From: a virus
Reading direction: 5' to 3' (one strand)
DNA length: 64,000 nt
IMG/VR virus record: IMGVR_UViG_3300027870_000001
Span: 22,792-86,791 of that record
In this document: positions 1 through 64,000 of the stretch, piece by piece
How the letters are laid out: every line of letters begins with the position of its first letter
Position numbering within the stretch: position 1 is the first letter of the stretch
Translations under genes and position numbers: made by a program
Notes under the pieces: generated by a model
What the model was told of the DNA's origin: nothing
The model's database searches: none
The model's input: the letters and a program-made list of their open reading frames with translations, nothing else

Positions 1-38
1 TGGCCCCGTTCGGGCTCGCCCCGAGGATCCTTGACCTG

Positions 39-518
39 ATGGGGGTCGACGGCACCCCGTTCCTGCGTCGCCGTGGTGTCGAGGGGCTGGCCACCGGCCG
101 CGGGATCCTCATCCACTGGATCCTGGCCCCGGACCCTGGCCTCGACCTCCACGACCACCCGTTCGAGTTCTGGACGTGGATCGTCAGGGGCGGGTACACC
201 GAGGAGTGGATGGACGGCCGGAATGCGTCGCTGATCGCTGGTGCGGTCGAGCACGTCACCGCGCTCGGTCACCCGCAGCCCCGTGGTCTGGTTCGCTCCT
301 GGGCGAAGGGCTCCGTGCACCGGATGCCCCTGAACGTCACCCACCGGATCAGTCACGTCGAGCCGGGCACGATCACGGTCGTGTTCCGAGCCCGGAAGAC
401 CCGCGAGTGGGGGTTCTACCTCCCGACCGGCTGGGTCCACTGGCGCCGTTACGACTACCAGGCCCGCCGGCCGGGCATGGCATCGTCGTCGAAGCCTGAG
501 GAGAACCACCTCGCATGA
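39..518 (+). CDS. Cupin-fold (cysteine dioxygenase-like) phage protein; reading frame open to window start
   Basis: LHDHPFEFWTWIVRGGYTEE...HRI motif typical of phage cupin proteins; no upstream in-frame stop in window. Confidence 0.55.
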   Translation: MGVDGTPFLRRRGVEGLATGRGILIHWILAPDPGLDLHDHPFEFWTWIVRGGYTEEWMDGRNASLIAGAVEHVTALGHPQPRGLVRSWAKGSVHRMPLNVTHRISHVEPGTITVVFRARKTREWGFYLPTGWVHWRRYDYQARRPGMASSSKPEENHLA

Positions 519-871
519 CCGAGGCCGCGAAGGAGATGCTCCGCTGCGAGGACGAGCACCTGATGATCGTCGAACGGGCCCAGCTCAGGGTCCGTCTCGG
601 TGAGACAGGCTGGTGGTTCGTCGACGGTGCCCCGTCGCTTGCGGAGTCGGCGGTGTCCCGGTGCCACCGGCTCCTCAAAGGTGACCGGTGGGAACGGTCG
701 GTCAGAGTCGAGGTCGGGCTCGACGGTGAGGTGAAGCTGCGCCGCTACGTCGACGGTGACCGGGTGCGCGAGACGATCTGGACGGGGCACCTCCCGATCG
801 ACGAGATCATCACCGCCACCGACGCCGCCCTGACGTGGGAACGCCCACCTGGGCTCCCATCCTCACCCTGA
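515..871 (+). CDS. Hypothetical protein
   Basis: ATGA overlap with upstream gene; native codon usage. Confidence 0.6.
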   Translation: MTEAAKEMLRCEDEHLMIVERAQLRVRLGETGWWFVDGAPSLAESAVSRCHRLLKGDRWERSVRVEVGLDGEVKLRRYVDGDRVRETIWTGHLPIDEIITATDAALTWERPPGLPSSP

Positions 872-935
872 CCCCTGCCAAGCTGTCCTGGACCATCTGA
901 GCGTCCGATCCCGCCACCCTGGAGGCCATCCCGTC

Positions 936-2057
936 ATGCCGAAGTTCGTGCGCTACTACCCGGACGGGGTCAACGTCCTCGACGAAGCCAAGGCCCGGCT
1001 CCGTCACGCCTACAAGAACTTCGACCATGTCGTGATCTCGTTCTCCGGGGGCAAGGACAGCTTGGCGCTCCTCGAACTGGCCCGTGAGATCGCCATCGAC
1101 GAGCTCCAGGTCACCGACAAGGTCGAGGCGTGGTTCCGGGACGAGGAGGTGATCCCGAACATCGTCGCTGACTTCGTCGAGTCGATGAAGGATCTGCCAT
1201 GGCTGGACCTCCACTGGTGGGCGGTGCCGCTCCGCTCGGTGAAGGCCGCGTTCGGGGTGACCGAGCGGTATATCCAATGGGACCCGGCCCGCGACCCAGC
1301 GAACGGTGGGGTCGGGTTCGTGCGTGACCTGCCACCGTGGGCGGTCACCCTCGACACCCTCGGTCTGCCGGCGGACACGGTCCTCTCCCAGTACACCGCC
1401 GACGCCGCGTTCGCTGACTCGCTCCTGGGCCGCGGGTCGATCGTCCAAGCGATCGGGATCCGCTGCACCGAGTCGCTCCTCCGCTACGCAGCGATCGTGA
1501 ACGGCGGCTCCCGAGGCCGGCGCACCTGGCTGACCACCCCCGAACGGATGGGCAACCGGAAGCGCCTGGTGGCGATGGGCCGACCGATCTACGACTGGGC
1601 CGAGAACGACGTGTTCCGCCTGTTCTACGAGCGCGGCGTCCGGTACTGCTCGATCTACGACACCCAGATGTGGCTGCGCCGCGAGATGCGCGTCGCCACC
1701 TCCCTGACGACCCAGAACGCCAGGATGCTCGACCGGCTCCGCGTGACGGATCCTGCCCACTTCGAGCGTCTGGCCAAGGTGTTCCCCGAGGTCGAGTCGC
1801 TGGCCCGGTACAACGCCGACTTCGACCACGACGCGCTGATCGACAGGATCGGCGTCGATTGGGAGACGCTCACCGCCTGGGTCGAGGAGCACCAGACCGG
1901 CGACCTGTACGACAAGGCGATGGAGTTCATCCGCTATCACCGCAAGTGGGGCGAGGAAGGCAAGCCGGCGTTCCCGGTCCACGAGGCCGCGGCCCGCCTG
2001 GTCCGAGGCGATCACCAGCGTGGCGCCGGCACAGCGTCCGTCGGGGCCGGGGTCTGA
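936..2057 (+). CDS. PAPS-reductase / PP-loop family protein (IbrA-like)
   Basis: SFSGGKDS PP-loop, FRDEEV, GIRCTES, RPIYDWAENDVF, MRVA motifs; adjacent to ParB-like gene. Confidence 0.8.
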   Translation: MPKFVRYYPDGVNVLDEAKARLRHAYKNFDHVVISFSGGKDSLALLELAREIAIDELQVTDKVEAWFRDEEVIPNIVADFVESMKDLPWLDLHWWAVPLRSVKAAFGVTERYIQWDPARDPANGGVGFVRDLPPWAVTLDTLGLPADTVLSQYTADAAFADSLLGRGSIVQAIGIRCTESLLRYAAIVNGGSRGRRTWLTTPERMGNRKRLVAMGRPIYDWAENDVFRLFYERGVRYCSIYDTQMWLRREMRVATSLTTQNARMLDRLRVTDPAHFERLAKVFPEVESLARYNADFDHDALIDRIGVDWETLTAWVEEHQTGDLYDKAMEFIRYHRKWGEEGKPAFPVHEAAARLVRGDHQRGAGTASVGAGV

Positions 2058-2070
2058 CCCACCCCGGCCG

Positions 2071-2092
2071 CTGTAGCACCATCGGCTACAGT
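2071..2092 (+). promoter_or_regulatory. Repeat promoter, variant copy (CTGTAGC..GCTACAGT), leaderless start at 2100
   Basis: TACAGT 2087-2092, 7 nt to ATG. Confidence 0.7.
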
Positions 2093-2099
2093 CACGGGC

Positions 2100-2702
2100 A
2101 TGGCCCGTACCGCTCAAGCTGACCCCATCGACTCGATCACCTGGGTGGAAGCCACCTCGCTGCGCTCGAACGTCTACAACCCCAACCGGGTCCTGACCCC
2201 CGAGCTGCTCCTCCTCGAACGGTCGCTCCTCTCGACCGGCTGGATCCAACCGGTCCTCGCGAACCCTGACGGGGTGATCATCGACGGGTTCCACCGATGG
2301 CGTCTCACCCAGGACTCCCCAGCGATCGCGCAACGCTGGGCCGGCAAGCTGCCCGTCGCCACCCTCGACGTCGACGAACCGACAGCGATGGCGATCACGG
2401 TGCGGATCAACCGGGCGAAGGGCCAGCACTCCGCCGCGCTCATGGCCGCGCTGGTCCAGGCCATCATCAACGACCACGGCTGGACCCCCGAACGGCTCGG
2501 CACCGAGATCGGCGCCAACCCCACCGAGATCGACTTGCTCCTCACCGAAGGGGTGTTCGACCACAAGAACATCGACTCGTGGGCGTACTCCGCCGCCTGG
2601 TACCCGGTGCCGTCCGACTCGCCGGCTGCGGCGGACGGCCTGACGTCGTCGGCTCCGCTGCCGGTCGAACGCCCCGAAGACCCCGAGGAGGTCCCGGCAT
2701 GA
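2100..2702 (+). CDS. ParB/Sulfiredoxin-like nuclease domain protein (IbrB-like)
   Basis: YNPN, SLLSTGWIQPV, IIDGFHRW, TVRINRAKG motifs. Confidence 0.8.
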   Translation: MARTAQADPIDSITWVEATSLRSNVYNPNRVLTPELLLLERSLLSTGWIQPVLANPDGVIIDGFHRWRLTQDSPAIAQRWAGKLPVATLDVDEPTAMAITVRINRAKGQHSAALMAALVQAIINDHGWTPERLGTEIGANPTEIDLLLTEGVFDHKNIDSWAYSAAWYPVPSDSPAAADGLTSSAPLPVERPEDPEEVPA

Positions 2703-3265
2703 CCACCGAAGATCCGCCGCTCGACGCAGCCCGCCGGGCCTACGAGTTCGCCACCGCCCACTCGAACGGTCCGATCGGTGAACTCCAGCTCCCGTGGGAT
2801 GCCCTGACAGACGAGGAGACAGCGGCGTGGGTGTGCCACGTCCGTGACCTCCGAGAGGACGCGATCGTGATCAACGGGCAGCGGTTCACGAACGCCGATG
2901 CCGAGGGCATCCTGCGCGACATGGGGTTCACCCACCTGACCAACGGATCCTGGGTCACGCCACCGGCCCTCGGCTACCCCGCACCCGGGGCCAAGTCCGT
3001 CGTGCTCACCGAGGCGAAAGCGGCAGAGCGGGCGGTCCGCGGCGGGCGTGGAGTCGAGCCGTGGGAGCACAGCTTGATCCGGGCGTGGGCGATCGTGATG
3101 ACGGTCAGCGTCGTGTTCGCCATCGGCGCGGCGTGGGGGACTCGACGCACCCACGACCGGGCCGACACCCGCACGAGGACGGCGGTGTGCCAGGTGCTCG
3201 ACGAGCTCGGCGCCGACCCTGCCACCCCCGCAGCGGTAGAGCCGTGCAAGGGCCTCCCCCGGTGA
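2699..3265 (+). CDS. Hypothetical membrane protein
   Basis: ATGA overlap; hydrophobic segment WAIVMTVSVVFAIGAAW. Confidence 0.55.
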   Translation: MTTEDPPLDAARRAYEFATAHSNGPIGELQLPWDALTDEETAAWVCHVRDLREDAIVINGQRFTNADAEGILRDMGFTHLTNGSWVTPPALGYPAPGAKSVVLTEAKAAERAVRGGRGVEPWEHSLIRAWAIVMTVSVVFAIGAAWGTRRTHDRADTRTRTAVCQVLDELGADPATPAAVEPCKGLPR

Positions 3266-3630
3266 GGCCCCACCCCCCGGCCCCGCAGACCACCGAGCCG
3301 CCGGTCCCTGGCGATGTCCGGTGGATCGCCGGCTTGGATCTGCGCTGCACGGTCGTCGCCACCGGTCTGACAGCACCGACGTACCCGGTCGGTGTGCCGG
3401 GCTGTGACGTGGTCGTCCACCACGACGACCGACCCGACGAGCACCGGGTCGTCCCGACCGACAGGCTGCTCACCACGGCGGAGATGGCGGCGTGGCTGCT
3501 GGTGATCGCCTCGTGGTGGGAGGAGATGCACGAGCGCCGCTCGATCGAGGCCCGCGAGGCCCTGGTGGCGATGCACTCGTGCCGTGCGAAGTCCGAAGTC
3601 CTGCAACCTGATGGAGCCACCCCAACATGA
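3262..3630 (+). CDS. Hypothetical protein
   Basis: GTGA overlap with neighbours. Confidence 0.5.
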   Translation: MRPHPPAPQTTEPPVPGDVRWIAGLDLRCTVVATGLTAPTYPVGVPGCDVVVHHDDRPDEHRVVPTDRLLTTAEMAAWLLVIASWWEEMHERRSIEAREALVAMHSCRAKSEVLQPDGATPT

Positions 3631-4463
3631 CCCCCGAACGCCTTGACCAACTCGCCGCGTACCTCACCCGCTGCACCGACGCGATCTTCGGGGTGCCCCT
3701 GCGCCGCCAGGTCCGTGAGGGCAACGACCTGATCGACTCGCTGATCCACGACCTCGGTGCCCGCGACGTCGAGATCAAGCGGCTCCACCGTGCCCTCGGG
3801 GAACAGACGAGGGCGGTGAAGTCCTGGAGGAACCGGTGCCTGCGCGCCAAGAAGAACCTCGCCCTGGCCCGCGAGCACCGTGACCGGGTCCGGGCCGAAG
3901 GCCGAGCTGACCGTGAGGCCCTGGCTGTGGCCAACCGCAAGGTCGCAGTGTTCGACATGCTGCTCGACGCCGGCCTGCTCGACCCTCGACGTCGTGACGT
4001 CGTCCTCCGAAGCGCCGTCGAGGCCCTCCGCCCGCTCCCTGGCCCGACCCAGCAATCAACGATCGCTGACGAGCTGACCGTCGGCGTCTATAGCGCGAGG
4101 CCGGTGACGGCGGTCCCGGTCGAGGAGATCATGGAGTCGCCTGGCCCAGCGACGGGTACCCCGATCACGCCCGACCCCGACAACGACGAGACGATCAAGG
4201 CGGAGCAGACCGTCGGGTTGGGGCCGCTGGCCGGCTTGGGTCCGCTCCGCCCGATGGGAACAGCCGGTCACCTGGCCCAGGCTCTCGACGCCTACCGGTC
4301 GGGCCCAGCTCTCGACGTGTGCGCCAAGCCCGGGTGCGGACACCAGCGTCGCCTGCACCCGACGTCGTCCTCGGATCACGCCGCCGGGTTCTGCACCGGT
4401 CAAGGCCCGTGGTGGCGCCTCGGTGCCTGCGCCTGCCACGGGTTCGTGGAGCCGACGCCGTGA
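3627..4463 (+). CDS. Coiled-coil protein with C-terminal Cys/His cluster
   Basis: GGAG RBS; CAKPGCGHQRRLH...CTG...CACHGF. Confidence 0.55.
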   Translation: MTPERLDQLAAYLTRCTDAIFGVPLRRQVREGNDLIDSLIHDLGARDVEIKRLHRALGEQTRAVKSWRNRCLRAKKNLALAREHRDRVRAEGRADREALAVANRKVAVFDMLLDAGLLDPRRRDVVLRSAVEALRPLPGPTQQSTIADELTVGVYSARPVTAVPVEEIMESPGPATGTPITPDPDNDETIKAEQTVGLGPLAGLGPLRPMGTAGHLAQALDAYRSGPALDVCAKPGCGHQRRLHPTSSSDHAAGFCTGQGPWWRLGACACHGFVEPTP

Positions 4464-4599
4464 CGACCGACGAGGCGGTGGGTGAGATCGCCACGGTGAC
4501 CAACGCCTGGGCGGACGAGGTGGTCACGGTCCCTGATGACCCGTCTGGGCGGTCGATGGCCAAGATCGCTGCGATCCTCCTCGCTGTCGAGGCCGACCG

Positions 4600-5127
4600 G
4601 TGAGCACCGAGTACGGGTACGCCACCACCGACGACGGCCGACTGGTGTGGCTGTCCCCGTCCCCGGACCTCGACCTGACGGTGTCCGAGGTGTCACCAGG
4701 GGAAGGGTGGATGCCAGCGACCCCGGAGCTGCTCACCGAGGCCGGGTTCGTCCAGACCGGCCCAGACACGTGGGCCCGGTACCCCGGGTTCATCCCACCA
4801 CCGACACCCGAGCCGGGCCTTCCTGACGCCACACGGGCCGGCTGGGACGACATCTACGCCGCTGCCATGGCCGTCATCGCCCCCCACGGTGACCCGGCAA
4901 CGATCGAGGCCCTCCCGAGGTGGTTGCTGATCCCAGCGATCAACGCCGCCGTCGACGCAGCAACCGCGCACCTCAGCTCGACCGTCGAGCACGGCGTCGA
5001 CCTGGAGGACGGCACCGGAGTCCGCGTCACCCCCGAGTCGTGGGTCGATAGCCACCTCAAGGCTGGCGGGGTTCCCCTGCCCCTCTACAAGCGCACCGTC
5101 ACCCGCACCCCATGGGAACCAACGTGA
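4600..5127 (+). CDS. Hypothetical protein
   Basis: GTGA overlap; native codon usage. Confidence 0.55.
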   Translation: MSTEYGYATTDDGRLVWLSPSPDLDLTVSEVSPGEGWMPATPELLTEAGFVQTGPDTWARYPGFIPPPTPEPGLPDATRAGWDDIYAAAMAVIAPHGDPATIEALPRWLLIPAINAAVDAATAHLSSTVEHGVDLEDGTGVRVTPESWVDSHLKAGGVPLPLYKRTVTRTPWEPT

Positions 5128-5194
5128 CCCTCGTGGCCCGTACCATCCAAGGCGCCATCCTCGCCCTGGCCGTCCTCCTCCTGGACTGGATCCA

Positions 5195-5926
5195 ATGACC
5201 ACCGAAACCCGAACCCCGAACGCCAACGAGTCGAACGTCGGCCGACAGTGGAAGCTCACCCGCCGCCGCCTCGACCGGATCCTCACCGCCGTCGCCGCCG
5301 GTGCCCCCATGTCGAGCGCCGCGAAAGCAGCAGGCATCGGCACCTCCACGTTCTGGAAGTACCACGCCCTCGGCCTCACCCTCCTCGACAAGGCCATCGC
5401 AGACGGCGTCATCGACCCCGACCTCCTCGAACTCGCAGAGGAGAACGCCCAAGGGCTCGCAGACGCAGCCGCCAACGCCCAAGGCGAGAAGGCCGCACCG
5501 GTCAACCCGACGAAGGTCCTCGGCCGCTACCTGTCCGACGCCGGCTGGCCCGAAATCGACTGTCTGTTCGTGGAATTGGTGGACGGAGTGGCCCGTGCCG
5601 AAGCGGAGGGCGAGCTGCGCCTCGTGACTCTCGTGTCCCGTCATGCGGAGAAGTCCTGGCAGGCCGGGATCGCGCTGCTGTCGCGGCGGTGGCCTGAGCG
5701 GTACCGGGAAGGTGTGGAGATCACGGGGGAGGGCGGCGGTCCGATCCACGTCGCGACGGATGCGGAGCTGGCCCGACAGTTGCGTGATGACCCGGAGGCG
5801 CGTCGGCTGTCGTCGGAGCTGTTGGCTCGGGTGACGCCGTCGGCCCCGGTCGGGACCCCGGCTATCGTCGACGACGACGACCCGGACGGCGAGGACGACG
5901 GTGACGCTGCTCCTCCCGGAGAGTGA
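5195..5926 (+). CDS. terS: Terminase small subunit
   Basis: N-terminal HTH (SSAAKAAGIGTSTFWKY), WQAGIALLSRRWPERY, EITGEGGGPI; directly upstream of TerL. Confidence 0.75.
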   Translation: MTTETRTPNANESNVGRQWKLTRRRLDRILTAVAAGAPMSSAAKAAGIGTSTFWKYHALGLTLLDKAIADGVIDPDLLELAEENAQGLADAAANAQGEKAAPVNPTKVLGRYLSDAGWPEIDCLFVELVDGVARAEAEGELRLVTLVSRHAEKSWQAGIALLSRRWPERYREGVEITGEGGGPIHVATDAELARQLRDDPEARRLSSELLARVTPSAPVGTPAIVDDDDPDGEDDGDAAPPGE

Positions 5927-8708
5927 TGGGCTCCAGAACGCTGACCGGCTGATCCGGCTGCCGGTCACCCCGGCGCATCTGGGGGTGCGGGCGTCGCGCG
6001 GGCATTGGGTGTACCCGCGGCATATCCAATATCTGAACGAGTACATGGTCGACTTCCTCCTCGACCCTGATGAGCGGTTCGTGATCATCGAGCTCCCAGT
6101 TCGCCACGGGAAGGAGACGCGGGTCGATGAGCCGGTGCTCACGCCGTCGGGCTGGTCGACGATGGGCGCGCTCCAACCCGGAGACGAGGTGTTCGGCCCC
6201 GACGGGCGTCCGACCGAGGTGCTGTGGCGGTCGCCGGTCAACCGGTCGGCTCCGAAGCTGCGGGTGGCGTTCACGGACGGCACCTCGATCGACGTGCACC
6301 CGGCGCATGAGTGGACGGTGTGGTGCCGAGCGAACCGGAAGTGGCGGACCTACGAGACGCAGCACCTGGCCCGGTTGAAGCTCACCTCGGGGCAGGGCCC
6401 GACGGGCAGGTACCTGTACCAGCTCCCGCAGCGGTCCCCGGTCGAGTTCCCCGACGCCGAACTCCCGGTCGACCCGTGGCTGATTGGCTACTGGATCGGA
6501 GACGGCGGCGCAGAGAACGCCTACCTCACCGCGGGCGGCGACGCCGACGAGATCATCGAGATCCTCACCGCGGTGGGTGAAGCACCGCACATCAGGTTCG
6601 CTCACAAGGCGACGGGCTGCGAGTACCTCCGGGTGCCGACGTTGCGTCGCCGGCTGTGGGAGATCGGCATCCGCGGCGTCAAGAAGATCCCCGAGGTGTG
6701 CTGGACGTCGAGCGTCGCGCAACGCCGGGCGCTGCTCCAGGGGATCGTTGACTCCGACGGGCACGTCGAGCGCGGGTCGGGCCGGGTGCGGGTCGTGGGC
6801 CACGACGAGGCCCTCGTCCGCTCGGTCGCCACCTTGGCCCGCACCCTCGGCCACCGGGCCACGATCTACACCGAGACGGACACCAGGCCCCCGCACCTGA
6901 TCGTCAACCGTGACGGCTCGACCCAGATGATCGCCACCGCCGGCACCCGCTGGGTCTGCTCATGGACCCCGACCGATGGCCTCCCCCCGGGCCGGTTGGC
7001 CCGCAAGACCACCGCCCGACCGGCGCGCCGCCAGGAACGGATCGCCATCGCCTCGATCACCGAGGCCCCCCCGGCGGACGGGGTGTGCATCCAGGTCGAT
7101 CGGTCCGACGGGCTGTTCCTCGTCGGACGGGAGCTGATCCCGACCCACAACTCTTGGTTCATCTCGAAGTACCTGACGGCGTGGCACGTCGGGTGTTGGC
7201 CGAACAAGAACGTGCTCCTCACCTCGTACAGCGACACCTTGGCCAAGGGGTTCTCCCGCGATGCCCGGATGATCTTGGAGGAGTACGGCCCGGACCTGTT
7301 CGGGGTGAAGGTGCGTGGGGACTCCAGGTCGGTGAACCGGTGGGAGATCGCGGATCACTTCGGTGGGTTCAAGGCCAGCACCCTGTACGGGTCGATCACT
7401 GGTGTCGGCGGCGATCTGATCGTGATCGACGACCCGGTGAAGGACGCGAAGGCGGCGCACTCGGTCAACGCCCGTGAGGCCCTGTGGGAGTGGTACCAGG
7501 AAACGCTGCGTGGCCGTCTGGAGCCGGGCGGGAAGATCATCGTGGTCATGTCCCGCTGGCATGAGGACGACCTCGTCGGTCGGCTTCTGGCCCACTCTGA
7601 GTCGGACCCGGAGGCGGACCAGTGGGAGAGGATCCGGTTGCCGGCGATCGCGGAACCCGGGCCGGATGAGCCCGAGTTCAAGATGCCGATCGAGGTGCTG
7701 CGCGAGGTCGGCTGGACCGACGAGATGGGCCGTCAGGCGGGGGAGGCGTTGTGGCCTGAGCGGTGGCCGGTGAAGCGGCTGCGTCGGATCAAGGCGTCGG
7801 TGTCGGCGGTGTCGTGGGAGTCGAACTATCAGCAGCGTCCGACGGCCCGCGAGGGCGACGTGTTCAAGACGCACAACTGGAAGTACGTGGGGGCTCTGCC
7901 GGCGGCGGTTGGGCCGAAGCGGATGATCCGCCGCTATGACCTCGCTGACGACGGATCCGACTACGCCGCGACGTCGCTGCTCGGCTGGCATGAGGGACGG
8001 ACCTACATCATCGACGTGCGCCGCACGAAAGGCGGGTCGGCGCACGTCCGCCGGTTCTTCCGGGCCGCGGCGGTGGAGGACCGCCAGAAGTATGGGCGTG
8101 GCATCGAGCAGATCATCGAGCAGGAGCCGGGGTCGGCCGGCAAGACGATCGCTGACCAGTACGTGGCGACGGTGTTCGCCGGGTTCCGGGCCAAGAAGCT
8201 CACCACCTCCGGGTCGAAGGAGCTCAACGCGGAGGGCCTCGCCGCCCAGCAGGAAGCCGGCAACGTGTACCTCGTCGGGGTCGGCACCGAAACCGACGGC
8301 AGCGTGCGACCGGCTCACTGGTGGGACGACTACAAGGAGGAGGCCCGCACCTTCCCCCGTGGCGCGAACGACGACATGATCGACACGTCGTCCCAGGCGT
8401 ACAACGACCTCGCCGCACGGCTGACCCAACGGGTGAAGGGCCGCGCGGTGACGAAGGCTGGCGCGTCAGGTCGTGGCGGTGCGGTCACGAAGGCGAAGAC
8501 GGTCCAGCGGGGCGCGACCTCCTCGTCGAAGGGCAAGCCGGTGGTGCCGCAGATCGAGGCCGAGGTCGAGGACATGCCGGGCCCGGAGGAGGATGCCCCG
8601 GAGGAGTCGACGGTGATGCCGTCGGCGCCGGCTGCGCCTCGTCGGACCCCGTTGAAGGGCGGCACCGGGCCGGGTCAGCGGCGGAAGCCACCGAAGAAAC
8701 GCCGGTAG
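5901..8708 (+). CDS. terL: Terminase large subunit (intein-containing)
   Basis: Spliced Walker A PVRHGK|S, Walker B IVIDDPVKD, MSRWHEDDLVG, YQQRP, FPRGANDDMID nuclease motif. Confidence 0.92.
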   Translation: MTLLLPESDGLQNADRLIRLPVTPAHLGVRASRGHWVYPRHIQYLNEYMVDFLLDPDERFVIIELPVRHGKETRVDEPVLTPSGWSTMGALQPGDEVFGPDGRPTEVLWRSPVNRSAPKLRVAFTDGTSIDVHPAHEWTVWCRANRKWRTYETQHLARLKLTSGQGPTGRYLYQLPQRSPVEFPDAELPVDPWLIGYWIGDGGAENAYLTAGGDADEIIEILTAVGEAPHIRFAHKATGCEYLRVPTLRRRLWEIGIRGVKKIPEVCWTSSVAQRRALLQGIVDSDGHVERGSGRVRVVGHDEALVRSVATLARTLGHRATIYTETDTRPPHLIVNRDGSTQMIATAGTRWVCSWTPTDGLPPGRLARKTTARPARRQERIAIASITEAPPADGVCIQVDRSDGLFLVGRELIPTHNSWFISKYLTAWHVGCWPNKNVLLTSYSDTLAKGFSRDARMILEEYGPDLFGVKVRGDSRSVNRWEIADHFGGFKASTLYGSITGVGGDLIVIDDPVKDAKAAHSVNAREALWEWYQETLRGRLEPGGKIIVVMSRWHEDDLVGRLLAHSESDPEADQWERIRLPAIAEPGPDEPEFKMPIEVLREVGWTDEMGRQAGEALWPERWPVKRLRRIKASVSAVSWESNYQQRPTAREGDVFKTHNWKYVGALPAAVGPKRMIRRYDLADDGSDYAATSLLGWHEGRTYIIDVRRTKGGSAHVRRFFRAAAVEDRQKYGRGIEQIIEQEPGSAGKTIADQYVATVFAGFRAKKLTTSGSKELNAEGLAAQQEAGNVYLVGVGTETDGSVRPAHWWDDYKEEARTFPRGANDDMIDTSSQAYNDLAARLTQRVKGRAVTKAGASGRGGAVTKAKTVQRGATSSSKGKPVVPQIEAEVEDMPGPEEDAPEESTVMPSAPAAPRRTPLKGGTGPGQRRKPPKKRR
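6114..7151 (+). mobile_element. Class-3-type intein (346 aa) with LAGLIDADG homing endonuclease, inserted in TerL Walker A
   Basis: Block A ETRVDEPVLTPSGW; HPAHEW; LAGLIDADG-like WLIGYWIGDG and LLQGIVDSDG; block F VCIQVD; ends PTHN followed by Ser. Confidence 0.88.
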
Positions 8709-8721
8709 ACCCCCTCGCCCG

Positions 8722-8743
8722 ACTGTCTCGGATCTGCTACGGT
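8722..8743 (+). promoter_or_regulatory. Repeat promoter, leaderless start at 8751
   Basis: ACTGTCTCGGATCTGCTACGGT, 7 nt to ATG. Confidence 0.8.
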
Positions 8744-8750
8744 TACGGGT

Positions 8751-10300
8751 ATGGACGAACCCACAGCAACCATCACAGCCCCACCCGACGACCCCCGGAC
8801 GGTCATCGCCCTCGCCATCAACGATGACGACAGCGCCGGCCTCTCCGGGTTCGAGCTCACCCCCGACGAGGTAGCCGACGAGATCCTCGACCGGCTCACC
8901 AACGCCGGGTACACGATCCACCCGACCCCCCGGCTCCACACGGCCCGCGAGCTGCTCGCCAACATGGGGATCACCAACCCCGAGGTGCTCACCGACACCG
9001 ACGGCGCCGGCTGGGACTTCGACCGGCCCGCTGCCATCGCCCCCGCCTGGTCGGCCGACGACGGCGGGCTCCGGGTCTGGTGCGGCGGGCAGGCCCTGTT
9101 CACCCTCACCTGGCTCCAGGCCGACGGCCACCGAGCCAACCGTTCCCACGCCTACATCGTGATCGACACCCGCGACCTCGACGCCTGGCAGGCAGCCCGC
9201 CGAGCCGGTTCCACCCCGACCGGGGCGTGCCCGTCGCCCCGCATCCGCCTCGCCCAGGCCGGGTGACCCGATGGCCAAGCTCACTCGCACCCAGGTGGCC
9301 GAGCTGCGCGCCATCCTCGCCGGGGCCGAAGCCGCCGACGACGACATCAACCGGCCCGATGTGGTCCTCATGGCCGTGAAGCCGACGGCGACCACCACCC
9401 TCGACGTGACCCTGCCCGACGGTCGGGTCGTCACCGAGGTGGCCAAGCATTCCCGCCCGTTCGTTCGCCTCGACGCCGCCACCACGGCCCTGGCCCGATT
9501 CATCGTGGAGCACTCATGACCCTGATCCTTGACCGCAAGAACCGTGACCCCGAACAGGTCCGGGAGTTCATGCCCGGCTACCTCGCTGCCCGCAACGAGC
9601 TCGGCGCGGCGCCCGGTGCTCTGGTGTACGACGCTGACCTCAAGGGCCGGATCCCCGGGATCGAAGGCCCCGACGAGGAAACAGCGATCTACTACCTCCA
9701 GACCCTCCACAAGCTCGACGCGCTCCAGGTCCAGATCGACGAGTACCTGGCCGAAGGCGGGGAGGTGATCACCCACCTCGACGAGCCGACGAAGTTCCGG
9801 TCGATCGTCCGCTACGGCTGGTACGTGGGCGGCACCGGCTGGCAGGAGTGGTCCGGTGCCCGGCTGTGCCCGAACAGCAAGGGTGTCCCGTCGTTCGTGC
9901 TCCCCAAGGGGAGCCGCACCCGCGGCCACTCCATCGACGGATCCAAGGTCATGGTGAAGCGATGACTCGTCGGCACGTCGACCACGACAGGGTCGGGACC
10001 ACGACGCACCGGGCCACCGCGTACCGGTGGGACCCGGACCAGGACGACAACGAGGAGATCGCCGAGGCCGAACACTCCGATCTCGACAGCACCAAGGCCC
10101 TGGTCCTGGCCAACGCCCCGGCTGCCGAGTCGGTGCTCATCTACCGGGGCACCTACGAGTGGGACCCGGATCTTGACCACCACGAGGAAGGCGGCGCGGT
10201 CCGCTGGGTTACCTGGGTCCAGGACACCCACTGGTTCTGCAACGGGTATCCGACCGACGATCCGCTGGCGCCGTGGACGTGGGAGGAGGACCGGTGGTGA
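8751..10300 (+). other. Cassette of 4 hypothetical CDS (8751-9266, 9271-9519, 9516-9965, 9962-10300)
   Basis: Closely spaced or overlapping ORFs between two repeat promoters. Confidence 0.6.
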
Positions 10301-10311
10301 CCACCTCGCAC

Positions 10312-10334
10312 ACTGTCACCCCTCGTGCTACAGT
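10312..10334 (+). promoter_or_regulatory. Repeat promoter, leaderless start at 10342
   Basis: ACTGTCACCCCTCGTGCTACAGT, 7 nt to ATG. Confidence 0.8.
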
Positions 10335-10341
10335 CACGGGC

Positions 10342-13300
10342 ATGGACGAACCTGAGACACCCACCACCCACCCGGCCCGCATGTACGCCCGGCTCACCGA
10401 CGGATCAGACGGCTGCTCCGCCGGCACCGCCATGGCCGAGACTGCCCTGTGCAGCGAGTGCATCACCCTCAACGAACACAACGGGGCGCTCGACACCGAA
10501 GGGCTGGTCGACTGCACCGGCAACGAGGCCCTGGAGTGCCAGAACTGCGGCCGGCACGACGCTGACGTCGCCGCCGAACCCGACGCCTCGACCTGGGCGG
10601 TGCCGCCCGAAGGCTGGCACCTCAAGCCCGGCCCCGAAGGCGGCGCGAACATCTACCACGACGGGGCCCTCGTCGCGGTCGTCACCGAAGCCCCAGCGGG
10701 TCGGGTCCTCGTGACCCAGACCATCATCGGCGGCGAGGAGCGGCCCCCCTGCGAGTACCGGGAGTACCGGGCCTCGGGGGTCGTGGTCACCCGCGACGCC
10801 TGGACCGTGTTCGCCGCCGAGCTGACGGTCCGCCCCGCAACGACAGCGACGGTCAGGCTGTGAACGCCGTCAACGCCGCCCTGCCGTCCCCGCGAGGGCG
10901 GGGCGAGTTCCGCACCCGCACCTGGACCGCGAACGGTCCTGGAGCATCTGGGCGCACCTACGTGACGCTCCAGTACATGGCCGCACCCGACCACCCGGGC
11001 TACGGGGTCTGGGAGGACGTGACCACGTTCATCTCGCTCGACGCTGCCCACGAGTTCATCGAGAACCCACCGTCGTGGTGGACCAACCCCAACAGCGACG
11101 AGGTGCCCGATGCCTGAGTTCCAGGTCACCCTCAACGAGCGGATCACCGCCGACACCTACGAGGAGGCCCGAGCTCAGATGGCCGGGCTGCTCTCCTCCG
11201 GTGGCCTGATCGACTGCACCCTCGCCCCCGTCGATGCCCTCCCCGTCTGGCCCGCCGAACGCCGCCTCGCCTACAGGCTGTGGCAGGTCCGGTACAACGA
11301 GGTCGGCCACCAGACCTTCGACATGCTGGCCCAGTTCGTGATCAGTGTCCTGGAGCTGGAGTTCACCGGGTACACGGTCATGGACCTCCGTGACGAGCTC
11401 GACTGGGCCATCCGCGACGCCGGCCCTCGGCCTCTCGCGGACGACTTCGCGTTCCGTGCCTGGTGCGAAGGGATCACCGACACCGTGGTCCGCGCCCTGC
11501 GGGTCGCCCAAGCCGAACACACCGGAGGGACGTGATGGTCGACGAGAGTGAACGCATCTGGTGGGCCACGTGCACTCCACCACCACCCGACGACGACCCG
11601 GTCCCCGGTGGGGTGGCGTGGACGAAGTGGCGCCAAGACCTCATGGCCGCGGTCGTCGACCAGCTCGACCGCGACGCCGAAACCCGCCCCGACCCGACGA
11701 CCAGGATCTGGCAGTTCGGGTCGTTCCTCCCGTCGCCCGGCTGCGACCCCGACGACAACACGATCCTCGCCCTCACCACGATCAGAGCCAACCCCAACAA
11801 CGAAACGAGCACCTGATGCCCGACTACCACGTGATCCTGTCCGAACGGGTCACCGCCGACGACGAGGCCGAGGCCATCGACGAGATGCGCGCCATCATCG
11901 ACCGCGGTGTCCCCGACAGCGACTTCACCGTCGACGTCGACCCCGCCGACCCGGCGTCCCCGACGTCGCTCGCCATCCTGGTCGCGACCCTCGCCGCCTG
12001 GCCGACGAGCGGCGACCAGACCGCCCGGGTCCAGTGGCTCACCGAAGCCAACCGGGCCATCGAACGGCAGCTTTGCCTCGCCGCCTTGGAAGCGATCGCG
12101 GCGCTCACCCCGGCCCGGTTCCTCCAGGTCGAGGACTCGGACCAGACCCTCGGGGAGCTGGCCTGGTACGGGTTCACCGACGGGGCCGAGCTCGACCGGG
12201 ACGACGGCGACGAACGCGACGCCGACGACGAGGTCGTCGACGAGGTCCGGGAGCTGATCGTGTGGTGCAATGACGGCACCCGCGACACGTGGCTCCCGTT
12301 CTTCCAAGGCCGGTCGTCGCGGCGTGAAGGGAACCGGGGGCTCATCGACCTCGGCAAGATCAGGGAGCGCACAGCATGAAGGAGTACCGAGACGTGAAGA
12401 CCCGGTGCCCGCACGGCTGCCGAGGTGACCTCGACAACGCGACGGGCCAAGCGGACTTCGTGACCTGCACCGTGTGCGGTGACGAGTGGACCCCGGAGCT
12501 GGTCGACTGGCTCCTCAGCCCGTCCCAGGCCGAGGCCCTCGCGATCCTCGTTCACCAGACCGAACGGCGCGGCAGGTACGCCTGCTGGCCGACGAACAAG
12601 AACGACGCGGAGGTCGGGGCGGTGGCCACCGGGTCGGTCGGGGTGCTCGCCGCGTCCGAGCTGGCCAAGCCCGGCAACGCCGGCTACTGGATGGCCACCG
12701 ACCTCGGGATCGCGGTCCACCAAGCGAGGGCAGCATGAACGACGTGCCGGCTGTGGCGGTGACCCGAACCTTCGACCAGACCATGGCCGCGGTGTCGGGG
12801 CTCGCCGGGCCACTCATCGACCCGACCCGGTTCGGGCACCCCAACGACCTGACCGCCCCCACCACCTACCCGCAGCCCGACACCTGGCGCGACCCGATCG
12901 AGTTCGACAGCGAGGTCCGAGCGATGCGCGCCTGGGCCAAGCCCCTCGTCGCCGCCATCCAGTACCGGACCATGGACTACAGCCGCCAGACCGGCCCACC
13001 CCCAGCCACCGGCGCCTGGTCGTTCCACCTCGACCCGTGGGCGATGACCGTCGTCTCGGTCGAGGCGATGTTCCTGTCGACCAGCCAAGCCTCCGTCGCT
13101 GACCATCCGAACCCCGACGCCTTCGCCACGGTGACGGTGTCGCAGCACGCCTCGCTCCTCCGGGCATGGGCCTACCGCACCGGCCCACCCGACGCCCCTG
13201 GCCCCGAGGCGGAACGGGCCCTGTACCTGGAGATTTGGGAGGCGATCAACCGCATCGAGTCCCATGAGCGCATGGAGCACTTCAAGGTGTACGGGGTCCC

Positions 13301-13950
13301 GGTGTTCGACCCTCACCCGTCCGGTTCGTCGTCGCCGGCCCCGTGGCACCCATGACCGGCTGGCAGCTCCCCGGGCTCCCCCAGCTCCGCACCTGGGTCG
13401 ACGACGAGTTGGAGCGCCTCTCGGACGAGCTGTACGTGCCGCTGGCCGAAGGTGTCGAGGGCCGGCTCGACGACCAGGGCCGGTACCTCGTGCTGATCGG
13501 GATCCGGGCCACGACCCCTCGGGTGCCGGGCGCGGTCGGCCGCTACCTCGACGGTCTGCCACGGGACTGGCCGGTCATGGTGCCGTACGTCATCAACCCG
13601 CGGCTCGCGGGGATGCTGGAGCGCCGCGGGTTCTTCGAGCTCGACCGGGGCGACGGCGTCTGGGTTCGGCCGTGAAGATGACCTCGGACGACGTCGCCTA
13701 CCGGGAGAAGATCCGCGACCGGATCCGTCGCCGCCGGCCGGGGATCAGCTCGCAGCAGATGGCGGTCACCGCCCGTGCGTTGCAGCTCCTCCTCCAAGAC
13801 GCGGACGAGGCGACGGCGTTGCGGGCCGAGGTCGCCTGGTATCGGGCCAGGTTGGAGCGGGGTGCGTGGATGCCCGATGGGATGCCGCTCCCCACGGACC
13901 CGCCTGAGCCGCCGCCGTCGGGGGACACCCGACCCCGGATGGTCCTCTGA
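10342..13950 (+). other. Cassette of 9 small CDS (10342-10863, 10860-11117, 11110-11535, 11535-11816, 11816-12379, 12376-12738, 12735-13355, 13352-13675, 13672-13950)
   Basis: Overlapping start/stop chain; CxxC pairs in 10342-10863 and 12376-12738. Confidence 0.6.
13352..13675 (+). CDS. Possible GNAT-like protein
   Basis: C-terminal VINPRLAGMLERRGF resembles the GNAT C-terminal motif. Confidence 0.3.
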   Translation: MTGWQLPGLPQLRTWVDDELERLSDELYVPLAEGVEGRLDDQGRYLVLIGIRATTPRVPGAVGRYLDGLPRDWPVMVPYVINPRLAGMLERRGFFELDRGDGVWVRP

Positions 13951-13964
13951 CCCCGCCTTGCCTC

Positions 13965-13986
13965 ACTGTCTCGGATCAGCTACAGT
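13965..13986 (+). promoter_or_regulatory. Repeat promoter, leaderless start at 13994
   Basis: TTGCCT-17-TACAGT with ACTGTC in spacer, 7 nt to ATG. Confidence 0.8.
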
Positions 13987-13993
13987 TCCAGCC

Positions 13994-14224
13994 ATGTACG
14001 CATCGCACCTGAACTTCGGAACCGACACCCTGATCGACGTCCCCCAAGACGCCCGCACCGGCCCAGCCGAACACGTCATGATCGTCCAGATCATCGACGG
14101 CCCCTACCGAGGCGAGATCGTCGCCACCGTCGGCATCAACGACGAGGCCCTCTACTGCGTCGACCCCACCAAGACCGACGACCAGCTCGACATCGCCTGC
14201 TCCGCCCTGATCCAAGGGTTCTGA
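13994..14224 (+). CDS. Hypothetical protein
   Basis: Start defined by the repeat promoter. Confidence 0.55.
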   Translation: MYASHLNFGTDTLIDVPQDARTGPAEHVMIVQIIDGPYRGEIVATVGINDEALYCVDPTKTDDQLDIACSALIQGF

Positions 14225-14228
14225 CCCC

Positions 14229-14744
14229 ATGGACGAGGTGCGGGCCATCACCCTCAAGCAGCCGTGGGGATGGGCCATCACCCACGCCGGGAAGCGGATC
14301 GAGAACCGACCGACCCTGTGGAAGTACCGGGGCATCCTTCTCATCCACGTCGGGGCCGGCTGGGACACCGACGGCCAACGCGACCAGCGAGTCCTGGAGG
14401 CGTTCCAGGCCCAACGGCCCGGCGAACGATGCTGGCCATCGAGCTTCACGTCGTCCGCGATCGTGGCCCGCAGCCGCCTGGTCGACGTCCACCACGCGAC
14501 CGCCCGCTGCTACATGGGCGGCTGCGCCCCGTGGGGAGCGATGTACCCGAAGGCCACCCACCTCGTGCTGGCCGACCTGGAGGTGCTGCCCGTGCCGATC
14601 AGGTGGCGGCAGGGAGCCCTCGGACTCTGGCGTCCACCCCCACACCTGATCGCCGCGGTCGACCGCGACCTCGCCGGCTCGCTGGAGGAGTACGCCGACG
14701 AGGTCGCGGCCCGGCGCGCCGAACTCCAGGAGCCGGGATCGTGA
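14229..14744 (+). CDS. ASCH-domain protein
   Basis: RAITLKQPWGWAI, GKRIENR, YRGILLIHVG, GALGLW. Confidence 0.8.
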   Translation: MDEVRAITLKQPWGWAITHAGKRIENRPTLWKYRGILLIHVGAGWDTDGQRDQRVLEAFQAQRPGERCWPSSFTSSAIVARSRLVDVHHATARCYMGGCAPWGAMYPKATHLVLADLEVLPVPIRWRQGALGLWRPPPHLIAAVDRDLAGSLEEYADEVAARRAELQEPGS

Positions 14745-14922
14745 GCGGTGACGGGTGGCGGTGCCGGCGTTGTGGCTCGGCCCGCTGGGTCCAGGTGTCG
14801 CTCACCGGCCCCGTCTCGATGGGCGGCAAGCCGATCGCCCAGTGCGTGCCGTGCGGCGCCTACGGCGACCTCCCCAAGGCCGAGCCCGAGCCGACGACCG
14901 TCTGGACGGAGCCGACATCGTG

Positions 14923-15324
14923 ATGCACCTCGTCGCCCTCGACGGCTACCCGACCACCGACCGGCGCACCCTCCACGTGGCACGGGTCGACGGCTACGAG
15001 GTGCCGGTCCTCCGAGCCCCTGGACCCGACACGCCCCGCGGCCACCAGGGCGCGGAGCGGATCGGGCGCGCCACGATCACCCGGCACGACCGGAAGACCG
15101 GGCTCCACTGGTCCCGGGCGGAGCTGTGGGCGGAGACGTTCGTCGCCGTGCCCCCGGGCTGGTGGCTGTCCCCGTCGATCGCCGGCACGTTCCAAGGCGT
15201 CGAGGTCGAGGATGCCCCCCTGGCGATCTGCGTCCTGGGTGCGAAAGTCCAGGGGCTCACCCTCGCCCCCGTGTCGTCGTGGCCGTGGCCATGCGAACCG
15301 CCACCCGTGACCCCTCCGTCCTGA
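14923..15324 (+). CDS. Hypothetical protein (preceded by small Zn-ribbon ORF 14741-14923)
   Basis: TGATG overlap; upstream ORF has CRRC...CVPC. Confidence 0.5.
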   Translation: MHLVALDGYPTTDRRTLHVARVDGYEVPVLRAPGPDTPRGHQGAERIGRATITRHDRKTGLHWSRAELWAETFVAVPPGWWLSPSIAGTFQGVEVEDAPLAICVLGAKVQGLTLAPVSSWPWPCEPPPVTPPS

Positions 15325-15345
15325 CCGTCTCGGATCGGCTACAGT
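15324..15345 (+). promoter_or_regulatory. Repeat promoter (leadered; RBS repeat follows)
   Basis: ACCGTCTCGGATCGGCTACAGT. Confidence 0.8.
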
Positions 15346-15370
15346 AAGCCGTTCCTCCCAGTCCCAACCT

Positions 15371-15397
15371 GGAGCCCCAACATGACCGACCTGCCCC
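15371..15397 (+). repeat. 27-nt start-associated repeat GGAGCCCCAACATGACCGACCTGCCCC, copy 1
   Basis: Exact copies at 26331-26357 and 29588-29614. Confidence 0.85.
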
Positions 15398-18300
15398 ACC
15401 CGTTCGACGCCATCGCCCTCGGTGCCGCCGAGTACGGATCGCTCACCGGCCGCGACCTCGCCGCCGCCTACGGCTCGGAGACGGTGAACAACGCCCGAGC
15501 CGTGCTGCCCTTCGGCAGCGTCCGGTCCTACGTCGCGGCGTACTCGATGCTCAGCGAGGTGATCGCCGCCCTGCTCGCCGCTGACCCCGAGGAGGACACC
15601 GACGAGGACGTGCGCGACATGGTGCTGCGCCGCACCCTCGCGGAAGCGGTCGTGTCGGCTCTGCCCCGCGACGTCCACGCCGACATGGGCGCGGCCCCCG
15701 GCCCGTGGGAATCGTGGCTCCTCGTCGACCGGGACGGCGAGGTGACCGGCGACGAGTTCCTCAACGAGTGGACGGGTGACCGGTCCTGGGAGTCGACCCT
15801 GGCCATGTACTCGATGCTCGGCTACCAAGGGTTCCGGCACCGGCACGAGGTGCCGGTCACGTCGACGCGGCTCAAGGTGATGATCGCGGACGGCACCGTG
15901 CCCCTCGTGCCGCTCCCCACGATGGTGCAGGACCGCCAGGATCGCTCCGAGACGCCCTCCGAGCCTGTCCCGCCCCATCCGCCCCACGACGGGGCCGGCG
16001 CCCCTGAGGTCGAGTCGCTCGACGACGTCCTCACCAACGGCCGGATCCCCGACATCGAGATCCTCGGCCCCCACCACGATCAGGCCATCATCGACGACCC
16101 GCTCCTCGGAGAAGCCCGGCCGTGACCTACAGCCACGCCCCCGGCCTCGGGATCCGTCTCGCCCAGATGGCGGAGCGTGCCTCGGTCCCTGGCCACCAGC
16201 TCACCCTCGTCCCCGAAGACCCACCCGAGCTGCACAACGCGACCACCTACGGGACCGTCGTCCACACCGCCGAGCTCGAAGACGGCGTCGGCAACCCAGT
16301 GGTCGTCGAAGCCCTCACCGAGATCCGAGGCGAGTGGCCGAACCCGTGGATCCGGGCCACGTGCTCATGCGGCTGGTCCGCCACCCGCCGCGACCGGTTC
16401 ACGATCGAGGAGAACGCGATCCACCACTGGCGCACCCACCACCTCAACCCCACCCTCGCTACGGAGGCCACCCCAACATGACCGACCTGCACCTCGTCGA
16501 AGCCCCACCCGGGCTCCCCGAAGTCGACCGCCTGGTCGACCTGCCCCACCCCGACCCCGAGATCCCGGCGTCGCTGCTGTTCCGGTTCTGGCCCGCCGGC
16601 CAAGCCTGGGCCCGCCGCCTCCCCGGCGACGACGACCGGTACGTCGCCGTGGTCCCGAAGCTCTACACGTGGGCGCTCATCGTCGGCACCGTCAACGACG
16701 AGTCCGGGTTCCGTGACCGCTGGTGCTACGAGGGGCTCCTCTCCGCGGTGCTCGCCGCCTCAGTGTGGGACGGGCGGGGCGAACCTGACGGCTGGCACCG
16801 CCACCCCGCCACCGGCCGACGCCGCACCCACGGCGACCCGACCACGGAGTACATCGCACCATGACCGACCCCCAGACCCAAGTCGAACTGTGGTCCCTCG
16901 ACCCCACCTACGGGCAGCCCGTGTGGAACGGCGGCGGCGAGGCCCCGTACTCATTCCGCGAAGCCAACTCGCCCTGCTCCGACGGCGACGAGGAGGTCCC
17001 GGCCAACGAGTGGATCGTCGAACGTGACGAGGACGGGCACCTCATGGCCGTCTGCTACTCCGAGGACGACGCAGCCCAGATCACCGCCATGCTGTGCCGG
17101 GCGCTCGGACCTCAACCAGGCCACGACCTGCTCGACGAGGGCCCGACGTGACCGCGCTGCTCATCGTCAGAGACGACCTGCACACCGTCAGGATCTTCAA
17201 CGCCCCCGAGGACATCAACCTCGCCTACGCGTTCTGCACCCAGACCGACGACCCGGACGGTCCGCTCACCCGCCGCGACGACTGGGATCACGAGATCCGG
17301 TACCGCGAGACGTGGGATCTGGCGCTCCGCCTCACCGACCCCACCGCCGAGATCGACCTCGTGTTCACCGAAGGACCCGAGCGATGGCACGTGGACCGGT
17401 TCCGCATCGTCCCGGTGTTCGGCGTGTGGTCCCACCCGATCAACGTCGCTCGCACCCCCGGCGACGAGTTGGCCATCACGATCAGCGGCCCCGACATCTC
17501 GTGGAGAAACCTCCACGATGGATGACGACGACGACTACGACGACGTGGACCCGGAGGTGTACGTCTGCCACACCTCCTCGAAGGAGACGGTCCTCGACTT
17601 CCTCGGGTTCCTCGTCGACGACGGCACCCAGCTCGACCTGCTCCCCCTGGAGATCACCCCCGGCTGGGCCCGCACCCCGATGGGCCTCCCCCGCCCCCGG
17701 TCGGTGCCCGACGGTCGGCTCCCTGTCCCGTACGTGGCGTCCGACGTCGACAACCTGGGGCAGACCTCCGCCGAGCGCCTGTACCTGTGCGTGATCGACG
17801 GCCGCTGCCAGGTGTGCGGCCGGAAGTTCGACGAGGGCGAGGACGCGCTGGTCGCCGCAGCGTTCGGGCACCGGATCGTGATCGACGGTGCGGCGATCCA
17901 TCCGGTCGGGTGCTGGCCGTTGGCGCTCAAGCATTGCCCGCACCTCCAAGGGATCCACGAGAGCGGCGCGTTGCTGGTGTGGATCCAGCCGATCTCCGAC
18001 TACAAGATCGACGTGGTCGAGGTCGACGGTCGCCGCCTGGAGGGCTACGCGTGTCCGCCGTTCGAGAAGGGCAACATGTACCTGAACGACAGGATCCGTG
18101 AGCTGCTCGCAGCGGAGGGAGAACCGGGATGACGATCTGGGGTGGCCTGTACGTCGCCGGGTTCATCGGCTTGGCGATCGCCCGGTGGGGCCGGCACCGG
18201 TGGCAGCACCGGGTCGGTGTGGCCATGGTGACGGTGATGCTCGCCGCTGACGTGGCCGGCACGGTGGCCACCCCGACGTGTCTCGGGTCGATCTTCCTGT

Positions 18301-18847
18301 TCGCCATGGGCACCTCGCTGGCCTCGTACATCGTGTGGGTCCAAGGCCACTGGACCTGGGGCGACGAGCCCGAGCTTGAGGCGGACGTCGACCCCACCGA
18401 CGCCGAGGCCGACCGGCTCCTCACCGAGTTCCCGGCCGACATGATCCGCCGGATCCAGCAGATCAACAGCGGCGCCGACCGGTCCGTCGAGAACCTCGCG
18501 GAGGTGTGGCAGATGCTCTACAAGGGCCGCACGTTCGACTGGACGAGGCCCACCGCGGACCTGATCCACGAGGTCGAGGTCGCGCTCTCGTTCTACCAAG
18601 ACCCAGCCGAAGACCCCCAGGACCCCACCCCATGACCGACATGAAGCCCGACGCTCGCCAGCTCGGCGTGTTCCTCATCACGACGACGGCAATCGTCGCG
18701 ATCGTGATCTGTTTGACCGGTGTGACCCACCGCGTCCGCGCCGACGGCGACCGCGAGGAACGTGAGCGCACCGAGGCGATCCACGCCTGCAACCAGTTCG
18801 AGTCCCCGGAGGCTCGGCTCGGGTGCCTAGCGATCCTCACCAAGTGA
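15382..18847 (+). other. Cassette of hypothetical CDS (15382-16125, 16122-16481, 16478-16864, 16861-17151, 17148-17525, 17518-18132, 18129-18635, 18632-18847)
   Basis: Overlapping start/stop chain; last two have hydrophobic segments. Confidence 0.6.
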
Positions 18848-19359
18848 GCGCCGTGCTGTCGGCCGATGGCCGCTACCGGTACCGGCTCACCCGCCACCTG
18901 GAGCCCACGCTCGACACGATCCCCGGCAAGACCGTCGTGTTCGTCATGCTCAACCCGTCCACCGCAGACGCCGAGCTCAACGACCCGACCACCACGAGGT
19001 GCATCGGGTACGCGGCACGGGAGCACGCCGAGTGGCTCCACCTCGTGAACCTGTACGCCTACCGGACCCCTCACCCGAAGGTGCTCGCCGCCGCTCACCG
19101 CGACGGCGTGAACATCGTCGGCAACCCTGATGCTGACCGGCACCTCGGAGACGTGCTGTCGGAGGCTGGCAGCGGGCTGACGGTGATCGCCGGCTGGGGC
19201 AACCGGCCCGCCGGGATCCCTGAGCCGTTCCACCGGGCGGTCGAGTTCGCGATGCTCGACCGGGTCGGTCCGACGGTCGCGCTCAAGGTCACCGGTCAGG
19301 GTGCCCCGTGGCATCCGCTGTACCTGGCCGCTGACCTGCCGCTCCTCCCGTACACCTGA
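18844..19359 (+). CDS. DUF1643 family protein
   Basis: SADGRYRYRLTR, VFVMLNPSTAD, DPTTTRC, VNLYAYR, AGWGN, PWHPLY. Confidence 0.85.
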   Translation: MSAVLSADGRYRYRLTRHLEPTLDTIPGKTVVFVMLNPSTADAELNDPTTTRCIGYAAREHAEWLHLVNLYAYRTPHPKVLAAAHRDGVNIVGNPDADRHLGDVLSEAGSGLTVIAGWGNRPAGIPEPFHRAVEFAMLDRVGPTVALKVTGQGAPWHPLYLAADLPLLPYT

Positions 19360-19362
19360 CCG

Positions 19363-19385
19363 ACTGTCGCCGGAACAGGTAGCAT
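19363..19385 (+). promoter_or_regulatory. Repeat promoter variant driving putative ncRNA-1
   Basis: ACTGTCGCCGGAACAGG-TAGCAT. Confidence 0.6.
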
Positions 19386-19389
19386 CGGA

Positions 19390-19486
19390 GAGCTGGTGGG
19401 AGTGAGTGAACAACTGCCCGCCCGTGGAGACACTGGCATCCCAGCCCGCAAGGGGTTGGAGTGGACAGCACTACTCCCGCCAGCTC
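19390..19486 (+). ncRNA. Putative structured ncRNA-1 (about 95 nt; long basal stem, three-way junction, two GNRA tetraloops)
   Basis: GAGCTGGTGGGAGT (19390-19403) pairs with ACTCCCGCCAGCTC (19473-19486); GTG-GAGA-CAC and CCAGCCC-GCAA-GGGGTTGG hairpins; own promoter and terminator. Confidence 0.65.
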
Positions 19487-19500
19487 ACCCCAGGAACGAC

Positions 19501-19534
19501 GAAGGCCCCGGGGGTCGCACGGTCCGGGGCCTTC
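19501..19534. terminator. Hairpin between convergent transcripts (probable bidirectional terminator)
   Basis: GAAGGCCCCGG...CCGGGGCCTTC 11-bp stem. Confidence 0.7.
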
Positions 19535-19566
19535 GGTCGATGTCCGCTGTGGACGGTAGCTGGCGG

Positions 19567-20136
19567 CTACCTCCAGTTGTGGGGACCTTGCCCGGTCCGG
19601 TAGTTGTCGACGCCGCGGTTCCACAGCCACGCCCCGCACGAAACTTGGGCAGCGGGCCCGACATGGTCGAGGGTCGTGTTGTACCCGCACTTCCGGGCCC
19701 AGCCGAGGAGCATCCCGTAGTACCCGGCGGCGGTCGACGCCGAGTTGCGGACCCACCACCGGAACCGGGACTCACGCCACGCGATGTAGCAGGTCGGGCG
19801 GTCGCGGCCGTTGCACACCTCCAGGCCGTCGATCCAGCACGACGACGAGTACCGGGTGCATGGCTGGTTGCGGATCTCCGCAGCGTGCGCGACGGCGGCG
19901 GCGAAGGCGACGAGCCGGGCGTAGTCGGCCTGACGGTTGAGCTCGGTGTACCACGTCCAGACGTCGATCTCGTGTTGGGTCGGGGCCTTCGCCACTGGTC
20001 GGCTGGCGGGGGCGGTGGCCGCGACGTGGACGGTCTGGGCGGCGCCCGGTGGGGGTTGGCACCCGACGAGCGCGGTGAGGGTGATGGCTGCCGTGAGTGC
20101 CACGACAGCGAGGTGTCTGATGGTTGGTTTCAGCAT
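19567..20136 (-). CDS. Putative lipoprotein with lytic-transglycosylase/Rpf-like domain
   Basis: Signal peptide with lipobox-like LVGC; IAWRES...RNSASTAAGYYGML motif; divergent promoter at 20143-20163. Confidence 0.6.
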   Translation of the reverse strand: MLKPTIRHLAVVALTAAITLTALVGCQPPPGAAQTVHVAATAPASRPVAKAPTQHEIDVWTWYTELNRQADYARLVAFAAAVAHAAEIRNQPCTRYSSSCWIDGLEVCNGRDRPTCYIAWRESRFRWWVRNSASTAAGYYGMLLGWARKCGYNTTLDHVGPAAQVSCGAWLWNRGVDNYRTGQGPHNWR

Positions 20137-20142
20137 CCCGAA

Positions 20143-20163
20143 AGGTTACGGGACCGTTACAGT
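20143..20163 (-). promoter_or_regulatory. Divergent variant of the repeat promoter
   Basis: Minus strand ACTGT-AACGGTCCCG-TAACCT, 6 nt to ATG at 20136. Confidence 0.5.
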
Positions 20164-20171
20164 CGGGATCA

Positions 20172-20194
20172 ACTGTCGGCCGTGAAGCGACAGT
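20172..20194. promoter_or_regulatory. Perfect-arm palindrome ACTGTCG-N9-CGACAGT (operator-like)
   Basis: Lies between divergent promoters; same half-site as the repeat promoter. Confidence 0.6.
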
Positions 20195-20211
20195 CCCGGC
20201 GTCCTTGCCCA

Positions 20212-20233
20212 ACTGTCTCGGATCGGCTACAGT
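20212..20233 (+). promoter_or_regulatory. Repeat promoter, leaderless start at 20242
   Basis: TTGCCC-17-TACAGT; ACTGTCTCGGATCGGCTACAGT, 8 nt to ATG. Confidence 0.8.
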
Positions 20234-20241
20234 CGCACGGC

Positions 20242-21816
20242 ATGGAAGCACCCACAGCACCCCCGACGTCACCCCTCGACGTCACCACCATGATCCCAGC
20301 ACAACGCGACGCCGAGATCGTCCGCCTCCAAGCCGAGACGTTCGACCACAGCGGCCACGTCTACGCCGGGCTCCCCACCTCCAGGCGACGTGCCCTCGTC
20401 AACCGGATCAACGCGCTCCGCAAGGCGAACGGCTGGTCCCCGATCAACATGAAGGGCCGCATCCGATGACCACCTACCAGATCATCGACGGCGGCAGCGT
20501 CGTCCAGTCGGTCGACGTGCTCTCCCTCACTGACCAGGAAGTGGCCGACGGCGTCGAGCTGGTCCTGGTCGAAGGGCTCCCCGCCAACGTGGCCGCGGCC
20601 TACCACCGGCGCCGCCTCCACTACAACCCCGAGGACCGGAACCGGGTCACCGTCGCCGCTACCGAGACGACCAACGTCACTCCACCGAACCTCGACCCGA
20701 ACCCCGACGCCAGGTACTTCGCCGTGCTCGTCGAGGTGTCGAAGGAAGGCCACTGGCAGGAGCCGTACGGTCTGTCCCGACGCCGCAACGACGGCACCGC
20801 CCGCCCGTTCGGAGGCGAGTGGGGGCTGCTCTCCAAGTGGGAAGCGGAACGGCTCCGCGACGCCTTCAACGCCGACGCCGTCACGGCCGGCCCTGACGCT
20901 GACCTCGTGTGCACCGCCCGGGTGGTCGAGTTCTGCCGCTGGGACCAAGACCCCGAGTGGCCTGAGGAGTGGGCATGACCTCCACCGGTGGCCCCAACGA
21001 CGGGGCCGAACACGACCGTCAGCTCCCGACTCTGCACCCGGTCCGCGACGGCCAACCGGTCGCCCCCGCCTACCGGTGCTCGGTGTGCCTGGTCGACGCC
21101 GAGGACCACCGGTTCGCGGCGTGCCGCGGTGGCCACTGGGCTGAGGTCCGACCCGACGGATCCAGGATCCCTCGCAACCCCGGCGACCGGCACGACGCGA
21201 TGGAACGCCACCCGTGGTGGCCGCTCCTGGAGCTGCTCACCTTCCACCCCGAGCTGCCCGTCCCGCAGCACTTCGACCTCGTGCTCCGCGGCCCCGACCA
21301 GCACCTCGCCTGGCTCGTCGGCTGCACCGAGATCGACCTGGCCCATGGCAACGGCCGCAACCCGGGCCCGGGCTACGCCTGGGTGACCCGCCAGTTCGGG
21401 GACACCACGGTGATGGCCATGTTCGACACCGTGTACCTCGGGGAGTGGGACTACGACCGAAGCGTGCTGCTCCTCGGGTCGGTCGATCAGGTCCGCGATA
21501 GGCTCCGCACGGCCATGGCCAAGACCGGGGAGGGATCGTGACCGACCTCACCCAAGACCGGCCGGCGTCCCCGGTCGCCCAAGCCGTCGACCTGCTGATT
21601 GCCGCGGGGATCCCCCCGGAGCGGCTGCGCGACCGGTACCACACCGACCCCGAGTTCCACCTCGTGGTGTTCCTCCTCGCCCGGCTGCTCCAGCGGGCCA
21701 ACGATGCCGGGATCGACCTCCTCACCGAGGACGAGGAGGCAGCGGCCGCGGTGGTCGCGCGAATGCGCCGGGTCGCCGCGCTCACCACGGCCACCCCGAC
21801 CAGGGCCGTCCTGTGA
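20242..21816 (+). other. Hypothetical CDS 20242-20469, 20466-20978, 20975-21541, 21538-21816
   Basis: Translationally coupled chain. Confidence 0.6.
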
Positions 21817-22319
21817 GCGCCTCCGAGGTGCCCGCCGGCACCGTGCACCCGGCCGGCATGACGGCCTGTCAGGCGTGCCCGTGGCGCACCGCGAACCACG
21901 GCCAACGCAACGCGGGAGGCTGGTACACGAAGGCCAACCTGCGTCGCCTGTGGGCGAAGCTCCGCCAGGGCGACTCGATGTCGTGCCATCCGACGGACCC
22001 GCGCATGAACGACGACCCGGGGATGCCCCGCCCGGTCCCCGAAGGGACGGTGCTGCGCGAGTGCGCCGGGTCGCTGGTGCTCATCGAGCGTGAGGCCAAC
22101 CGGTTCGAGGAGATCGTCAAGGCGGGCGGGTCGCTCGCTGACTACCGGCGTGCTCACCCGATGGGCCTCACCCGTGACGGGATCCTGTCGATCGTGGGCC
22201 GGTCGTTCTCTGCGGTGCCGATCATCGGTGACGGGCGTCCGAAGATGACGGCGGTGGACGTCGATGATCCGGCGGTCGGGTACGAGCGCCTGGTGCCGTG
22301 GGAGCCCAAGACCGACTGA
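21813..22319 (+). CDS. Cys-rich protein (DUF6283-like pattern)
   Basis: CQACPWR...MSCH...ECAG; same pattern in 50067-50345. Confidence 0.5.
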   Translation: MSASEVPAGTVHPAGMTACQACPWRTANHGQRNAGGWYTKANLRRLWAKLRQGDSMSCHPTDPRMNDDPGMPRPVPEGTVLRECAGSLVLIEREANRFEEIVKAGGSLADYRRAHPMGLTRDGILSIVGRSFSAVPIIGDGRPKMTAVDVDDPAVGYERLVPWEPKTD

Positions 22320-22328
22320 CGTTGCGTC

Positions 22329-22351
22329 ACTGTCTCACGTCGTGCTACAGT
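22329..22351 (+). promoter_or_regulatory. Repeat promoter, leaderless start at 22359
   Basis: TTGCGT-18-TACAGT; ACTGTCTCACGTCGTGCTACAGT, 7 nt to ATG. Confidence 0.8.
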
Positions 22352-22358
22352 GACAGGC

Positions 22359-24045
22359 ATGACGAACCCTCCCTCGACCGCCTCCCTCGCCCAACTCCGC
22401 GACGGCACCGCAACCGACCGCAGCTACGGCGCCCCCTGGGTCACCCTCAACGCGCTCGCCGCCGACCTCGACGCCGTCCTCATGGAGATCGACTTCGACC
22501 ACGTCACCTGGCGCAACCCCGACGGCGACAACTTCGGCCCCGAAGCCGGCGTCATCGCCCTCGGCAAAGGCAAGCGCACCGTCGCCCGAGCCCGCATGAC
22601 CGACGGCCACGCCGACGCCCGCCTCCGCCTCACCGACTGACCCACCAACCCCAACGAAAGGCCCTGCCCCATGACCACCACCACCGACCCCGAGACGATC
22701 GACGTAGCTGGCCTCTCCGCCGCCATCGTCGGCAACACCCCCACCGACTTCGAGTACGACGACGAGAAGTGGCCCGAGAGCTGGGACTACGTCCCCGTGG
22801 TCCGCTGCGAACACTGCCGGGCGGTGATCATCGACACCGACGACCACCTGTCCACCATCGTCGACGAGAACGGCACCCCGGTCCTCCGAGACGGCGCCGA
22901 GGTCCACGCCACCGAGGCCGACAAGGACGACTGGGACCTGGCCGACGGCGAGGAGTGGGACGACTGCGACGCCGCCGACCAGGATGCCAGCGACCTCGAT
23001 GCCGGCGGGCCGTGGATGAACTACTGGTACCCGGCGTGGCTCCGCTTCGGGGAGACGGCCGAGGATCTGGCGCGAGCCACGGTCGACTCGGTCCTCGTGG
23101 TCGTCACCCGGAACGATGGCGATGAGGTCGGGTTCGCGCTCGGCGGTGGCGGCATGGACCTCTCGTGGGAAATCTGCGAGGGCTACATGTCGGCCGGGCT
23201 CCTGCCGCCGTTCACCTTCTGCGACCTGCCCGCCATGGGCGGTCTGTCCGCGACCCCGAAGACCCTGGCGGTCATCGCCGCTTGCAAGCGCACGGCCGAG
23301 TGCATCGCTGACCGGGCCCGGTACACGACGGACCGCCTCGACCGGTTGCAGGCCGACCTGCGGCCGGTCACCGAGGAGGGCTGATGGGCTTCGCCTCGGA
23401 CGACACGCTCGCTGCGATCGACATGAAGGTCGAGGAGCTGATCGACGCCGCCCAGACCGCGGCCCGTCGCTACAGCATCCCGGCCCGCTGGCCTCGCCTC
23501 GCCGCGGTGGTCGACGGGTTCCAGGTCACCGCCGAGATCGACCCGGACGGCGAGGTCGAGAACGACCGCTGGGTCGACCTCACCTCCTACTGGGCCGAGG
23601 CGGTCGGGCCCGACGGGATCGTGCACCGCGGCCGGTTCAGCGGCGGCGAAGTCACCTGGGGTGCCGAGTGAAGCCGTCGGTGTGCCCGCTCTGTGGACGC
23701 AAGTTCGGGTCCGAGATCATCTGCCTCGGCCACGCCACCTCCGAGCACGGTCCGCGCGAGATCCTCGCCAAGCTCCGTGAGGTGCTCGACCCGGTGCCCC
23801 ACCAGCTCGCCGGCCGCTGGACGACCGAAGGCGGCGCCGAGGCGTGGGTCGACGGGGTCCTCATGCTCACGGCCCCCGAGCCCGGCGTGTCGTACATGGT
23901 CGCGATCGACCGGTCGGTCCACGTGTGGCTGATCTGGCACCCGGACACGGGCGGGCTCATGGCCACCACTCACGGGTCGGTGCTCGCCCGCACCACCTAC
24001 GAGCTGCCCGAGCCCGACCGGATCTACCGGTTCACTGAGGCGTGA
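22359..24045 (+). other. Hypothetical CDS 22359-22640, 22671-23384, 23384-23671, 23668-24045
   Basis: Closely spaced chain; GAAAGG RBS before 22671. Confidence 0.6.
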
Positions 24046-24067
24046 CTGTCGCCGGATCGGCTACAGT
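24045..24067 (+). promoter_or_regulatory. Repeat promoter, leaderless start at 24074
   Basis: ACTGTCGCCGGATCGGCTACAGT, 6 nt to ATG. Confidence 0.8.
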
Positions 24068-24073
24068 CTGACC

Positions 24074-25441
24074 ATGGCACGAACCCCAACATCAACGCCG
24101 GCCCAGTTCGGTCCCGTCGACTTCGACGACGACGACTTCCCCGACCGGCCGGTCCATCACCTCCACCACGTCGCGATCACCAACATCAAAGGGATCCGCG
24201 GCGCGTCGGTCACGATCGAGGACGGCACCCTCACGATCGTCTCCGGCGCGAACGGCCAGGGCAAGTCGTCGTTCGTCGACGCGATCTTCTACGCCCTGCT
24301 CGGCGGCAAAGCCCTCAAGGGCACCGCCCACCCGGTCACCAAGGGCGAGGAGAAAGGCCGGGTCGAGCTGACGTTCACCGTCGGAGACGGCCCCGAGCAG
24401 ATCCTCGTCACCAAGTCGTGGACGAAGGGCGGCGCCGACTCCACCCTGGAGATCCGCAACAGCGACGGGTACACGACGAAGTCGCCGCAGAAGGTGCTCG
24501 ACTCGATGCTCGGCGCCCGCGCTCTGGACCCGTTGGCGTTCATGAACCTCACCGACTCGCAGCAGGTCGAGGACTTCCTGTCGATGATCGAGGTCGACGT
24601 CGACCTCGACGACCTCGACGCCGACGAGGAGAGGGCCCGCCAGTTGCGTGGCGACGTCGGCCGCGACCTGCGCGCGATGCGGGCCCGGTGCGACGCCATG
24701 CCAGAACCGTTCGACGGGCTCCCCCCAGAACCGATCGCGATCACCGACCTGATCGCTGAGGAGGAGAAAGCACGGGCCCACAACGACAAGATCGACCACA
24801 CCCTGGAGGTCGCCGCCCAGACCGACGGCCTGGCCCTCGCTGCCCGTTCCCTCGTCGAACGGCTCACGGCCGAGCTGGAAGCCGCTGAGGAGGCTCTCGT
24901 GCGGGCTGACGCCACCGCCGCCCGCGCCGCCGAAGACGCGCAACTGGTCCCGGCCCGGATCGACATCGACGAGATCCGTGGCCGCATGGCCGACGTCGAC
25001 GTCATCAACGAACAGGTCCGTGCCGCGAAGTCCCGGCAGGACGCCCTGAACGAGCTGGCCCAGTTGGAGCGCCGGCACCGTGACCTGGAGGAGACGATCG
25101 CTGGGATCCTCGCCACGAAGGAGGAGGCGATCGCCGCGGCGGACATGCCGATCGACGGGCTCACCTTCGCATCCAAGAAGGAGGGCCTCGTCTACCAGGG
25201 GACCGCGTTGAAGGACTGCTCCGCTGCCGAGCAGCGCCTCGTCGCCTGCTCCCTCGCCATGGCCGGTGACCCGCAGATCCGGTTGATCTCCGTCGAGGAT
25301 GGGTCGCTCCTCGACTCCGCCGCGCTCGCCCAGTTGGAGGAGATCGCCGCGGCCCGCGACTTCCACGTCCTGATCGAGATCGTCGACGAGTCCGGCGAAG
25401 CCGGGATCGTGTTCCGCAACGGAGAGGTCGTCCCGTCGTGA
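24074..25441 (+). CDS. SMC/Rad50/RecN-like ABC-type ATPase with coiled coil
   Basis: Walker A GANGQGKSS; central coiled coil; signature-like CSAAEQ; Walker B/D-loop ISVEDGSLLD. Confidence 0.8.
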   Translation: MARTPTSTPAQFGPVDFDDDDFPDRPVHHLHHVAITNIKGIRGASVTIEDGTLTIVSGANGQGKSSFVDAIFYALLGGKALKGTAHPVTKGEEKGRVELTFTVGDGPEQILVTKSWTKGGADSTLEIRNSDGYTTKSPQKVLDSMLGARALDPLAFMNLTDSQQVEDFLSMIEVDVDLDDLDADEERARQLRGDVGRDLRAMRARCDAMPEPFDGLPPEPIAITDLIAEEEKARAHNDKIDHTLEVAAQTDGLALAARSLVERLTAELEAAEEALVRADATAARAAEDAQLVPARIDIDEIRGRMADVDVINEQVRAAKSRQDALNELAQLERRHRDLEETIAGILATKEEAIAAADMPIDGLTFASKKEGLVYQGTALKDCSAAEQRLVACSLAMAGDPQIRLISVEDGSLLDSAALAQLEEIAAARDFHVLIEIVDESGEAGIVFRNGEVVPS

Positions 25442-26157
25442 GCGGCCAGAGCCCATGGGACGGGCCGCTCCCTCCGGTCGTCGACGAGCACCGGCCCGAG
25501 GTCCCGGCCGAACCCAACCACGCACGGCAGAGCGTCGCCACGGCCGTGATCCGCCAGTACGCCGAAGGCAACGTCGACCTCGTACGGGTCCTGCGCCGGC
25601 TCCTGGACGACGGCTACGAGATCCCGACCCTGACCTCACCAGCGGACGCGCCGCCGTTGGAGGTCGCCAACGAGCTGCTCGACTACGTGCTCCCGGCCAA
25701 CGGGTTCCCGGCCGGGTCGACCCGGATCCTCGGCCCCGCACGACACGCCCCCGACCTGATCGTCCCGGGCGCGAACGGCCCTATCCCCGGCGACCGGCCC
25801 GTCGCGGCTGCGGGTGGCGCGTGCCCTCCGGCCCCCGACATGTTCGACTTCTTCAAGCTCCCCGAGCCGCCGGTCATCCCCGCTGACCCGGTCGAGCTGA
25901 TCGCCTACTGGAGGAACGAGGCGGCGAACTGGCGCCAGGCTGCCCGGCGCCTCAAGGGCTCCAAACACAAGAGCGACCGGAACCGCCGCCGCCGGTACAA
26001 GGCCATGGCCTCCCAACTCGACGCGTGCGCCCGCGAACTGGAGAAGTGCCTCGCTGGCGGCGGGCCGATGACCCTCCTCGACTACTGGACGCCCCTCTCC
26101 CCGACGTGGGGCGGGATCAAGTTCATCCAGCCCCCGCCCCTGGACCCGGAGCCGTGA
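25438..26157 (+). CDS. Hypothetical protein
   Basis: GTGA overlap. Confidence 0.55.
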   Translation: MSGQSPWDGPLPPVVDEHRPEVPAEPNHARQSVATAVIRQYAEGNVDLVRVLRRLLDDGYEIPTLTSPADAPPLEVANELLDYVLPANGFPAGSTRILGPARHAPDLIVPGANGPIPGDRPVAAAGGACPPAPDMFDFFKLPEPPVIPADPVELIAYWRNEAANWRQAARRLKGSKHKSDRNRRRRYKAMASQLDACARELEKCLAGGGPMTLLDYWTPLSPTWGGIKFIQPPPLDPEP

Positions 26158-26330
26158 ACGCCCTCTGGCCATGGCTGACCGTCGGCTTGCTCCTCTTTCT
26201 CGCCGGGTCAATCATGGACGAAGCGTTCAACGCCCCGATCGGATCGTGGCTGTTCAGCATGGCCTCGATCGGATGCTGGTGGCAGGCCGGGCGCATCCTC
26301 TGGCGGATCCACAACGACCCACCCCAACCA

Positions 26331-26357
26331 GGAGCCCCAACATGACCGACCTGCCCC
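26331..26357 (+). repeat. 27-nt start-associated repeat, copy 2
   Basis: Exact match to 15371-15397. Confidence 0.85.
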
Positions 26358-26746
26358 GCAACGCCCGGATCGTGATCGGAGGCCACCCCCGCACCGGGAA
26401 GACCACCCACGGCAACCAGCTCGCCGCCGCCCTCGGCGTGACCTGCCAGCACACCGACGACCTGATCGACCTCGGCTGGTCCGAAGCGTCCGCCGCCGCA
26501 GCCGAGTGGATGACCAAGCCCGGCCCGTGGGTGATCGAAGGCATGGCCGCGGCCCGCGCGCTACGCAAGGTCCCCGAGTCGGAGCACGGCCCATGCGACC
26601 TGCTCATCTGGTTGACCGACCCGTTCGAGCCGCTCACCAAAGGGCAGCTCGCGATGGGCAAGGGCGCGGACACGGTCCTCGCGGGGATCGTCGACGCCCT
26701 CGACGACGCGCAGGTCCAGGTACGGTCCAGGCCGCTCGACCTGTGA
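26342..26746 (+). CDS. Small P-loop NMP-kinase-like protein
   Basis: IVIGGHPRTGKTT, HTDD, WVIEG. Confidence 0.65.
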   Translation: MTDLPRNARIVIGGHPRTGKTTHGNQLAAALGVTCQHTDDLIDLGWSEASAAAAEWMTKPGPWVIEGMAAARALRKVPESEHGPCDLLIWLTDPFEPLTKGQLAMGKGADTVLAGIVDALDDAQVQVRSRPLDL

Positions 26747-26963
26747 AGGCGTTGGCCGTGATCGACGACGACGGCATGGTCGTCGCCTGGTCCGAGTCGT
26801 CCCTCGGCTGCTACCGCAAGATCGCTGACGCCGACGACAACGGGGTCACCTGGCAACAGATCCGCACTCTCCACGAGGCCGGCGACCCGTTGACGGTCAC
26901 CGTGCTCGACCACCCAACCACCTACCGGATCGTTCCCCGATCCGAGATCGAGGACCACCAACC

Positions 26964-29090
26964 ATGACCACCGACCCCCAGCCCGTGCTCACCCCGTACG
27001 TGGGGCGCGCCACCTCCGACAGCCCGAGTGGCGTCCACGTGCTCTACCTGTCCCCGCAGGGGTGGGCGCTCCAGCACCCGAAGCCCGGCCCCGGCGGGGT
27101 GTGCTCCGAGTTCTGCCCCACCCAGCAGGCCCTGGAGGAGGTGCTCGACCGGACAGCCTGGTTCGCGTTGAGTGATGACGACTTCCGTCGTCTCGTCCAG
27201 CTCGCCCCCGAGGTCGACATCACGATGATGACCCGCCCCCCGTACTGGGTCGACCAGATCGGCCAACTCCTCGCCTACCACGGCGCGGTGGCCCCCGATG
27301 GCAGCCACAACTGGTGGGACCGGTCCGCGCTCGTCACCGCGTTCCGCCGGCTGGTCGAGTCCTGGACCCAGCCCGGCGCAGCAGCCGGCACCTTCAACCC
27401 CGCGGACTTCGGGCCGGTCGACGCCGACCCGATGGTCCCCGTGCCCCGAGCGGGGATCGTCGCCTACGCCAAGGCGGCGCGCGAGCACGGCCTGTACGGC
27501 ATGGCCGACGACTTCGACAAGATCCTCGGCCACCCGGCCCGTGAAGAACCGGAGCACCCGGAGGTGGTCGGGCTCCGCTACGACGTGGCCGTGTCGCTCA
27601 TGGGCGCGATGCGCCGGTGCAACATGTGGGAGGAAGCCGACCGGCTCCGCAACCTCCTCCGCCTCGACGAGATCCCGGTCCTCCACGACGGCCAGCAGGT
27701 CGGTGTCGTCGAGGAGGTCACCCGCGAGCCCGACGTGATCATCCGCAACACCTCCGGGTTCCCGATGCCCGACAGCGACCAGGCACGGCTCGACTTCGCG
27801 GAGGGGTTCGCCCCCGCGATCGACGCGGTGCAGGAGGCCCTCAACTCGGCGTTTCCCGACGACGGCGCTGGCCCCTGGACCGGGCTCGCTGCGTCCAAGG
27901 TGGTGCGTGGCCTCAAGCTCCTCGGCTGGGCGGTCGTCGAACGGCAGGAGGTGCACGACCAGTGGACAGGCGTGCTCAAGATCGAGGGCGTCCCCGCCGG
28001 TGACCAGCGGCTCGCGCGCTCTGACCGGCCCGAGGTCAACGAGGTGCTCGACCGGCTCAGGATCATCCAGACCGCCGACTGGTGGCAGCACGTCCACGAG
28101 GACGGCGAGGCCCACTACTACCTCGACGCGATGCTCCGCGCGGCCGGTGCCCTGGCCCCTGACCCACGCCCGACGGAGCTCGACAGCGTGAACGATCTGC
28201 TCCACACGGCGTGGGGCATCATCGCCAACGCCCAGCACGCCCTGGGCAACGGCATGTCGCTCGACGAACTCGCCACCGCCGAACCCGAGCTGACGACTGC
28301 AACCGAGGAGGTGGAGTGGGCCAGGGCCGCGGTCCGGTTCCGTGACGCCTACCACCTCCACCTCGGCATCCCGACGGACTACGAGGTCGTGGAGGCGGTG
28401 CCCGTGCCGTGGGTCCCGAGCCCCGACGAAGCCGACCACACCCTGGCCCGTGCGATCCTCGGCCAGTCGAGCACCCTCGCCGGCTACGAACGGGACTGGG
28501 TGAAGGACCACTACCGGCACGGCGTCTCCGACTTCGCCCCGACGTCGCTGCTCACCCGGTGCACCTTGGAGATGGTCCCCGCGGGTGCGGTGTGGGCATG
28601 GGCCGACGAGGTCGACGGGGCCGGGCTGATCCGCTGGCTCCAGGCTTACGAGGTCGGTCGGGTGGCGGATCTGCTCGGCACGATCGGTGGCCAGGCCGAC
28701 GCGATCCGCACGTTCGGCCGTCTCGGGTCGGATCCGGTGGAGGTGCAGCGCCGGCTCCAGCAGGAGGTGGCGTTCCTCGATCCCAACGTGTTCACCGGTC
28801 ACGTGGTCCCGGAGCCCGCGCCGTGGGCAGCGGAGGTGTGGGAGAACATGGAGTCGGGCCCTGAGATCCCGCTTGACATGACCGCGGTCGACAAGGGCGA
28901 CCCCGATCGTCCGACCGAGGTCACCTCCCGGCCGACGCCCGACGAGCGCGACCTCCGCAACCAGGCGCTGACCCTGGCCATCGGCTACGTCACCAACGCC
29001 AGCATGGGCGGCAACGCCCTGGAGGTGGCCGAGCAGTACCTGGCGTTCCTCCGCACCGGTCAGGCCCCGCCCCTGGCCACGTTGGGGTGA
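26964..29090 (+). CDS. Large mosaic hypothetical protein (708 aa)
   Basis: Long ORF with native codon usage, GAGG RBS, followed by terminator. Confidence 0.7.
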   Translation: MTTDPQPVLTPYVGRATSDSPSGVHVLYLSPQGWALQHPKPGPGGVCSEFCPTQQALEEVLDRTAWFALSDDDFRRLVQLAPEVDITMMTRPPYWVDQIGQLLAYHGAVAPDGSHNWWDRSALVTAFRRLVESWTQPGAAAGTFNPADFGPVDADPMVPVPRAGIVAYAKAAREHGLYGMADDFDKILGHPAREEPEHPEVVGLRYDVAVSLMGAMRRCNMWEEADRLRNLLRLDEIPVLHDGQQVGVVEEVTREPDVIIRNTSGFPMPDSDQARLDFAEGFAPAIDAVQEALNSAFPDDGAGPWTGLAASKVVRGLKLLGWAVVERQEVHDQWTGVLKIEGVPAGDQRLARSDRPEVNEVLDRLRIIQTADWWQHVHEDGEAHYYLDAMLRAAGALAPDPRPTELDSVNDLLHTAWGIIANAQHALGNGMSLDELATAEPELTTATEEVEWARAAVRFRDAYHLHLGIPTDYEVVEAVPVPWVPSPDEADHTLARAILGQSSTLAGYERDWVKDHYRHGVSDFAPTSLLTRCTLEMVPAGAVWAWADEVDGAGLIRWLQAYEVGRVADLLGTIGGQADAIRTFGRLGSDPVEVQRRLQQEVAFLDPNVFTGHVVPEPAPWAAEVWENMESGPEIPLDMTAVDKGDPDRPTEVTSRPTPDERDLRNQALTLAIGYVTNASMGGNALEVAEQYLAFLRTGQAPPLATLG

Positions 29091-29095
29091 ACCAG

Positions 29096-29127
29096 GAAGG
29101 GGACCGGCTCCAGGGCCGGTCCCCTTC
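29096..29127 (+). terminator. Intrinsic terminator-like hairpin
   Basis: GAAGGGGACCGGC/GCCGGTCCCCTTC 13-bp stem. Confidence 0.7.
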
Positions 29128-29140
29128 GCTGTCCCGGCCC

Positions 29141-29163
29141 ACTGTCGCCGTAGATGCTACGGT
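29141..29163 (+). promoter_or_regulatory. Repeat promoter, leaderless GTG start at 29171
   Basis: ACTGTCGCCGTAGATGCTACGGT, 7 nt to GTG. Confidence 0.75.
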
Positions 29164-29170
29164 CGGCCCC

Positions 29171-29602
29171 GTGATCCTGTACCACGGCACCACGCTCGAA
29201 GCGTGGCTCCTGATCCACCGTGACGGCCTCGTCCCGCACCGTGCACCCGGCCGCGACATGACTGTGGTGTGGGCCTCGGATGACCCGAACGTCGCCCGGT
29301 TCTACGCCCGAGGCGGCGTGTGGACGTCGCCGTCGACCGCCGGGGTCGTGCTGGCCTTCCCTGCCCCCGAGGACGCTCAGATCGTACGTGACGCCGCTCA
29401 CCCGCGACTGTGGACCTGCCCCACCCTGATCCCGGCCGAGTCGATCAGCGTGCACGAGACGATCCCCGCCGCCGAGTGCGGATCGGCGTTCGGTGACCTC
29501 GGCGCCCAGGTGAAGGCGTTGGCCAGCGCGTTCCACGCAGCGACCGCGCTCGTCGCAGCGACCAAGACCAAGATCCCATCCAACACTGGAGCCCCAACAT
29601 GA
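29171..29602 (+). CDS. ADP-ribosyltransferase-fold (KptA/Tpt1-like) protein
   Basis: MILYHGT...IHRDGL...VWASDDPNVARFYA. Confidence 0.55.
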   Translation: MILYHGTTLEAWLLIHRDGLVPHRAPGRDMTVVWASDDPNVARFYARGGVWTSPSTAGVVLAFPAPEDAQIVRDAAHPRLWTCPTLIPAESISVHETIPAAECGSAFGDLGAQVKALASAFHAATALVAATKTKIPSNTGAPT

Positions 29603-29614
29603 CCGACCTGCCCC
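29588..29614 (+). repeat. 27-nt start-associated repeat, copy 3
   Basis: Exact match to 15371-15397. Confidence 0.85.
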
Positions 29615-31254
29615 GCGCCCCCGGCTACAACGACCTCACCGACGCGGAGAAGCTCCTCGCCCAAGCGATCGCCGTCGAGGTGGTCAACGCCAAGGACGCC
29701 CTCGGCATCCTTGGGTCGGAGCCGATCATCTACGACGCTTCGATCCCGACGTTCGTCAAGGCGTGGGCGCTCGCCATCGAAGCCGGCGGCAACGACACCG
29801 CCGACCTGGCCGAGGACATCAAGCCCGCCCCCCGTCAGGTGTCGCGGGCGGACGTGTGGCATTGGCTGGGCCGGCACGGCATCGACGGCGGCACCGACCG
29901 ACCGATGGGCGGGGCGATCCGCCTCCACGCCGATCTGGTCGAGCTCCCCCCGGCCGACGCCCAGAACCCGGGCGCCCGGCCCGGCCGCACCGACCTCCAC
30001 GACGCATCCGCGGTGGCATCGGTCGAGCTGCTCCCCATGATCAACGGCCGCTACGTCCAGACCACCTCCGCCGGGGAGATCACCCCGGTCGCGCTCATCC
30101 CGTACGACCTCGTGCCCGGCGAAGGCGCCGATGCCTGACGACCGGGTCAACGCCTTGGCGGCGGAGATGCGCGCCGCTGGCGGCGAAGGCATGGAGGTCA
30201 TCGAGCGGCGGGTGATGGGCGGGCAACGGCTCCGCCTGTGGATGCCCTCGGCCGCGGCGTCCGCGAAGCTGCGGGCGCTCGCGTCGTCGTTCGGGTGGCC
30301 GTCGAACGTGGTGCCCCACTACGCCCACCCGGGCGCGCGAGGGTCGACAGGGGTCCAGGTCGTGATCGACATGAAGGTCGGGCAGGGACAGGTTGAGGGC
30401 GGTCACCGTGAGGTGGGCGCCGGCCGTCGTAGCGTCGGCCCCGGAGGTGCACGATGACCAACGAGATCACGATCCAGGTCGGCCCCGAGGGCATGAACCC
30501 CAACGACCCGCGCTGGCAGGACGCGCTCCTGACGATGACCGGCCGGGTCCAGAACTTCCCGTTCTGGGACTACAAGCCCGAGCTGATCCGCGGTGGCCGT
30601 CGCCTCGACCGGTTCGTCGACCCCCACCTGGAGGCGCTCCGCGAGTGGCGGCGGATGCTGTGGCACAACGTGGCCGGTCACCTGATCGGCTACTGCGTGG
30701 TGTTCCCGTTCTCCCGGCGGCTTGGCCACTGGATCCACGACAGGACCGAACCCTGATGGGCATCCTCGACCCGGGCGAACTGCTCGCCGCCGCGACCATC
30801 GACGACGCAGCAGAGCTCGTCAACCGGCTCCTCACCGAACCCGACCCGGAGATCCTCGCGGATCTCCTCGAACACGTCGTCGACCAGTCCGACCGGGCTC
30901 ACGCGGTGCTCGCCCTGTTGGTGCTCACCGCCCGCGGTGCCCCGGTGTCGGAGACGGGTGTCGAGCTGGTCAACCAGGCCGGCCAGGTCGTCGGCCAACT
31001 GATCCTCCCGCCATCATGATCATCATCGTCCTGGTGGTGGCCGGTGTGGTCGCAGCCCGGGTCCTCGGCCAGTGGCTGGTCGGGTGAGCGACCTCGGGAA
31101 GCCGAAGGCCCGGTACCGGCGTCCGTGCCCGACGTGCGCCTCGACGGTCAGGACCAAGACCCGCGACGGCGAAGACATCGTGGTGTCCTGCACGGGGGGC
31201 GGCTACGTGATGGGCCGGATCACTCTGACCCGGGATCTGCCCGGCCCGTGCTGA
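29599..31254 (+). other. Hypothetical CDS 29599-30138, 30131-30457, 30454-30756, 30756-31019 and tiny ORFs to 31254
   Basis: Coupled chain. Confidence 0.55.
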
Positions 31255-31889
31255 ACCGCGACCCGGCGAAGAACCGGGCATGGCAGGACCGCAGCCGTGC
31301 TCGGGCCCGCGAGAAACGCAACGCTCGACCTGGGGTCGAGGGTCAACCTCACGTCGACATCGAACCACCGCCGACCCCGAAGCTGACCCGTCCGGTGCCG
31401 CCCCCTCCACCACGGCCGACCGATGTCGAGCCGGTGGCCAAGCTGTTCACCGACGCCGACACCCAACCCCGCGACGTGGTCCGCGCCGAACGGATCTCCA
31501 TCGACCGGGTGTGCCAGGCCCGCGGGTTCACGACGGTGCCGTGCGACCGTGGCCAGGAGGTCGACGAGATGCAAGGCCGAGGCCGGCGACCGGGGTCGGA
31601 GCTGGTCCTCGCTGAGACGCAGCTCCTGTGCCACACCTGCCACGCGCTCAAGACCCGTCACCCGCGGATGGCCGGGCTGCTCGGCCTGTACGGGCCGGTC
31701 GAGCAGGAACGGCGGATCACGGTCGAGGGCCGCGACAAGGTGGAGGAGGCGCTCGTCGAGTGGGTGCGCCGGAAGTCGACGGCGAGGGGGATCGACGCGG
31801 GGTCCCCGGTGTGGTCGGGGGTGGTCGGGTTGGCGGTGCGACGGGACGCGACCGGGGTGTTGGCGTTGATCGCTCCGCAGGTTGCGTGA
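31248..31889 (+). CDS. HNH-like endonuclease (degenerate)
   Basis: VCQ...PC...EVDEMQGRGR...QLLCHTCHALKT. Confidence 0.55.
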   Translation: MLNRDPAKNRAWQDRSRARAREKRNARPGVEGQPHVDIEPPPTPKLTRPVPPPPPRPTDVEPVAKLFTDADTQPRDVVRAERISIDRVCQARGFTTVPCDRGQEVDEMQGRGRRPGSELVLAETQLLCHTCHALKTRHPRMAGLLGLYGPVEQERRITVEGRDKVEEALVEWVRRKSTARGIDAGSPVWSGVVGLAVRRDATGVLALIAPQVA

Positions 31890-31910
31890 CTGTCGCCCGT
31901 TGGCTACAGT
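31889..31910 (+). promoter_or_regulatory. Repeat promoter driving putative ncRNA-2
   Basis: TTGCGT-17-TACAGT; ACTGTCGCCCGTTGGCTACAGT. Confidence 0.75.
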
Positions 31911-31917
31911 CATTGGT

Positions 31918-31990
31918 GCCCCCCCACTTCCGCCGGTGGGGTGCGGGCGACGGCATCGGATCCACCTCACCCGCCGAGGTGGACGATGTC
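31918..31990 (+). ncRNA. Putative two-hairpin sRNA with CCGCC loops (ncRNA-2)
   Basis: Hairpin 31918-31948 (loop TTCCGCCG) and 31952-31990 (loop ACCCGCC); starts 7 nt after the -10 element. Confidence 0.55.
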
Positions 31991-31993
31991 ACT

Positions 31994-32030
31994 GAGGGTG
32001 CCCCCGGTTGATACGGCCGGGGGCACCCTC
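31994..32030 (+). terminator. Terminator-like hairpin
   Basis: GAGGGTGCCCCCGG/CCGGGGGCACCCTC perfect 14-bp stem. Confidence 0.75.
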
Positions 32031-32049
32031 GCGAACCGGCACTTGTGCA

Positions 32050-32072
32050 ACTGTCTCACGCCGTGCTACAGT
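32050..32072 (+). promoter_or_regulatory. Repeat promoter, leaderless start at 32080
   Basis: TTGTGC-18-TACAGT, 7 nt to ATG. Confidence 0.8.
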
Positions 32073-32079
32073 GACGGAC

Positions 32080-33476
32080 ATGGACGCAACCACCTTCACC
32101 TCCGAAGCCGCCTACCGGGAAGCCGTCGCAGACGAAGCCCCCAGCCCGATCCTCTGGGACGCCACCCCCGGCGTCTGCTGCGCCGCCTACCAGCTCGGCG
32201 CCTGCCCCCACACCGAGGAACTGACCGACGACGACATCGCCCAGATGGAGGCCGAGTGGCGGCGGGACTTCCCCGAGGAGGCCGCAGCCGCCGACGCCTG
32301 GTTCGCCGCCCAGCCCGCCCCCCGCTACGACATCGAGGAGCCGTTCTGATGGATGACATCACGATCCTCGACGCCGCCTGGGCCGAGGCGGAGCGCGACC
32401 TCGACGCCCTCAAGGCCGGTCGCACCGCAGCCCTCAAGGACTTCATGGCCCGCCGCCCGGTGAGCTTCACCCAGCTCGGCACCGATGCTGCGTCGTGCGC
32501 CTGGCGGCTCGGCTACTGGGAGCGCCTGGCCAAGCTGGTCGCCCGCAGCCTGGAGCCGAAGGCCACGACCCACGTTCTCCCCGAGGGGTTCGGTCTGCCG
32601 TACGCCCAAGCGGGGGTCCACGACGGCATGGCCAACGTGACCTGCCCGGTGTGCGGCGAGGTGTTCGTCGGCCACGACCACAAGGAAGCCGGTGCCGCCT
32701 ACGGCGAGCACTTCACCAAGGAAGCGAGCGAAGGACGATGACCGACCTCGTCACCTCCGCCCAGACCAAGGCGCTCCTCGACCGCCTCGTGGCCAAGGGC
32801 TACGAGATCCAGGCTCACGGCATCGTCCGCGGCGCCCGAGAGGTCAGCTTCGGCAGCCGCTCCGACTTCGGGTGCATCAAGGTGTCCCCCAAGTACGGGC
32901 GGATCCTCCGCTGCTACCTCGTCCTCGGTGGCGCCCCTGAGGTGAAGATCAGCGGCGTCGCGAACGTCCGCCGAGCACTCGACGCCCTCCCGACGGTCGA
33001 CGTCCTGGAGCGCACGTGAGCACCCCGTGCTCGGTCGTGGCCTCCACGTCGTGCATCGCCCCGGCGAACTCGACGATGTCCACGAGGGGCCGGTGCTTCG
33101 CCTGCGGTGAGCCGGTGTGCCTCGACCCGTGGTGCTCCCGGATCCGAACCTGGGGGCGATGCGGGCGACGTCGGGTCTGCCGCAACTGCGACGGGCACAA
33201 CGGCCTTCACGCCGACCCCGTCGCGCTCGACGCCTACGACCGCCGGCTCCTCCTCGCTGACCGGAGCCGACGATGAACGGCCCGCCTCCGGTCATGGAAT
33301 GGACCCGAGCCAAGTCGCCGTGGTCGCCGGTCCCGGTCGCTGCGCCCCTCTGGTCCCGGTTCACCGGCGAGGAGCACCAGGCCCTCGCTGAGGGCGGTAC
33401 CGTCCGTCGTGGTGGCACCTCGTGGCGGATCCCCGCCGCCGATCTGCCCTCCCGTCTTCAACTGGCCCTGTTCTGA
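32080..33476 (+). other. Hypothetical CDS 32080-32349, 32349-32741, 32738-33019, 33016-33276 (Cys-rich), 33273-33476
   Basis: Coupled chain. Confidence 0.55.
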
Positions 33477-34129
33477 TGCCGCTCCCCCTGTACCTCGCCA
33501 CCCCATCGAGCGCCCCGGCCCGTGACCTCATGTCGGCCGGTGGCCTCGGCCAGATGGTCACCCCCTACGCCGGGAACGCCCGAGTCCCTGGCGCTCTGTG
33601 GGCGCTCGACAACGGGTGCTTCTCCACCGCCGGCTGGACCCCGGACCGGTGGCTCGCCACCCTCGACAAGCTGTCCGAGGGCCCGATCCAGACCGAGGCC
33701 GACGCCCTGGCCAACGGATGGTGGCAGCCGTGCCTGTTCGCCGTCGTGCCCGACGTCGTCGGTGACGCTGCCGCCACCGACTCGATGTGGGTGCGCTGGT
33801 TCCGGGCCGTGATCCGCAACGGGTTCCGACCCGCCTACGTCGCCCAGGACGGGGCCGGGCCCGGCTGCCTGCCCCCGGCGGCGACCGCCCTGTTCATCGG
33901 CGGATCGACGGAGTGGAAGCTCGGCGTCGAGGCCCGACGGATCGTGGCCGAAGCCCACCGCCGTGGCATGTGGGTCCATATGGGCCGGGTCAACAGCGAG
34001 CGCCGGCTCCGGTACGCCTCCGACATCGGCTGCCACTCGGTCGACGGCACGTTCCTTGCGTTCGGCCCGGACATCAACTTGCCCCGCCTCCAGTCCTGGC
34101 TGAACCCCGCGCAGCCCAGCCTGTGGTGA
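33476..34129 (+). CDS. TGT/DpdA-like (7-deazaguanine transglycosylase-fold) protein
   Basis: WALDNGCF, VPDVVGD, AYVAQDG, FIGGSTEWK, VHMGRVNS, SVDGT resemble TGT-family catalytic motifs. Confidence 0.6.
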   Translation: MPLPLYLATPSSAPARDLMSAGGLGQMVTPYAGNARVPGALWALDNGCFSTAGWTPDRWLATLDKLSEGPIQTEADALANGWWQPCLFAVVPDVVGDAAATDSMWVRWFRAVIRNGFRPAYVAQDGAGPGCLPPAATALFIGGSTEWKLGVEARRIVAEAHRRGMWVHMGRVNSERRLRYASDIGCHSVDGTFLAFGPDINLPRLQSWLNPAQPSLW

Positions 34130-36039
34130 CGGCCTCCCGTCGCCGGGTCGGCCTGTCGAACCCGTCGTGGTGGATCCTCCAGTTCCCGTTCGACCGGGAA
34201 CTGATCGCAGAGGTCCGGTCCATGGGCGCCGTCGCCGTCCCCCGCTCCGACAAGTGGACGCTCCCAGCGAACCCTGGCTACGCGGCCCAGCTTGTCGGGC
34301 TCGGGTTCACCGGGCACGGCCACCCGACGGGCGCGACTCTCGACGAGGTTGCCGCCACAGCGGCCCGGCTGATCGCCCTGTCCTCCGCGTTGGAACCGCC
34401 GCCCGAGTTCGAGGTCCCCGGTCTGACCCGCACCCTCGCCCCCCATCAGGCGGCGGCGGTCGCGTACGTCCAAGAGCAACGCCGGGTGATCGTCGCTGAC
34501 CCGATGGGCGCGGGCAAGACGTTCGAGGGATGGGCAGCGGTCCACGCCTGCGACGCCTACCCGGCGCTGTGGGTGTCCCCGGCGAAGCTCCGCACGAACG
34601 CCGCGGTCGAGGCCCTCGACGCGCTCCCCACCGGCACGAGAGTCGCGGTCGTGCTGCCCCGCTCCACCGAACCAGCGAAGGTCGAACGGGCTCGTGCCCG
34701 CGGCATCCTCCCGATGCTCGGCCGACCCCGGCCCGGCGCCGCCGACGTGTACGTCACCGGGTACCCGCTGTTCCACACCGAGCTGGCCTGGTGGAAGGGC
34801 GTCGGGCTCAAGGGCCTGATCCTCGACGAGTCGCAGCTCTGCAAGTCCAGGGACCGGATCAAGGGCTGCCCGATCTGCCGGGCCCCGATGCGACGAGGCG
34901 GGGTGTGCTCCGGGCCCGGCCGGCACCCGGTCCTCCCCGACCGGCGGATCGACCTGTACGCGGTGCTGTGGACCCGCGCCGCCGACGAGCTCATCGACTC
35001 GATGGGCCCGGACCCGATGATCCTGGAGCTGTCCGGGACCCCGAACAAGAACACGAACGCCGACTGGCCAACCCAGCTCGACCTCATCCGCCGGCTGCAC
35101 CAGTTCGGCGGTGAGCGCAACGTGCTGTTCCGGTACTGCGACCCGATGCGCGTCGCCGGCCGATGGCAGTTCCGGGGCGGCTCGAACTACGCCGAGTTCG
35201 ACCGGCTCAAGCGGGCGACGGGGTACGTGCACCGCACGAGGGAAGCGATCCACCCGAACCTGCCGCCCCTCGTCAGGTCGCCGCTGCTCCTCGACCTCGA
35301 TGACGACCTCCTCGTCGACTACCGGGCAGCCGAACGGGACCTGATCCGGTTCGCCGGCCAACGCGCAGCGAAGCTCGCCGCCGCAGCCGGGGAAGACCCC
35401 GGGTCCGCCTCGTGGGAGGCAAGGTTGCGGGCCGAGGCCGGGTTCCATCTCGTGCGCCTCGGCACCCTCGCCCGCCTCGCCGCCCTGGCGAAGGTCCCAG
35501 CCGCGGTCGAGTGGGTGACCGACTTCCAGGCAGCGAACCCGGAGGCGAAGCTGATCGTGTTCGCCCACCACCGCGACGTCTGCGCCCAGCTCGCCGCAGC
35601 GTTCGACTGTCCGAGGATCGACGGCTCCACGACGGCCGACCCACAGGACATCAAGGACCGGTTCCAGTCGGACCCGTCGATGCTGGTCCTGGTCGTGGGG
35701 ATCACCGCCGGTGGCGTCGGCCTCACCTTGACCGCGGCGCACGACGAGTTGTTCGTCGAGCAGGTCCACACGGCCGGCGATCACGACCAGGCCGAGTCGA
35801 GGGCCTACGCCCGGATGAACGATCCGCATGGGGTGACGGCGACGTACCTGTTGGCGGCGGACACGATGGACGAAGACCAGTGGCTGTCGCTCGCAGCGAA
35901 GCGGGTGACGACCGAGGCGGGCCGCTCGGGCGACCCGGAGGCGATCAGGAAGGCCGAGGAGTTGAAGCGTCTGGGGCCGGCGGCGGTGGCGGGGGATCTC
36001 CTCGTGCAGCTCGCACGGCGGTCGGGGGTCGTGGGCTGA
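34126..36039 (+). CDS. SNF2-family helicase
   Basis: LAPHQ, ADPMGAGKT, LILDESQ, LSGTP, IVFAHH, GGVGLTLT, QAESRAYAR. Confidence 0.88.
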   Translation: MTASRRRVGLSNPSWWILQFPFDRELIAEVRSMGAVAVPRSDKWTLPANPGYAAQLVGLGFTGHGHPTGATLDEVAATAARLIALSSALEPPPEFEVPGLTRTLAPHQAAAVAYVQEQRRVIVADPMGAGKTFEGWAAVHACDAYPALWVSPAKLRTNAAVEALDALPTGTRVAVVLPRSTEPAKVERARARGILPMLGRPRPGAADVYVTGYPLFHTELAWWKGVGLKGLILDESQLCKSRDRIKGCPICRAPMRRGGVCSGPGRHPVLPDRRIDLYAVLWTRAADELIDSMGPDPMILELSGTPNKNTNADWPTQLDLIRRLHQFGGERNVLFRYCDPMRVAGRWQFRGGSNYAEFDRLKRATGYVHRTREAIHPNLPPLVRSPLLLDLDDDLLVDYRAAERDLIRFAGQRAAKLAAAAGEDPGSASWEARLRAEAGFHLVRLGTLARLAALAKVPAAVEWVTDFQAANPEAKLIVFAHHRDVCAQLAAAFDCPRIDGSTTADPQDIKDRFQSDPSMLVLVVGITAGGVGLTLTAAHDELFVEQVHTAGDHDQAESRAYARMNDPHGVTATYLLAADTMDEDQWLSLAAKRVTTEAGRSGDPEAIRKAEELKRLGPAAVAGDLLVQLARRSGVVG

Positions 36040-36151
36040 GGTCCACGGATCGCCCCCCGGATCGTTCTGTGACGCTCTGGTGGCCGGGTCGGGGTCATCT
36101 CTGCCACCGCGAGGGGTGAGGGGCCAGGGGGACGCCGCGACGATCTCCCCG

Positions 36152-36189
36152 ATTGGGGGTTGTGCGACTGTCTCACGTCGTGCTACAGT
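36152..36189 (+). promoter_or_regulatory. Repeat promoter driving putative ncRNA-3; 38-bp exact duplicate of 50347-50384
   Basis: ATTGGGGGTTGTGCGACTGTCTCACGTCGTGCTACAGT. Confidence 0.85.
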
Positions 36190-36196
36190 CAGTTGT

Positions 36197-36638
36197 GAGG
36201 GCAAGCAAGCCACACCGCCCTCCAGCGCACCTTGAGAATCGAGAACCGGGCGAGGGTGAGACGCCCTCCCTGGGAGCCACGAGCTCCTCACCCGGGCGAT
36301 GCGTCGCCTGGGGTAACCCAGCCAGGGATAGGCCAGGATGGAACAACAACACCGGCTCTCGATTCACAACTGCACAGATCGAGGACCCGGCCAACTGGCC
36401 GGCCCGTGGAGGCACCATCCACGTGACCCTGCGACCCTGCCCCTGACGGCTAACGACCACCAGCCACCTGCGAACGGTGGAGGAACCCTGAACGAAGGGC
36501 AGGCGAGGGCACACGGTACGGGTGAGTGAACACGGAGCACGGCCACGAGCCGAACCGAGGTAACCGGGGAGAGACGTCCGAACCGGGGAAGTAGGGGAAG
36601 CCACGAGCCAGCCGGCCAGTTCGCCGGGTCCTCGATCT
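36197..36638 (+). ncRNA. Putative large two-domain structured ncRNA-3 (about 440 nt)
   Basis: 5' hairpin 36197-36222; stem 36236-36249/36352-36365; 27/28-bp stem 36376-36403/36611-36638; GCCACGAGC x3; no credible ORF. Confidence 0.72.
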
Positions 36639-36643
36639 ACGAC

Positions 36644-36669
36644 CTGCCACCGCTCCCGGGCGGTGGCAG
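36644..36669 (+). terminator. Terminator-like hairpin after ncRNA-3
   Basis: CTGCCACCGC/GCGGTGGCAG 10-bp stem. Confidence 0.7.
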
Positions 36670-36684
36670 CTTCGCGCCCCGGCG

Positions 36685-36707
36685 ACTGTCGCCCGTCATG
36701 CTACGGT
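36685..36707 (+). promoter_or_regulatory. Repeat promoter, leaderless start at 36716
   Basis: ACTGTCGCCCGTCATGCTACGGT, 8 nt to ATG. Confidence 0.75.
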
Positions 36708-36715
36708 CGACACCC

Positions 36716-37398
36716 ATGAGCAACCACCCTCGACGCCGAGGCCGGCCCTCCGCCGCAGCCAAGGCCAGCGCCTCCCAACGCACCCACCGCCGCGACCCCG
36801 CCCCCACCGAAACCGGCAGCCGAGGACAGGAAGGCCGACGAGTCGACGTCCTCTACGAAGGCCGCGTCGTCGGCTCCGCGATCCACGTCCCCGACCCGGC
36901 CGGGCTCAGCCCCGGCACCCTCCTCGACTCCAGGATCACCGACCCCGACCTCGCGATCCTCCTCGCCCGCGGCGAGAAGCTCTCCCTCACCGCCGACATC
37001 ACCCCACCCAAGCCCAACGAGGGGAGCTGACGTGCCCGACCCCAACCTCGACCCCGCCTACCACGAGGAACGCGCAGCGAGGCTCCTCACCGACATCGAG
37101 AACGCCTACGACCGGGACGCCATGCTGCGCCCGGAGAAGCGCACCGTCACCTCGGCCTGGGTCAAGACCCGGTCAGCGCGTGCCCAGGCCCACGCCACCC
37201 TGGCCCTGGCGCTCCGTCTTGGCAGCAAGGAGGCGTGACCTCATGCCCAGGACCGATACCGACACCGTGCACCTCGCCTGCCAGTTCTGCGACTACCGGA
37301 TCCAGGCGACGATCGAGTGCGGCAAGCCGCGCATGGCCAAGCACGTCCGACAGCACCACGTCGGCCAGAAGGTGCTCCGCCGGCCGAGGTGCCGGTGA
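36716..37398 (+). other. Hypothetical CDS 36716-37030, 37032-37238, 37243-37398 (C2H2-like)
   Basis: Closely spaced chain; CQFC...HVRQHH. Confidence 0.5.
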
Positions 37399-37838
37399 TG
37401 GGCATCCCGCAGCGGATCCGCCTGGAGCGGCGCGCCGGCTGGCGGATGCCTCCGGGCGCGGTGTCCTGCGCGAGGCCGCACCGGTTCGGCAACCCGTACC
37501 TCCTCGGAGACGTGTCCCGCCGGTTCCCGTCGCTCACCGAGCGGCAGTGCGAAGGGTTCGTCGTCAACGAGTTCAAGGATCTGGTCCGAGCGGACGGCAA
37601 GCCGATCACCGACTCGCTGCCCTCCCTCACCCGAGGCGGGCCCCGCGAACCGCGGACCTGCCAGTACCCGACGATCGACGAGATCCGCGCCGAGCTCGGT
37701 GGGCACGACCTCGGATGCTTCTGCCACGAACGACCCGAGCACGCCTGCCACGTCGACGTGCTGCTCATCGTCGCGAACCCCGACATCTCGTTCCCGTGGG
37801 AGGCGCAGTACGGCGCCCCGTTCCAGTGGGCGGCGTGA
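37398..37838 (+). CDS. DUF4326 family protein
   Basis: PQRIRLERRAGWRMP, RPHRFGNPY, ELGGHDLGCFC, CHVDVLL. Confidence 0.8.
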   Translation: MGIPQRIRLERRAGWRMPPGAVSCARPHRFGNPYLLGDVSRRFPSLTERQCEGFVVNEFKDLVRADGKPITDSLPSLTRGGPREPRTCQYPTIDEIRAELGGHDLGCFCHERPEHACHVDVLLIVANPDISFPWEAQYGAPFQWAA

Positions 37839-38521
37839 TGGCCGACGTCGACTGGCAGTCCAAGGTCGAGGCGCTCCTCACGAAGGCCCGCCGCACCGAC
37901 AACCAGCACGAGGCCGAGGCGTTCATGGCCAAGGCCCAGGAGCTGATGCGCCGGCACGCGATCGACGAGGAGATGCTCGACGCAGCGCGCGGTCACACCG
38001 CGGAGATCGGGTTCACGCACCTCCAGATCGAGCACCCGTACGCCGAAGCGAAGGCGACCCTGCTGACCGCGATCGCCTGGGCGAACTCGTGCCGGGCCGT
38101 CATGGTCGAGTCGCCCGACGGCCGGGGACTGCTCGCGGAGCTGGTCGGCTTCGACACCGACCGCGAGAACGTGATGATCCTGTTCGGGTCGCTGCTGTCG
38201 TACGCGATCGAGCGGCTGATCGCGACGCCGGTGCCGATCTTCGAGCATCCGATAGCGTTCCGGGCCGGGTTCATCCTCGGGTTCGCGAACCGGGTCGGTC
38301 AGCGGTTGGCGGAGGCGGCGCGTCTGGCTCAGGATGAGGCTGCGGCGGCGTCGGGTGTGGAGTTGGTCCTGGTCGACCGGAGCGGCAAGGTCGATGACCT
38401 GATGAAGGATCGGTACCCGGAGGCGGGGACGCATGAGGTGGGGTCGACGTCGCAGGTTGGGGTGGCGTTCGGGCATGACGCGGCGAATGGGTCGCCGTTG
38501 GGGAAGGCCGAGCTGGAATAG
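37838..38521 (+). CDS. DUF2786-domain protein
   Basis: KVEALLTKA...HEAEAFMAKAQELMRRHAI; FRAGFILGF. Confidence 0.8.
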   Translation: MADVDWQSKVEALLTKARRTDNQHEAEAFMAKAQELMRRHAIDEEMLDAARGHTAEIGFTHLQIEHPYAEAKATLLTAIAWANSCRAVMVESPDGRGLLAELVGFDTDRENVMILFGSLLSYAIERLIATPVPIFEHPIAFRAGFILGFANRVGQRLAEAARLAQDEAAAASGVELVLVDRSGKVDDLMKDRYPEAGTHEVGSTSQVGVAFGHDAANGSPLGKAELE

Positions 38522-38533
38522 GGGCTTGTGCCT

Positions 38534-38555
38534 ACTGTCTCGGATCGGCTACAGT
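38534..38555 (+). promoter_or_regulatory. Repeat promoter (leadered, AAGGAG RBS, start 38592)
   Basis: TTGTGC-18-TACAGT. Confidence 0.8.
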
Positions 38556-38591
38556 TGGGGTATCGAAGCAACCACCCACCAAGGAGCCCCC

Positions 38592-40141
38592 ATGGACACC
38601 GACACCGTCACCCTCGAAACCGCCCAGTTCCTCACCGAAACCCTCGTGACCGACACCCTCTGCTGGGAGGTCATCGCCCGCACCCCCAAGACCATGACCA
38701 TCCGCCGTACCATGAACGACCCCAACAGCGGCCCGGTCCGCGACACCCGAGTCGACGGCGGCACCGACCCGCAGGCCATGCCCGTCATGTGGGAGGCCCA
38801 AGTCCCCAACCCCAACGGAGCCGTCGTCACGGTCCGCCTCCGCAAGGACGGCACCTTCCGCACCGGGCGAAGCGCCAACCCGCTCCGCCCCACCGCCAAC
38901 CCGCAGCGTCGCATCGACTACCGGTTCTAAGGGAAGGATGATCACCATGGCCACCCAGACCAGCGACCGGCTCATCCCGGCGCAACCCACCCCGACCGAG
39001 CGACGCGCTCGGGCCACTGCCAACCGGGCAGCCCAAGGCACCCTCGTGGACTGCCCCCCAGCCAAGACCACGACCTGCCCGTTCTGCTCCCGCCCGAAGT
39101 GCCGGTGCGTGGAACGCGGCTGGGACACCCTGCCGCTGTTCGAGCTGGAGGACTGACCGATGACCCGCCGAATCGGTGGCCTGATCGCCGCCTCCACTCT
39201 CCCCCCACCCGAGGCCGAGGCCCCGGAGATCGCACCTGAGCCGCCCGCAGCGCCCGTCCTGCCGCCCCCTCCCCCACCGGCCCCGGTCGGTCCGCCGACC
39301 GTCGGGATGCTGATCATCTGGCCCGACGGCACCCTCGGGTCGGTCGCTCACGCCTCCTGGGTCGAGCCCGGCGAGGTGTACGCCCTGGTCGCCGCCGACC
39401 AGCACGGCGTCATCGGCGCCCATCACCGGCTGATCCAGACCGACGACGTCGAGCTGCTCCGCCTGGCCGACGGCACCGTCGCCGCCCGCTACCTCGGCCT
39501 CCGATGACGTCCATCCCAGTCCGCAAGAAGGGAGCCAAGGCGGAGCTGCTCATGCTGCTCGCCGTACGAGCGGAGGAGTGGGGCGACCAGCTCCACAAGG
39601 GCGTCCCCACGGGAGAACCCGCTACGAGTTGGGGCACCCCCACGATCCACGCCCTCGACACCTGGCCGGTCGACGACCCGTTCCGCATCATCGCGGCCAC
39701 CTACAACCTGTCACCTCGTCAGCTCCAGGCCATCCTCTCCGAGCTGGGCCAGGAACTGGAGAACCGGGCAGAGCGCCTCGGCTATGGCACCCGGCCCGAG
39801 CCCGTCACTCCCGGCCCGCCCCGGACGAGGTACGTCACGTGACCGAGCGCCAGTGGGCGATGACGAAGATCGGGCCCGGGGACTGGGCGTGGCCATCGAA
39901 CGATGGGCTCACCCTGTGGCGGGCGATCAAGGTCGAGGAGCGCGACGGCACCCTGTCGACCGCTGCCGGCAAGGTGATCAACGGTGACTTCTGGACGCTG
40001 CTCCGGTTCCGGCACCCGGCGGGGTCGGTCATGGCAGGCGACTTCGAGTCCCGCTGGGACAACGAGGTGTGGGAGGTGGTCGACTCGATGCTGCCCACGA
40101 GGCAGGCTGCGATCGACGAGTCGATGGGGATCTCGAACTGA
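38592..40141 (+). other. Hypothetical CDS 38592-38930, 38938-39156, 39160-39507, 39504-39842, 39839-40141
   Basis: Closely spaced chain. Confidence 0.55.
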
Positions 40142-40152
40142 CCCTTGTGCGA

Positions 40153-40175
40153 ACCGTCTCACGTCGTGCTACAGT
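40153..40175 (+). promoter_or_regulatory. Repeat promoter, start at 40183 (alternative 40222)
   Basis: ACCGTCTCACGTCGTGCTACAGT, 7 nt to ATG. Confidence 0.8.
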
Positions 40176-40182
40176 GACGGGC

Positions 40183-40746
40183 ATGGACGCACCCGCCACC
40201 CACGGCCCCGAAAGGACCACCATGCGGATCAACCCCGTCACCCCCGAGAGCAAGGCCCAGTACCTCCGCTCCGACCAGAGCCTCGACGCGATCGCCGGCT
40301 ACCTGACGGTCCAGACCATCGCCCCCGACGGCACCCGCCACACCGACAACGGCGAGGTCGTCGTCCTCGGCGTGTTCCCCCACCCGAACGAGTACGGCAA
40401 GGCCATGGACCTGGCCCACCAGCACCGCCACTTCGAGCGCACCCACGACGTCGAGTACGCCATCGTCTACACGGTCAACCGCGACGGGTTCCACCCCGGC
40501 CACTGGGATGGCATCACCCTCCGGTACACCGACGAGCGGCTCCTCACCACGGACCAGTGGGCGGAGATCGAGGACGCGGTCCGCTCCGGGTTCACCAGCC
40601 ACAACGGCGGCGAGGCCGTCACCAGCTTCGGCACCTACCGGTTCGCCTACGAGCTCGACTCCCACGAGGAGACGTGGACCCTCTACAACGAGGACGGCTC
40701 CGTGTTCACCATCGGCGGACACGAGGCCATGAGCTGCACCCAGTAG
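40183..40746 (+). CDS. Hypothetical protein
   Basis: Promoter-defined start; terminator follows. Confidence 0.6.
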   Translation: MDAPATHGPERTTMRINPVTPESKAQYLRSDQSLDAIAGYLTVQTIAPDGTRHTDNGEVVVLGVFPHPNEYGKAMDLAHQHRHFERTHDVEYAIVYTVNRDGFHPGHWDGITLRYTDERLLTTDQWAEIEDAVRSGFTSHNGGEAVTSFGTYRFAYELDSHEETWTLYNEDGSVFTIGGHEAMSCTQ

Positions 40747-40768
40747 CCTCCGGTTGCTGCGAAGCCTT

Positions 40769-40801
40769 CGATGCCCACCCCCGGCCCAGGGGTGGGCATC
40801 G
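40769..40801 (+). terminator. Terminator-like hairpin
   Basis: CGATGCCCACCCC/GGGGTGGGCATCG. Confidence 0.7.
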
Positions 40802-40854
40802 TCGCGCCAAGGCATCCCCCGAGCCGACGCGCAACGACCGATAGCCTCCCGGTC

Positions 40855-41820
40855 ATGGTCAGCATGGCTCTCCCGATCGACGCACCCACCCCCCGCAGCC
40901 GACCCGGTGGTCTGCTGATCGACGCTGTCGACACCCTCGACATCGCCGCCCTGGCCCACCCGGTCCCGAAGATCGACGGCACCTCCGTCCCCCCGGACCC
41001 GGAGAAGTGGCGGCAGGGAATCGAGTTCGTGCCGCTCGGATGCTCCGGTCTGAGCCGCCGCGACGTCGACCTCTGCTCCGACCCCGGAGTCGCGCTCACC
41101 GACGAGGACCACCCGGTGCCGTTCGCACCGAACTCCGTCGAGTTCGGGCCGTTCGGGATCGTCGGCATGGAGAAGTGCGCCGCAGGTCGCCTCACCGAGA
41201 AGTGGCTCACCGACCGGATCCTCGCCCGGTTCGGTGCGTTCGAGTCCGAGCAGATCGCGGCCGAGCTCCTCGGTGTCGACCCGGTCGCCGGGGCCCTGTC
41301 CCCGACGCTCAAGACCTCGGCCACCGTCCTCGACCCCGGCAACACCGGCACCCTGTACCACGCCATCGCGCTGATCGAGGAAGGGCTCGCCGCCCGTCTC
41401 CACGGAGCCGCCGGCATCATCCACGTGACCCCCGCGGCGATGCTGTACCTCCAGGCCGGCGGTGGCCTGATCCGTGACGCCTGGAAGTGGTACACCCCGT
41501 CCGGTCATCAGGTCGTGTTCGACGCCGGGTTCGACGGCACGGTGCCGACCCCGTTCACCTACGACGGAGACGGCGAGGTGATCGTCGACGGGGACGGTGC
41601 CCCGGTCCTCGACGAGGTCGACGAGACGGACATCGACGAGTGGGCGTACGGGTCCGGGCCGGTCGCGCTCAAGCTCGACACCCCCGATCCGGTCGGTCGT
41701 GGTGCGGAGGTCATCGACCGTCGCAAGAACCGGATCGAGGTGTTCCGGGTCGCGACCGGGCTGTTCGTGTTCGAGCCGTGCACGGTGGTCGCCGCCGGGT
41801 TCGCGTACCCGACGACCTGA
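40855..41820 (+). CDS. Major capsid pentamer-like protein (cluster B/Rosebush type)
   Basis: P..GLL, WRQGIEF..C, FGPFGI...C, IALIEEGL, GIIH, TPSGHQVVFDAGF, WAYGSGPV pattern recalled from that family; TAGCCT 7 nt upstream. Confidence 0.6.
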   Translation: MVSMALPIDAPTPRSRPGGLLIDAVDTLDIAALAHPVPKIDGTSVPPDPEKWRQGIEFVPLGCSGLSRRDVDLCSDPGVALTDEDHPVPFAPNSVEFGPFGIVGMEKCAAGRLTEKWLTDRILARFGAFESEQIAAELLGVDPVAGALSPTLKTSATVLDPGNTGTLYHAIALIEEGLAARLHGAAGIIHVTPAAMLYLQAGGGLIRDAWKWYTPSGHQVVFDAGFDGTVPTPFTYDGDGEVIVDGDGAPVLDEVDETDIDEWAYGSGPVALKLDTPDPVGRGAEVIDRRKNRIEVFRVATGLFVFEPCTVVAAGFAYPTT

Positions 41821-41840
41821 CCGGCCGCTCCTGGGGCGTT

Positions 41841-41862
41841 CTGTCGCCCCTGGTGCTACAGT
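41841..41862 (+). promoter_or_regulatory. Repeat promoter, leaderless start at 41869
   Basis: CTGTCGCCCCTGGTGCTACAGT, 6 nt to ATG. Confidence 0.75.
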
Positions 41863-41868
41863 GAGTAG

Positions 41869-42480
41869 ATGTCCACCATTTGCTTTGCTGACCTCGAAAC
41901 GACCGGGCTCGACTCCGACTGGCATGAGCCGTGGGAGCTGTGCATCGCCACCTACGACACCGCCTCCCGGCAGGTGACCCAGACCGACACGTGGCTGCTG
42001 CCGCTCATCCACCCCGAACGGGCGGATCCGATGGCGCTCCAGATCGGCGGGTTCTGGCAGCGATGGTCCCGCCCCCTCGCCAACCCCACGATCGTCCGGG
42101 GCGACACCACCATCGACCGCACGCCGCAGGAGCGCCTCAACGCGATCGCCTGGGAGGCGGCTCACCTCCTCGCCGGCCGGTCGCTGATCGGCGCGAACCC
42201 GGCGTTCGACGACCGGTTCCTCACCCAGCTCTGCAAGCGCGCCGGGGTCCCAGCCGCCTGGCACTACCGGCCGGTGTGCATCGAGGCCATGACCTACGGG
42301 TACCTGGCCCGCGACCCGCACGTCACGCTCCCCGAGATGCCGTGGAAGGCCGACGACCTGACCCGGCTCCTCCTCGGCGCCGAGCGCACCGCTGAGCTGG
42401 CCGTCGCCAAGCACACCGCCCTCGGTGACGTCGAGTGGGCGATCGCCATGTACGACACGATCACCGGCCCGGCGTACTGA
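41869..42480 (+). CDS. DnaQ-like DEDDh 3'-5' exonuclease
   Basis: DLETTGL, GANPAFDDRF, HTALGD. Confidence 0.85.
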   Translation: MSTICFADLETTGLDSDWHEPWELCIATYDTASRQVTQTDTWLLPLIHPERADPMALQIGGFWQRWSRPLANPTIVRGDTTIDRTPQERLNAIAWEAAHLLAGRSLIGANPAFDDRFLTQLCKRAGVPAAWHYRPVCIEAMTYGYLARDPHVTLPEMPWKADDLTRLLLGAERTAELAVAKHTALGDVEWAIAMYDTITGPAY

Positions 42481-43250
42481 TGCCCGGCCGGTTCCTCCGT
42501 GGGCTGCGCCGCGCCGGCGCCGCGCTCGACCGGATCCTCGACTGGATGGGGTGGCCGGTCCGCACTCTCGCCGGGAAGGCCAACACGAGGCGCCTGGCGT
42601 GGCGGCGTGCCCGCTGCGAACGCAAGGGCCACCCGATGGCCGGATGGGTGAAGTCGCCGCTGCCCGGGATCACCCCGGCGTACCGGTGCGCCCAACACGA
42701 CCACGCCTACCGGCCCACCAAGCACACCCCGCGCGGCCCGAAGATCATCGAGCGAGGCGGATCCACCGGTCCGACCCCGGCGCCTCCACCACGCTCCCAA
42801 GCGGAGCCGCCACAGCCACCGACCCGTCGCCCGTCGCCCTGCGACAACTACCTGGACGACCTCCAGCCCTGGCCCTACGACAATCTGGGCCAGATGTCGG
42901 GCCGATGCGACAACTGCGGGTGGTCGTCGCGGGCCCATGACTCTGATCCACCGCCGCCAGTCCCGACCGTGACGGTGGTCCTCAACGACCCGGCCACCGA
43001 CAAGGGCCGGCCTGTCGTGTTCGTCGGGACCCCTGACCAGATGGACAAGATCCGGTGGGTCCACCTCGACAAGCGGCGTCCGACGAAGATGCGCCTCGTT
43101 CCGGGCGCGCGCCTCGACCAACGGCAGGTCTGGGTGTGCACCGGCCCGTTCCCTCCCGGCTACGAGACGGTCCCGGCCCACGCAGCCCGGCTCATCGGGC
43201 CCGACGCCCGCGGTGCCCTGGTGTGGCGTCCCGGCTCGCGGCCTCTGTAG
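42480..43250 (+). CDS. Hypothetical protein
   Basis: TGATG overlap. Confidence 0.55.
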   Translation: MPGRFLRGLRRAGAALDRILDWMGWPVRTLAGKANTRRLAWRRARCERKGHPMAGWVKSPLPGITPAYRCAQHDHAYRPTKHTPRGPKIIERGGSTGPTPAPPPRSQAEPPQPPTRRPSPCDNYLDDLQPWPYDNLGQMSGRCDNCGWSSRAHDSDPPPPVPTVTVVLNDPATDKGRPVVFVGTPDQMDKIRWVHLDKRRPTKMRLVPGARLDQRQVWVCTGPFPPGYETVPAHAARLIGPDARGALVWRPGSRPL

Positions 43251-43296
43251 CAGGGATCCACCGCCGGCCGGATCTGGCAGCCATAGCCTCTCGGCC

Positions 43297-44004
43297 ATGG
43301 CACAACTCAAGACGATGATCCGGCTCGATGACCTCACCCTGGACCAGGAGGTCGGCGCCGCACTCGGCACCCTGTTCAGCGGGATCACCGATCAGGTGAA
43401 GGCGACCATTCTCCCGGCCGCGGGGTTCGGTGGCGCACCGAAGGCGGTGGGCCGGTTCACCTACGGCCGCAAGGTCGCCACCATGGACGTGGCCACCGAT
43501 GACGCGTTGTACTACGCCGAGTATGAGCTGACCGTCGAGGTGCCGTACGCGTACGTCCTGTCCGGTCTGGCGACGGCGTTCCAGTCCGCCGTCGGTTCGC
43601 TGGTCATGGACCGCCTGGATCTCGCGTTGGGCGCCTCGCCGCTCGGCACCAACGAGCACCAGACGGTCCTCGTGGTCGCTGACGGTGGCACGTTCCCCCT
43701 CACCTTCGAGGGCCAGACCGTGACCGGCATCGCCTGGAACGCGACCGCCGCCGCGATCAAGACGGCGCTTGCCACGCTGTCGAACCTCGACGCCGCCGAG
43801 ATCGTCACCACCGGTGGCCCGGTCAACTCCGTCGCTGTCAACATCGAGTTCAAGGGCCGCTGGGCCGGGCACAACGTGGACCTCATGACCTCGTCGACCG
43901 CGAGCCTCACCGGTTCCGGGAAGGCTGTCACCGTCGGCACCCCGGTCGCCGGGATCTCTGCTGGCACGCCGACCTTCGGCCAGGAGCGGGTGTACGTCTC
44001 CTGA
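43297..44004 (+). CDS. Virion decoration / minor structural protein
   Basis: NEHQTV...GGTFPLTFEGQTVTGIAWNATAAAIKTALATL module common in actinophage structural proteins; TAGCCT 7 nt upstream. Confidence 0.55.
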   Translation: MAQLKTMIRLDDLTLDQEVGAALGTLFSGITDQVKATILPAAGFGGAPKAVGRFTYGRKVATMDVATDDALYYAEYELTVEVPYAYVLSGLATAFQSAVGSLVMDRLDLALGASPLGTNEHQTVLVVADGGTFPLTFEGQTVTGIAWNATAAAIKTALATLSNLDAAEIVTTGGPVNSVAVNIEFKGRWAGHNVDLMTSSTASLTGSGKAVTVGTPVAGISAGTPTFGQERVYVS

Positions 44005-44048
44005 GCGGGTAGCTACATAAGGCCGGCGACGACCGGCAGGCGGAAATC

Positions 44049-44090
44049 GAGGGGTGGTCACTGGGGTCTTGGGCCCGGTGGCCACCCCTC
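44049..44090 (+). terminator. Terminator-like hairpin
   Basis: GAGGGGTGGTCAC/GTGGCCACCCCTC. Confidence 0.65.
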
Positions 44091-44104
44091 AACCGTTTCC
44101 CCCC

Positions 44105-44126
44105 ACTGTCTCCGGTCTGCTACAGT
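44105..44126 (+). promoter_or_regulatory. Repeat promoter (leadered) upstream of ParB-family gene
   Basis: ACTGTCTCCGGTCTGCTACAGT. Confidence 0.75.
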
Positions 44127-44168
44127 TGCGGGAGTTATCCCATCAACCCCAACAGAGGTATCCCCAAC

Positions 44169-45587
44169 ATGCCCACCAAGACCAAGGCCGCAGCTCACGA
44201 AGCTGACGGCACCCTCATCCACCTCGACCCCAAGGTGCTCGCCGCTCACCCGGCGAACGTCCGGTCCAAGCTCGGATCCGTGAAGGATCTCGTCGCCTCC
44301 GTCAAGCAGGTCGGTGTCATCGAACCGATCATCGTCGCACCCGACGAAGACGGAGGCTGGCGCATCATCGCCGGTCACCGCCGCTCCGCCGCCGCGGTCG
44401 AAGCCGGGCTTGGCACCGTCCCGTGCCTGGTGCGCTCCGATCTCGGAGCCACCGACTCCACCACCCGGGCCGCGATGCTCGTCGAGAACGTCCACCGTGA
44501 ACGGCTCACCGCCGGTGACGAAGCCATGGCGGTGCAGCAGCTCGCCCTCGGTGGCATGACCGCCGCCGGGATCGCGAAGGCCACCGGCATCCCCGCCAAG
44601 CAGGTAAAGGCCGGGCTCGCCGTCGCCGCCTCCGACGTGTCGACCGCGATCGCCACCAAGTTCGACGTCACCCTCGACCAGGCCGCAGCCCTCGCGGAGT
44701 TCGGAGACGACGACGAGATCGTCAAGAAGCTGACCGTCGTCGCCGTCGAAGCACCGGGCCGGTTCCCGCACCTCGTGCAGCAGCACCGTGACGAACGGGC
44801 CGCTGCCGCAGCCCGCGAAGCTCTGGTCGAGGAGTTCACCGCCAAGGGCTACGAGATCCTCAAGGGCTGGGACATCGGCCGTCGGATCGACGGGCTCCTC
44901 AACGACAAGGGCAAGCAGCTCACCGAGGCCGGGCACAAGACCTGCCCGCACCGGGCCGTGGTGCTCTCGTTCGCTGGGAACGTCGTGCACTTCTGCCTCG
45001 ACCCCGAAGCCGCCGGCCACAAGGACCAGGACCCGCACACCGCGAAGGTCAAGGCCCAGAAGACCGACGAGGAGAACAGCGCCGAACGGGCCGAGGTCAT
45101 CACCAACAACAAGCTGTGGCGCTCGGCCGAGAAGGTCCGCACAGACGCGGTCCGTCAGCTCCTCGCCCGCAAGAAGGCACCGGCCGGGGCCATCGAGTTC
45201 GCGGTGTCGGTCGCGCTCACCGACCCGGGGATCCTCATCGACGCCAACGACCTCACGATCGCTGAGGCCCTCGGGCGTGATCCGGGCGGGCTCGACAAGT
45301 GGCAGCGTCGCCTCGCCGCCGAGCTGATCGACGCCGAGCCGCTCACCCCGGGCCGGGCCGCGAGCTTGCTCCTCCTCCAGGTCGCGGTCGGGATCGAGTC
45401 CCGGCTCGGGATCCACTCGTGGCGGCAGCCGTCGAAGTCGGCCGCGGCGTGGTTCCGGTTCCTGGAGTCGACCGGGTACGGGCTCTCCGACATCGAGGAG
45501 GCCACCGCTGTCGCCGCCGAGACGGGCGCACCGAAGGCCGTCATCGTCGCCCCTGTCGAAGCTGACGAGCCCGCAGGGGACGCCTGA
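44169..45587 (+). CDS. ParB/RepB/Spo0J-family protein with HTH
   Basis: HPANVR, SVKQVGVIEPIIV, IIAGHRR, VENVHRERL, HTH TAAGIAKATG. Confidence 0.85.
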   Translation: MPTKTKAAAHEADGTLIHLDPKVLAAHPANVRSKLGSVKDLVASVKQVGVIEPIIVAPDEDGGWRIIAGHRRSAAAVEAGLGTVPCLVRSDLGATDSTTRAAMLVENVHRERLTAGDEAMAVQQLALGGMTAAGIAKATGIPAKQVKAGLAVAASDVSTAIATKFDVTLDQAAALAEFGDDDEIVKKLTVVAVEAPGRFPHLVQQHRDERAAAAAREALVEEFTAKGYEILKGWDIGRRIDGLLNDKGKQLTEAGHKTCPHRAVVLSFAGNVVHFCLDPEAAGHKDQDPHTAKVKAQKTDEENSAERAEVITNNKLWRSAEKVRTDAVRQLLARKKAPAGAIEFAVSVALTDPGILIDANDLTIAEALGRDPGGLDKWQRRLAAELIDAEPLTPGRAASLLLLQVAVGIESRLGIHSWRQPSKSAAAWFRFLESTGYGLSDIEEATAVAAETGAPKAVIVAPVEADEPAGDA

Positions 45588-45588
45588 G

Positions 45589-46208
45589 ATGGGCGACCGT
45601 GTCCGTCACGTCCTCCTGGACGTCACCGCCGCTCAAGGCGGGTTCCCGTCGGTGCGGGTCGTGAGGTGGGGCAGCACCCGTGTCGTCGAAGGCCCGGTCA
45701 CCCTGGAGGAGGCGCTGCTCCTCTCGGACGACCTCCGCCGTGCCGCCGAAGCCGGCCAGGAGCTGCACCGCCGGTACGCCGACGACCGCGACCTCGCCCA
45801 CCAGGCCCGCCGCAAGGCGCCCACCGAAGGGGACGGAGGGACGTGACGGCCCGCGACCTGGAGTTCCCCGGCCAACCGTCACCCCCGAACCGGAGGGTGA
45901 TCGGACTCGTGCTCACCGAGTACGAGTCGGAGCTCATCATCGACGCGATGTACGAGGCCCAGTGGTTGGGCAGCCTCGGAGAGGCCGTGCGCGCGCTCCG
46001 AGGCCGGTGGCTGGAGATCCACCGGGAGACGTGGCCACCCGAGCCCTCGGAGGTGGTGACCGTCGCCGTGACAGTCGCCGGCAACCGGAGACGGGCCGAC
46101 GCCCTCGCCGTCCCGGCCGTCGCCTCACCGACCAACCTGTGGCCCGACCACCAGACCAGGATCGACACGATCCTCCACCACGACCGCGGCACGATCCGCT
46201 CAAACTGA
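45589..46208 (+). other. Hypothetical CDS 45589-45846 and 45843-46208
   Basis: Coupled ORFs. Confidence 0.5.
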
Positions 46209-46220
46209 GGAGGCCCCGAC

Positions 46221-47387
46221 GTGGGTGACAAGACCGGAATCGAGTGGGCCGACGACACGTGGAACCCGCTCATCGGCTGCTCGAAGATCACCGAAGGATG
46301 CCGGTGGTGCTACGCGATCGGGTCCGTGCATCGCGGCATGTCCCCGCAGCACCTTGGGCTCACGATCAAGCGCCCTGGGGAGGCCGTGGACTGGACCGGT
46401 GAGGTCCGACTGGTGCCGCACCTGTTCGACAAGCCGTCCCGGCACAAGACCGGTCGACGGATCTTCGTCAACTCCCTGTCGGACCTGTTCCACCCGAGCG
46501 TGATCGACCACCCGCCGCTCACCGACGAGGGGGTCCGGTGCGCCCGCTGCGTCGACGGCACGATCACCACCCGCCGCAACGACGAGACGCACACCAAGGT
46601 CTGCCCGTCGTGCGCCGGCACCGGGGTGTTCCCCCTCAAGATCACGGCGCCCCGGTCGCCCATCGCGCACCTCGTGACCGAGATGGTCGCGAACCCGCAG
46701 CACAAGTTCCAGGTGCTCACCAAGCGGCCGCAGCTCATGGCCCGGATCCTCGCCTCACCCGAGTTCCGCCTGGAGGTCAACGCCTGCCTCATGGAGCGCG
46801 GCCTACCGCCGATGCCCGGGGGGATGACCGACCCGGACTTCGCGTGGCCACGGCACATCTGGTGGGGCTGCTCGATCGAGCTCGACAAGTACGCCTTCCG
46901 AGCGAACTACCTCCGTGCGATCAACGGGCTCCGGTGGATCTCGGCCGAGCCGCTCCTCGGTGGGCTCCCCTCGCTTGACCTGACCGGGATCGACTGGGTC
47001 GTCGCCGGTGGCGAGACGCTCAGCGACAACGCCTGCCACCCCGACTGGGTGCGCGACCTCCGCGACCGGTGCTCGTGCACCGGCGCCCGAAACTGCCAGG
47101 CGCACCGCCACACCTTCGGCTGCTACGCCGGGACCCGGCGCGAGCACACTGATCGCCCCACCGCGTTCCTGTTCAAGCAGTGGGGAGACTGGCTCCCATG
47201 GAACCAGGCTGACCCGACCCTGGTGACGACCCACCGCCCGACCCACGGCCTCTACGCCTCTGGCACCCTCGTCGAGGGCGACGTCGGCCACCCGGCCGAT
47301 CCCGGCAAGGCCGACGTCATCCGGGTCGGGCACCACGCCGCCGGCCGGATGCTCGACGGCCGGAAGTGGGACGAGTACCCGTCGTGA
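46221..47387 (+). CDS. Phage Gp37/Gp68 (DUF5131) radical-SAM-like protein
   Basis: TGIEWADDTWNP, GCSKITEGCRWCYA, FVNSLSDLFH, QVLTKRP, SAEPLL, DWVVAGGE, FKQWG. Confidence 0.9.
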   Translation: MGDKTGIEWADDTWNPLIGCSKITEGCRWCYAIGSVHRGMSPQHLGLTIKRPGEAVDWTGEVRLVPHLFDKPSRHKTGRRIFVNSLSDLFHPSVIDHPPLTDEGVRCARCVDGTITTRRNDETHTKVCPSCAGTGVFPLKITAPRSPIAHLVTEMVANPQHKFQVLTKRPQLMARILASPEFRLEVNACLMERGLPPMPGGMTDPDFAWPRHIWWGCSIELDKYAFRANYLRAINGLRWISAEPLLGGLPSLDLTGIDWVVAGGETLSDNACHPDWVRDLRDRCSCTGARNCQAHRHTFGCYAGTRREHTDRPTAFLFKQWGDWLPWNQADPTLVTTHRPTHGLYASGTLVEGDVGHPADPGKADVIRVGHHAAGRMLDGRKWDEYPS

Positions 47388-48172
47388 CCGACGTCGAGGA
47401 CGAGGAGCTGCCCGAGCCGGCCGAAGGCGAGGAGGGCAACGTCATCTTCGCCATGGGGAAGTGGCGCACCAACGCCGAGATGATCCGCGACGCGGTCGTC
47501 CCGCTCCGCCACCTCCGCCCCGAATGGTCGACGGTCGACCCGTGCTGGGGGCTCGGACTGATGTGGACCCTGTGGGAACCGGAGGTCATGTACGGCTACG
47601 ACCTCGACCCGGCGAAGTCCCCGACCGGGCTGTCGGTCGACGCCTGCAACGTCCCTCACGACGACCACTCGGTCGACGTCGCGTTCCTCGACGGCCCCTA
47701 CAAGCTGAACGGCCGACCCGACGTGCCGGTCGACTCCCGCTACGGGGTCCACGAGTGGGCGACCCGCGAGGGCCGGCACCAGCTCCTCCGCAACATCGTC
47801 ACCGACGGCTGCCGGTACGCCCGGCACCGGGTCCTGGTGAAGGCCCAGGACCAGACCAACGGTGGCCGGGTCCGGTGGCAGACCGAGATGCTCACCGAGC
47901 ACGCCCGCGATCTCGGCTGGGAGAAGGTCGAGTCGTGGCTGTTCCCGTCGTACCGGGCCCAGGCCCGCCGCGCGACGTGCCTGGTGTGCGACAGGAAGCT
48001 CATGCGACGCAAGGACGGGGTCTGGCGCACGAACACCCGGAAGACAGCCCCGACCGCGTCCTGCGTGCCTGACGGGCCGCTCCACAACCCGGGCCCTGAC
48101 GAGCAGGACCACGCCCGCCGCAACTACTCGACCCTGATGGCGTTCGCGCCAGCGAAAGGACGCAGAGCATGA
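47384..48172 (+). CDS. Amino-type DNA methyltransferase-like protein
   Basis: TVDPCWGLG SAM-binding-like motif; FLDGPY (DPPY variant); LVKAQD; HARRNYS. Confidence 0.6.
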   Translation: MTDVEDEELPEPAEGEEGNVIFAMGKWRTNAEMIRDAVVPLRHLRPEWSTVDPCWGLGLMWTLWEPEVMYGYDLDPAKSPTGLSVDACNVPHDDHSVDVAFLDGPYKLNGRPDVPVDSRYGVHEWATREGRHQLLRNIVTDGCRYARHRVLVKAQDQTNGGRVRWQTEMLTEHARDLGWEKVESWLFPSYRAQARRATCLVCDRKLMRRKDGVWRTNTRKTAPTASCVPDGPLHNPGPDEQDHARRNYSTLMAFAPAKGRRA

Positions 48173-48744
48173 CCGACGACCGGCTCACCTCCGTCTCTCG
48201 CCCGCTCGACTACCGGACCGCGATCGACGAGCACCTCGCCGCGCTCCACGCCGAGCTGACCGCCCACCGCGACGGGATCCTCGCCGTGGCCATGGCGTTC
48301 ACCGACCCCGACCACCGGTACCTCGTGCGCTGGGTCGACGGCGAGAGGCTCGACCTCGGTGTCACCCGCGACCCCGGCCTCCTCGCCCGAGACGACCTGC
48401 GCCTGTGGGCCGAGCAGGATCCGCCGACGATCTGGTGCGACCTGCCCGCCACCGCGGCAGCCGCCTCGACGATCGAGATCGAGATCCCCGAGGTGCCCAT
48501 GGACCCGAAGTACCGGGCGGTCCTCGACGCTGCGCCGTGCGAGGCCCGCCGGCTGGCCGGGCAGATCGTCGAGCTGGTCGACAACGAGGGAGACGGCAAC
48601 GAGATCCTGCTCCTCGTGTTCGCCCTCGCCGCGGTGGCGATCCGCGACGGTGACGCCCTGGACCTCCTCGCCCTCATGCTCGGGGAGGACACCTACGACG
48701 TCGACGCCGTGGTCCAGTCCACGGACCGCACCATCCCCCGGTAA
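48169..48744 (+). CDS. Hypothetical protein
   Basis: ATGA overlap, AAGGA RBS. Confidence 0.55.
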   Translation: MTDDRLTSVSRPLDYRTAIDEHLAALHAELTAHRDGILAVAMAFTDPDHRYLVRWVDGERLDLGVTRDPGLLARDDLRLWAEQDPPTIWCDLPATAAAASTIEIEIPEVPMDPKYRAVLDAAPCEARRLAGQIVELVDNEGDGNEILLLVFALAAVAIRDGDALDLLALMLGEDTYDVDAVVQSTDRTIPR

Positions 48745-48766
48745 CCGTCACCCCTCGTGCTACAGT
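48744..48766 (+). promoter_or_regulatory. Repeat promoter, leaderless start at 48775
   Basis: ACCGTCACCCCTCGTGCTACAGT, 8 nt to ATG. Confidence 0.8.
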
Positions 48767-48774
48767 CGCACCCC

Positions 48775-49769
48775 ATGAACGCACCCCAACGCACCCACGA
48801 CCCATTCGACGACCGACTGAGCCCCGCCGCCGTGGCCGCGGTGATCACCGCGATCGTGCTGATCCTCTGGATCGCCGTCGCCTGGCACCACACCTCCGAC
48901 CGGTGCCTGGCCCGCGGCGGGATCCTCGTCACGTCCGCCGACGTGGCCCACGGGTTCACGACCTGCGCGATGCCCCGATGACCGACGAACCGGTCAACAC
49001 GTTCGACATGTTCTTCGAGGAGTTCACCGCACTGGCCAACAGGTCCGCCGCCTCCGGTGCGATCCACCGCGGGGACGGCACGATCGAGCATTGGCGCACC
49101 CTGCCCGACGGCACCATCGAACGATGGAAGACCGGCGGCGGATGGAACGGGCTCCAGGCCGCGATCGACGAGTACAAGGACAACCCGACGGCCGAGACGC
49201 AAGACGCCATGACCGCCGCCGCCAAGGAGGTCTGGCCCGACGGGATCATCCTCGAAGGCGGACGGATCGACGGCGCCTCCCTCGACCCGAACGGCCTCGG
49301 CTGGGTGCGCTGGTCGGTCGACAACACCGGCACCACCATCCGCCGGCACCGGCCGCGCCGAACGGTCCGGTCCCTTGGCCACCGCCAGCTCCGCCTCAAC
49401 TTCTACGACCGGCGCGACTGGGGCCGCACGATCCGGCTCCTCCAACGGGCGAAGCCGGTGCGAGGATGGCAGCTCAAGGCCCGGTCCCGTCGGTCGCTGG
49501 CCCGTGCGGTCGAACAGGGCCGGTTCGTCCGCCACGACGGCGGGATGCTTGACCTGGGTGTCATCCCCGGTGCGAACGACGGCGACGACGAGCGGGACCC
49601 GGTCCTGTTCGCTCCGGGCACCTTCACCCGGATGGAAGGCGCAATCGACCTGTTCGCCCTCACCCCCGCCGTCGACACCCCGGAGCCTGAGCCGTGGCCA
49701 GCGGAGTTCCCGCAGGCCGAGCGCGGCAAGATCGCGTTCCTCCCCATCGAAGGCCCGGCCGATGCCTGA
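48775..49769 (+). other. Small membrane protein 48775-48981 and hypothetical protein 48978-49769
   Basis: Hydrophobic segment VAAVITAIVLILWIAVAW; coupled. Confidence 0.55.
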
Positions 49770-50070
49770 CCGCGGCGAGGTCCGCGAGTGGCTTCGCCTC
49801 CCCCGGGCCACGATCTGGCCGTGCCCACCGTCGTCGGGGATCACCGGATCCGACGACACCCTGGTGCTGCTCGACCTCCTGGCCAACCCGTTCGGCTGGT
49901 CCGCGGGGGACGCCGCCCGCCGTCTCGGCTGGCGCGGCACCGGGCAGGGCCCACGGCTGCGGGCCACCCGGGCGGTGAACCGGCTGGCCAAGGCTGGGCT
50001 CGTCGAGCGCACCCACGGCAAGACGAACACGTGGCGCGCGCTCTGCGCCCCGGTCGACATCGACCTGTGA
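49762..50070 (+). CDS. Winged helix-turn-helix protein
   Basis: WSAGDAARRLG...ATRAVNRLAKAGLVER. Confidence 0.55.
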   Translation: MPDRGEVREWLRLPRATIWPCPPSSGITGSDDTLVLLDLLANPFGWSAGDAARRLGWRGTGQGPRLRATRAVNRLAKAGLVERTHGKTNTWRALCAPVDIDL

Positions 50071-50345
50071 GCCTCCCGGTCGCTCACTCGGGCCGGGTTC
50101 ACGTCGCCGCCGGCCGGTGCGCGACGTGCATCTTCCGGCCGGGGAACCTCATGGACTTGGCCGAGGGTCGGGTCGAGGGGATGGTCGAGGAGGCCGTCGC
50201 GAACGAGTCGGTGATCGTGTGCCACGACACGACGCATGGCCAGGCCGAGCAGGAGCTGGTGTGCCGCGGCTACTTCGAGCGGCACGCCCGACACGTGGTG
50301 GCGCTTCGGTTGGCGGTTGCGATTGGCTGCGTGGAACTGATCTGA
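50067..50345 (+). CDS. Cys-rich protein (similar pattern to 21813-22319)
   Basis: CATCIFR...IVCHDT...VCRGY. Confidence 0.55.
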   Translation: MSLPVAHSGRVHVAAGRCATCIFRPGNLMDLAEGRVEGMVEEAVANESVIVCHDTTHGQAEQELVCRGYFERHARHVVALRLAVAIGCVELI

Positions 50346-50346
50346 T

Positions 50347-50384
50347 ATTGGGGGTTGTGCGACTGTCTCACGTCGTGCTACAGT
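50347..50384 (+). promoter_or_regulatory. Repeat promoter, start at 50392 (alternative 50431)
   Basis: Exact 38-bp duplicate of 36152-36189; 7 nt to ATG. Confidence 0.85.
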
Positions 50385-50391
50385 GACATTC

Positions 50392-50925
50392 ATGGAAGCA
50401 ACCGCTACCCACACCACCAAGGAGCACACCATGAACGCAGTCCGCACCGCCAAGCTCACCCCCGCCCAGCACGCCCTGGCCACCGACCTCGGCTTCGAGG
50501 TCCCCACCACCCGCAGCATCGTCGTCACCGACAAGCCGCTCAAGGCCCTCGCCACCGCCGCCAAGGACGCCGGGCCCAAGAGCACGGCGTTCCTGCTCCT
50601 CGGGAAGATCGGCGCCGCCCTCGCCCTCGCCGGTGACTCCACCAACCTGGAGCCCGACCCCGAGCCGGTCCCCGCCGGTGACCTGCCCACGGTCGAGGGT
50701 GCCACCGTCACCCCGATCGAGGTGCCCGAGGGCACCACGGCCACGGCCACCCGCCCGATCGCCTTCCGCTCCTCGACCTCGGCCCGCACCGCCCGGTTCG
50801 GATCCACCGAGAAGGCCCTCGCCTGGATCACCAAGGCGTTCGCGGGAGCCGACCCCGAGATGGAGTGGGCCGACGTCATGGACCCGGCCACCGGCACCGG
50901 CTTCCGGGTCACCAAGGTCGCCTGA
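50392..50925 (+). CDS. Hypothetical protein
   Basis: Promoter-defined start; AAGGAG before 50431. Confidence 0.6.
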   Translation: MEATATHTTKEHTMNAVRTAKLTPAQHALATDLGFEVPTTRSIVVTDKPLKALATAAKDAGPKSTAFLLLGKIGAALALAGDSTNLEPDPEPVPAGDLPTVEGATVTPIEVPEGTTATATRPIAFRSSTSARTARFGSTEKALAWITKAFAGADPEMEWADVMDPATGTGFRVTKVA

Positions 50926-50992
50926 CCCGCCAAGATCCCGAGGCCCCCGCAGCCCCTCCCCCAGCCCCCTTCGGGCCGGGAGGCCCGGTGAA

Positions 50993-51030
50993 GAAACGAC
51001 CCTCCTGGCTTCGGCCCGGGGGGTCGTTTC
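50993..51030 (+). terminator. Terminator-like hairpin ending the accessory region
   Basis: GAAACGACCC...GGGTCGTTTC with inner TTCG loop. Confidence 0.75.
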
Positions 51031-51259
51031 GCGTCGGCCCCGAGCGCCGCTGACCCCTCCCGCTGGGGGTGACCGCCCACCCGACCTGGCGGGGCCGTCA
51101 GCGTCCACACGGGCGGACTGATAGCAGCCTGTACCCAGACCATCCACTTCCAAGCGACGAAGCGGCCGTAACTTCTGGTCAACCCGGTGTGGCCGGGGCA
51201 CGACCCGGCGTGGCCGGATCGGGAACAACATCACCCGATTCGCTGATGGAGGCGAAGTT

Positions 51260-52999
51260 ATGGATCCGGTCACCACGACCCCCGACGAGATCAAGCTGCT
51301 CGACGACACCCAGATCGGGGACCTTCGGTCCAAGATCGCAGAACGCGCTGAGGAGCTCAAGGAGTCCGACGCCGTCGCAGACATCGAGGAGCTGGAGCTG
51401 CTCGGTGACCTGGGCGAGGCCCTCGACAACGAGGCCGGCCACCGTTACCAGGAAGCCGCAGACCGCGCCGACCGTCGCCAGAAGGCGATGGACCGGCTCG
51501 CTCCGCCGGCCGACCCCGACGCCGTCGACCCGGAGGATGCTCCGGTCGACCCCGAGGCCGTCGACCCCGACGTGGATCCCGAGATCCCCGGCGAGCCCGC
51601 GGTCGACCCCGCCCCGGAGGATGCTCCGATCGTGGCCGGTGACCAGGCCCCCGTGCCGGTCGCTGCGTCGCTGTCGCCCTCCGCGAAGGCGACCCTCGCC
51701 GCGCTGAACAAGCGTCAGCGCACCACCAAGCCCCCGGAGGCCCCCAAGCCCGACGAGTACAGCTCGGTGTTCGTCGCCACCGCCCACGCCGGTGGCAAGA
51801 CCCCGGAGGGCACCGTCCTCACCGGGATCGAGCAGATGGCTGACGTCATCGCCAAGAAGCGCCTCGGGTTCAAGAACATCCCCGACGGGGCCAAGGAGTT
51901 CCTGTCCATCGCGACGGCGGAGAAGCCGGGCACCGGCCTGATCCTCTCCCACGACGCGATGGAGAACTTCCACGTGATCCAGGAAGTCCGCGAGGCCGGC
52001 GGCGTGAACGGTGGGGGCGCCCTCGTGGCGTCCGGTCCGCTCTGCGCCCCCCCGACCCCGATGTACGACTTCTTCCGGGTCGCGGAGGCCCAGAACCCGG
52101 TCGAGCAGGGCCTCGCCGTCCTCCAGGCGCCCCGCGGTGGCGTCCGGTTCATCGTCCCCCCGGACTACACCACGGCCGCTGGTGCGATCGGCATCGAGGG
52201 TGTCGACTACGACATCTCCGACCCGGACGATCCCGAGGACAAGCCGTGCCTGCACGCCGACTGCGCCGCGATCGACGAGGAGTTCGTCGGGGCCATCTCG
52301 CAGTGCGTCACCTTCGGCAACCTCCAGTACAAGACCTTCGCTGAGCAGGTCGCCGCGTTCCTGGAGGACGTCGCCGTCGCCTTCGCCTCCCGCAAGGAGG
52401 GCTTCTACCTCGACTACATCGACGGCAAGTCGACCAACGTCACCGGGATCGAGGTGGGCTACGGCTTCTGGCGTACCCACCTCTACAACCTGGACCTGGC
52501 GGCGGTCGGCTACCGCAAGCGTCGGGGCATGAAGCGTGGTGCCCGCCTGACGGTGATCGAGCCCGACTGGGCTCTCGACGCCGCCAAGACCGACATGGTC
52601 AACGACCAGTCGCTGGGCCTCAACTTCGCCTCGATCCCGGACAGCGCCGTCACCGACGCCTACCGGCAGCGGGGCCTCGACGTCATCTGGGCCAACGACT
52701 CGGCCACCGGCCGGGCCCAGAAGTTCAACGGTGCCCAGAACGCGGGGGCTCTCAACAAGTACCCCGGCACCATCCAGAGCTACATCTTCGCCCCGGGCAC
52801 GTTCGTCCGTCTCGATGGTGGCTCGCTGGACGTCGGCCTCGTTCGGGACTCGGTCCTGAACAAGACCAACGACCTCCAGTTGTTCATGGAGGAGTGGATC
52901 GGGGCCGCGATGCTCGGCCTGGAGTCGGTCCGCCTGCACCACACGGTGTGCCCGTCCGGTGGTTCGCCCGCCGCGGCCACCCTGTACGCCTGCGCCTGA
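51260..52999 (+). CDS. Major capsid hexamer-like protein with N-terminal scaffold-like region (cluster B type)
   Basis: Acidic coiled-coil N-terminus; ALVASGPLCAP...YD, RGGVRF, KPC, GTFVRLDGGSLDVGLVRDSVLNKTND..FME. Confidence 0.8.
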   Translation: MDPVTTTPDEIKLLDDTQIGDLRSKIAERAEELKESDAVADIEELELLGDLGEALDNEAGHRYQEAADRADRRQKAMDRLAPPADPDAVDPEDAPVDPEAVDPDVDPEIPGEPAVDPAPEDAPIVAGDQAPVPVAASLSPSAKATLAALNKRQRTTKPPEAPKPDEYSSVFVATAHAGGKTPEGTVLTGIEQMADVIAKKRLGFKNIPDGAKEFLSIATAEKPGTGLILSHDAMENFHVIQEVREAGGVNGGGALVASGPLCAPPTPMYDFFRVAEAQNPVEQGLAVLQAPRGGVRFIVPPDYTTAAGAIGIEGVDYDISDPDDPEDKPCLHADCAAIDEEFVGAISQCVTFGNLQYKTFAEQVAAFLEDVAVAFASRKEGFYLDYIDGKSTNVTGIEVGYGFWRTHLYNLDLAAVGYRKRRGMKRGARLTVIEPDWALDAAKTDMVNDQSLGLNFASIPDSAVTDAYRQRGLDVIWANDSATGRAQKFNGAQNAGALNKYPGTIQSYIFAPGTFVRLDGGSLDVGLVRDSVLNKTNDLQLFMEEWIGAAMLGLESVRLHHTVCPSGGSPAAATLYACA

Positions 53000-53061
53000 T
53001 CGGGTTGGAGGACGGCTCCCGGAGGTGACTCCGGGGGCTCCCCCTCCAAGGAAGGAAAGCC

Positions 53062-53706
53062 ATGACCGTCATCAAGCCCATCAAGGCCAAGCGGCTCCGT
53101 GTCGTGCGGGAGAACACCTGTGGTGTTGCCCAGCTCGGCGTCACCGGACAGATCGTGTCCGACGGATTCATCAAGGTCGAGTTCTCGTTCGAGTACGAGG
53201 ACGGCGAGGAGTTCATCGTCAAGAACGGCAACGGCGATCTGTGCATCAACCAGAAGGACCCGGACCGCCTCAAGCGCATCGGCGTGAAGATCACGCTGTG
53301 CGAGGTGGACCCCGCGGCCATCGAGATGATGCTCGGCGCTCGGCTGATCTCCGTGACCGGCGAACCGACCGGGTTCGCCCTGTCGGAGGATGCCAACACG
53401 GCGAAGGTCGGCCTGGAGCTGTGGAACGGCGTCGCCGGGGACACGTGCTCCGACGAAGGCGATGAGCAGTTCATCCACTGGGCTCTGCCGATGGTGGAGA
53501 ACCTCCGCATGGGCGACATGAGCCACGAGTACGGCCCGGTCCAGGTGGAGCTCTCGGGCAACACCCGGGCGAACGCCAACTACGGGTCGGGCCCATTCGA
53601 TCTGTGGACCCCGGACCTCGGCAACACCGAGCACGTCGCGGCCCAGATCACCGACGTGGCACCTCCCGCCGCCGCGGACGGCTACCAGGAGCTGGAAGCC
53701 GCGTAG
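53062..53706 (+). CDS. Major tail protein
   Basis: RLRVVRENTCG...VSDGFIKV, EDGEEFIVKNGNGDLC, LCEVDP; position after capsid gene. Confidence 0.75.
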   Translation: MTVIKPIKAKRLRVVRENTCGVAQLGVTGQIVSDGFIKVEFSFEYEDGEEFIVKNGNGDLCINQKDPDRLKRIGVKITLCEVDPAAIEMMLGARLISVTGEPTGFALSEDANTAKVGLELWNGVAGDTCSDEGDEQFIHWALPMVENLRMGDMSHEYGPVQVELSGNTRANANYGSGPFDLWTPDLGNTEHVAAQITDVAPPAAADGYQELEAA

Positions 53707-53720
53707 ATCACCTCCAGAAT

Positions 53721-53759
53721 CTGGGTTCGGTCGGCTCGTTGGGGGCCGACCGAACCCGG
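53721..53759 (+). terminator. Hairpin after major tail gene
   Basis: GGGTTCGGTCGGC/GCCGACCGAACCC. Confidence 0.65.
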
Positions 53760-53787
53760 GGCGGAGGTGGCTTGGGAGGAGAGGTAG

Positions 53788-55632
53788 ATGGTGTTCCCGC
53801 ACGCTGGGCAGTACGGCCCCGACGGGCTCGCCAACCGCAACGGCCGGCCGCTGCTGGCCACGCCGTTCGAGGTGCACCCTCGGGGCGACGAAGGGCTGGC
53901 GACCCTGTACTCGGATCGTGACCGGTCCGACACGGTGGCCAACCCGTCGGCCACCGACTCGGCCGGCAACGTGACGGTGTTCGCGGAGCCGGGCGCATAC
54001 GACCTGATCTGCGATGGGCAAGTCCTCCCGATCGTGATCGCTCCAGACCCGGAGGATCTCGAACCGGGCGAGGCGGGCACCACCAGCCTTGTTCGTGACG
54101 ACGTGTTCGTTGGGTATGGCACCAAGAAGAAGCAGTGGGAGGGCGTGCCGATGACGGACCCCGACAGTGGTATCACTGTCTCGGAGTTCGTCTACCCCGG
54201 CGCCGGGATGGCGTCGTTCTTCCCGGGCTACGGGGTGCTCGGTTGCCCAACGATCTTCTCGGACCATGTGGACCAGGCGTTCTTCTCAGGCTCGTTGTTC
54301 GGTGGGGTCGGCACGTACGACGGAGACACGCTCGTCACGCTGCCCGAGTGGTCCCGCCCTGACTCTGATGTCACGCTGGAATGGTGCAACGGGTTCACCG
54401 GCGAGTTCGTCAAGATCGACGACAACGGATTCCATCGGGTCGGTGAACGAGTTGAGCTGTCCGGTGTGCTCGGCGTAGACGGGACGATCAAGCTGGCGGA
54501 AGGTGGTATCACCATCCCGGAATGGGGCGACGAGGAGCCCGACGCTTTCGTGTTCAACTTCCGGTTCCTCGGTTGGCAGTCCGCTGGCCTACTCCAACCC
54601 GCTCCACCGAGTGATGTCGGGGTCTATCTCGCAGGCGGCATCATCGCAGACACCGACCTCGTTGGGGGCGACTTCACGACTGTGGAACTACTCAACGGGG
54701 ACGGGTCTTCGGTCTTCGGCCCCGGCCTTCCCCGGGAAGCCATCGCTGGTGGTGTCTATCTGATCTTGACGGGGGCCAACGTCGCGCGATGGCTGATCAC
54801 AGAATCCGGTCCTTGCGTGAAGCTGGCCGAGCCATCGACCCAGAACTGCATCGTCAAGGTGGCGGCTGGGAACTTCACGGGCACCGACTTCCTGCCTGTC
54901 GAGATGCTGGGCGCAGGCACGATCATCCCCGACACAGGCGGTCGTCTTACCACCACCCTCGACCGCTTCGTTCCAGACAACGATCTCTCTGATCTCGTCA
55001 CCCAAGACGACCTCACCGCCGGTCTTTCCAACAAGGTGACAACCGAAGATGTTGCGACTGCTGTGTCTGGATTGGCGACGACCGAATATGTGGACACTGC
55101 GAAGTCAGATGCCGAGCAGTACGCAGATGGGGCTGACACCGCATTGCTCATGGGGATCAAGTTCCCTGGCAAGCAGCTCTACTCCGGTCTGTGGCCCGAC
55201 GTAGACCCCGATGGTGTCGCTCAAGACATCATCACCACCTGGCAGGTGCCACTGATCAACGCCGCCAACAACAGCCTCGACGTCGGGTACATCAACTTCG
55301 TCGCAGAGACCGCAATCACTCGGTTGGTGGCGCAGGCGGTCTGTTGGACCGACGACGCAGTACAGGCCGACGATTCCACCCTCGGTCCTGGTGCAAGTCT
55401 CCGCTGGGCCTTCCCCGACAGTGAAGGCGGGACCATTGTCCCGTTCCGAGTCATCTTGTGTGGCAACAGCTCACGTCGTCTGCAACAGATGGAAGCCACG
55501 TTCGTCACGGTCCCTGGCCAGGCGTACCGGATGCAGTGGCTCGTTGATGGTGGTGCCGACTCACCTGGCCTCCACGGATGGTTCTACGGGGCACCCGCTG
55601 CCCTCGCTACCATCAACATCTACTCCGCATAA
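53788..55632 (+). CDS. Putative fibre/decoration protein with compositionally foreign C-terminal part
   Basis: N-terminal LATLYSD...ANP..TDSAGNVTVFAEPG anchor-like module; many T/A-ending codons downstream. Confidence 0.5.
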   Translation: MVFPHAGQYGPDGLANRNGRPLLATPFEVHPRGDEGLATLYSDRDRSDTVANPSATDSAGNVTVFAEPGAYDLICDGQVLPIVIAPDPEDLEPGEAGTTSLVRDDVFVGYGTKKKQWEGVPMTDPDSGITVSEFVYPGAGMASFFPGYGVLGCPTIFSDHVDQAFFSGSLFGGVGTYDGDTLVTLPEWSRPDSDVTLEWCNGFTGEFVKIDDNGFHRVGERVELSGVLGVDGTIKLAEGGITIPEWGDEEPDAFVFNFRFLGWQSAGLLQPAPPSDVGVYLAGGIIADTDLVGGDFTTVELLNGDGSSVFGPGLPREAIAGGVYLILTGANVARWLITESGPCVKLAEPSTQNCIVKVAAGNFTGTDFLPVEMLGAGTIIPDTGGRLTTTLDRFVPDNDLSDLVTQDDLTAGLSNKVTTEDVATAVSGLATTEYVDTAKSDAEQYADGADTALLMGIKFPGKQLYSGLWPDVDPDGVAQDIITTWQVPLINAANNSLDVGYINFVAETAITRLVAQAVCWTDDAVQADDSTLGPGASLRWAFPDSEGGTIVPFRVILCGNSSRRLQQMEATFVTVPGQAYRMQWLVDGGADSPGLHGWFYGAPAALATINIYSA

Positions 55633-55661
55633 GACCTCAACACAAAGGAAAGGCAACACCA

Positions 55662-55925
55662 ATGCTGGATACCGCACCTCTCAACCTGGACACGATCCCG
55701 GATCGCCCCGCCACCACGGACCGTTTCGCTGCCTTGTTCGTGCTCGACCGCACGGACCCGGACGGGAACCTGTCGCTGACGACCGAACAGCGCCAGGCGC
55801 TCGGCACCCTGACCGGGCAATACCGCGCAGACATCGCCGCGCTGTTCGGCCTTGACGCCGCCGACGTGATCTTCCGGGCCTACGGCGAAGACACCTCGGT
55901 CACGGTCACCGACTACAGCGACTGA
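55662..55925 (+). CDS. Hypothetical protein
   Basis: AAAGGAAAGG RBS. Confidence 0.6.
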   Translation: MLDTAPLNLDTIPDRPATTDRFAALFVLDRTDPDGNLSLTTEQRQALGTLTGQYRADIAALFGLDAADVIFRAYGEDTSVTVTDYSD

Positions 55926-55984
55926 CAACACGGCGGACGTGGTTGACCGCCGCCGCCACCACACCTCGACCGTAGGATCACGTC

Positions 55985-56791
55985 GTGCCGAACATCAACA
56001 GCGGAGATCAGCCTGGACCGAGCGGCGGGTCGATCTGCGCGCCGTGGTCGACTCCGGGTGCTCTGGACTGCGTGATCCCCGAGGGTCAACCGGAGCTTGG
56101 CATCAACGCGATCGACGTCGCCTCCGAGGTGCTGTGGGTCCTCTCAGGCCGTCAGTTCGGGATCTGCGTCCGTACCACCCGCCCGGCCGGTCCGGGCTGC
56201 CACGGAGGACCCTGGCCGTCCCTGGCGCTCGGTCAGCAGACCGCGCCCTACGCGGCCGGGGTGCTCGGGGTCGGAGGTCAGCTCGGGCTCCCCGGTCGGC
56301 CATGCGGCTGCTCCGCGAAGTCAGCGGTGAAGCTCCCCGGCCGGGTCGTGTCGGTGATCTCCGTCGTCGTCGACGGCGAGACGCTCGACCCGGGCGACTA
56401 CCGGCTGTCGCGACGTCAGCTCTACCGCACCGACGGTGGCCGGTGGCCGGCGTGCCAGCACCTCGATGCTCGCCCCAACGAGCCCGGCTACTTCGCGGTC
56501 ACCTACCGGCGCGGCCGGGCCATCCCGGTGTCGGGCACCCGGGCCGTGAACGAGTTGGCGTGCGAGCTGGTCAAGGCCCGGCTCGGGGACTCGAAGTGCG
56601 CGCTCCCGAAGCGGGTCCAGACCATCACCCGGCAGGGCATGACCATCGGGCTCCTCGACCCGATGACGTTCCTGGAGAAGGGCAAGACGGGGCTCTACTG
56701 GTGCGACCTGTTCCTGTCGACGTGGAACCCCCGCGGGTACCGTCGGTCGGCGCGCGGCTGGTCCCCGACCGACGTCCGTTCCCGTGGCTGA
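55985..56791 (+). CDS. Head-to-tail adaptor (cluster B type)
   Basis: ASEVLWVLSGRQFGIC, LYRTDGGRWPACQ, ELACEL, CALPKRVQTITRQG, GKTGL. Confidence 0.75.
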   Translation: MPNINSGDQPGPSGGSICAPWSTPGALDCVIPEGQPELGINAIDVASEVLWVLSGRQFGICVRTTRPAGPGCHGGPWPSLALGQQTAPYAAGVLGVGGQLGLPGRPCGCSAKSAVKLPGRVVSVISVVVDGETLDPGDYRLSRRQLYRTDGGRWPACQHLDARPNEPGYFAVTYRRGRAIPVSGTRAVNELACELVKARLGDSKCALPKRVQTITRQGMTIGLLDPMTFLEKGKTGLYWCDLFLSTWNPRGYRRSARGWSPTDVRSRG

Positions 56792-57281
56792 CTCGAAGCC
56801 GGTCCGCGCCGGTAACTGGCTCCTCGACCGGGCATTGGAGGGCCTCGCCAACCACGACGGTGTGGTCATCCCTGGCACGACGTACTTCACGTTCACGGAG
56901 CCGGCGTGGGACGCAGTGTCGCAAGACATCTCGTCGGACTGCGCCGCGCAGCTCACGGTGTGGGCCCAGCAGGTGTACCCGTCGGCGCCGGTCTTCCCGG
57001 TCCAGGCCCAGTCGCTGATCCGCTGCGGGGTCCCGTGGGTCGGGGTGTACCTCGTGCAGCTCGTGCGCTGCGCGCCGACGATCAACGACGAGGGCGGCAC
57101 CGACCCGGCGGAGGTCGACGCTGCGAACGCGGCGCTCCTCAACGAGGCGTGGTGGATCTCCCAGCGGATCGCCTGCCAGTTCGGGCACGACTGGGAGGGA
57201 ACGATCGGGCTCGTCACCTCGACCGGGGTCCTCGGTGACCGCATGGGCGCCAACATTCCGGTGACGATCGACCTGTCCTGA
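56784..57281 (+). CDS. Putative tail terminator / neck protein
   Basis: Synteny; PAWD...C..QLTV...VRCAP pattern. Confidence 0.5.
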   Translation: MADSKPVRAGNWLLDRALEGLANHDGVVIPGTTYFTFTEPAWDAVSQDISSDCAAQLTVWAQQVYPSAPVFPVQAQSLIRCGVPWVGVYLVQLVRCAPTINDEGGTDPAEVDAANAALLNEAWWISQRIACQFGHDWEGTIGLVTSTGVLGDRMGANIPVTIDLS

Positions 57282-57332
57282 GTGTCGGACCATCACCGAC
57301 AGTAGCGACAGGCGGCACTACCGTCGACGGGC

Positions 57333-57620
57333 ATGACCACCGCAGCAGAACGCAAGGCAGCCCGCGACGCCGAGGAGCAGGCGGCAGCCGCCGCCGACGC
57401 CGATGGCCAGGCCGGTGACCCCAACCCTGACGAGACGCCCGACGACCACCCGGCCGACGACGTCGAGGCCGCACCGCCGGCAGGCAAGCAGTACCTCCTC
57501 CACGTCAACACCCATGGAGGCAAAGCCGGTGAGGTGATGCCCCTCCCCGACAACGAGGAGGTCCGTGCCCTCGCCGCCAAGAAGTGGATCACCGAGTACC
57601 CCTCGACCAGCACCGAGTGA
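57333..57620 (+). CDS. Small hypothetical protein in tail module
   Basis: TACCGT 8 nt upstream; GTGA overlap downstream. Confidence 0.55.
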   Translation: MTTAAERKAARDAEEQAAAAADADGQAGDPNPDETPDDHPADDVEAAPPAGKQYLLHVNTHGGKAGEVMPLPDNEEVRALAAKKWITEYPSTSTE

Positions 57621-58012
57621 GCAACACCCGCCTCGACCCCGCTGCGCTCGCCCGGCTCAAGTCCCCCAAAGGGATCGTCGCCCAAGGGCTCTACAAGCGT
57701 GGCCTCCGGGTCCAGGCCAAGGCCCGGTCCCTGTGCCCGGTCGACACCGGCCGGCTCCGTGCCTCGATCACCGTCGAGATCATCGAGAAGGCCGGGTACC
57801 TGATCTGCCGCATCGGCACCAACCTGTCCTACGCCCGCGCCGTCCACAACGGCACCGGCATCTACGGATCCTCAGGGGTCCCGATCACCCCGAAGAACGC
57901 CACCGTTCTCCGGTTCAAGCCCAAGGGGTCGACGGCGTTCATCTTCCGCCCGTCGTCCGCTGGCACCAAGCCCCGTCCCTTCCTCCGAGATGCTCTGGGA
58001 GCAGCCCGATGA
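57617..58012 (+). CDS. HK97 gp10-like protein
   Basis: CPVDTGRLRASI, YARAVHNGT, GTKPRPFLRDAL. Confidence 0.8.
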   Translation: MSNTRLDPAALARLKSPKGIVAQGLYKRGLRVQAKARSLCPVDTGRLRASITVEIIEKAGYLICRIGTNLSYARAVHNGTGIYGSSGVPITPKNATVLRFKPKGSTAFIFRPSSAGTKPRPFLRDALGAAR

Positions 58013-58347
58013 CCACCAAGCAGTTCACCTCACCCGACCCCGACACGATCCCGGACTTCACGTTCAAGCTCGACGACGACACGATCACCGCGTACGGCGA
58101 CGTCCCCGCGGGGGCGCTGCTCAAGCTCGGTGCCGCCGCGGCGCTCGGAGACGAAGGCGGCGGCGAGGCCCTGGTCGCGATGGAATCGTTCATCGCCCTC
58201 GCGCTCCACGAGGAGTCCGCCGCCCTGATCCAGGAGCGCATGAACTCCAAGGACCGCAAGCGGCGCCTCACCCTCGACACCGTGTCCGACATGGTGCAGT
58301 GGCTCGCCGGGATCTACGGCGGAGAAGACGCCCCCCCTACCGAGTAG
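58009..58347 (+). CDS. Tail assembly chaperone (G)
   Basis: Synteny before tape measure; ends at C7 slippery run. Confidence 0.7.
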   Translation: MTTKQFTSPDPDTIPDFTFKLDDDTITAYGDVPAGALLKLGAAAALGDEGGGEALVAMESFIALALHEESAALIQERMNSKDRKRRLTLDTVSDMVQWLAGIYGGEDAPPTE

Positions 58348-58718
58348 TCGTCAGGCTGGCGCTCGTCGCGCTGCACGACTGGCGCACCTTCGACGGCTGG
58401 TGCGCTGCCCGCGGGGTCGACCCGCGAGGTCTGTCGATGCGACGGTTCGTGGCGCTCATCTGGTTCGCGTGCGTCGAGAACCGCGACGAGGAAGCCACGG
58501 AGAAGTTCCGGGCGTGGCTGTACCAACCGGACCCGTCCGAGGTCGCCCGGCTCCTCAAGCGCACCGGCGACAAGACCCGAGTCAAGCAGGCCCCGTCGTG
58601 GTGGGACGACGACAACGACTCGTGGCTGATCACCGCCCGCAAACCCAAGGCCAGCCCCGCCGCGGACCAGCTCGACGGCCCAGACCATGCCGAGCCAAGC
58701 GACCCTGATCTGGGATGA
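58332..58718 (+). CDS. Tail assembly chaperone -1 frameshift extension (T)
   Basis: -1 frame lacks its own start/RBS; WRTFDGWCAARGVDPRGLSMRRF; C-CCC-CCT at 58332-58338. Confidence 0.65.
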   Translation, partial: PPYRVVVRLALVALHDWRTFDGWCAARGVDPRGLSMRRFVALIWFACVENRDEEATEKFRAWLYQPDPSEVARLLKRTGDKTRVKQAPSWWDDDNDSWLITARKPKASPAADQLDGPDHAEPSDPDLG

Positions 58719-58754
58719 TGACCGGCAACCGACGATTGACCCGGGGAGGCTCGC

Positions 58755-61700
58755 GTGTCGGATGAAATCGTCGGTTCGACCGCTGTAGAGATCCGGGCCA
58801 ACTTCACCAAGTTCGACGCCGACCTCACGAAGGGCGCCGACGCCGCAGCGGCGAAGGCCGGGGCGTCGGTCGCGAAGAAGCTCGGGTCGGGGATCTCGTC
58901 CGGGCTGTCCAAGGTCGGCTCGAAGATCACCAACGGGTTGAAGGGGCCGCTGTCCAAGGTCAGCGGCATGTTCTCCAAGACCGGCCGCGACGCCCAGGCC
59001 GGCCTCAACAAGATCAACACCAACAAGGCCCAGGGTGCCCTCGGGAAGCTCGGCATCTCGGTGAAGGGGCTCCTCGTCTCGTTCGGTGCGCTGTTCGCGG
59101 CGAAGGCCATCTTCAACTGGGCCAAGTCGACCGTGTCGACGTTCCGCACCGTCGGCGCCGAGGTGCTCAAGCTCTCCCGGATCACCGGCACGAACGTCGA
59201 GACGGCGTCGAAGCTGCGGTTCATCGCGCAGCAGTCCGGGATCGACGCCGGCAAGCTGTCCAAGTCGTTCGTGCTCCTCTCGAAGAACATCTCCTCGGGG
59301 GCGGTGGCCAAGCTCGGCATCGACCTCAAGGGCGCGAACGGCAAGATGCTCCCGCTCGACGCGACCCTGTCGAAGCTGGCCGACAAGTTCGCGAAGCTCC
59401 CCGACGGCGTCGCCAAGAACACCCTCGCCGTCAAGCTGTTCGGCAAGACCGGCACCGACCTGATCCCCCTCCTCAACAAGGGGTCCGCCGGGATCGAGGA
59501 GCTCAAGAAGAAGGCCCAAGAGCTGGGCATCGTGCTCACCGAGGACGACGCGAAGGCCCTCAAAGAGGCCACCAAGAACCAGCGGCTGTGGCAGGCCAGC
59601 CTGGAGGCATTGAAGGTCCGCATCGGCCGCGACGTGCTCCCCATCGCGAACTCGTTGACGACCGGGCTGATCGCCACCCTCGGCCCGATCCTCGGTGGGA
59701 TCACGAAGCCCCTGGCGTCCGCTTTCTCGTCGGCGTTCCTGGCCGTCGGTCCGCTCCTCTCGGGGCTCGGCCCGCTGATCGGTCAGATCCTCACCGTGGT
59801 CGCGACCGCGTTCTCCGGGATCGCGACCGCGGCGCAGCCCCTCCTCAAGATCCTGTCGGACATCGCTGGGATCATCGTCAACGTCCTCGGCCCCCCGCTC
59901 GGCACCCTCGGTGGGGTGGTGCGCGGCGTGGCCAACGCCTTCAAGCTGGCCTTCGCTGGGTTCGGGGCCGGGGTTGGTCCGCTCAAGCTCCTCGCCGCTG
60001 CGATGAAGCCCGTGGCCGGGTTCCTCCAGCAGCTCGTAGACAAGATCGGCCACGCCCTCGGGGCCGCTATCAACGTCGTTGGCCCGGCCATCGGTGAGTT
60101 CGTCGCCGGGTTGATCTTCGCGGCCCGGACGGTGCTGCCCCCGCTGATCACCGGAATCGCCGCCTTGATCCAGGGCCTCGCTCCGCTGCTGCCCATCATC
60201 GCCAAGGTGGCCACGCTGATCCTCGGCGTGCTCTCCAGTGCGATCACCGACCTGGCCACCGCCTTTGCCAAGGTGCTGCCCTCGATCACCATCGTGGCCA
60301 CCACCCTGGCCAACGCCTTCGTCGGCGCCATCGGCAAACTGGTCCCGCTCATCGTGAAGCTCGGACCCCTGTTCATCCAGTCGTTCGCGGCGATTCTCAA
60401 GGCCGTGGTGCCCGCCATCGGTGTGGTGGCCAAGGCCCTGCTCTCGGTCGCCCCGCTGTTCAACGTGATCGTGTCCGCCGTGGGTGGGATCCTGACCTCG
60501 CTCCAGCCGATCTTCCCGAAGATCGTGGCCTTGGTGACGACCCTCGCGAAGGCCCTCTCGGGTGCCCTGGTCAAGGTGCTCCCCGTGCTCGCTGACGGGC
60601 TCGGCAAGCTCCTCACCGCCCTCGCTCCGCTGATCCCCGCGGCCGCGCAGATCGCCGTCGCCATGCAAGGTGCGCTGGTCGGGGCGCTGGTCGGGCTGGT
60701 CAAGGTGCTCGCCCCGATCCTGCCGCTCGTGATCAAGGTGGCGGTCACCCTCGGTGGGGCCCTGGCCAAGGCGTTCCAGATGATCGCGCCGCTCATCTCC
60801 GAGGTCGCGAAGATCCTGATCGGCGGGATCTCGAAGATCCTCCCCCCGCTGATCAAGGCGTTCCTCGGGCTGGTGTCCGCCGTGACCCCGCTCATCCCGA
60901 TCGTGGTCCAGGTCGTGTCGGTCGTCGGGAAGGCCCTCCTCACCGCGTTCGTGAAGATCGTCGACGCCGTCGCCCCCTTCCTGCCGATCGTGACCGAGCT
61001 GGCCAAGATCCTCGGTGGCGTGCTCGGTGCCGCCCTCCAGGCCATGGCCCCGATCCTCGCCAAGATCGCCGGGGTATTCGCCGGGGTCCTGTCCAAGATC
61101 CTGCCCATCGTCGCGAAGGCGTTGCTCTCGGTGGTGAAGGCCATCGAGCCGCTCCTCGACCCGAAGATCATCGCCTCGCTGGTCGCCGTGGCCAACCCGT
61201 TCCTGACGCTGTTCGAGGTGCTCGGCCCGGTGCTGCCCGTCGTCGGCAAGCTCGCCGGCATCCTGGTCGGCGCCCTCGGCGGCGCCCTCTCGACCATCCT
61301 GCCGGTCATCGTCAAGCTGGTCCGGGCCTTCGCCGTCGGCCTCGCCCCCGCCCTCCCCCAACTCTCCGACGCCCTGGTCCAGATCGCTGACTCGCTGGTC
61401 CAGGTGCTCCAGGCCGTCATCCCGATCCTGCCGCCCATCATCAAGCTGGCCGCGCTGCTCCTGGAGAAGATCGGCGTCCCGTTGATCATCGTGCTGGCCA
61501 AGGCGTTCGTCGTCCTGGCCGTCGCCCTCGCGAAGGTCGCGACCGTGCTGACCACCGTGATCGGCTGGGCCGCGAAGCTCGTGTCGGCGTTCACCCACCT
61601 CAACTTCGCGAAGATCGCCGCGGACATCGGCAACGCGTTCCTCGCGATCGGCCGGTTCTTCCAGGGGGCACCGGCGAAGATCGGGTCGTTCCTCACCGGG

Positions 61701-62747
61701 CTGCCGGGCATGGTCGGCCGAGGACTGGTCCGGGTCGTGTCGGCCATCGCGACGTGGGCGGGGCAGGCCGGCGGCAAGATCGTCGCCGCCGTGGCGGTGC
61801 TGGGCCCGAAGCTCCTCGGGTTCATCGGCAACGCGATCGCTGCGGCCCCCGGGCTGATGGTCCGGTTCGTCGGTGAGGTCCTCAAGAACGTGGTGACCAT
61901 GCCGTTCAAGCTCACCGCCGCTTTGATCGGGGTGACGGCGGCGCTGCTCAAGGGGATCGTCGACGCCGCGATCCAGGCGCCCGGGAAGTTCATCACCCTC
62001 GTGACGGCCATCGTGTCCGGGGTGCGTGGCATCGGCCGGGCCGTGGGGCGCGCGGCCGTCGGGATCTTCTCCGGGGTGTGGGGTGAGGCCAAGAAGCTCC
62101 CCGGTCAGGTCGCCGGGTTCCTGCTGGAGCTGCCGGGCAAGATCGTGAAGCTCGGAGACGAGTTCTTCACCGCGGCGGTCGGGCTGGGCAAGACCATCAT
62201 CGACGGGCTCCTCGCTGGGCTCGGCGGCGCGGGGAAGGCGATCGGTAGCTTGGCCACCTCGATGGGCAAGGTCATCGGTGATCTCGGCAAGAAGATGATC
62301 AACGGGGTGATCGACGCCTTGAACGATCTGCTCCCCGATCACATCGGGAAGATCGTGGTCGCGGGGCGCACGATCTTCGGTGGGCTCGACCTGCCGAAGG
62401 ACCCGATCCCCCGACTCAAGCTGGCGAAGGGCGGCATCGTTCCGCAAACGCCCGGAGGAGTGCCCTCCGTGCTCGGAGACGGCCGCACGGACGAGGCTGC
62501 TATCCCGCTGCCACCGGGGGTCCTGGAGGGGCTCAAGGCGATTGGGGAAGGCAAGCTCGGTGGAGGCGACGGGATCCACGTCGGCCAGCTCATCCTCGTC
62601 GGCAAGACCACCGCCCAATCCGGGATCGACGTCCTCCAGGCCGCGAAGAAGCGCAAGCACCTCGACAGCGGCACCCGCCGCCGCCCCGGGCTTGAATGGA
62701 CCACGTTCGGAGACGGCTCCCAGGGTTGGAAGAAGACCGCATCGTGA
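58755..62747 (+). CDS. Tape measure protein (1330 aa)
   Basis: VGSTAVEIRAN N-terminus, LAVKLFGKTG, long amphipathic Ala/Leu/Pro repeats, IPRLKLAKGGIV. Confidence 0.92.
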   Translation: MSDEIVGSTAVEIRANFTKFDADLTKGADAAAAKAGASVAKKLGSGISSGLSKVGSKITNGLKGPLSKVSGMFSKTGRDAQAGLNKINTNKAQGALGKLGISVKGLLVSFGALFAAKAIFNWAKSTVSTFRTVGAEVLKLSRITGTNVETASKLRFIAQQSGIDAGKLSKSFVLLSKNISSGAVAKLGIDLKGANGKMLPLDATLSKLADKFAKLPDGVAKNTLAVKLFGKTGTDLIPLLNKGSAGIEELKKKAQELGIVLTEDDAKALKEATKNQRLWQASLEALKVRIGRDVLPIANSLTTGLIATLGPILGGITKPLASAFSSAFLAVGPLLSGLGPLIGQILTVVATAFSGIATAAQPLLKILSDIAGIIVNVLGPPLGTLGGVVRGVANAFKLAFAGFGAGVGPLKLLAAAMKPVAGFLQQLVDKIGHALGAAINVVGPAIGEFVAGLIFAARTVLPPLITGIAALIQGLAPLLPIIAKVATLILGVLSSAITDLATAFAKVLPSITIVATTLANAFVGAIGKLVPLIVKLGPLFIQSFAAILKAVVPAIGVVAKALLSVAPLFNVIVSAVGGILTSLQPIFPKIVALVTTLAKALSGALVKVLPVLADGLGKLLTALAPLIPAAAQIAVAMQGALVGALVGLVKVLAPILPLVIKVAVTLGGALAKAFQMIAPLISEVAKILIGGISKILPPLIKAFLGLVSAVTPLIPIVVQVVSVVGKALLTAFVKIVDAVAPFLPIVTELAKILGGVLGAALQAMAPILAKIAGVFAGVLSKILPIVAKALLSVVKAIEPLLDPKIIASLVAVANPFLTLFEVLGPVLPVVGKLAGILVGALGGALSTILPVIVKLVRAFAVGLAPALPQLSDALVQIADSLVQVLQAVIPILPPIIKLAALLLEKIGVPLIIVLAKAFVVLAVALAKVATVLTTVIGWAAKLVSAFTHLNFAKIAADIGNAFLAIGRFFQGAPAKIGSFLTGLPGMVGRGLVRVVSAIATWAGQAGGKIVAAVAVLGPKLLGFIGNAIAAAPGLMVRFVGEVLKNVVTMPFKLTAALIGVTAALLKGIVDAAIQAPGKFITLVTAIVSGVRGIGRAVGRAAVGIFSGVWGEAKKLPGQVAGFLLELPGKIVKLGDEFFTAAVGLGKTIIDGLLAGLGGAGKAIGSLATSMGKVIGDLGKKMINGVIDALNDLLPDHIGKIVVAGRTIFGGLDLPKDPIPRLKLAKGGIVPQTPGGVPSVLGDGRTDEAAIPLPPGVLEGLKAIGEGKLGGGDGIHVGQLILVGKTTAQSGIDVLQAAKKRKHLDSGTRRRPGLEWTTFGDGSQGWKKTAS

Positions 62748-63220
62748 CGACCTGCGTACGGATCAACGTCGAGTCGACCCTGATCGACGGTGCCCTCACC
62801 GTGAACGGCCTCGTCCTCCACTGCCCGGCGTTCTGCGTCGTCGACGTCACCGACCTGTGGCTCGGCCCCGGGCTCCGCGGTGAGGATCTCCTCATCCCCG
62901 GCCGACAAGGGCGAGTCCCGAAGCCAAAGCGCCGCGACGTCACCGAACGGTCGCTCCCGATGGTCATCGACGGATCCGTCGCCATCGACGGCACCCCGTA
63001 CACCAACGACCGGGCCGGGCTCCGAGCGACCCTGTTCTACCTGCGCGCCAACCTCGGGGAAGGAATGCCGGTCACCGCGTCCCTGTCGCCGCCGCCTGGT
63101 ACCGCCGGCCCTGGCCAGTCCGGGACGGTGCACGTCATGTCGATCACCCCCGGCCAGAAGACCGGCAGCCTCTGGAACGCGACCCTCGACCTGTCGATCC
63201 CGAACGGCGCCCTGTACTGA
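62744..63220 (+). CDS. Minor tail protein (distal-tail-like)
   Basis: Follows tape measure; LRGEDLLIPGRQG motif. Confidence 0.65.
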   Translation: MTTCVRINVESTLIDGALTVNGLVLHCPAFCVVDVTDLWLGPGLRGEDLLIPGRQGRVPKPKRRDVTERSLPMVIDGSVAIDGTPYTNDRAGLRATLFYLRANLGEGMPVTASLSPPPGTAGPGQSGTVHVMSITPGQKTGSLWNATLDLSIPNGALY

Positions 63221-63221
63221 T

Positions 63222-64000
63222 ATGGCTGTAGCCAACCCAGCCAACGTCGTCGACGACGAGAGCCCAGCCAGTGCCCTCGGCTACAAGCCGAAGTGGTACC
63301 TCTGGAACGACGGCAACGACCACACGTACACCCACCTCGACGAGGACGCAACGGTTCGGATCGTGCTGTGGGGCGGTGCGGCGCTCCCCGCGTGGTCCGG
63401 CCGTGAGGTGCTCTCGTCGTTCTACGCCCAAGCCCACCACAACAACGGCCCCGCTGGGTCCCGGCCACAAAACGGGGTCGAGTCCGGTGGCGCCACCGTC
63501 TACCGGGTAGCCATGAAGACCGGTGAGCGGCTCCGCATCCAACTGGGGGGCCGCCCCACGGTCACCGGGTCACCCTTCGCTTCCTGGGCGAACAGCGGCG
63601 ACATGGACGACTGGCGGCTCGGGCGCATCGTTCACGGCGGCCACGGCGGCGGAGGCATCGGCAGCGGAGGCCACGGCATCTCCCCTGACGAGGCCGCCTT
63701 CGTGTTCGGGCCGCTGTTCGCCGACGACGAAGGTCTCGGCTTCGGTATTCTGCGCCCACCAGACCTGGTCAAGCGGCTCCCATGGCACTCCGCCGGAGGC
63801 GGGGGCGCTACCCGGGTGCTGCACCGTCCGGTCGATGGGGTCGAGCAGGTCATCATCGTGGAACCCGGTGAGGGTGCCCCGTCGCTCAGTTTGTTTTCCT
63901 ACGCCCAGGGCTACGACGGGGACCAACCTGACTTCGCCACTCCGGTCCGCGGCGGCGGACACATCGCACGATTGCGAGACAGCCCGCCATCGCGAGGAGG
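63222..64000 (+). CDS. Minor tail protein, truncated at window end (absent from ORF track)
   Basis: ATG at 63222 (MAVANPANVVDDESP...) just after the upstream stop; Gly-rich; no stop noticed before window end. Confidence 0.55.
   Translation, partial: MAVANPANVVDDESPASALGYKPKWYLWNDGNDHTYTHLDEDATVRIVLWGGAALPAWSGREVLSSFYAQAHHNNGPAGSRPQNGVESGGATVYRVAMKTGERLRIQLGGRPTVTGSPFASWANSGDMDDWRLGRIVHGGHGGGGIGSGGHGISPDEAAFVFGPLFADDEGLGFGILRPPDLVKRLPWHSAGGGGATRVLHRPVDGVEQVIIVEPGEGAPSLSLFSYAQGYDGDQPDFATPVRGGGHIARLRDSPPSRG

Follow-up and report, generated by a model that had tools for sequence, protein, structure and literature searches.

What is made from a promoter copy that has no gene behind it? Most genes of an uncultured high-GC phage, represented by an 86.8-kb contig (IMGVR_UViG_3300027870_000001), are started by one repeated promoter. 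A preliminary description of 64,000 nucleotides of this contig (positions 22,792–86,791; hereafter the window, whose numbering is used below) had pointed to three copies of this promoter, at 19363, 31889 and 36167, that seemed to drive structured RNAs instead of genes. We call the corresponding units nc1, nc2 and nc3. The observation as a whole was confirmed, as all three are gene-less promoter copies with tightly folding stretches behind them. The interpretation stood in part: the stretches are non-coding, lie behind the standard promoter and fold far more strongly than the starts of leaderless mRNAs, but a related set of RNAs could not be recovered, and the suggested roles as decoys, sponges or antitoxin-like RNAs are conjectural.

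Repeated promoter and its gene-less copies

About 29 copies of one promoter with the elements TTGyGC, ACTGTC and GCTACAGT are present on the 86.8-kb contig, on the plus strand only. The strict promoter pattern matched seven times against 1.05 matches expected, a number reached in none of 100 shuffles, and looser scans of the whole genome recovered 23–29 copies, every one on the plus strand. The promoter carries a 5-bp dyad (ACTGT-N12-ACAGT). Many of these sigma-70-like copies border accessory-gene cassettes and are paired with a transcript-ending stem-loop, as at the hairpin-then-promoter junctions 29089/29141, 31987/32050, 36643/36685 and 44047/44105. In 22 copies an ATG or GTG lies 6–8 nt past the −10 element (exactly 7 nt in 17 of the 22), and the mRNAs made from these copies should thus be leaderless.

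The repeat promoter is complete at two of the three sites that had been proposed. Copies 31889 (31882–31910, plus strand; −35 TTGCGT at 31882–31887, ACTGTC at 31889, −10 TACAGT at 31905–31910) and 36167 (36160–36189, plus strand; −35 TTGTGC at 36160–36165, ACTGTC at 36167, −10 TACAGT at 36184–36189) have the full consensus. The former contains the stop codon of the gene at 31044–31889, and the latter is identical over 38/38 nt to the copy at 50347–50384, the promoter of gene 50392. Copy 19363 (19356–19385, plus strand) is weak and atypical, with a degenerate −35 (CTGACC, 19356–19361) that overlaps the stop codon of an upstream DUF1643 gene, an 18-nt spacer and a degenerate −10 (TAGCAT, 19380–19385); its left dyad half ACTGTC is at 19363, and its left half GACTGTCGCCGGA matches the copy at 24044 in 13/13 positions. 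The first RTG past the −10 is a GTG at 5 nt in copies 31889 and 36167 and lies at 10 nt in copy 19363. The eighth nucleotide past the −10 in the two full copies is a G, which is the third base of the GTG placed 2 nt early.

That no credible ORF follows these copies was borne out by every coding measure applied. Frame-specific GC plots showed no periodicity at 19360–19560, 31890–32040 and 36040–36700, and no aperiodic stretch of the genome is larger than 36034–36844. Candidate ORFs in the three units have a GC3 of 0.63–0.77, compared with 0.911±0.023 in 22 real genes and a range of about 0.86–0.95 taken for protein-coding cassettes of this phage. They gave no match in a Pfam search, and comparison of an 83-codon ORF with 1.84 billion representative proteins returned only three repetitive matches, all to long proteins, and no genuine homologue. 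It is accordingly very unlikely that the units encode small leaderless proteins, which would start at the GTG 5 nt past the −10 of copies 31889 and 36167 and have 31 and 83 residues. The GTG offset is identical in both copies, and a 5' ATG or GTG is both necessary and sufficient for leaderless translation in mycobacteria, in which many small unannotated proteins exist (PMC4633059); like the leaderless small ORFs described there, the present ones are short GTG frames near the expected start of a TANNNT promoter. They differ in that the GTG is located 2 nt upstream of where the 22 leaderless genes have their start codon and outside their 6–8 nt range, in that they lack the codon bias of the genome (GC3 of 0.77 and 0.70), and in that their 5' ends are base-paired. 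In nc1, moreover, no frame of this kind is closed ahead of the hairpin.

Predicted folding of the three units

The first 100 nt of the predicted transcripts fold at −53.3, −49.5 and −40.4 kcal/mol (nc1, nc2 and nc3, respectively), compared with −25.9±6.3 kcal/mol for the 22 leaderless transcripts, and the probability that nucleotides 1–10 are paired is 1.00, 0.99 and 0.60 as opposed to 0.38±0.14. Four promoter copies with Shine-Dalgarno leaders or without a start codon give folds of only −11 to −24 kcal/mol. Relative to shuffled sequences, the whole units have z-scores of −4.9, −6.95 and −6.8. Computed folds placed the predicted +1 positions 19392, 31918 and 36197 in 5'-terminal stems, in agreement with the preliminary description, which had also correctly noted a strong hairpin at the end of each unit (−30.5, −38.3 and −27.1 kcal/mol in 46-nt windows). 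A terminator scan was negative at the three unit ends, where the stems are followed by GTCGATGTCC, GCGAACCGGC and CTTCGCGCCC; measured against canonical intrinsic terminators, all three ends have the GC-rich hairpin and none has the U-tract. Mycobacterial RNA polymerase reportedly needs a U-tract for intrinsic termination, going by the title of one study (PMC3993855). Discrete 3' ends are thus not assured.

The body of nc1 (19392–19484, plus strand) is a 93-nt predicted Y-shaped fold with a basal stem of 12 bp (19392–19403 with 19473–19484, one G-U pair), which bears two arms with GAGA and GCAAG loops. Its z-score is −5.8 in sense and −2.8 in antisense orientation, and its stability at matched GC is reached by 8 of 6936 genome windows (top 0.1%). 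The GC-rich end hairpin (19500–19535) sits between nc1 and the stop codon of a convergent lipoprotein gene on the minus strand (19567–20136) and hence is probably a shared two-way transcript end. The body of nc2 (31917–31990, plus strand; predicted +1 is G 31918) consists of two predicted hairpins (31917–31949 and 31952–31990), with z-scores of −3.6 in sense and −1.4 in antisense orientation; 52 of 6938 genome windows reach its stability, which places it only in the top 0.75%. Folds of both nc1 and nc2 favour the sense strand. The 18-bp end hairpin of nc2 (31993–32030, plus strand) is among the two strongest hairpins of the genome and is followed after 20 nt by the next promoter (32050) and then by the leaderless gene 32080–32349. 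A terminator at genome positions 1375–1420 resembles it and differs by a single substitution in each arm (G/C to T/A), with pairing preserved.

Unit nc3 begins at the predicted +1 (G 36197) with a 5'-terminal hairpin (36197–36222, plus strand, GAGGGC/GCCCUC) and continues with two domains on the plus strand, each delimited by an inverted repeat. Domain 1 (36232–36369) is closed by an 18-nt repeat (36232–36249 with 36352–36369, 89% complementary) and domain 2 (36376–36638) by a 28-nt repeat (36376–36403 with 36611–36638, 96% complementary). The 207-nt interior of domain 2 folds no better than random (z-score +0.6), and its 3' half is purine-rich. A GC-CACGA-GC hairpin is first encountered at 36276 in domain 1, and copies of GCCACGAGC follow at 36542 and 36600 in domain 2; GCCACGAGC has three occurrences genome-wide, all within nc3, and a 9-mer is found three times in 0.8% of shuffles. 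Past the 10-bp end hairpin (36644–36669, plus strand) lie the next promoter (36685) and the leaderless gene 36716–37030. The structure of nc3 is strand-symmetric, with the minus strand folding equally well or better. The fold signal comes from the two long inverted repeats, which could act at the DNA level. A replication origin or protein-binding site at nc3, with a promoter that gives an activating or priming transcript as at the origins of T4, T7 and ColE1, is nevertheless a remote prospect. Besides the strand symmetry of the repeats, it would account for the three 9-bp direct repeats, the local dip in GC content to 0.53–0.58 with a purine-rich transcript, and the location of this largest non-coding island directly downstream of a helicase gene. 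Yet the spacing of the 9-bp repeats is irregular (266 and 58 nt), and the cumulative GC skew has no turning point at nc3; being monotonic, the skew was uninformative for locating an origin.

Relationships among the units and to other sequences

The preliminary description had regarded the three units as a co-regulated set and had noted two exact words shared by nc1 and nc3. These words are real (19402–19412 and 36522–36532; 19420–19429 and 36402–36411) and occur at no other site in the genome. They are only marginally above chance (about 1–2%), as equally good sharing arises in 1.7% of shuffles and in 5 of 838 genome slices, and 11–13-mers in common with the rest of the genome are frequent. 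All that relates the units to each other is a promoter shared with about 26 further units, and the notion of a set was thus not upheld. Paralogues of the three units elsewhere in the phage were not detected above chance, and among antisense matches of at least 14 nt elsewhere in the phage none reached E < 0.1. Mimicry of 16S rRNA or the anti-Shine-Dalgarno by nc2 and nc3 was dismissed, as local alignment to Escherichia coli 16S rRNA was no better than for shuffled sequences.

The view that the units belong to no known RNA family held in an Rfam 15 scan of the whole window, which gave zero matches at gathering thresholds. Scans by E-value yielded matches at chance level only (6C, 20 bits; Proteo-phage-1, 16 bits; F6, 21 bits), and ARAGORN predicted neither tRNA nor tmRNA genes. 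Among actinobacterial Rfam families, the best score on nc2 came from 6C RNA (RF01066), which is likewise small, with two hairpins and a C-rich run. With 20 bits (E = 1.1), nc2 falls short of the gathering score of 47 and is not a member, and its C-run is predicted to be paired and not in a loop.

Searches of phage records with megablast, blastn and tblastn identified no near relative. Viral contigs scanned with the helicase and a 708-aa protein contained relatives at 25–30% identity only, a scan of genome contigs gave only a Chloroflexia MAG at about 30% identity, and scans with the promoter pattern gave single chance matches without similarity to the genome. The two shared words, searched for in either order, had no match. 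The only alignable relative (L090), recovered from metagenome contigs, has a helicase that is 46% identical and the same promoter type; counterparts of the three units were absent from the 21 kb compared. The sole listed run that contains the sequence is a DNA run, probably of the source sample, and its contigs are without variants in the three units.

Putative RNA genes and alternative explanations

Given the promoter match, the lack of coding signal and the fold strength, our best reading, held with slightly less than even confidence, is that the three are gene-less, non-coding transcription units of the standard promoter that yield stable RNAs. Their transcription, RNA ends, stability and function are inferred from sequence as follows. 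Host sigma-70-type RNA polymerase would start at the G where 22 sister copies put the first base of an ATG or GTG. The RNA would begin with G followed by C or A, and, lacking a 5' AUG or GUG, would by the mycobacterial leaderless rule not be translated. Its first bases would be locked at once into a stem. After about 115–475 nt, each unit would reach a GC-rich hairpin directly ahead of the next promoter (in nc1, ahead of the convergent gene), which would limit read-through into the next leaderless cassette and cap the 3' end. The expected products are compact, nuclease-resistant RNAs of approximately 150 (nc1), 115 (nc2) and 475 nt (nc3), made alongside the accessory genes. Because the phage holds no complementary target and nc3 has three GC-CACGA-GC hairpins, binding to proteins of the host or phage is a more likely role for them than antisense pairing. 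The further-reaching proposal that at least nc1 and nc3 found undescribed phage RNA families, serving as protein-binding decoys or scaffolds that are co-induced with the leaderless genes via the promoter-operator, appears unlikely.

The main rival to RNA genes is that the units are scars of promoter-mediated cassette shuffling, in which recombination between promoter repeats left gene-less copies that are maybe transcribed but functionless. We consider this somewhat unlikely. Apart from the promoter identity with gene 50392 over 38/38 nt, nc3 resembles the start region of this gene over the next approximately 50 nt (alignment score of 10 versus 4.4±1.9 in shuffles), with both the leaderless ATG and a Shine-Dalgarno-led ATG lost, which fits an origin by duplication of a cassette and not by design. 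A hairpin with a promoter behind it is an ordinary cassette border in this genome (e.g. 29089/29141 and 44047/44105), cassette shuffling driven by repeated promoters is known from T4-type phages (PMC2839356), and the distant relative L090 does without counterparts of the three units. Against scars, the 650 nt around nc3 lack the residual codon periodicity that would be expected of a recently decayed gene at 70% GC, and the 9-mer hairpin motif is present three times, in nc3 only; pairing begins at the predicted +1 in all three units but not in 26 others, and nc1 and nc2 prefer the sense strand. As a decayed gene, nc3 found no backing in tblastn searches with the products of 50392, 38562 and 20242, which gave nothing convincing beyond the first approximately 50 nt.

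Quite unlikely, in turn, are cis-acting leaders or attenuators that tune read-through downstream or, for nc1, antisense transcription into the lipoprotein gene, with nc3 maybe acting in boxA-like antitermination. On this reading the end hairpins, all three of which lack a U-tract, would terminate poorly, and the structured RNAs would be 5' leaders; a convergent gene faces nc1. The 5' hairpin of nc3 is followed by GCACCUUGAGAA, which is the hairpin-then-boxA order of rrn leaders (PMC13753749). The likeness of GCACCUUGAGAA to boxA is modest, with matches at 7/11 positions (E. coli UGCUCUUUAACA, Bacillus subtilis AUGAUCUUUGAAA, which may not be the consensus of the host). The genes downstream of nc2 and nc3, however, own full promoters and lack a Shine-Dalgarno sequence, so that in read-through RNA they would be internal ORFs that are poorly translatable.

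Comparison with known systems

If the units are scars, promoter repeats shuffle cassettes in a leaderless genome much as PeSLs do in T4-type phages (PMC2839356, PMC4122927). There, too, a repeated sigma-70-like early promoter and a stem-loop mark the borders of accessory cassettes, and recombination between the repeats can shuffle or delete cassettes, which would explain the origin of the gene-less promoter copies. PeSL stem-loops are located within or beside the promoter, whereas the strong hairpins of the three units are 75–445 nt downstream of theirs. PeSLs also precede Shine-Dalgarno-led ORFs, while genes of the present phage are mostly leaderless and its promoter has only a 5-bp dyad. Either reading rests on a single sequence.

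The reading as RNA genes has its closest precedent in the non-coding RNAs from the early promoter Pleft of L5/D29-type mycobacteriophages. In the Cluster A phages L5, D29 and StarStuff, which likewise have a high-GC host, Pleft transcribes a region of approximately 500 bp at the right genome end without any ORF of more than about 30 codons and gives rise to abundant, stable non-coding RNAs, whose function was unknown in that study (PMC5712189). Unit nc3 (about 475 nt) has the same layout, in which the promoter leads into DNA devoid of conserved or sizeable ORFs. The two cases are unlike in sequence, and expression from Pleft has been demonstrated, whereas that of the three units is predicted. 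Pleft is furthermore one locus at a genome end, in contrast to three internal loci, each ending with a hairpin and then a promoter, that have their promoter in common with about 26 protein-coding units. The three units are thus credible but unproven phage RNA genes of a kind already known from other phages. If they are real, the abundant early-promoter non-coding RNAs of actinobacterial phages, which have been little studied so far, would extend to an uncultured high-GC lineage of approximately 87–98 kb and gain three compact test cases, among them nc3 with its repeated hairpin motif, for which 22 leaderless mRNAs from the same promoter serve as the comparison set.

Promoter family and genome context

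A strict pattern of the repeat promoter matched seven sites, against 1.05 expected (0 of 100 shuffles reached seven), and looser scans yielded about 29 copies genome-wide, every one on the plus strand. The consensus reads TTGyGC, 1–2 nt, ACTGTC, 9–10 nt and GCTACAGT, with a dyad (ACTGT-N12-ACAGT) inside it. An ATG or GTG lies 6–8 nt past the -10 in 22 copies, at exactly 7 nt in 17 of these, and the corresponding mRNAs should begin at the start codon (leaderless). A few copies lead to Shine-Dalgarno-led genes via leaders of about 30–45 nt (15323–15345, 44105–44126). The same -10 and leaderless geometry occur at three sites of L090, a metagenome contig of a distant relative (helicase 46% identical; 21 kb covered), and the promoter type is thus a lineage trait.

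Variants of the promoter-plus-start arrangement were also seen. The copy at 38534–38594 has ATC in place of the leaderless ATG of its sister copies (ATCGAAGCAACC versus ATGGAAGCAACC at 50392), and AAGGAG at 38581 is followed by an in-frame ATG at 38592; the leaderless gene at 50392 has the ATG plus the same internal Shine-Dalgarno-plus-ATG. At whole-contig positions G000:C1:13582–13680, 9.2 kb before the window start, a promoter copy precedes a leaderless 11-codon mini-ORF (MEAPAATNRSR). At its stop, this mini-ORF overlaps with the start of a gene that lies in a different frame and is Shine-Dalgarno-led (AGGAG, then ATGATG; ATGA overlap). This locus looks like a portable promoter-plus-start cassette translationally coupled to a foreign gene.

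The source contig is an IMG/VR virus of 86,791 bases with a completeness rating of 96% and a G+C content of 69.6%. A 98,219-base ENA/Logan contig represents the same phage, its helicase (P0010) being identical save for the first residue. DNA of this phage is carried by a single sequencing run, from a freshwater metagenome that is probably the source sample. From the high G+C content, the leaderless genes with a TANNNT -10 and the helicase's best matches among phages (Arthrobacter phages, 29% identity) we infer an actinobacterial host. Helicases P0002, P0003 and P0011, encoded on contigs of ~97–99 kb, are 46–48% identical to that of this phage. No relative alignable for covariation was found among the phage records and the viral, genome and metagenome contigs searched. 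Codon periodicity is weak in the patchy stretch 54700–56330. G+C falls there to its genome-wide minimum (0.43 at 55612), and the stretch may be non-coding or of foreign origin.

Three promoter units without a gene

The preliminary description had singled out three promoter copies, at 19363, 31889 and 36167, as not followed by a credible ORF, and our analysis confirmed these gene-less units in all but the significance of two words shared between them. The units, from the predicted +1 to the end hairpin, are nc1 (19392 to ~19540), nc2 (31918 to ~32030) and nc3 (36197 to ~36669). The copies ahead of nc2 and nc3 have the full consensus, the latter matching the gene 50392 promoter without a difference over 38 nt, whereas the 19363 copy, likewise assigned to the repeat family, is degenerate (-10 TAGCAT, -35 CTGACC); its GACTGTCGCCGGA matches the copy at 24044 at 13/13 positions and its right half diverges. 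Logan contigs of the source run end exactly at promoter repeats (36160–36181, 32033–32091), so that cassette order in the assembly depends on resolving 31–38-nt repeats; the promoter ahead of nc3 is itself part of the repeat and is therefore unaffected.

Frame-specific G+C showed no codon periodicity in 19360–19560, 31890–32040 and 36040–36700. Nowhere in the genome is periodicity absent for longer than in 36034–36844, and 19324–19595 also counts among the long aperiodic stretches. GC3 is 0.63–0.77 in all ORFs within the three units, as compared with 0.911±0.023 in 22 real genes (minimum 0.858), and a Pfam search with these ORFs gave no match at E ≤ 1. Rfam scans matched the units to no known RNA family, in line with the preliminary description.

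Predicted folding

Whole-unit folding z-scores were -4.9 (nc1), -6.95 (nc2) and -6.8 (nc3). Without the end hairpin, the nc1 body (19392–19484) retained a z-score of -5.8 in sense and -2.8 in antisense orientation, and the nc2 body (31917–31990) -3.6 and -1.4, respectively. Equally stable windows of the same length, corrected for G+C content, are rare in the genome (8/6936 for nc1, 52/6938 for nc2). The minus strand of nc3 folds as well as or better than its plus strand; its signal derives from inverted repeats of 28 nt (96% complementary) and 18 nt (89%), and the 207-nt interior of the long stem folds no better than random (z = +0.6). The most telling comparison is with transcripts of other promoter copies. 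The first 100 nt of 22 leaderless mRNAs have an MFE of -25.9±6.3 kcal/mol and a pairing probability of 0.38±0.14 over nt 1–10, versus -53.3 kcal/mol and 1.00 for nc1, -49.5 kcal/mol and 0.99 for nc2, and -40.4 kcal/mol and 0.60 for nc3, which sets the three units apart as a class among the promoter copies.

Unit ends and neighbours

Each unit is closed by a strong hairpin, as originally described, and a hairpin followed by a promoter is the usual cassette border in this genome (e.g. 29089/29141, 44047/44105). All three end hairpins lack a U-tract, which mycobacterial RNA polymerase reportedly requires for intrinsic termination (the claim in the title of PMC3993855), so the discrete 3′ ends of the units are putative. 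The nc1 hairpin lies just past the stop of a convergent gene (19567–20136), which is on the minus strand while the genes around it are on the plus strand. Its 189-aa product carries a lipoprotein signal (lipobox LVGC), is rich in Cys and Trp in its C-terminal part and has no Pfam or PHROG match; the gene looks like a moron.

The nc2 end hairpin (31993–32030) is similar to an ordinary terminator close to the left genome end (G000:C1:1375–1420), from which it differs by one pair-keeping substitution per arm (GAGGGTG...CACCCTC versus GATGGTG...CACCATC); unlike the nc2 hairpin, that terminator has a T-rich tail. The nc3 end hairpin has CTGCCACCGC as its 5′ arm (36644–36653). An exact copy of this sequence lies 540 nt upstream (36101–36110), ahead of the nc3 promoter and in the 125 nt of non-coding DNA that follow the helicase gene.

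Links between units and origin of nc3

The two exact words by which nc1 and nc3 had been linked are genuinely present and occur nowhere else in the genome, but 1.7% of shuffles and 5/838 genome slices do as well, and 11–13-mers that the units have in common with other parts of the genome by chance are frequent; we therefore take this link as weak. An 11-mer overlapping one of the words, GAGTGAACACG (36524–36534), is likewise present in E. coli, in the rrnH leader ahead of the 16S gene, most likely by coincidence. All three copies of GCCACGAGC in the 87-kb genome lie inside nc3 (0.8% of shuffles have a 9-mer occurring three times), and this 9-mer can form a GC-CACGA-GC mini-hairpin. No antisense targets above chance were detected for the units in the phage genome.

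Over its first ~50 nt, nc3 can be aligned to the region in which gene 50392 starts (score 10 versus 4.4±1.9 in shuffles). In nc3 neither the leaderless ATG nor the internal Shine-Dalgarno-plus-ATG is retained. This pattern suggests that nc3 arose by duplication of a promoter-plus-start cassette. Events of this kind have been described for the PeSL cassettes of T4-type phages (PMC2839356). Such a duplication fits either an RNA gene recruiting a spare promoter or a scar. In L090, a promoter directly follows the helicase gene, and the position syntenic to nc2 has only a long hairpin.

Interpretation

We tentatively favour the reading that nc1–nc3 are three non-coding transcription units predicted to yield stable structured RNAs; nc1 and nc2 are best supported as RNA structures and nc3 as a promoter-bounded non-coding island. 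That the units are cassette scars is somewhat unlikely, if still worth weighing, and the lack of leftover codon periodicity across 650 nt of the nc3 region speaks against recent decay of a gene. It appears unlikely that the units are cis-acting leaders whose hairpins leak, a reading that includes a putative boxA-like lead in nc3.

Small leaderless peptides are improbable. Both full copies (31889, 36167) have a GTG 5 nt past the -10, opening one frame of 31 and one of 83 codons, and in mycobacteria a 5′ GTG is sufficient for leaderless translation (PMC4633059). However, this offset is shorter than in any of the 22 leaderless genes (6–8 nt), and the eighth nucleotide, the modal start position, is in both copies the G that forms the third base of the GTG. 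The 83-codon frame, searched against 1.84 billion representatives, had only three repetitive matches, all within long proteins. For nc3 alone, a DNA-level element is likewise improbable. Non-coding RNAs produced from an early phage promoter, of the same kind as proposed here for nc1–nc3, are already known, for example the Pleft RNAs of phages L5, D29 and StarStuff (PMC5712189), and the three structured units are thus candidate additions to this kind, from a single sequence.

What the first reader, a model, noticed from the sequence alone, without database searches (positions are those of the whole stretch)
36197..36669. About 440-nt two-domain RNA with a 28-bp closing helix and repeated GCCACGAGC motifs
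Seen: a 5' hairpin GAGGGC/GCCCTC. Domain A is closed by GAATCGAGAACCGG/CCGGCTCTCGATTC (36236-36365). Domain B is closed by a 27/28 complementary helix (36376-36403 with 36611-36638) enclosing about 205 nt. GCCACGAGC recurs at 36276, 36542 and 36600 (CACGA loop in at least the first two). GGTAACC (GUAA tetraloop) is at 36312 and 36559. There are several GGA-loop mini-hairpins (GCC-AGGGATA-GGC at 36321, CCA-GGA-TGG at 36333). Established: GGA-loop arrays characterise CsrB/Rsm sponges, and long closing helices characterise 6S/Ms1 RNAs and RNase III substrates. Inference: a multivalent protein-binding RNA, possibly processed into two RNAs of about 130 and 260 nt.
Basis: partly seen in the sequence, partly recalled or inferred. 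Interest (0 to 1): 0.8.

Follow-up and report, generated by a model that had tools for sequence, protein, structure and literature searches.

The report
New self-pairing phage RNA family
The flagged stretch is a gene for a folded non-coding RNA whose 263-base core belongs to an uncatalogued family, shared with about 200 cultured mycobacteriophages and 28 metagenomic phage contigs, and a loop that changes sequence between phages but always stays self-complementary suggests that two copies dock together.

Summary
Window 36040-36715 is non-coding. It lies behind one of about 20 copies of the phage's own promoter and before a GC hairpin, and both long inverted repeats are real (27/28 and 16/18).

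It belongs to a conserved structured-RNA family that I found in about 201 Bixzunavirus (cluster C1) mycobacteriophages and 28 IMG/VR contigs. The family is absent from Rfam 15 and from the literature I could search.

Family features:
- a 24-30 bp closing helix of unrelated sequence in most members;
- a rod of five helices with strong covariation (92% paired against 67% shuffled; 24 of 31 pairs with double changes);
- two almost invariant junction strands;
- a hairpin loop holding a 6-nt self-complementary word, in nine variants and with no exception.

The last feature is the signature accepted for symmetric kissing loops in OLE and GOLLD RNAs, so homodimerisation is the most likely mechanism. 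Function is unknown.

The CsrB, 6S and Ms1 analogies fail. The GCCACGAGC repeats and GGA loops are not conserved. "Domain A" is a lineage-specific 5' extension. No expression data exist.

The parts
36152..36189 (+). Promoter copy: CTGTC-N11-GTGCTACAGT with an extended -10 TGn-TACAGT. Predicted start of transcription is about 36196-36197.
   Evidence: The motif occurs 20 times on the + strand. 13 copies are followed by ATG 6-8 nt after the hexamer, as expected for leaderless mRNAs. This copy is 38/38 identical to the one at 50347-50384.
36197..36222 (+). 5' hairpin, 6 bp with a 14-nt loop holding GGCAAGCAAG
   Evidence: The word GGCAAGCAAG recurs in the leader of L035, and CAAGCAAGC in the leader of L052.
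36232..36369 (+). Domain A: a lineage-specific 5' extension closed by a 16/18 helix, holding three hairpins
   Evidence: Interior z = -1.9 on + and -0.5 on -. It is not matched by the family model. There are only colinear 8-10-mers with the leader of L035.
36376..36403 (+). P1 5' arm of the family core (the 28-bp closing helix)
   Evidence: The equivalent helix is 24-30 bp in most members, with unrelated sequences.
36404..36535 (+). Arm I. P2 is 36404-08 with 36531-35. P3 is 36413-18 with 36522-28. P4 is 36424-29 with 36507-13. P5 is 36436-42 with 36497-503. P6 is 36460-68 with 36476-83.
   Evidence: RNAalifold on MAFFT alignments. Model R1 scores 129 bits here.
36443..36459 (+). Invariant junction strand CUGACGGCUAACGACCA, between P5 and P6
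   Evidence: Identical in 24 of 24 aligned members apart from two C/U positions.
36484..36496 (+). Invariant junction strand AACCCUGAACGAA, between P6 and P5
   Evidence: 11 of 13 positions are identical in 24 of 24 members.
36536..36610 (+). Arm II: junction AGCAC, a weak P7, the purine-rich internal loop GAGGUAA / GGAAGUA, and the P8 hairpin
36564..36586 (+). P8 hairpin: stem CCGG/CCGG and loop GGAGA-GACGUC-CGAA. The self-complementary hexamer lies at 36573-36578.
   Evidence: Every member has a self-complementary hexamer at this place, in nine variants, and the stem covaries.
36611..36638 (+). P1 3' arm
36644..36669 (+). Terminator-like GC hairpin (10 bp perfect, 6-nt loop, no U tract)
   Evidence: The consensus terminator scan did not report it because it lacks a T run.
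36686..36718 (+). Next promoter copy and the leaderless ATG (36716) of the downstream gene 36716-37030
   Evidence: GC3 0.88, positive codon score

Best explanation
The region is a stand-alone gene for a non-coding RNA of about 480 nt.

Transcription. It is transcribed rightward from a copy of the phage's own promoter, with a start near 36197, and it ends at the GC hairpin at 36644-36669.

Architecture. The 3' 263 nt (36376-36638) are a member of an uncatalogued family of phage RNAs with a three-armed fold.
- P1 is a long closing helix.
- Arm I is a rod of five helices. Its tip carries a large internal loop made of two nearly invariant strands.
- Arm II ends in a hairpin (P8) whose loop displays a 6-nt self-complementary word, GACGUC in this phage.

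Mechanism. The most likely one is that two RNA molecules join through a symmetric loop-loop (kissing) duplex at P8. The invariant internal loop then serves as the working surface, either as a binding site for a conserved cellular partner or as a tertiary or catalytic core.

Shown: the RNA-level structure, family membership, and the palindromic-loop covariation. Inferred: transcription, dimerisation, trimming of P1 by RNase III, and any partner. The 5' hairpin and domain A are a variable leader specific to this lineage.
For: Non-coding gap with promoter and hairpin.

Homologues:
- about 201 cluster C1 mycobacteriophages, where the region is unannotated or called as hypothetical ORFs;
- 18 IMG/VR loci found through one conserved word;
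- 10 more found through the other word.

Model R1 was trained on 9 sequences. It finds all 14 others at E <= 1e-9 and exactly one copy in the window.

Covariation:
- MAFFT-only alignments give 45 of 54 and 22 of 31 pairs with compensatory changes.
- On 23 distinct sequences, 92.3% of cells pair, against 67% in shuffles and 30-39% when the partner is slid. 24 of 31 pairs show double changes.

Strand. There are 45 G.U pairs against 9 A.C in arm I. The element lies in the sense orientation of the flanking genes, with promoter-like sites upstream in other members.

P1. It is 24-30 bp in most members with unrelated sequences.

P8. Nine different self-complementary hexamers occur with no exception, one of them only through G.U. 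The stem covaries. The near-identical elements L064 and L066 differ by UGGCCA against UCCGGA.

Precedent. Palindrome-to-palindrome switches in a loop were taken as proof of cross-chain pairing in OLE L9.3 and GOLLD L21a (PMC12286853).

Other support. No conserved neighbouring protein. The thermodynamic fold of the window's own sequence agrees with the family structure, with P1 probability 0.99 and P5 about 0.78.
Against: - No transcript data exist for this phage or, as far as I could find, for the C1 phages.
- Dimerisation is inferred from sequence only.
- The interior of domain B folds no better than shuffles, so the single sequence would not have proved structure.
- In P1, A.C mismatches (9) outnumber G.U pairs (4). 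That is unusual for an RNA helix and remains unexplained.
- Members were found through exact words, which inflates the apparent invariance of those words. Each word was, however, free to vary in the scan anchored on the other.
- The nearest relative of this phage that I could read (L031, helicase 46% identical) has no such RNA at the syntenic site or in the 17.5 kb held.
Confidence: 0.7

Rival explanations
1. The element is a cis-acting part of a longer transcript rather than a free RNA. It would be a processing or stability module, or an antitermination module. The long P1 stem would be an RNase III site that shapes the messages of the neighbouring genes. The terminator-like hairpin would be read through into gene 36716.
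For: - P1 is a near-perfect duplex of 24-30 bp, long enough for RNase III, often with one central mismatch.
- The element always lies in the sense orientation between genes.
- The hairpin at 36644-36669 has no U tract.
- Two other short structured units in this phage sit between a promoter copy and the next promoter.
Against: - The downstream gene has its own promoter and is leaderless.
- The flanking genes differ in every locus, so no common message is being regulated.
- Two invariant junction strands and a palindromic loop are far more than a processing stem needs.
Confidence: 0.12
2. The RNA is a packaging or assembly RNA that works like phi29 pRNA. It would multimerise by loop-loop contacts and act on the capsid or the packaging motor late in infection.
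For: - It is phage-encoded, with a terminal helix formed by the 5' and 3' ends and an intermolecular loop.
- Its promoter is 38/38 identical to the one that heads the head-gene module. The major head protein gene is at 51260-52999.
Against: - No Rfam pRNA match.
- The gene lies in the replication module here and among small early-looking genes in the C1 phages.
- The carriers are large tailed phages unlike phi29.
Confidence: 0.06
3. The element acts at the DNA level, as a replication origin, a cruciform, or a MITE-like insertion with terminal inverted repeats.
For: - It sits next to the helicase gene.
- Both strands fold equally well.
- P1 has almost no G.U pairs.
- The 5' arms of domains A and B share ATCGAGRACC(C)GG.
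Against: - The inner helices hold 45 G.U against 9 A.C, which fits one strand only.
- One hexamer is self-complementary only through G.U.
- The orientation is fixed relative to transcription.
- No target-site duplication was seen (own reading of the flanks) and there is no second copy of the arms in the genome.
- No matches in plasmids.
- There is no AT-rich unwinding stretch or iteron array.
Confidence: 0.04
4. One reading: a multivalent protein sponge of the CsrB/Rsm kind, or an RNA-polymerase-binding RNA of the 6S/Ms1 kind.
For: - Repeated GCCACGAGC, three times, confined to this RNA.
- A few GGA-containing loops.
- Long helices.
Against: - No match to any Rfam family at E <= 10.
- The repeats and GGA loops are not conserved in the 23 other members.
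- There is no central open-promoter-like bubble.
- Absence of CsrA from Actinobacteria is recalled knowledge and was not tested here.
Confidence: 0.03

Closest known systems
GOLLD and ROOL RNAs (phage and prophage 'ornate' RNAs that form RNA-only nanocages; PMC12286853)
   Same: Phage-encoded, stand-alone, and highly structured, with no conserved protein partner and unknown function. Self-association goes through kissing loops. In GOLLD L21a this is supported by palindrome-to-palindrome covariation. A few members lie near tRNA or tmRNA genes.
   Different: Much smaller (230-410 nt against 580-800+ nt). There is no sequence or model similarity. Only one symmetric loop is evident, which predicts dimers rather than cages. 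The tRNA neighbourhood is seen in only 3 of about 23 loci.
OLE RNA loop L9.3 (symmetric kissing loop of the OLE dimer)
   Same: A hairpin loop whose internal word switches between palindromes across homologues, a pattern read as cross-chain pairing.
   Different: OLE is a bacterial RNA of about 600 nt from extremophilic Bacillota, with protein partners. There is no homology.
phi29 pRNA (Rfam RF00044)
   Same: A phage RNA with a helix formed by its two ends. It multimerises through loop-loop pairing that covaries among relatives (own knowledge).
   Different: pRNA uses two different complementary loops to build rings on the portal. Here a single self-complementary loop is present. There is no Rfam match, and the phage type and genome position differ.
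HIV-1 dimerisation initiation site (own knowledge)
   Same: A 6-nt self-complementary word flanked by purines in a hairpin loop. Natural variants (GCGCGC, GUGCAC) keep the symmetry, and GUGCAC is also one of the variants seen here.
   Different: The HIV-1 site is a 9-nt loop in a viral genomic RNA. Here the loop is 13-15 nt in a small non-coding RNA.
RNase III processing stems (rRNA precursors, T7 early RNA sites; own knowledge)
   Same: A duplex of more than 20 bp formed by sequences that flank a functional RNA, sometimes with a central mismatch.
   Different: Cleavage is untested here. The conserved length of P1 could equally serve as a structural strut or as end protection.
CsrB/RsmZ, 6S and Ms1 RNAs
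   Same: Non-coding RNAs of a few hundred nucleotides with many hairpins or long helices.
   Different: No model match. The defining GGA-loop arrays and the central bubble are absent or not conserved.

Membership tests
New phage RNA family defined here (model R1 plus P1 and P8) | Arm I helices P2-P6 with the two invariant junction strands | tested here: met
   Window 36402-36537 scores 129 bits, E 1e-28, full length. Both strands are present.
New phage RNA family defined here (model R1 plus P1 and P8) | Long closing helix P1 formed by the two ends | tested here: met
   28 bp at 27/28. Most members have 24-30 bp.
New phage RNA family defined here (model R1 plus P1 and P8) | P8 hairpin with a 6-nt self-complementary word followed by CGA(A/U) | tested here: met
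   CCGG / GGAGA-GACGUC-CGAA / CCGG at 36564-36586
CsrB/RsmZ-type CsrA sponges | Match to the family models, and many conserved GGA motifs in hairpin loops | tested here: not met
   No Rfam hit at E <= 10. The GGA-loop hairpins lie in domain A, which is not conserved.
CsrB/RsmZ-type CsrA sponges | CsrA/RsmA protein in the host or the phage | not tested
   The host is unknown (freshwater metagenome). Absence of CsrA from Actinobacteria is recalled knowledge only.
6S RNA / Ms1 | Match to the family models, and a long rod with a central open-promoter-like bubble | tested here: not met
   No Rfam hit. The family consensus is a three-armed fold.
GOLLD / ROOL / OLE | Match to Rfam covariance models | tested here: not met
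   No hit in the window, in Dandelion or in 12 member loci
GOLLD / ROOL / OLE | Homo-oligomer held by kissing loops | not testable with these tools
   Only the sequence signature (palindrome covariation) is available.
phi29 pRNA | Rfam model match, and two mutually complementary loops (R and L) | tested here: not met
   No Rfam hit. A single self-complementary loop is present instead.
tRNA / tmRNA | ARAGORN or Rfam detection | tested here: not met
   None in the window or the genome. tmRNA-like genes lie near the element only in L043 and L053.
RNase III substrate | dsRNA of at least about 20 bp | tested here: met
   P1 is 28 bp. Cleavage itself cannot be tested here.
MITE / insertion element | Terminal inverted repeats with a target-site duplication, and dispersed copies | tested here: not met
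   No second copy of the arms in the genome and no matches in plasmids or phages beyond the RNA core. I saw no duplication in the flanks.

The most novel reading that the evidence does not exclude
This would be a previously unrecognised class of phage RNA that assembles into symmetric dimers, or larger RNA-only bodies. The kissing-loop word would act as a lineage 'bar code': near-identical elements differ by UGGCCA against UCCGGA, which would keep the RNAs of co-infecting relatives apart. The near-invariant 17 x 13-nt internal loop would be a catalytic core or a grip on a universal host machine such as the ribosome. The RNA would be made from the same promoter as the head genes.
Probability: 0.25. 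Interest if true: 0.85.

Novelty: new variant of a known kind. Interest (0 to 1): 0.72.

Why it matters
Large structured phage RNAs of unknown function, such as GOLLD and ROOL, have become a focus since cryo-EM showed that they self-assemble. Very few classes are known, and none sits in an easily manipulated phage-host pair.

This family is compact (about 260 nt). It has a clean signature of self-pairing and a strikingly invariant internal loop. It is also present in about 200 sequenced, cultured Bxz1-like mycobacteriophages that grow on M. smegmatis and can be engineered. That makes deletion, loop-swap, pull-down and structural experiments directly feasible.

The result also shows that a region annotated as hypothetical ORFs, or left blank, in hundreds of GenBank phage records is an RNA gene.

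Tried and rejected
- Rfam at gathering and at E <= 10 on the window, on Dandelion and on 12 member loci: nothing relevant.
- tRNA and tmRNA scans of the window and the genome: none.
- blastn at the default E-value against phages and plasmids: nothing. Only relaxing E to 10 exposed the C1 phage match.
- Relatives through the flanking helicase:
  - IMG/VR holds only proteins 25-30% identical.
  - One metagenome contig (L031) has a helicase 46% identical, but no RNA at the syntenic site or in the 17.5 kb held.
  - Genome contigs gave only a Chloroflexia MAG.
The rest of the L031 contig could not be fetched.
- A promoter-word scan of IMG/VR gave only chance singles.
- Sequencing runs: one DNA run from a freshwater metagenome, probably the source sample. 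No RNA holder is listed, so expression could not be examined.
- The consensus sigma-70 and terminator scan found nothing. The phage's own promoter motif and a U-less hairpin are not covered by it.
- Coding readings were rejected:
  - a leaderless GTG at 36195 (83 codons), by GC3 0.70 and a negative codon score;
  - the minus-strand ORFs shared between loci, because they overlap the conserved RNA and the variable hairpin shifts the frame.
- A tmRNA-tag reading of GCU-AAC-GAC was rejected for the same frame reason.
Arm II was analysed by script.
- Literature searches for the conserved word, for C1 phage ncRNAs and for new large phage RNAs found no description. One preprint could not be opened.
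- Alignment of domain A and of the two other small RNA candidates to domain B gave only marginal scores, z about 2.4-2.8.

Full report
**Setting.** The window is bases 22792-86791 of an 86.8-kb IMG/VR virus record. CheckV rates it 96% complete. It is 70% G+C and almost all genes lie on the + strand. The only sequencing run that holds the stretch is a DNA run from a freshwater metagenome.

The finding lies between two genes. Upstream is an SNF2-type helicase gene (33787-36039; PHROG 62). Downstream is a small leaderless gene (36716-37030). Further right come a DUF2786 protein, an exonuclease and a ParB-like protein. The head genes start near 50.4 kb, with the major head protein at 51260-52999.

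**Checking the observation.**
- The 28-nt inverted repeat (27/28) is the strongest in the whole window.
- The gap 36040-36715 is non-coding. Real genes here have GC3 near 0.9. No frame in the gap does, and its ORFs have negative codon log-odds.
- The 479-nt stretch folds far better than shuffles (z = -5.9). So does the opposite strand (z = -6.3).
- The interior of domain B alone does not beat shuffles (z = +0.55). The interior of domain A gives -1.9 on + and -0.5 on -.

From this one sequence, then, only the long helices are beyond chance.

**Evidence for transcription (inferred).** The phage carries 20 + strand copies of CTGTC-N11-G(C/T)TAC(A/G)GT. In 13 of them an ATG follows 6-8 nt after the hexamer, and in three more a GTG. 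This is the arrangement of leaderless actinobacterial mRNAs.
- A perfect 10-bp GC hairpin follows at 36644-36669.
- The next promoter copy (36686-36707) then drives the ATG at 36716.
- The RNA's promoter is 38/38 identical to the copy at 50347-50384, which heads the head-gene module.

**The key result: domain B belongs to a conserved family.**
- Relaxing blastn to E <= 10 exposed a 52-nt match in about 200 cluster C1 (Bixzunavirus) mycobacteriophages. In Dandelion it lies in a 360-nt unannotated gap.
- Two blocks are identical over 21 and 14 nt and are separated by a hairpin of quite different length and sequence.
- Scanning IMG/VR for a 17-mer of the first block gave 25 loci, of which 18 are members. 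The other seven are a coding-sequence coincidence in contigs of 49-56% G+C.
- Scanning for the second block gave 10 further members in which the first block carries single C-to-U changes.
- Member contigs run up to 161 kb, and the loci read from them are 53-72% G+C.
- Among 50,697 cultured phage records, only the C1 phages match at blastn sensitivity.

**Structure.**
- *P1.* Most members are enclosed by a 24-30 bp helix that starts 60-72 nt before the first block. Its sequence is unrelated between lineages.
- *Arm I.* RNAalifold on plain MAFFT alignments recovers helices P2-P6, with 45 of 54 and 22 of 31 pairs showing compensatory changes.
- *Model.* A covariance model of arm I was trained on nine sequences (R1). 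It finds the 14 other members at E between 1e-9 and 1e-26. It finds one copy only in the window (36402-36537, 129 bits). It finds nothing in non-member loci or in L031.
- *Pair counts.* On 23 distinct sequences, 92.3% of cells pair. Shuffled partners give 67% and slid partners give 30-39%. 24 of 31 pairs have double changes. The covariation score is 0.59, against 0.15 for shuffles and 0.06-0.11 for slides. That alignment is fitted to the model, but the MAFFT-only results agree.
- *Strand.* In arm I, G.U pairs outnumber A.C mismatches 45 to 9. The element always lies in the sense direction of its neighbours, often with a TTGACA/TATAGT-like promoter upstream. This fixes the functional strand and argues for RNA rather than duplex DNA.
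- *Junction strands.* Between P5 and P6 lie two junction strands, CUGACGG(C/U)UAACGA(C/U)CA and A(Y)CCCUGAAYGAA. They are identical in 24 of 24 sequences apart from four positions that vary, almost only by C/U transitions.
- *Agreement.* The window's own thermodynamic fold agrees with the family structure.

**The self-complementary loop.** Arm II ends in a hairpin (P8).
- Its 3-6 bp stem covaries: CCGG/CCGG, CCAC/GUGG, AGGG/CCCU, CGC/GCG, CCCAGG/CCUGGG.
- Its 13-15-nt loop reads purines, then a hexamer, then CGA(A/U).
- The hexamer is self-complementary in every member, in nine versions: GACGUC (this phage, 36573-36578), UGCGCA, UGGCCA, UCCGGA, CUGCAG, UUGCAA, GUGCAC, AUGCAU, and GUGCAU, which is symmetric only through G.U.
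- L064 and L066 share P1 and differ at about seven positions in 268 nt by my reading of the two sequences. Four of those positions convert UGGCCA into UCCGGA.

A hexamer cannot pair with itself within one loop. Selection for symmetry therefore points to pairing between two molecules. The same argument, applied to palindrome switches in OLE L9.3 and GOLLD L21a, was confirmed by cryo-EM structures (PMC12286853). I therefore take homodimerisation through P8 as the most likely mechanism, at about 0.7, while noting that it remains an inference.

**What is specific to this phage.** The 5' hairpin and domain A (36197-36369) are not matched by the model. They share only a few colinear 8-10-mers with the leader of L035, and the linker word UCACAACU with L036. 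Leaders in other members differ in length and fold.

The two arms of domain A resemble the base of P1 (ATCGAGRACC(C)GG), which suggests a partial duplication.

**Context and function.**
- No protein family recurs next to the element. The only "shared ORFs" are artefacts that overlap the RNA itself.
- tRNA- or tmRNA-like genes lie nearby in three loci only. This phage has none.
- P1 is nearly all Watson-Crick (283 WC, 4 G.U, 9 A.C, 12 other), often with one central mismatch. That would suit RNase III trimming, end protection or a rigid strut. I cannot tell which.
- The function of the invariant loop is unknown. Its conservation across phages of very different G+C content suggests contact with something universal, or a catalytic or tertiary core.

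**Comparison with known systems.**
- It works most like the self-associating ornate RNAs (OLE, GOLLD, ROOL) and, more loosely, like phi29 pRNA and the HIV-1 dimerisation loop.
- It is not a member of any of these. No Rfam model matches and the architecture differs.
- The CsrB, 6S and Ms1 readings fail their defining tests.
- I found no paper describing the family. A large 2023 catalogue of candidate viral RNAs (PMC10690425) could include it unnamed; I could not check its data files.
Such RNAs may therefore be more common than the catalogues show.

**Verdict.** Its function is open. It is testable at once in cultured mycobacteriophages.

Noticed in passing
window 2071-50384 (20 sites; for example 10313-10334, 22330-22351, 32051-32072, 40154-40175, 50363-50384): A dyad-symmetric promoter-like motif, CTGTC-N11-GCTACAGT, occurs 20 times on the + strand, mostly 6-8 nt before a leaderless ATG. 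At least two sub-classes exist (TCTCACGTCGTG against TCTCGGATCGGC), which could be temporal classes or operator variants.
   Followed up: partly
window 36152-36189 and 50347-50384: These two promoter copies are 38/38 identical. One drives the RNA and the other heads the head-gene module, which hints at co-expression or a recent copy event.
   Followed up: partly
window 19363-19540: A second small structured unit lies behind a promoter-like site. It has a 14-bp basal stem and a strong terminal hairpin. It shares the words GUGAGUGAACA and CCCGUGGAGRCAC with the big RNA, where those words are the two strands of helix P3 and part of P2. The family model does not match it.
   Followed up: partly
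window 31889-32035: A third short unit (promoter copy, two hairpins, GC hairpin) is wedged just before the next promoter, which drives the ATG at 32080.
   Followed up: no
L034 1468-1874 (Dandelion NC_023696 about 23223-23629) and other C1 phage records: In GenBank C1 mycobacteriophage records the RNA region is either blank or covered by 'hypothetical protein' calls. In Dandelion the 3' part of the element overlaps the annotated start of gp71.
   Followed up: partly
L064 and L066 (P8 loop): These near-identical elements differ by a four-base switch from UGGCCA to UCCGGA in the kissing-loop word, as if pairing specificity were under diversifying selection.
   Followed up: partly
P1 helices of members (for example L041, L055, L054, L034, L037): A.C mismatches near the middle of the closing helix are more frequent (9) than G.U pairs (4). 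This is unexplained.
   Followed up: no
L043 10221-10616, L053 284-609, L051 629-712, and about 45 nt after the element in L035: tmRNA-like or tRNA-like genes, or T-arm-like words, lie a few hundred bases downstream of the RNA in a minority of member contigs.
   Followed up: partly
window 5901-8708: A 935-aa ORF carries a LAGLIDADG homing-endonuclease domain (residues about 262-337), which suggests an intein or a fused endonuclease in an early gene.
   Followed up: no
window 53788-55632: A 614-aa ORF lies in a low-G+C island (0.62 against 0.70) between the major head gene and the head-tail adaptor gene. It has no PHROG match.
   Followed up: no
window 15362, 26322, 29579: Three unrelated genes share an identical ribosome-site-plus-first-codons block (GGAGCCCCAAC-ATGACCGACCTGCCCC).
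   Followed up: no
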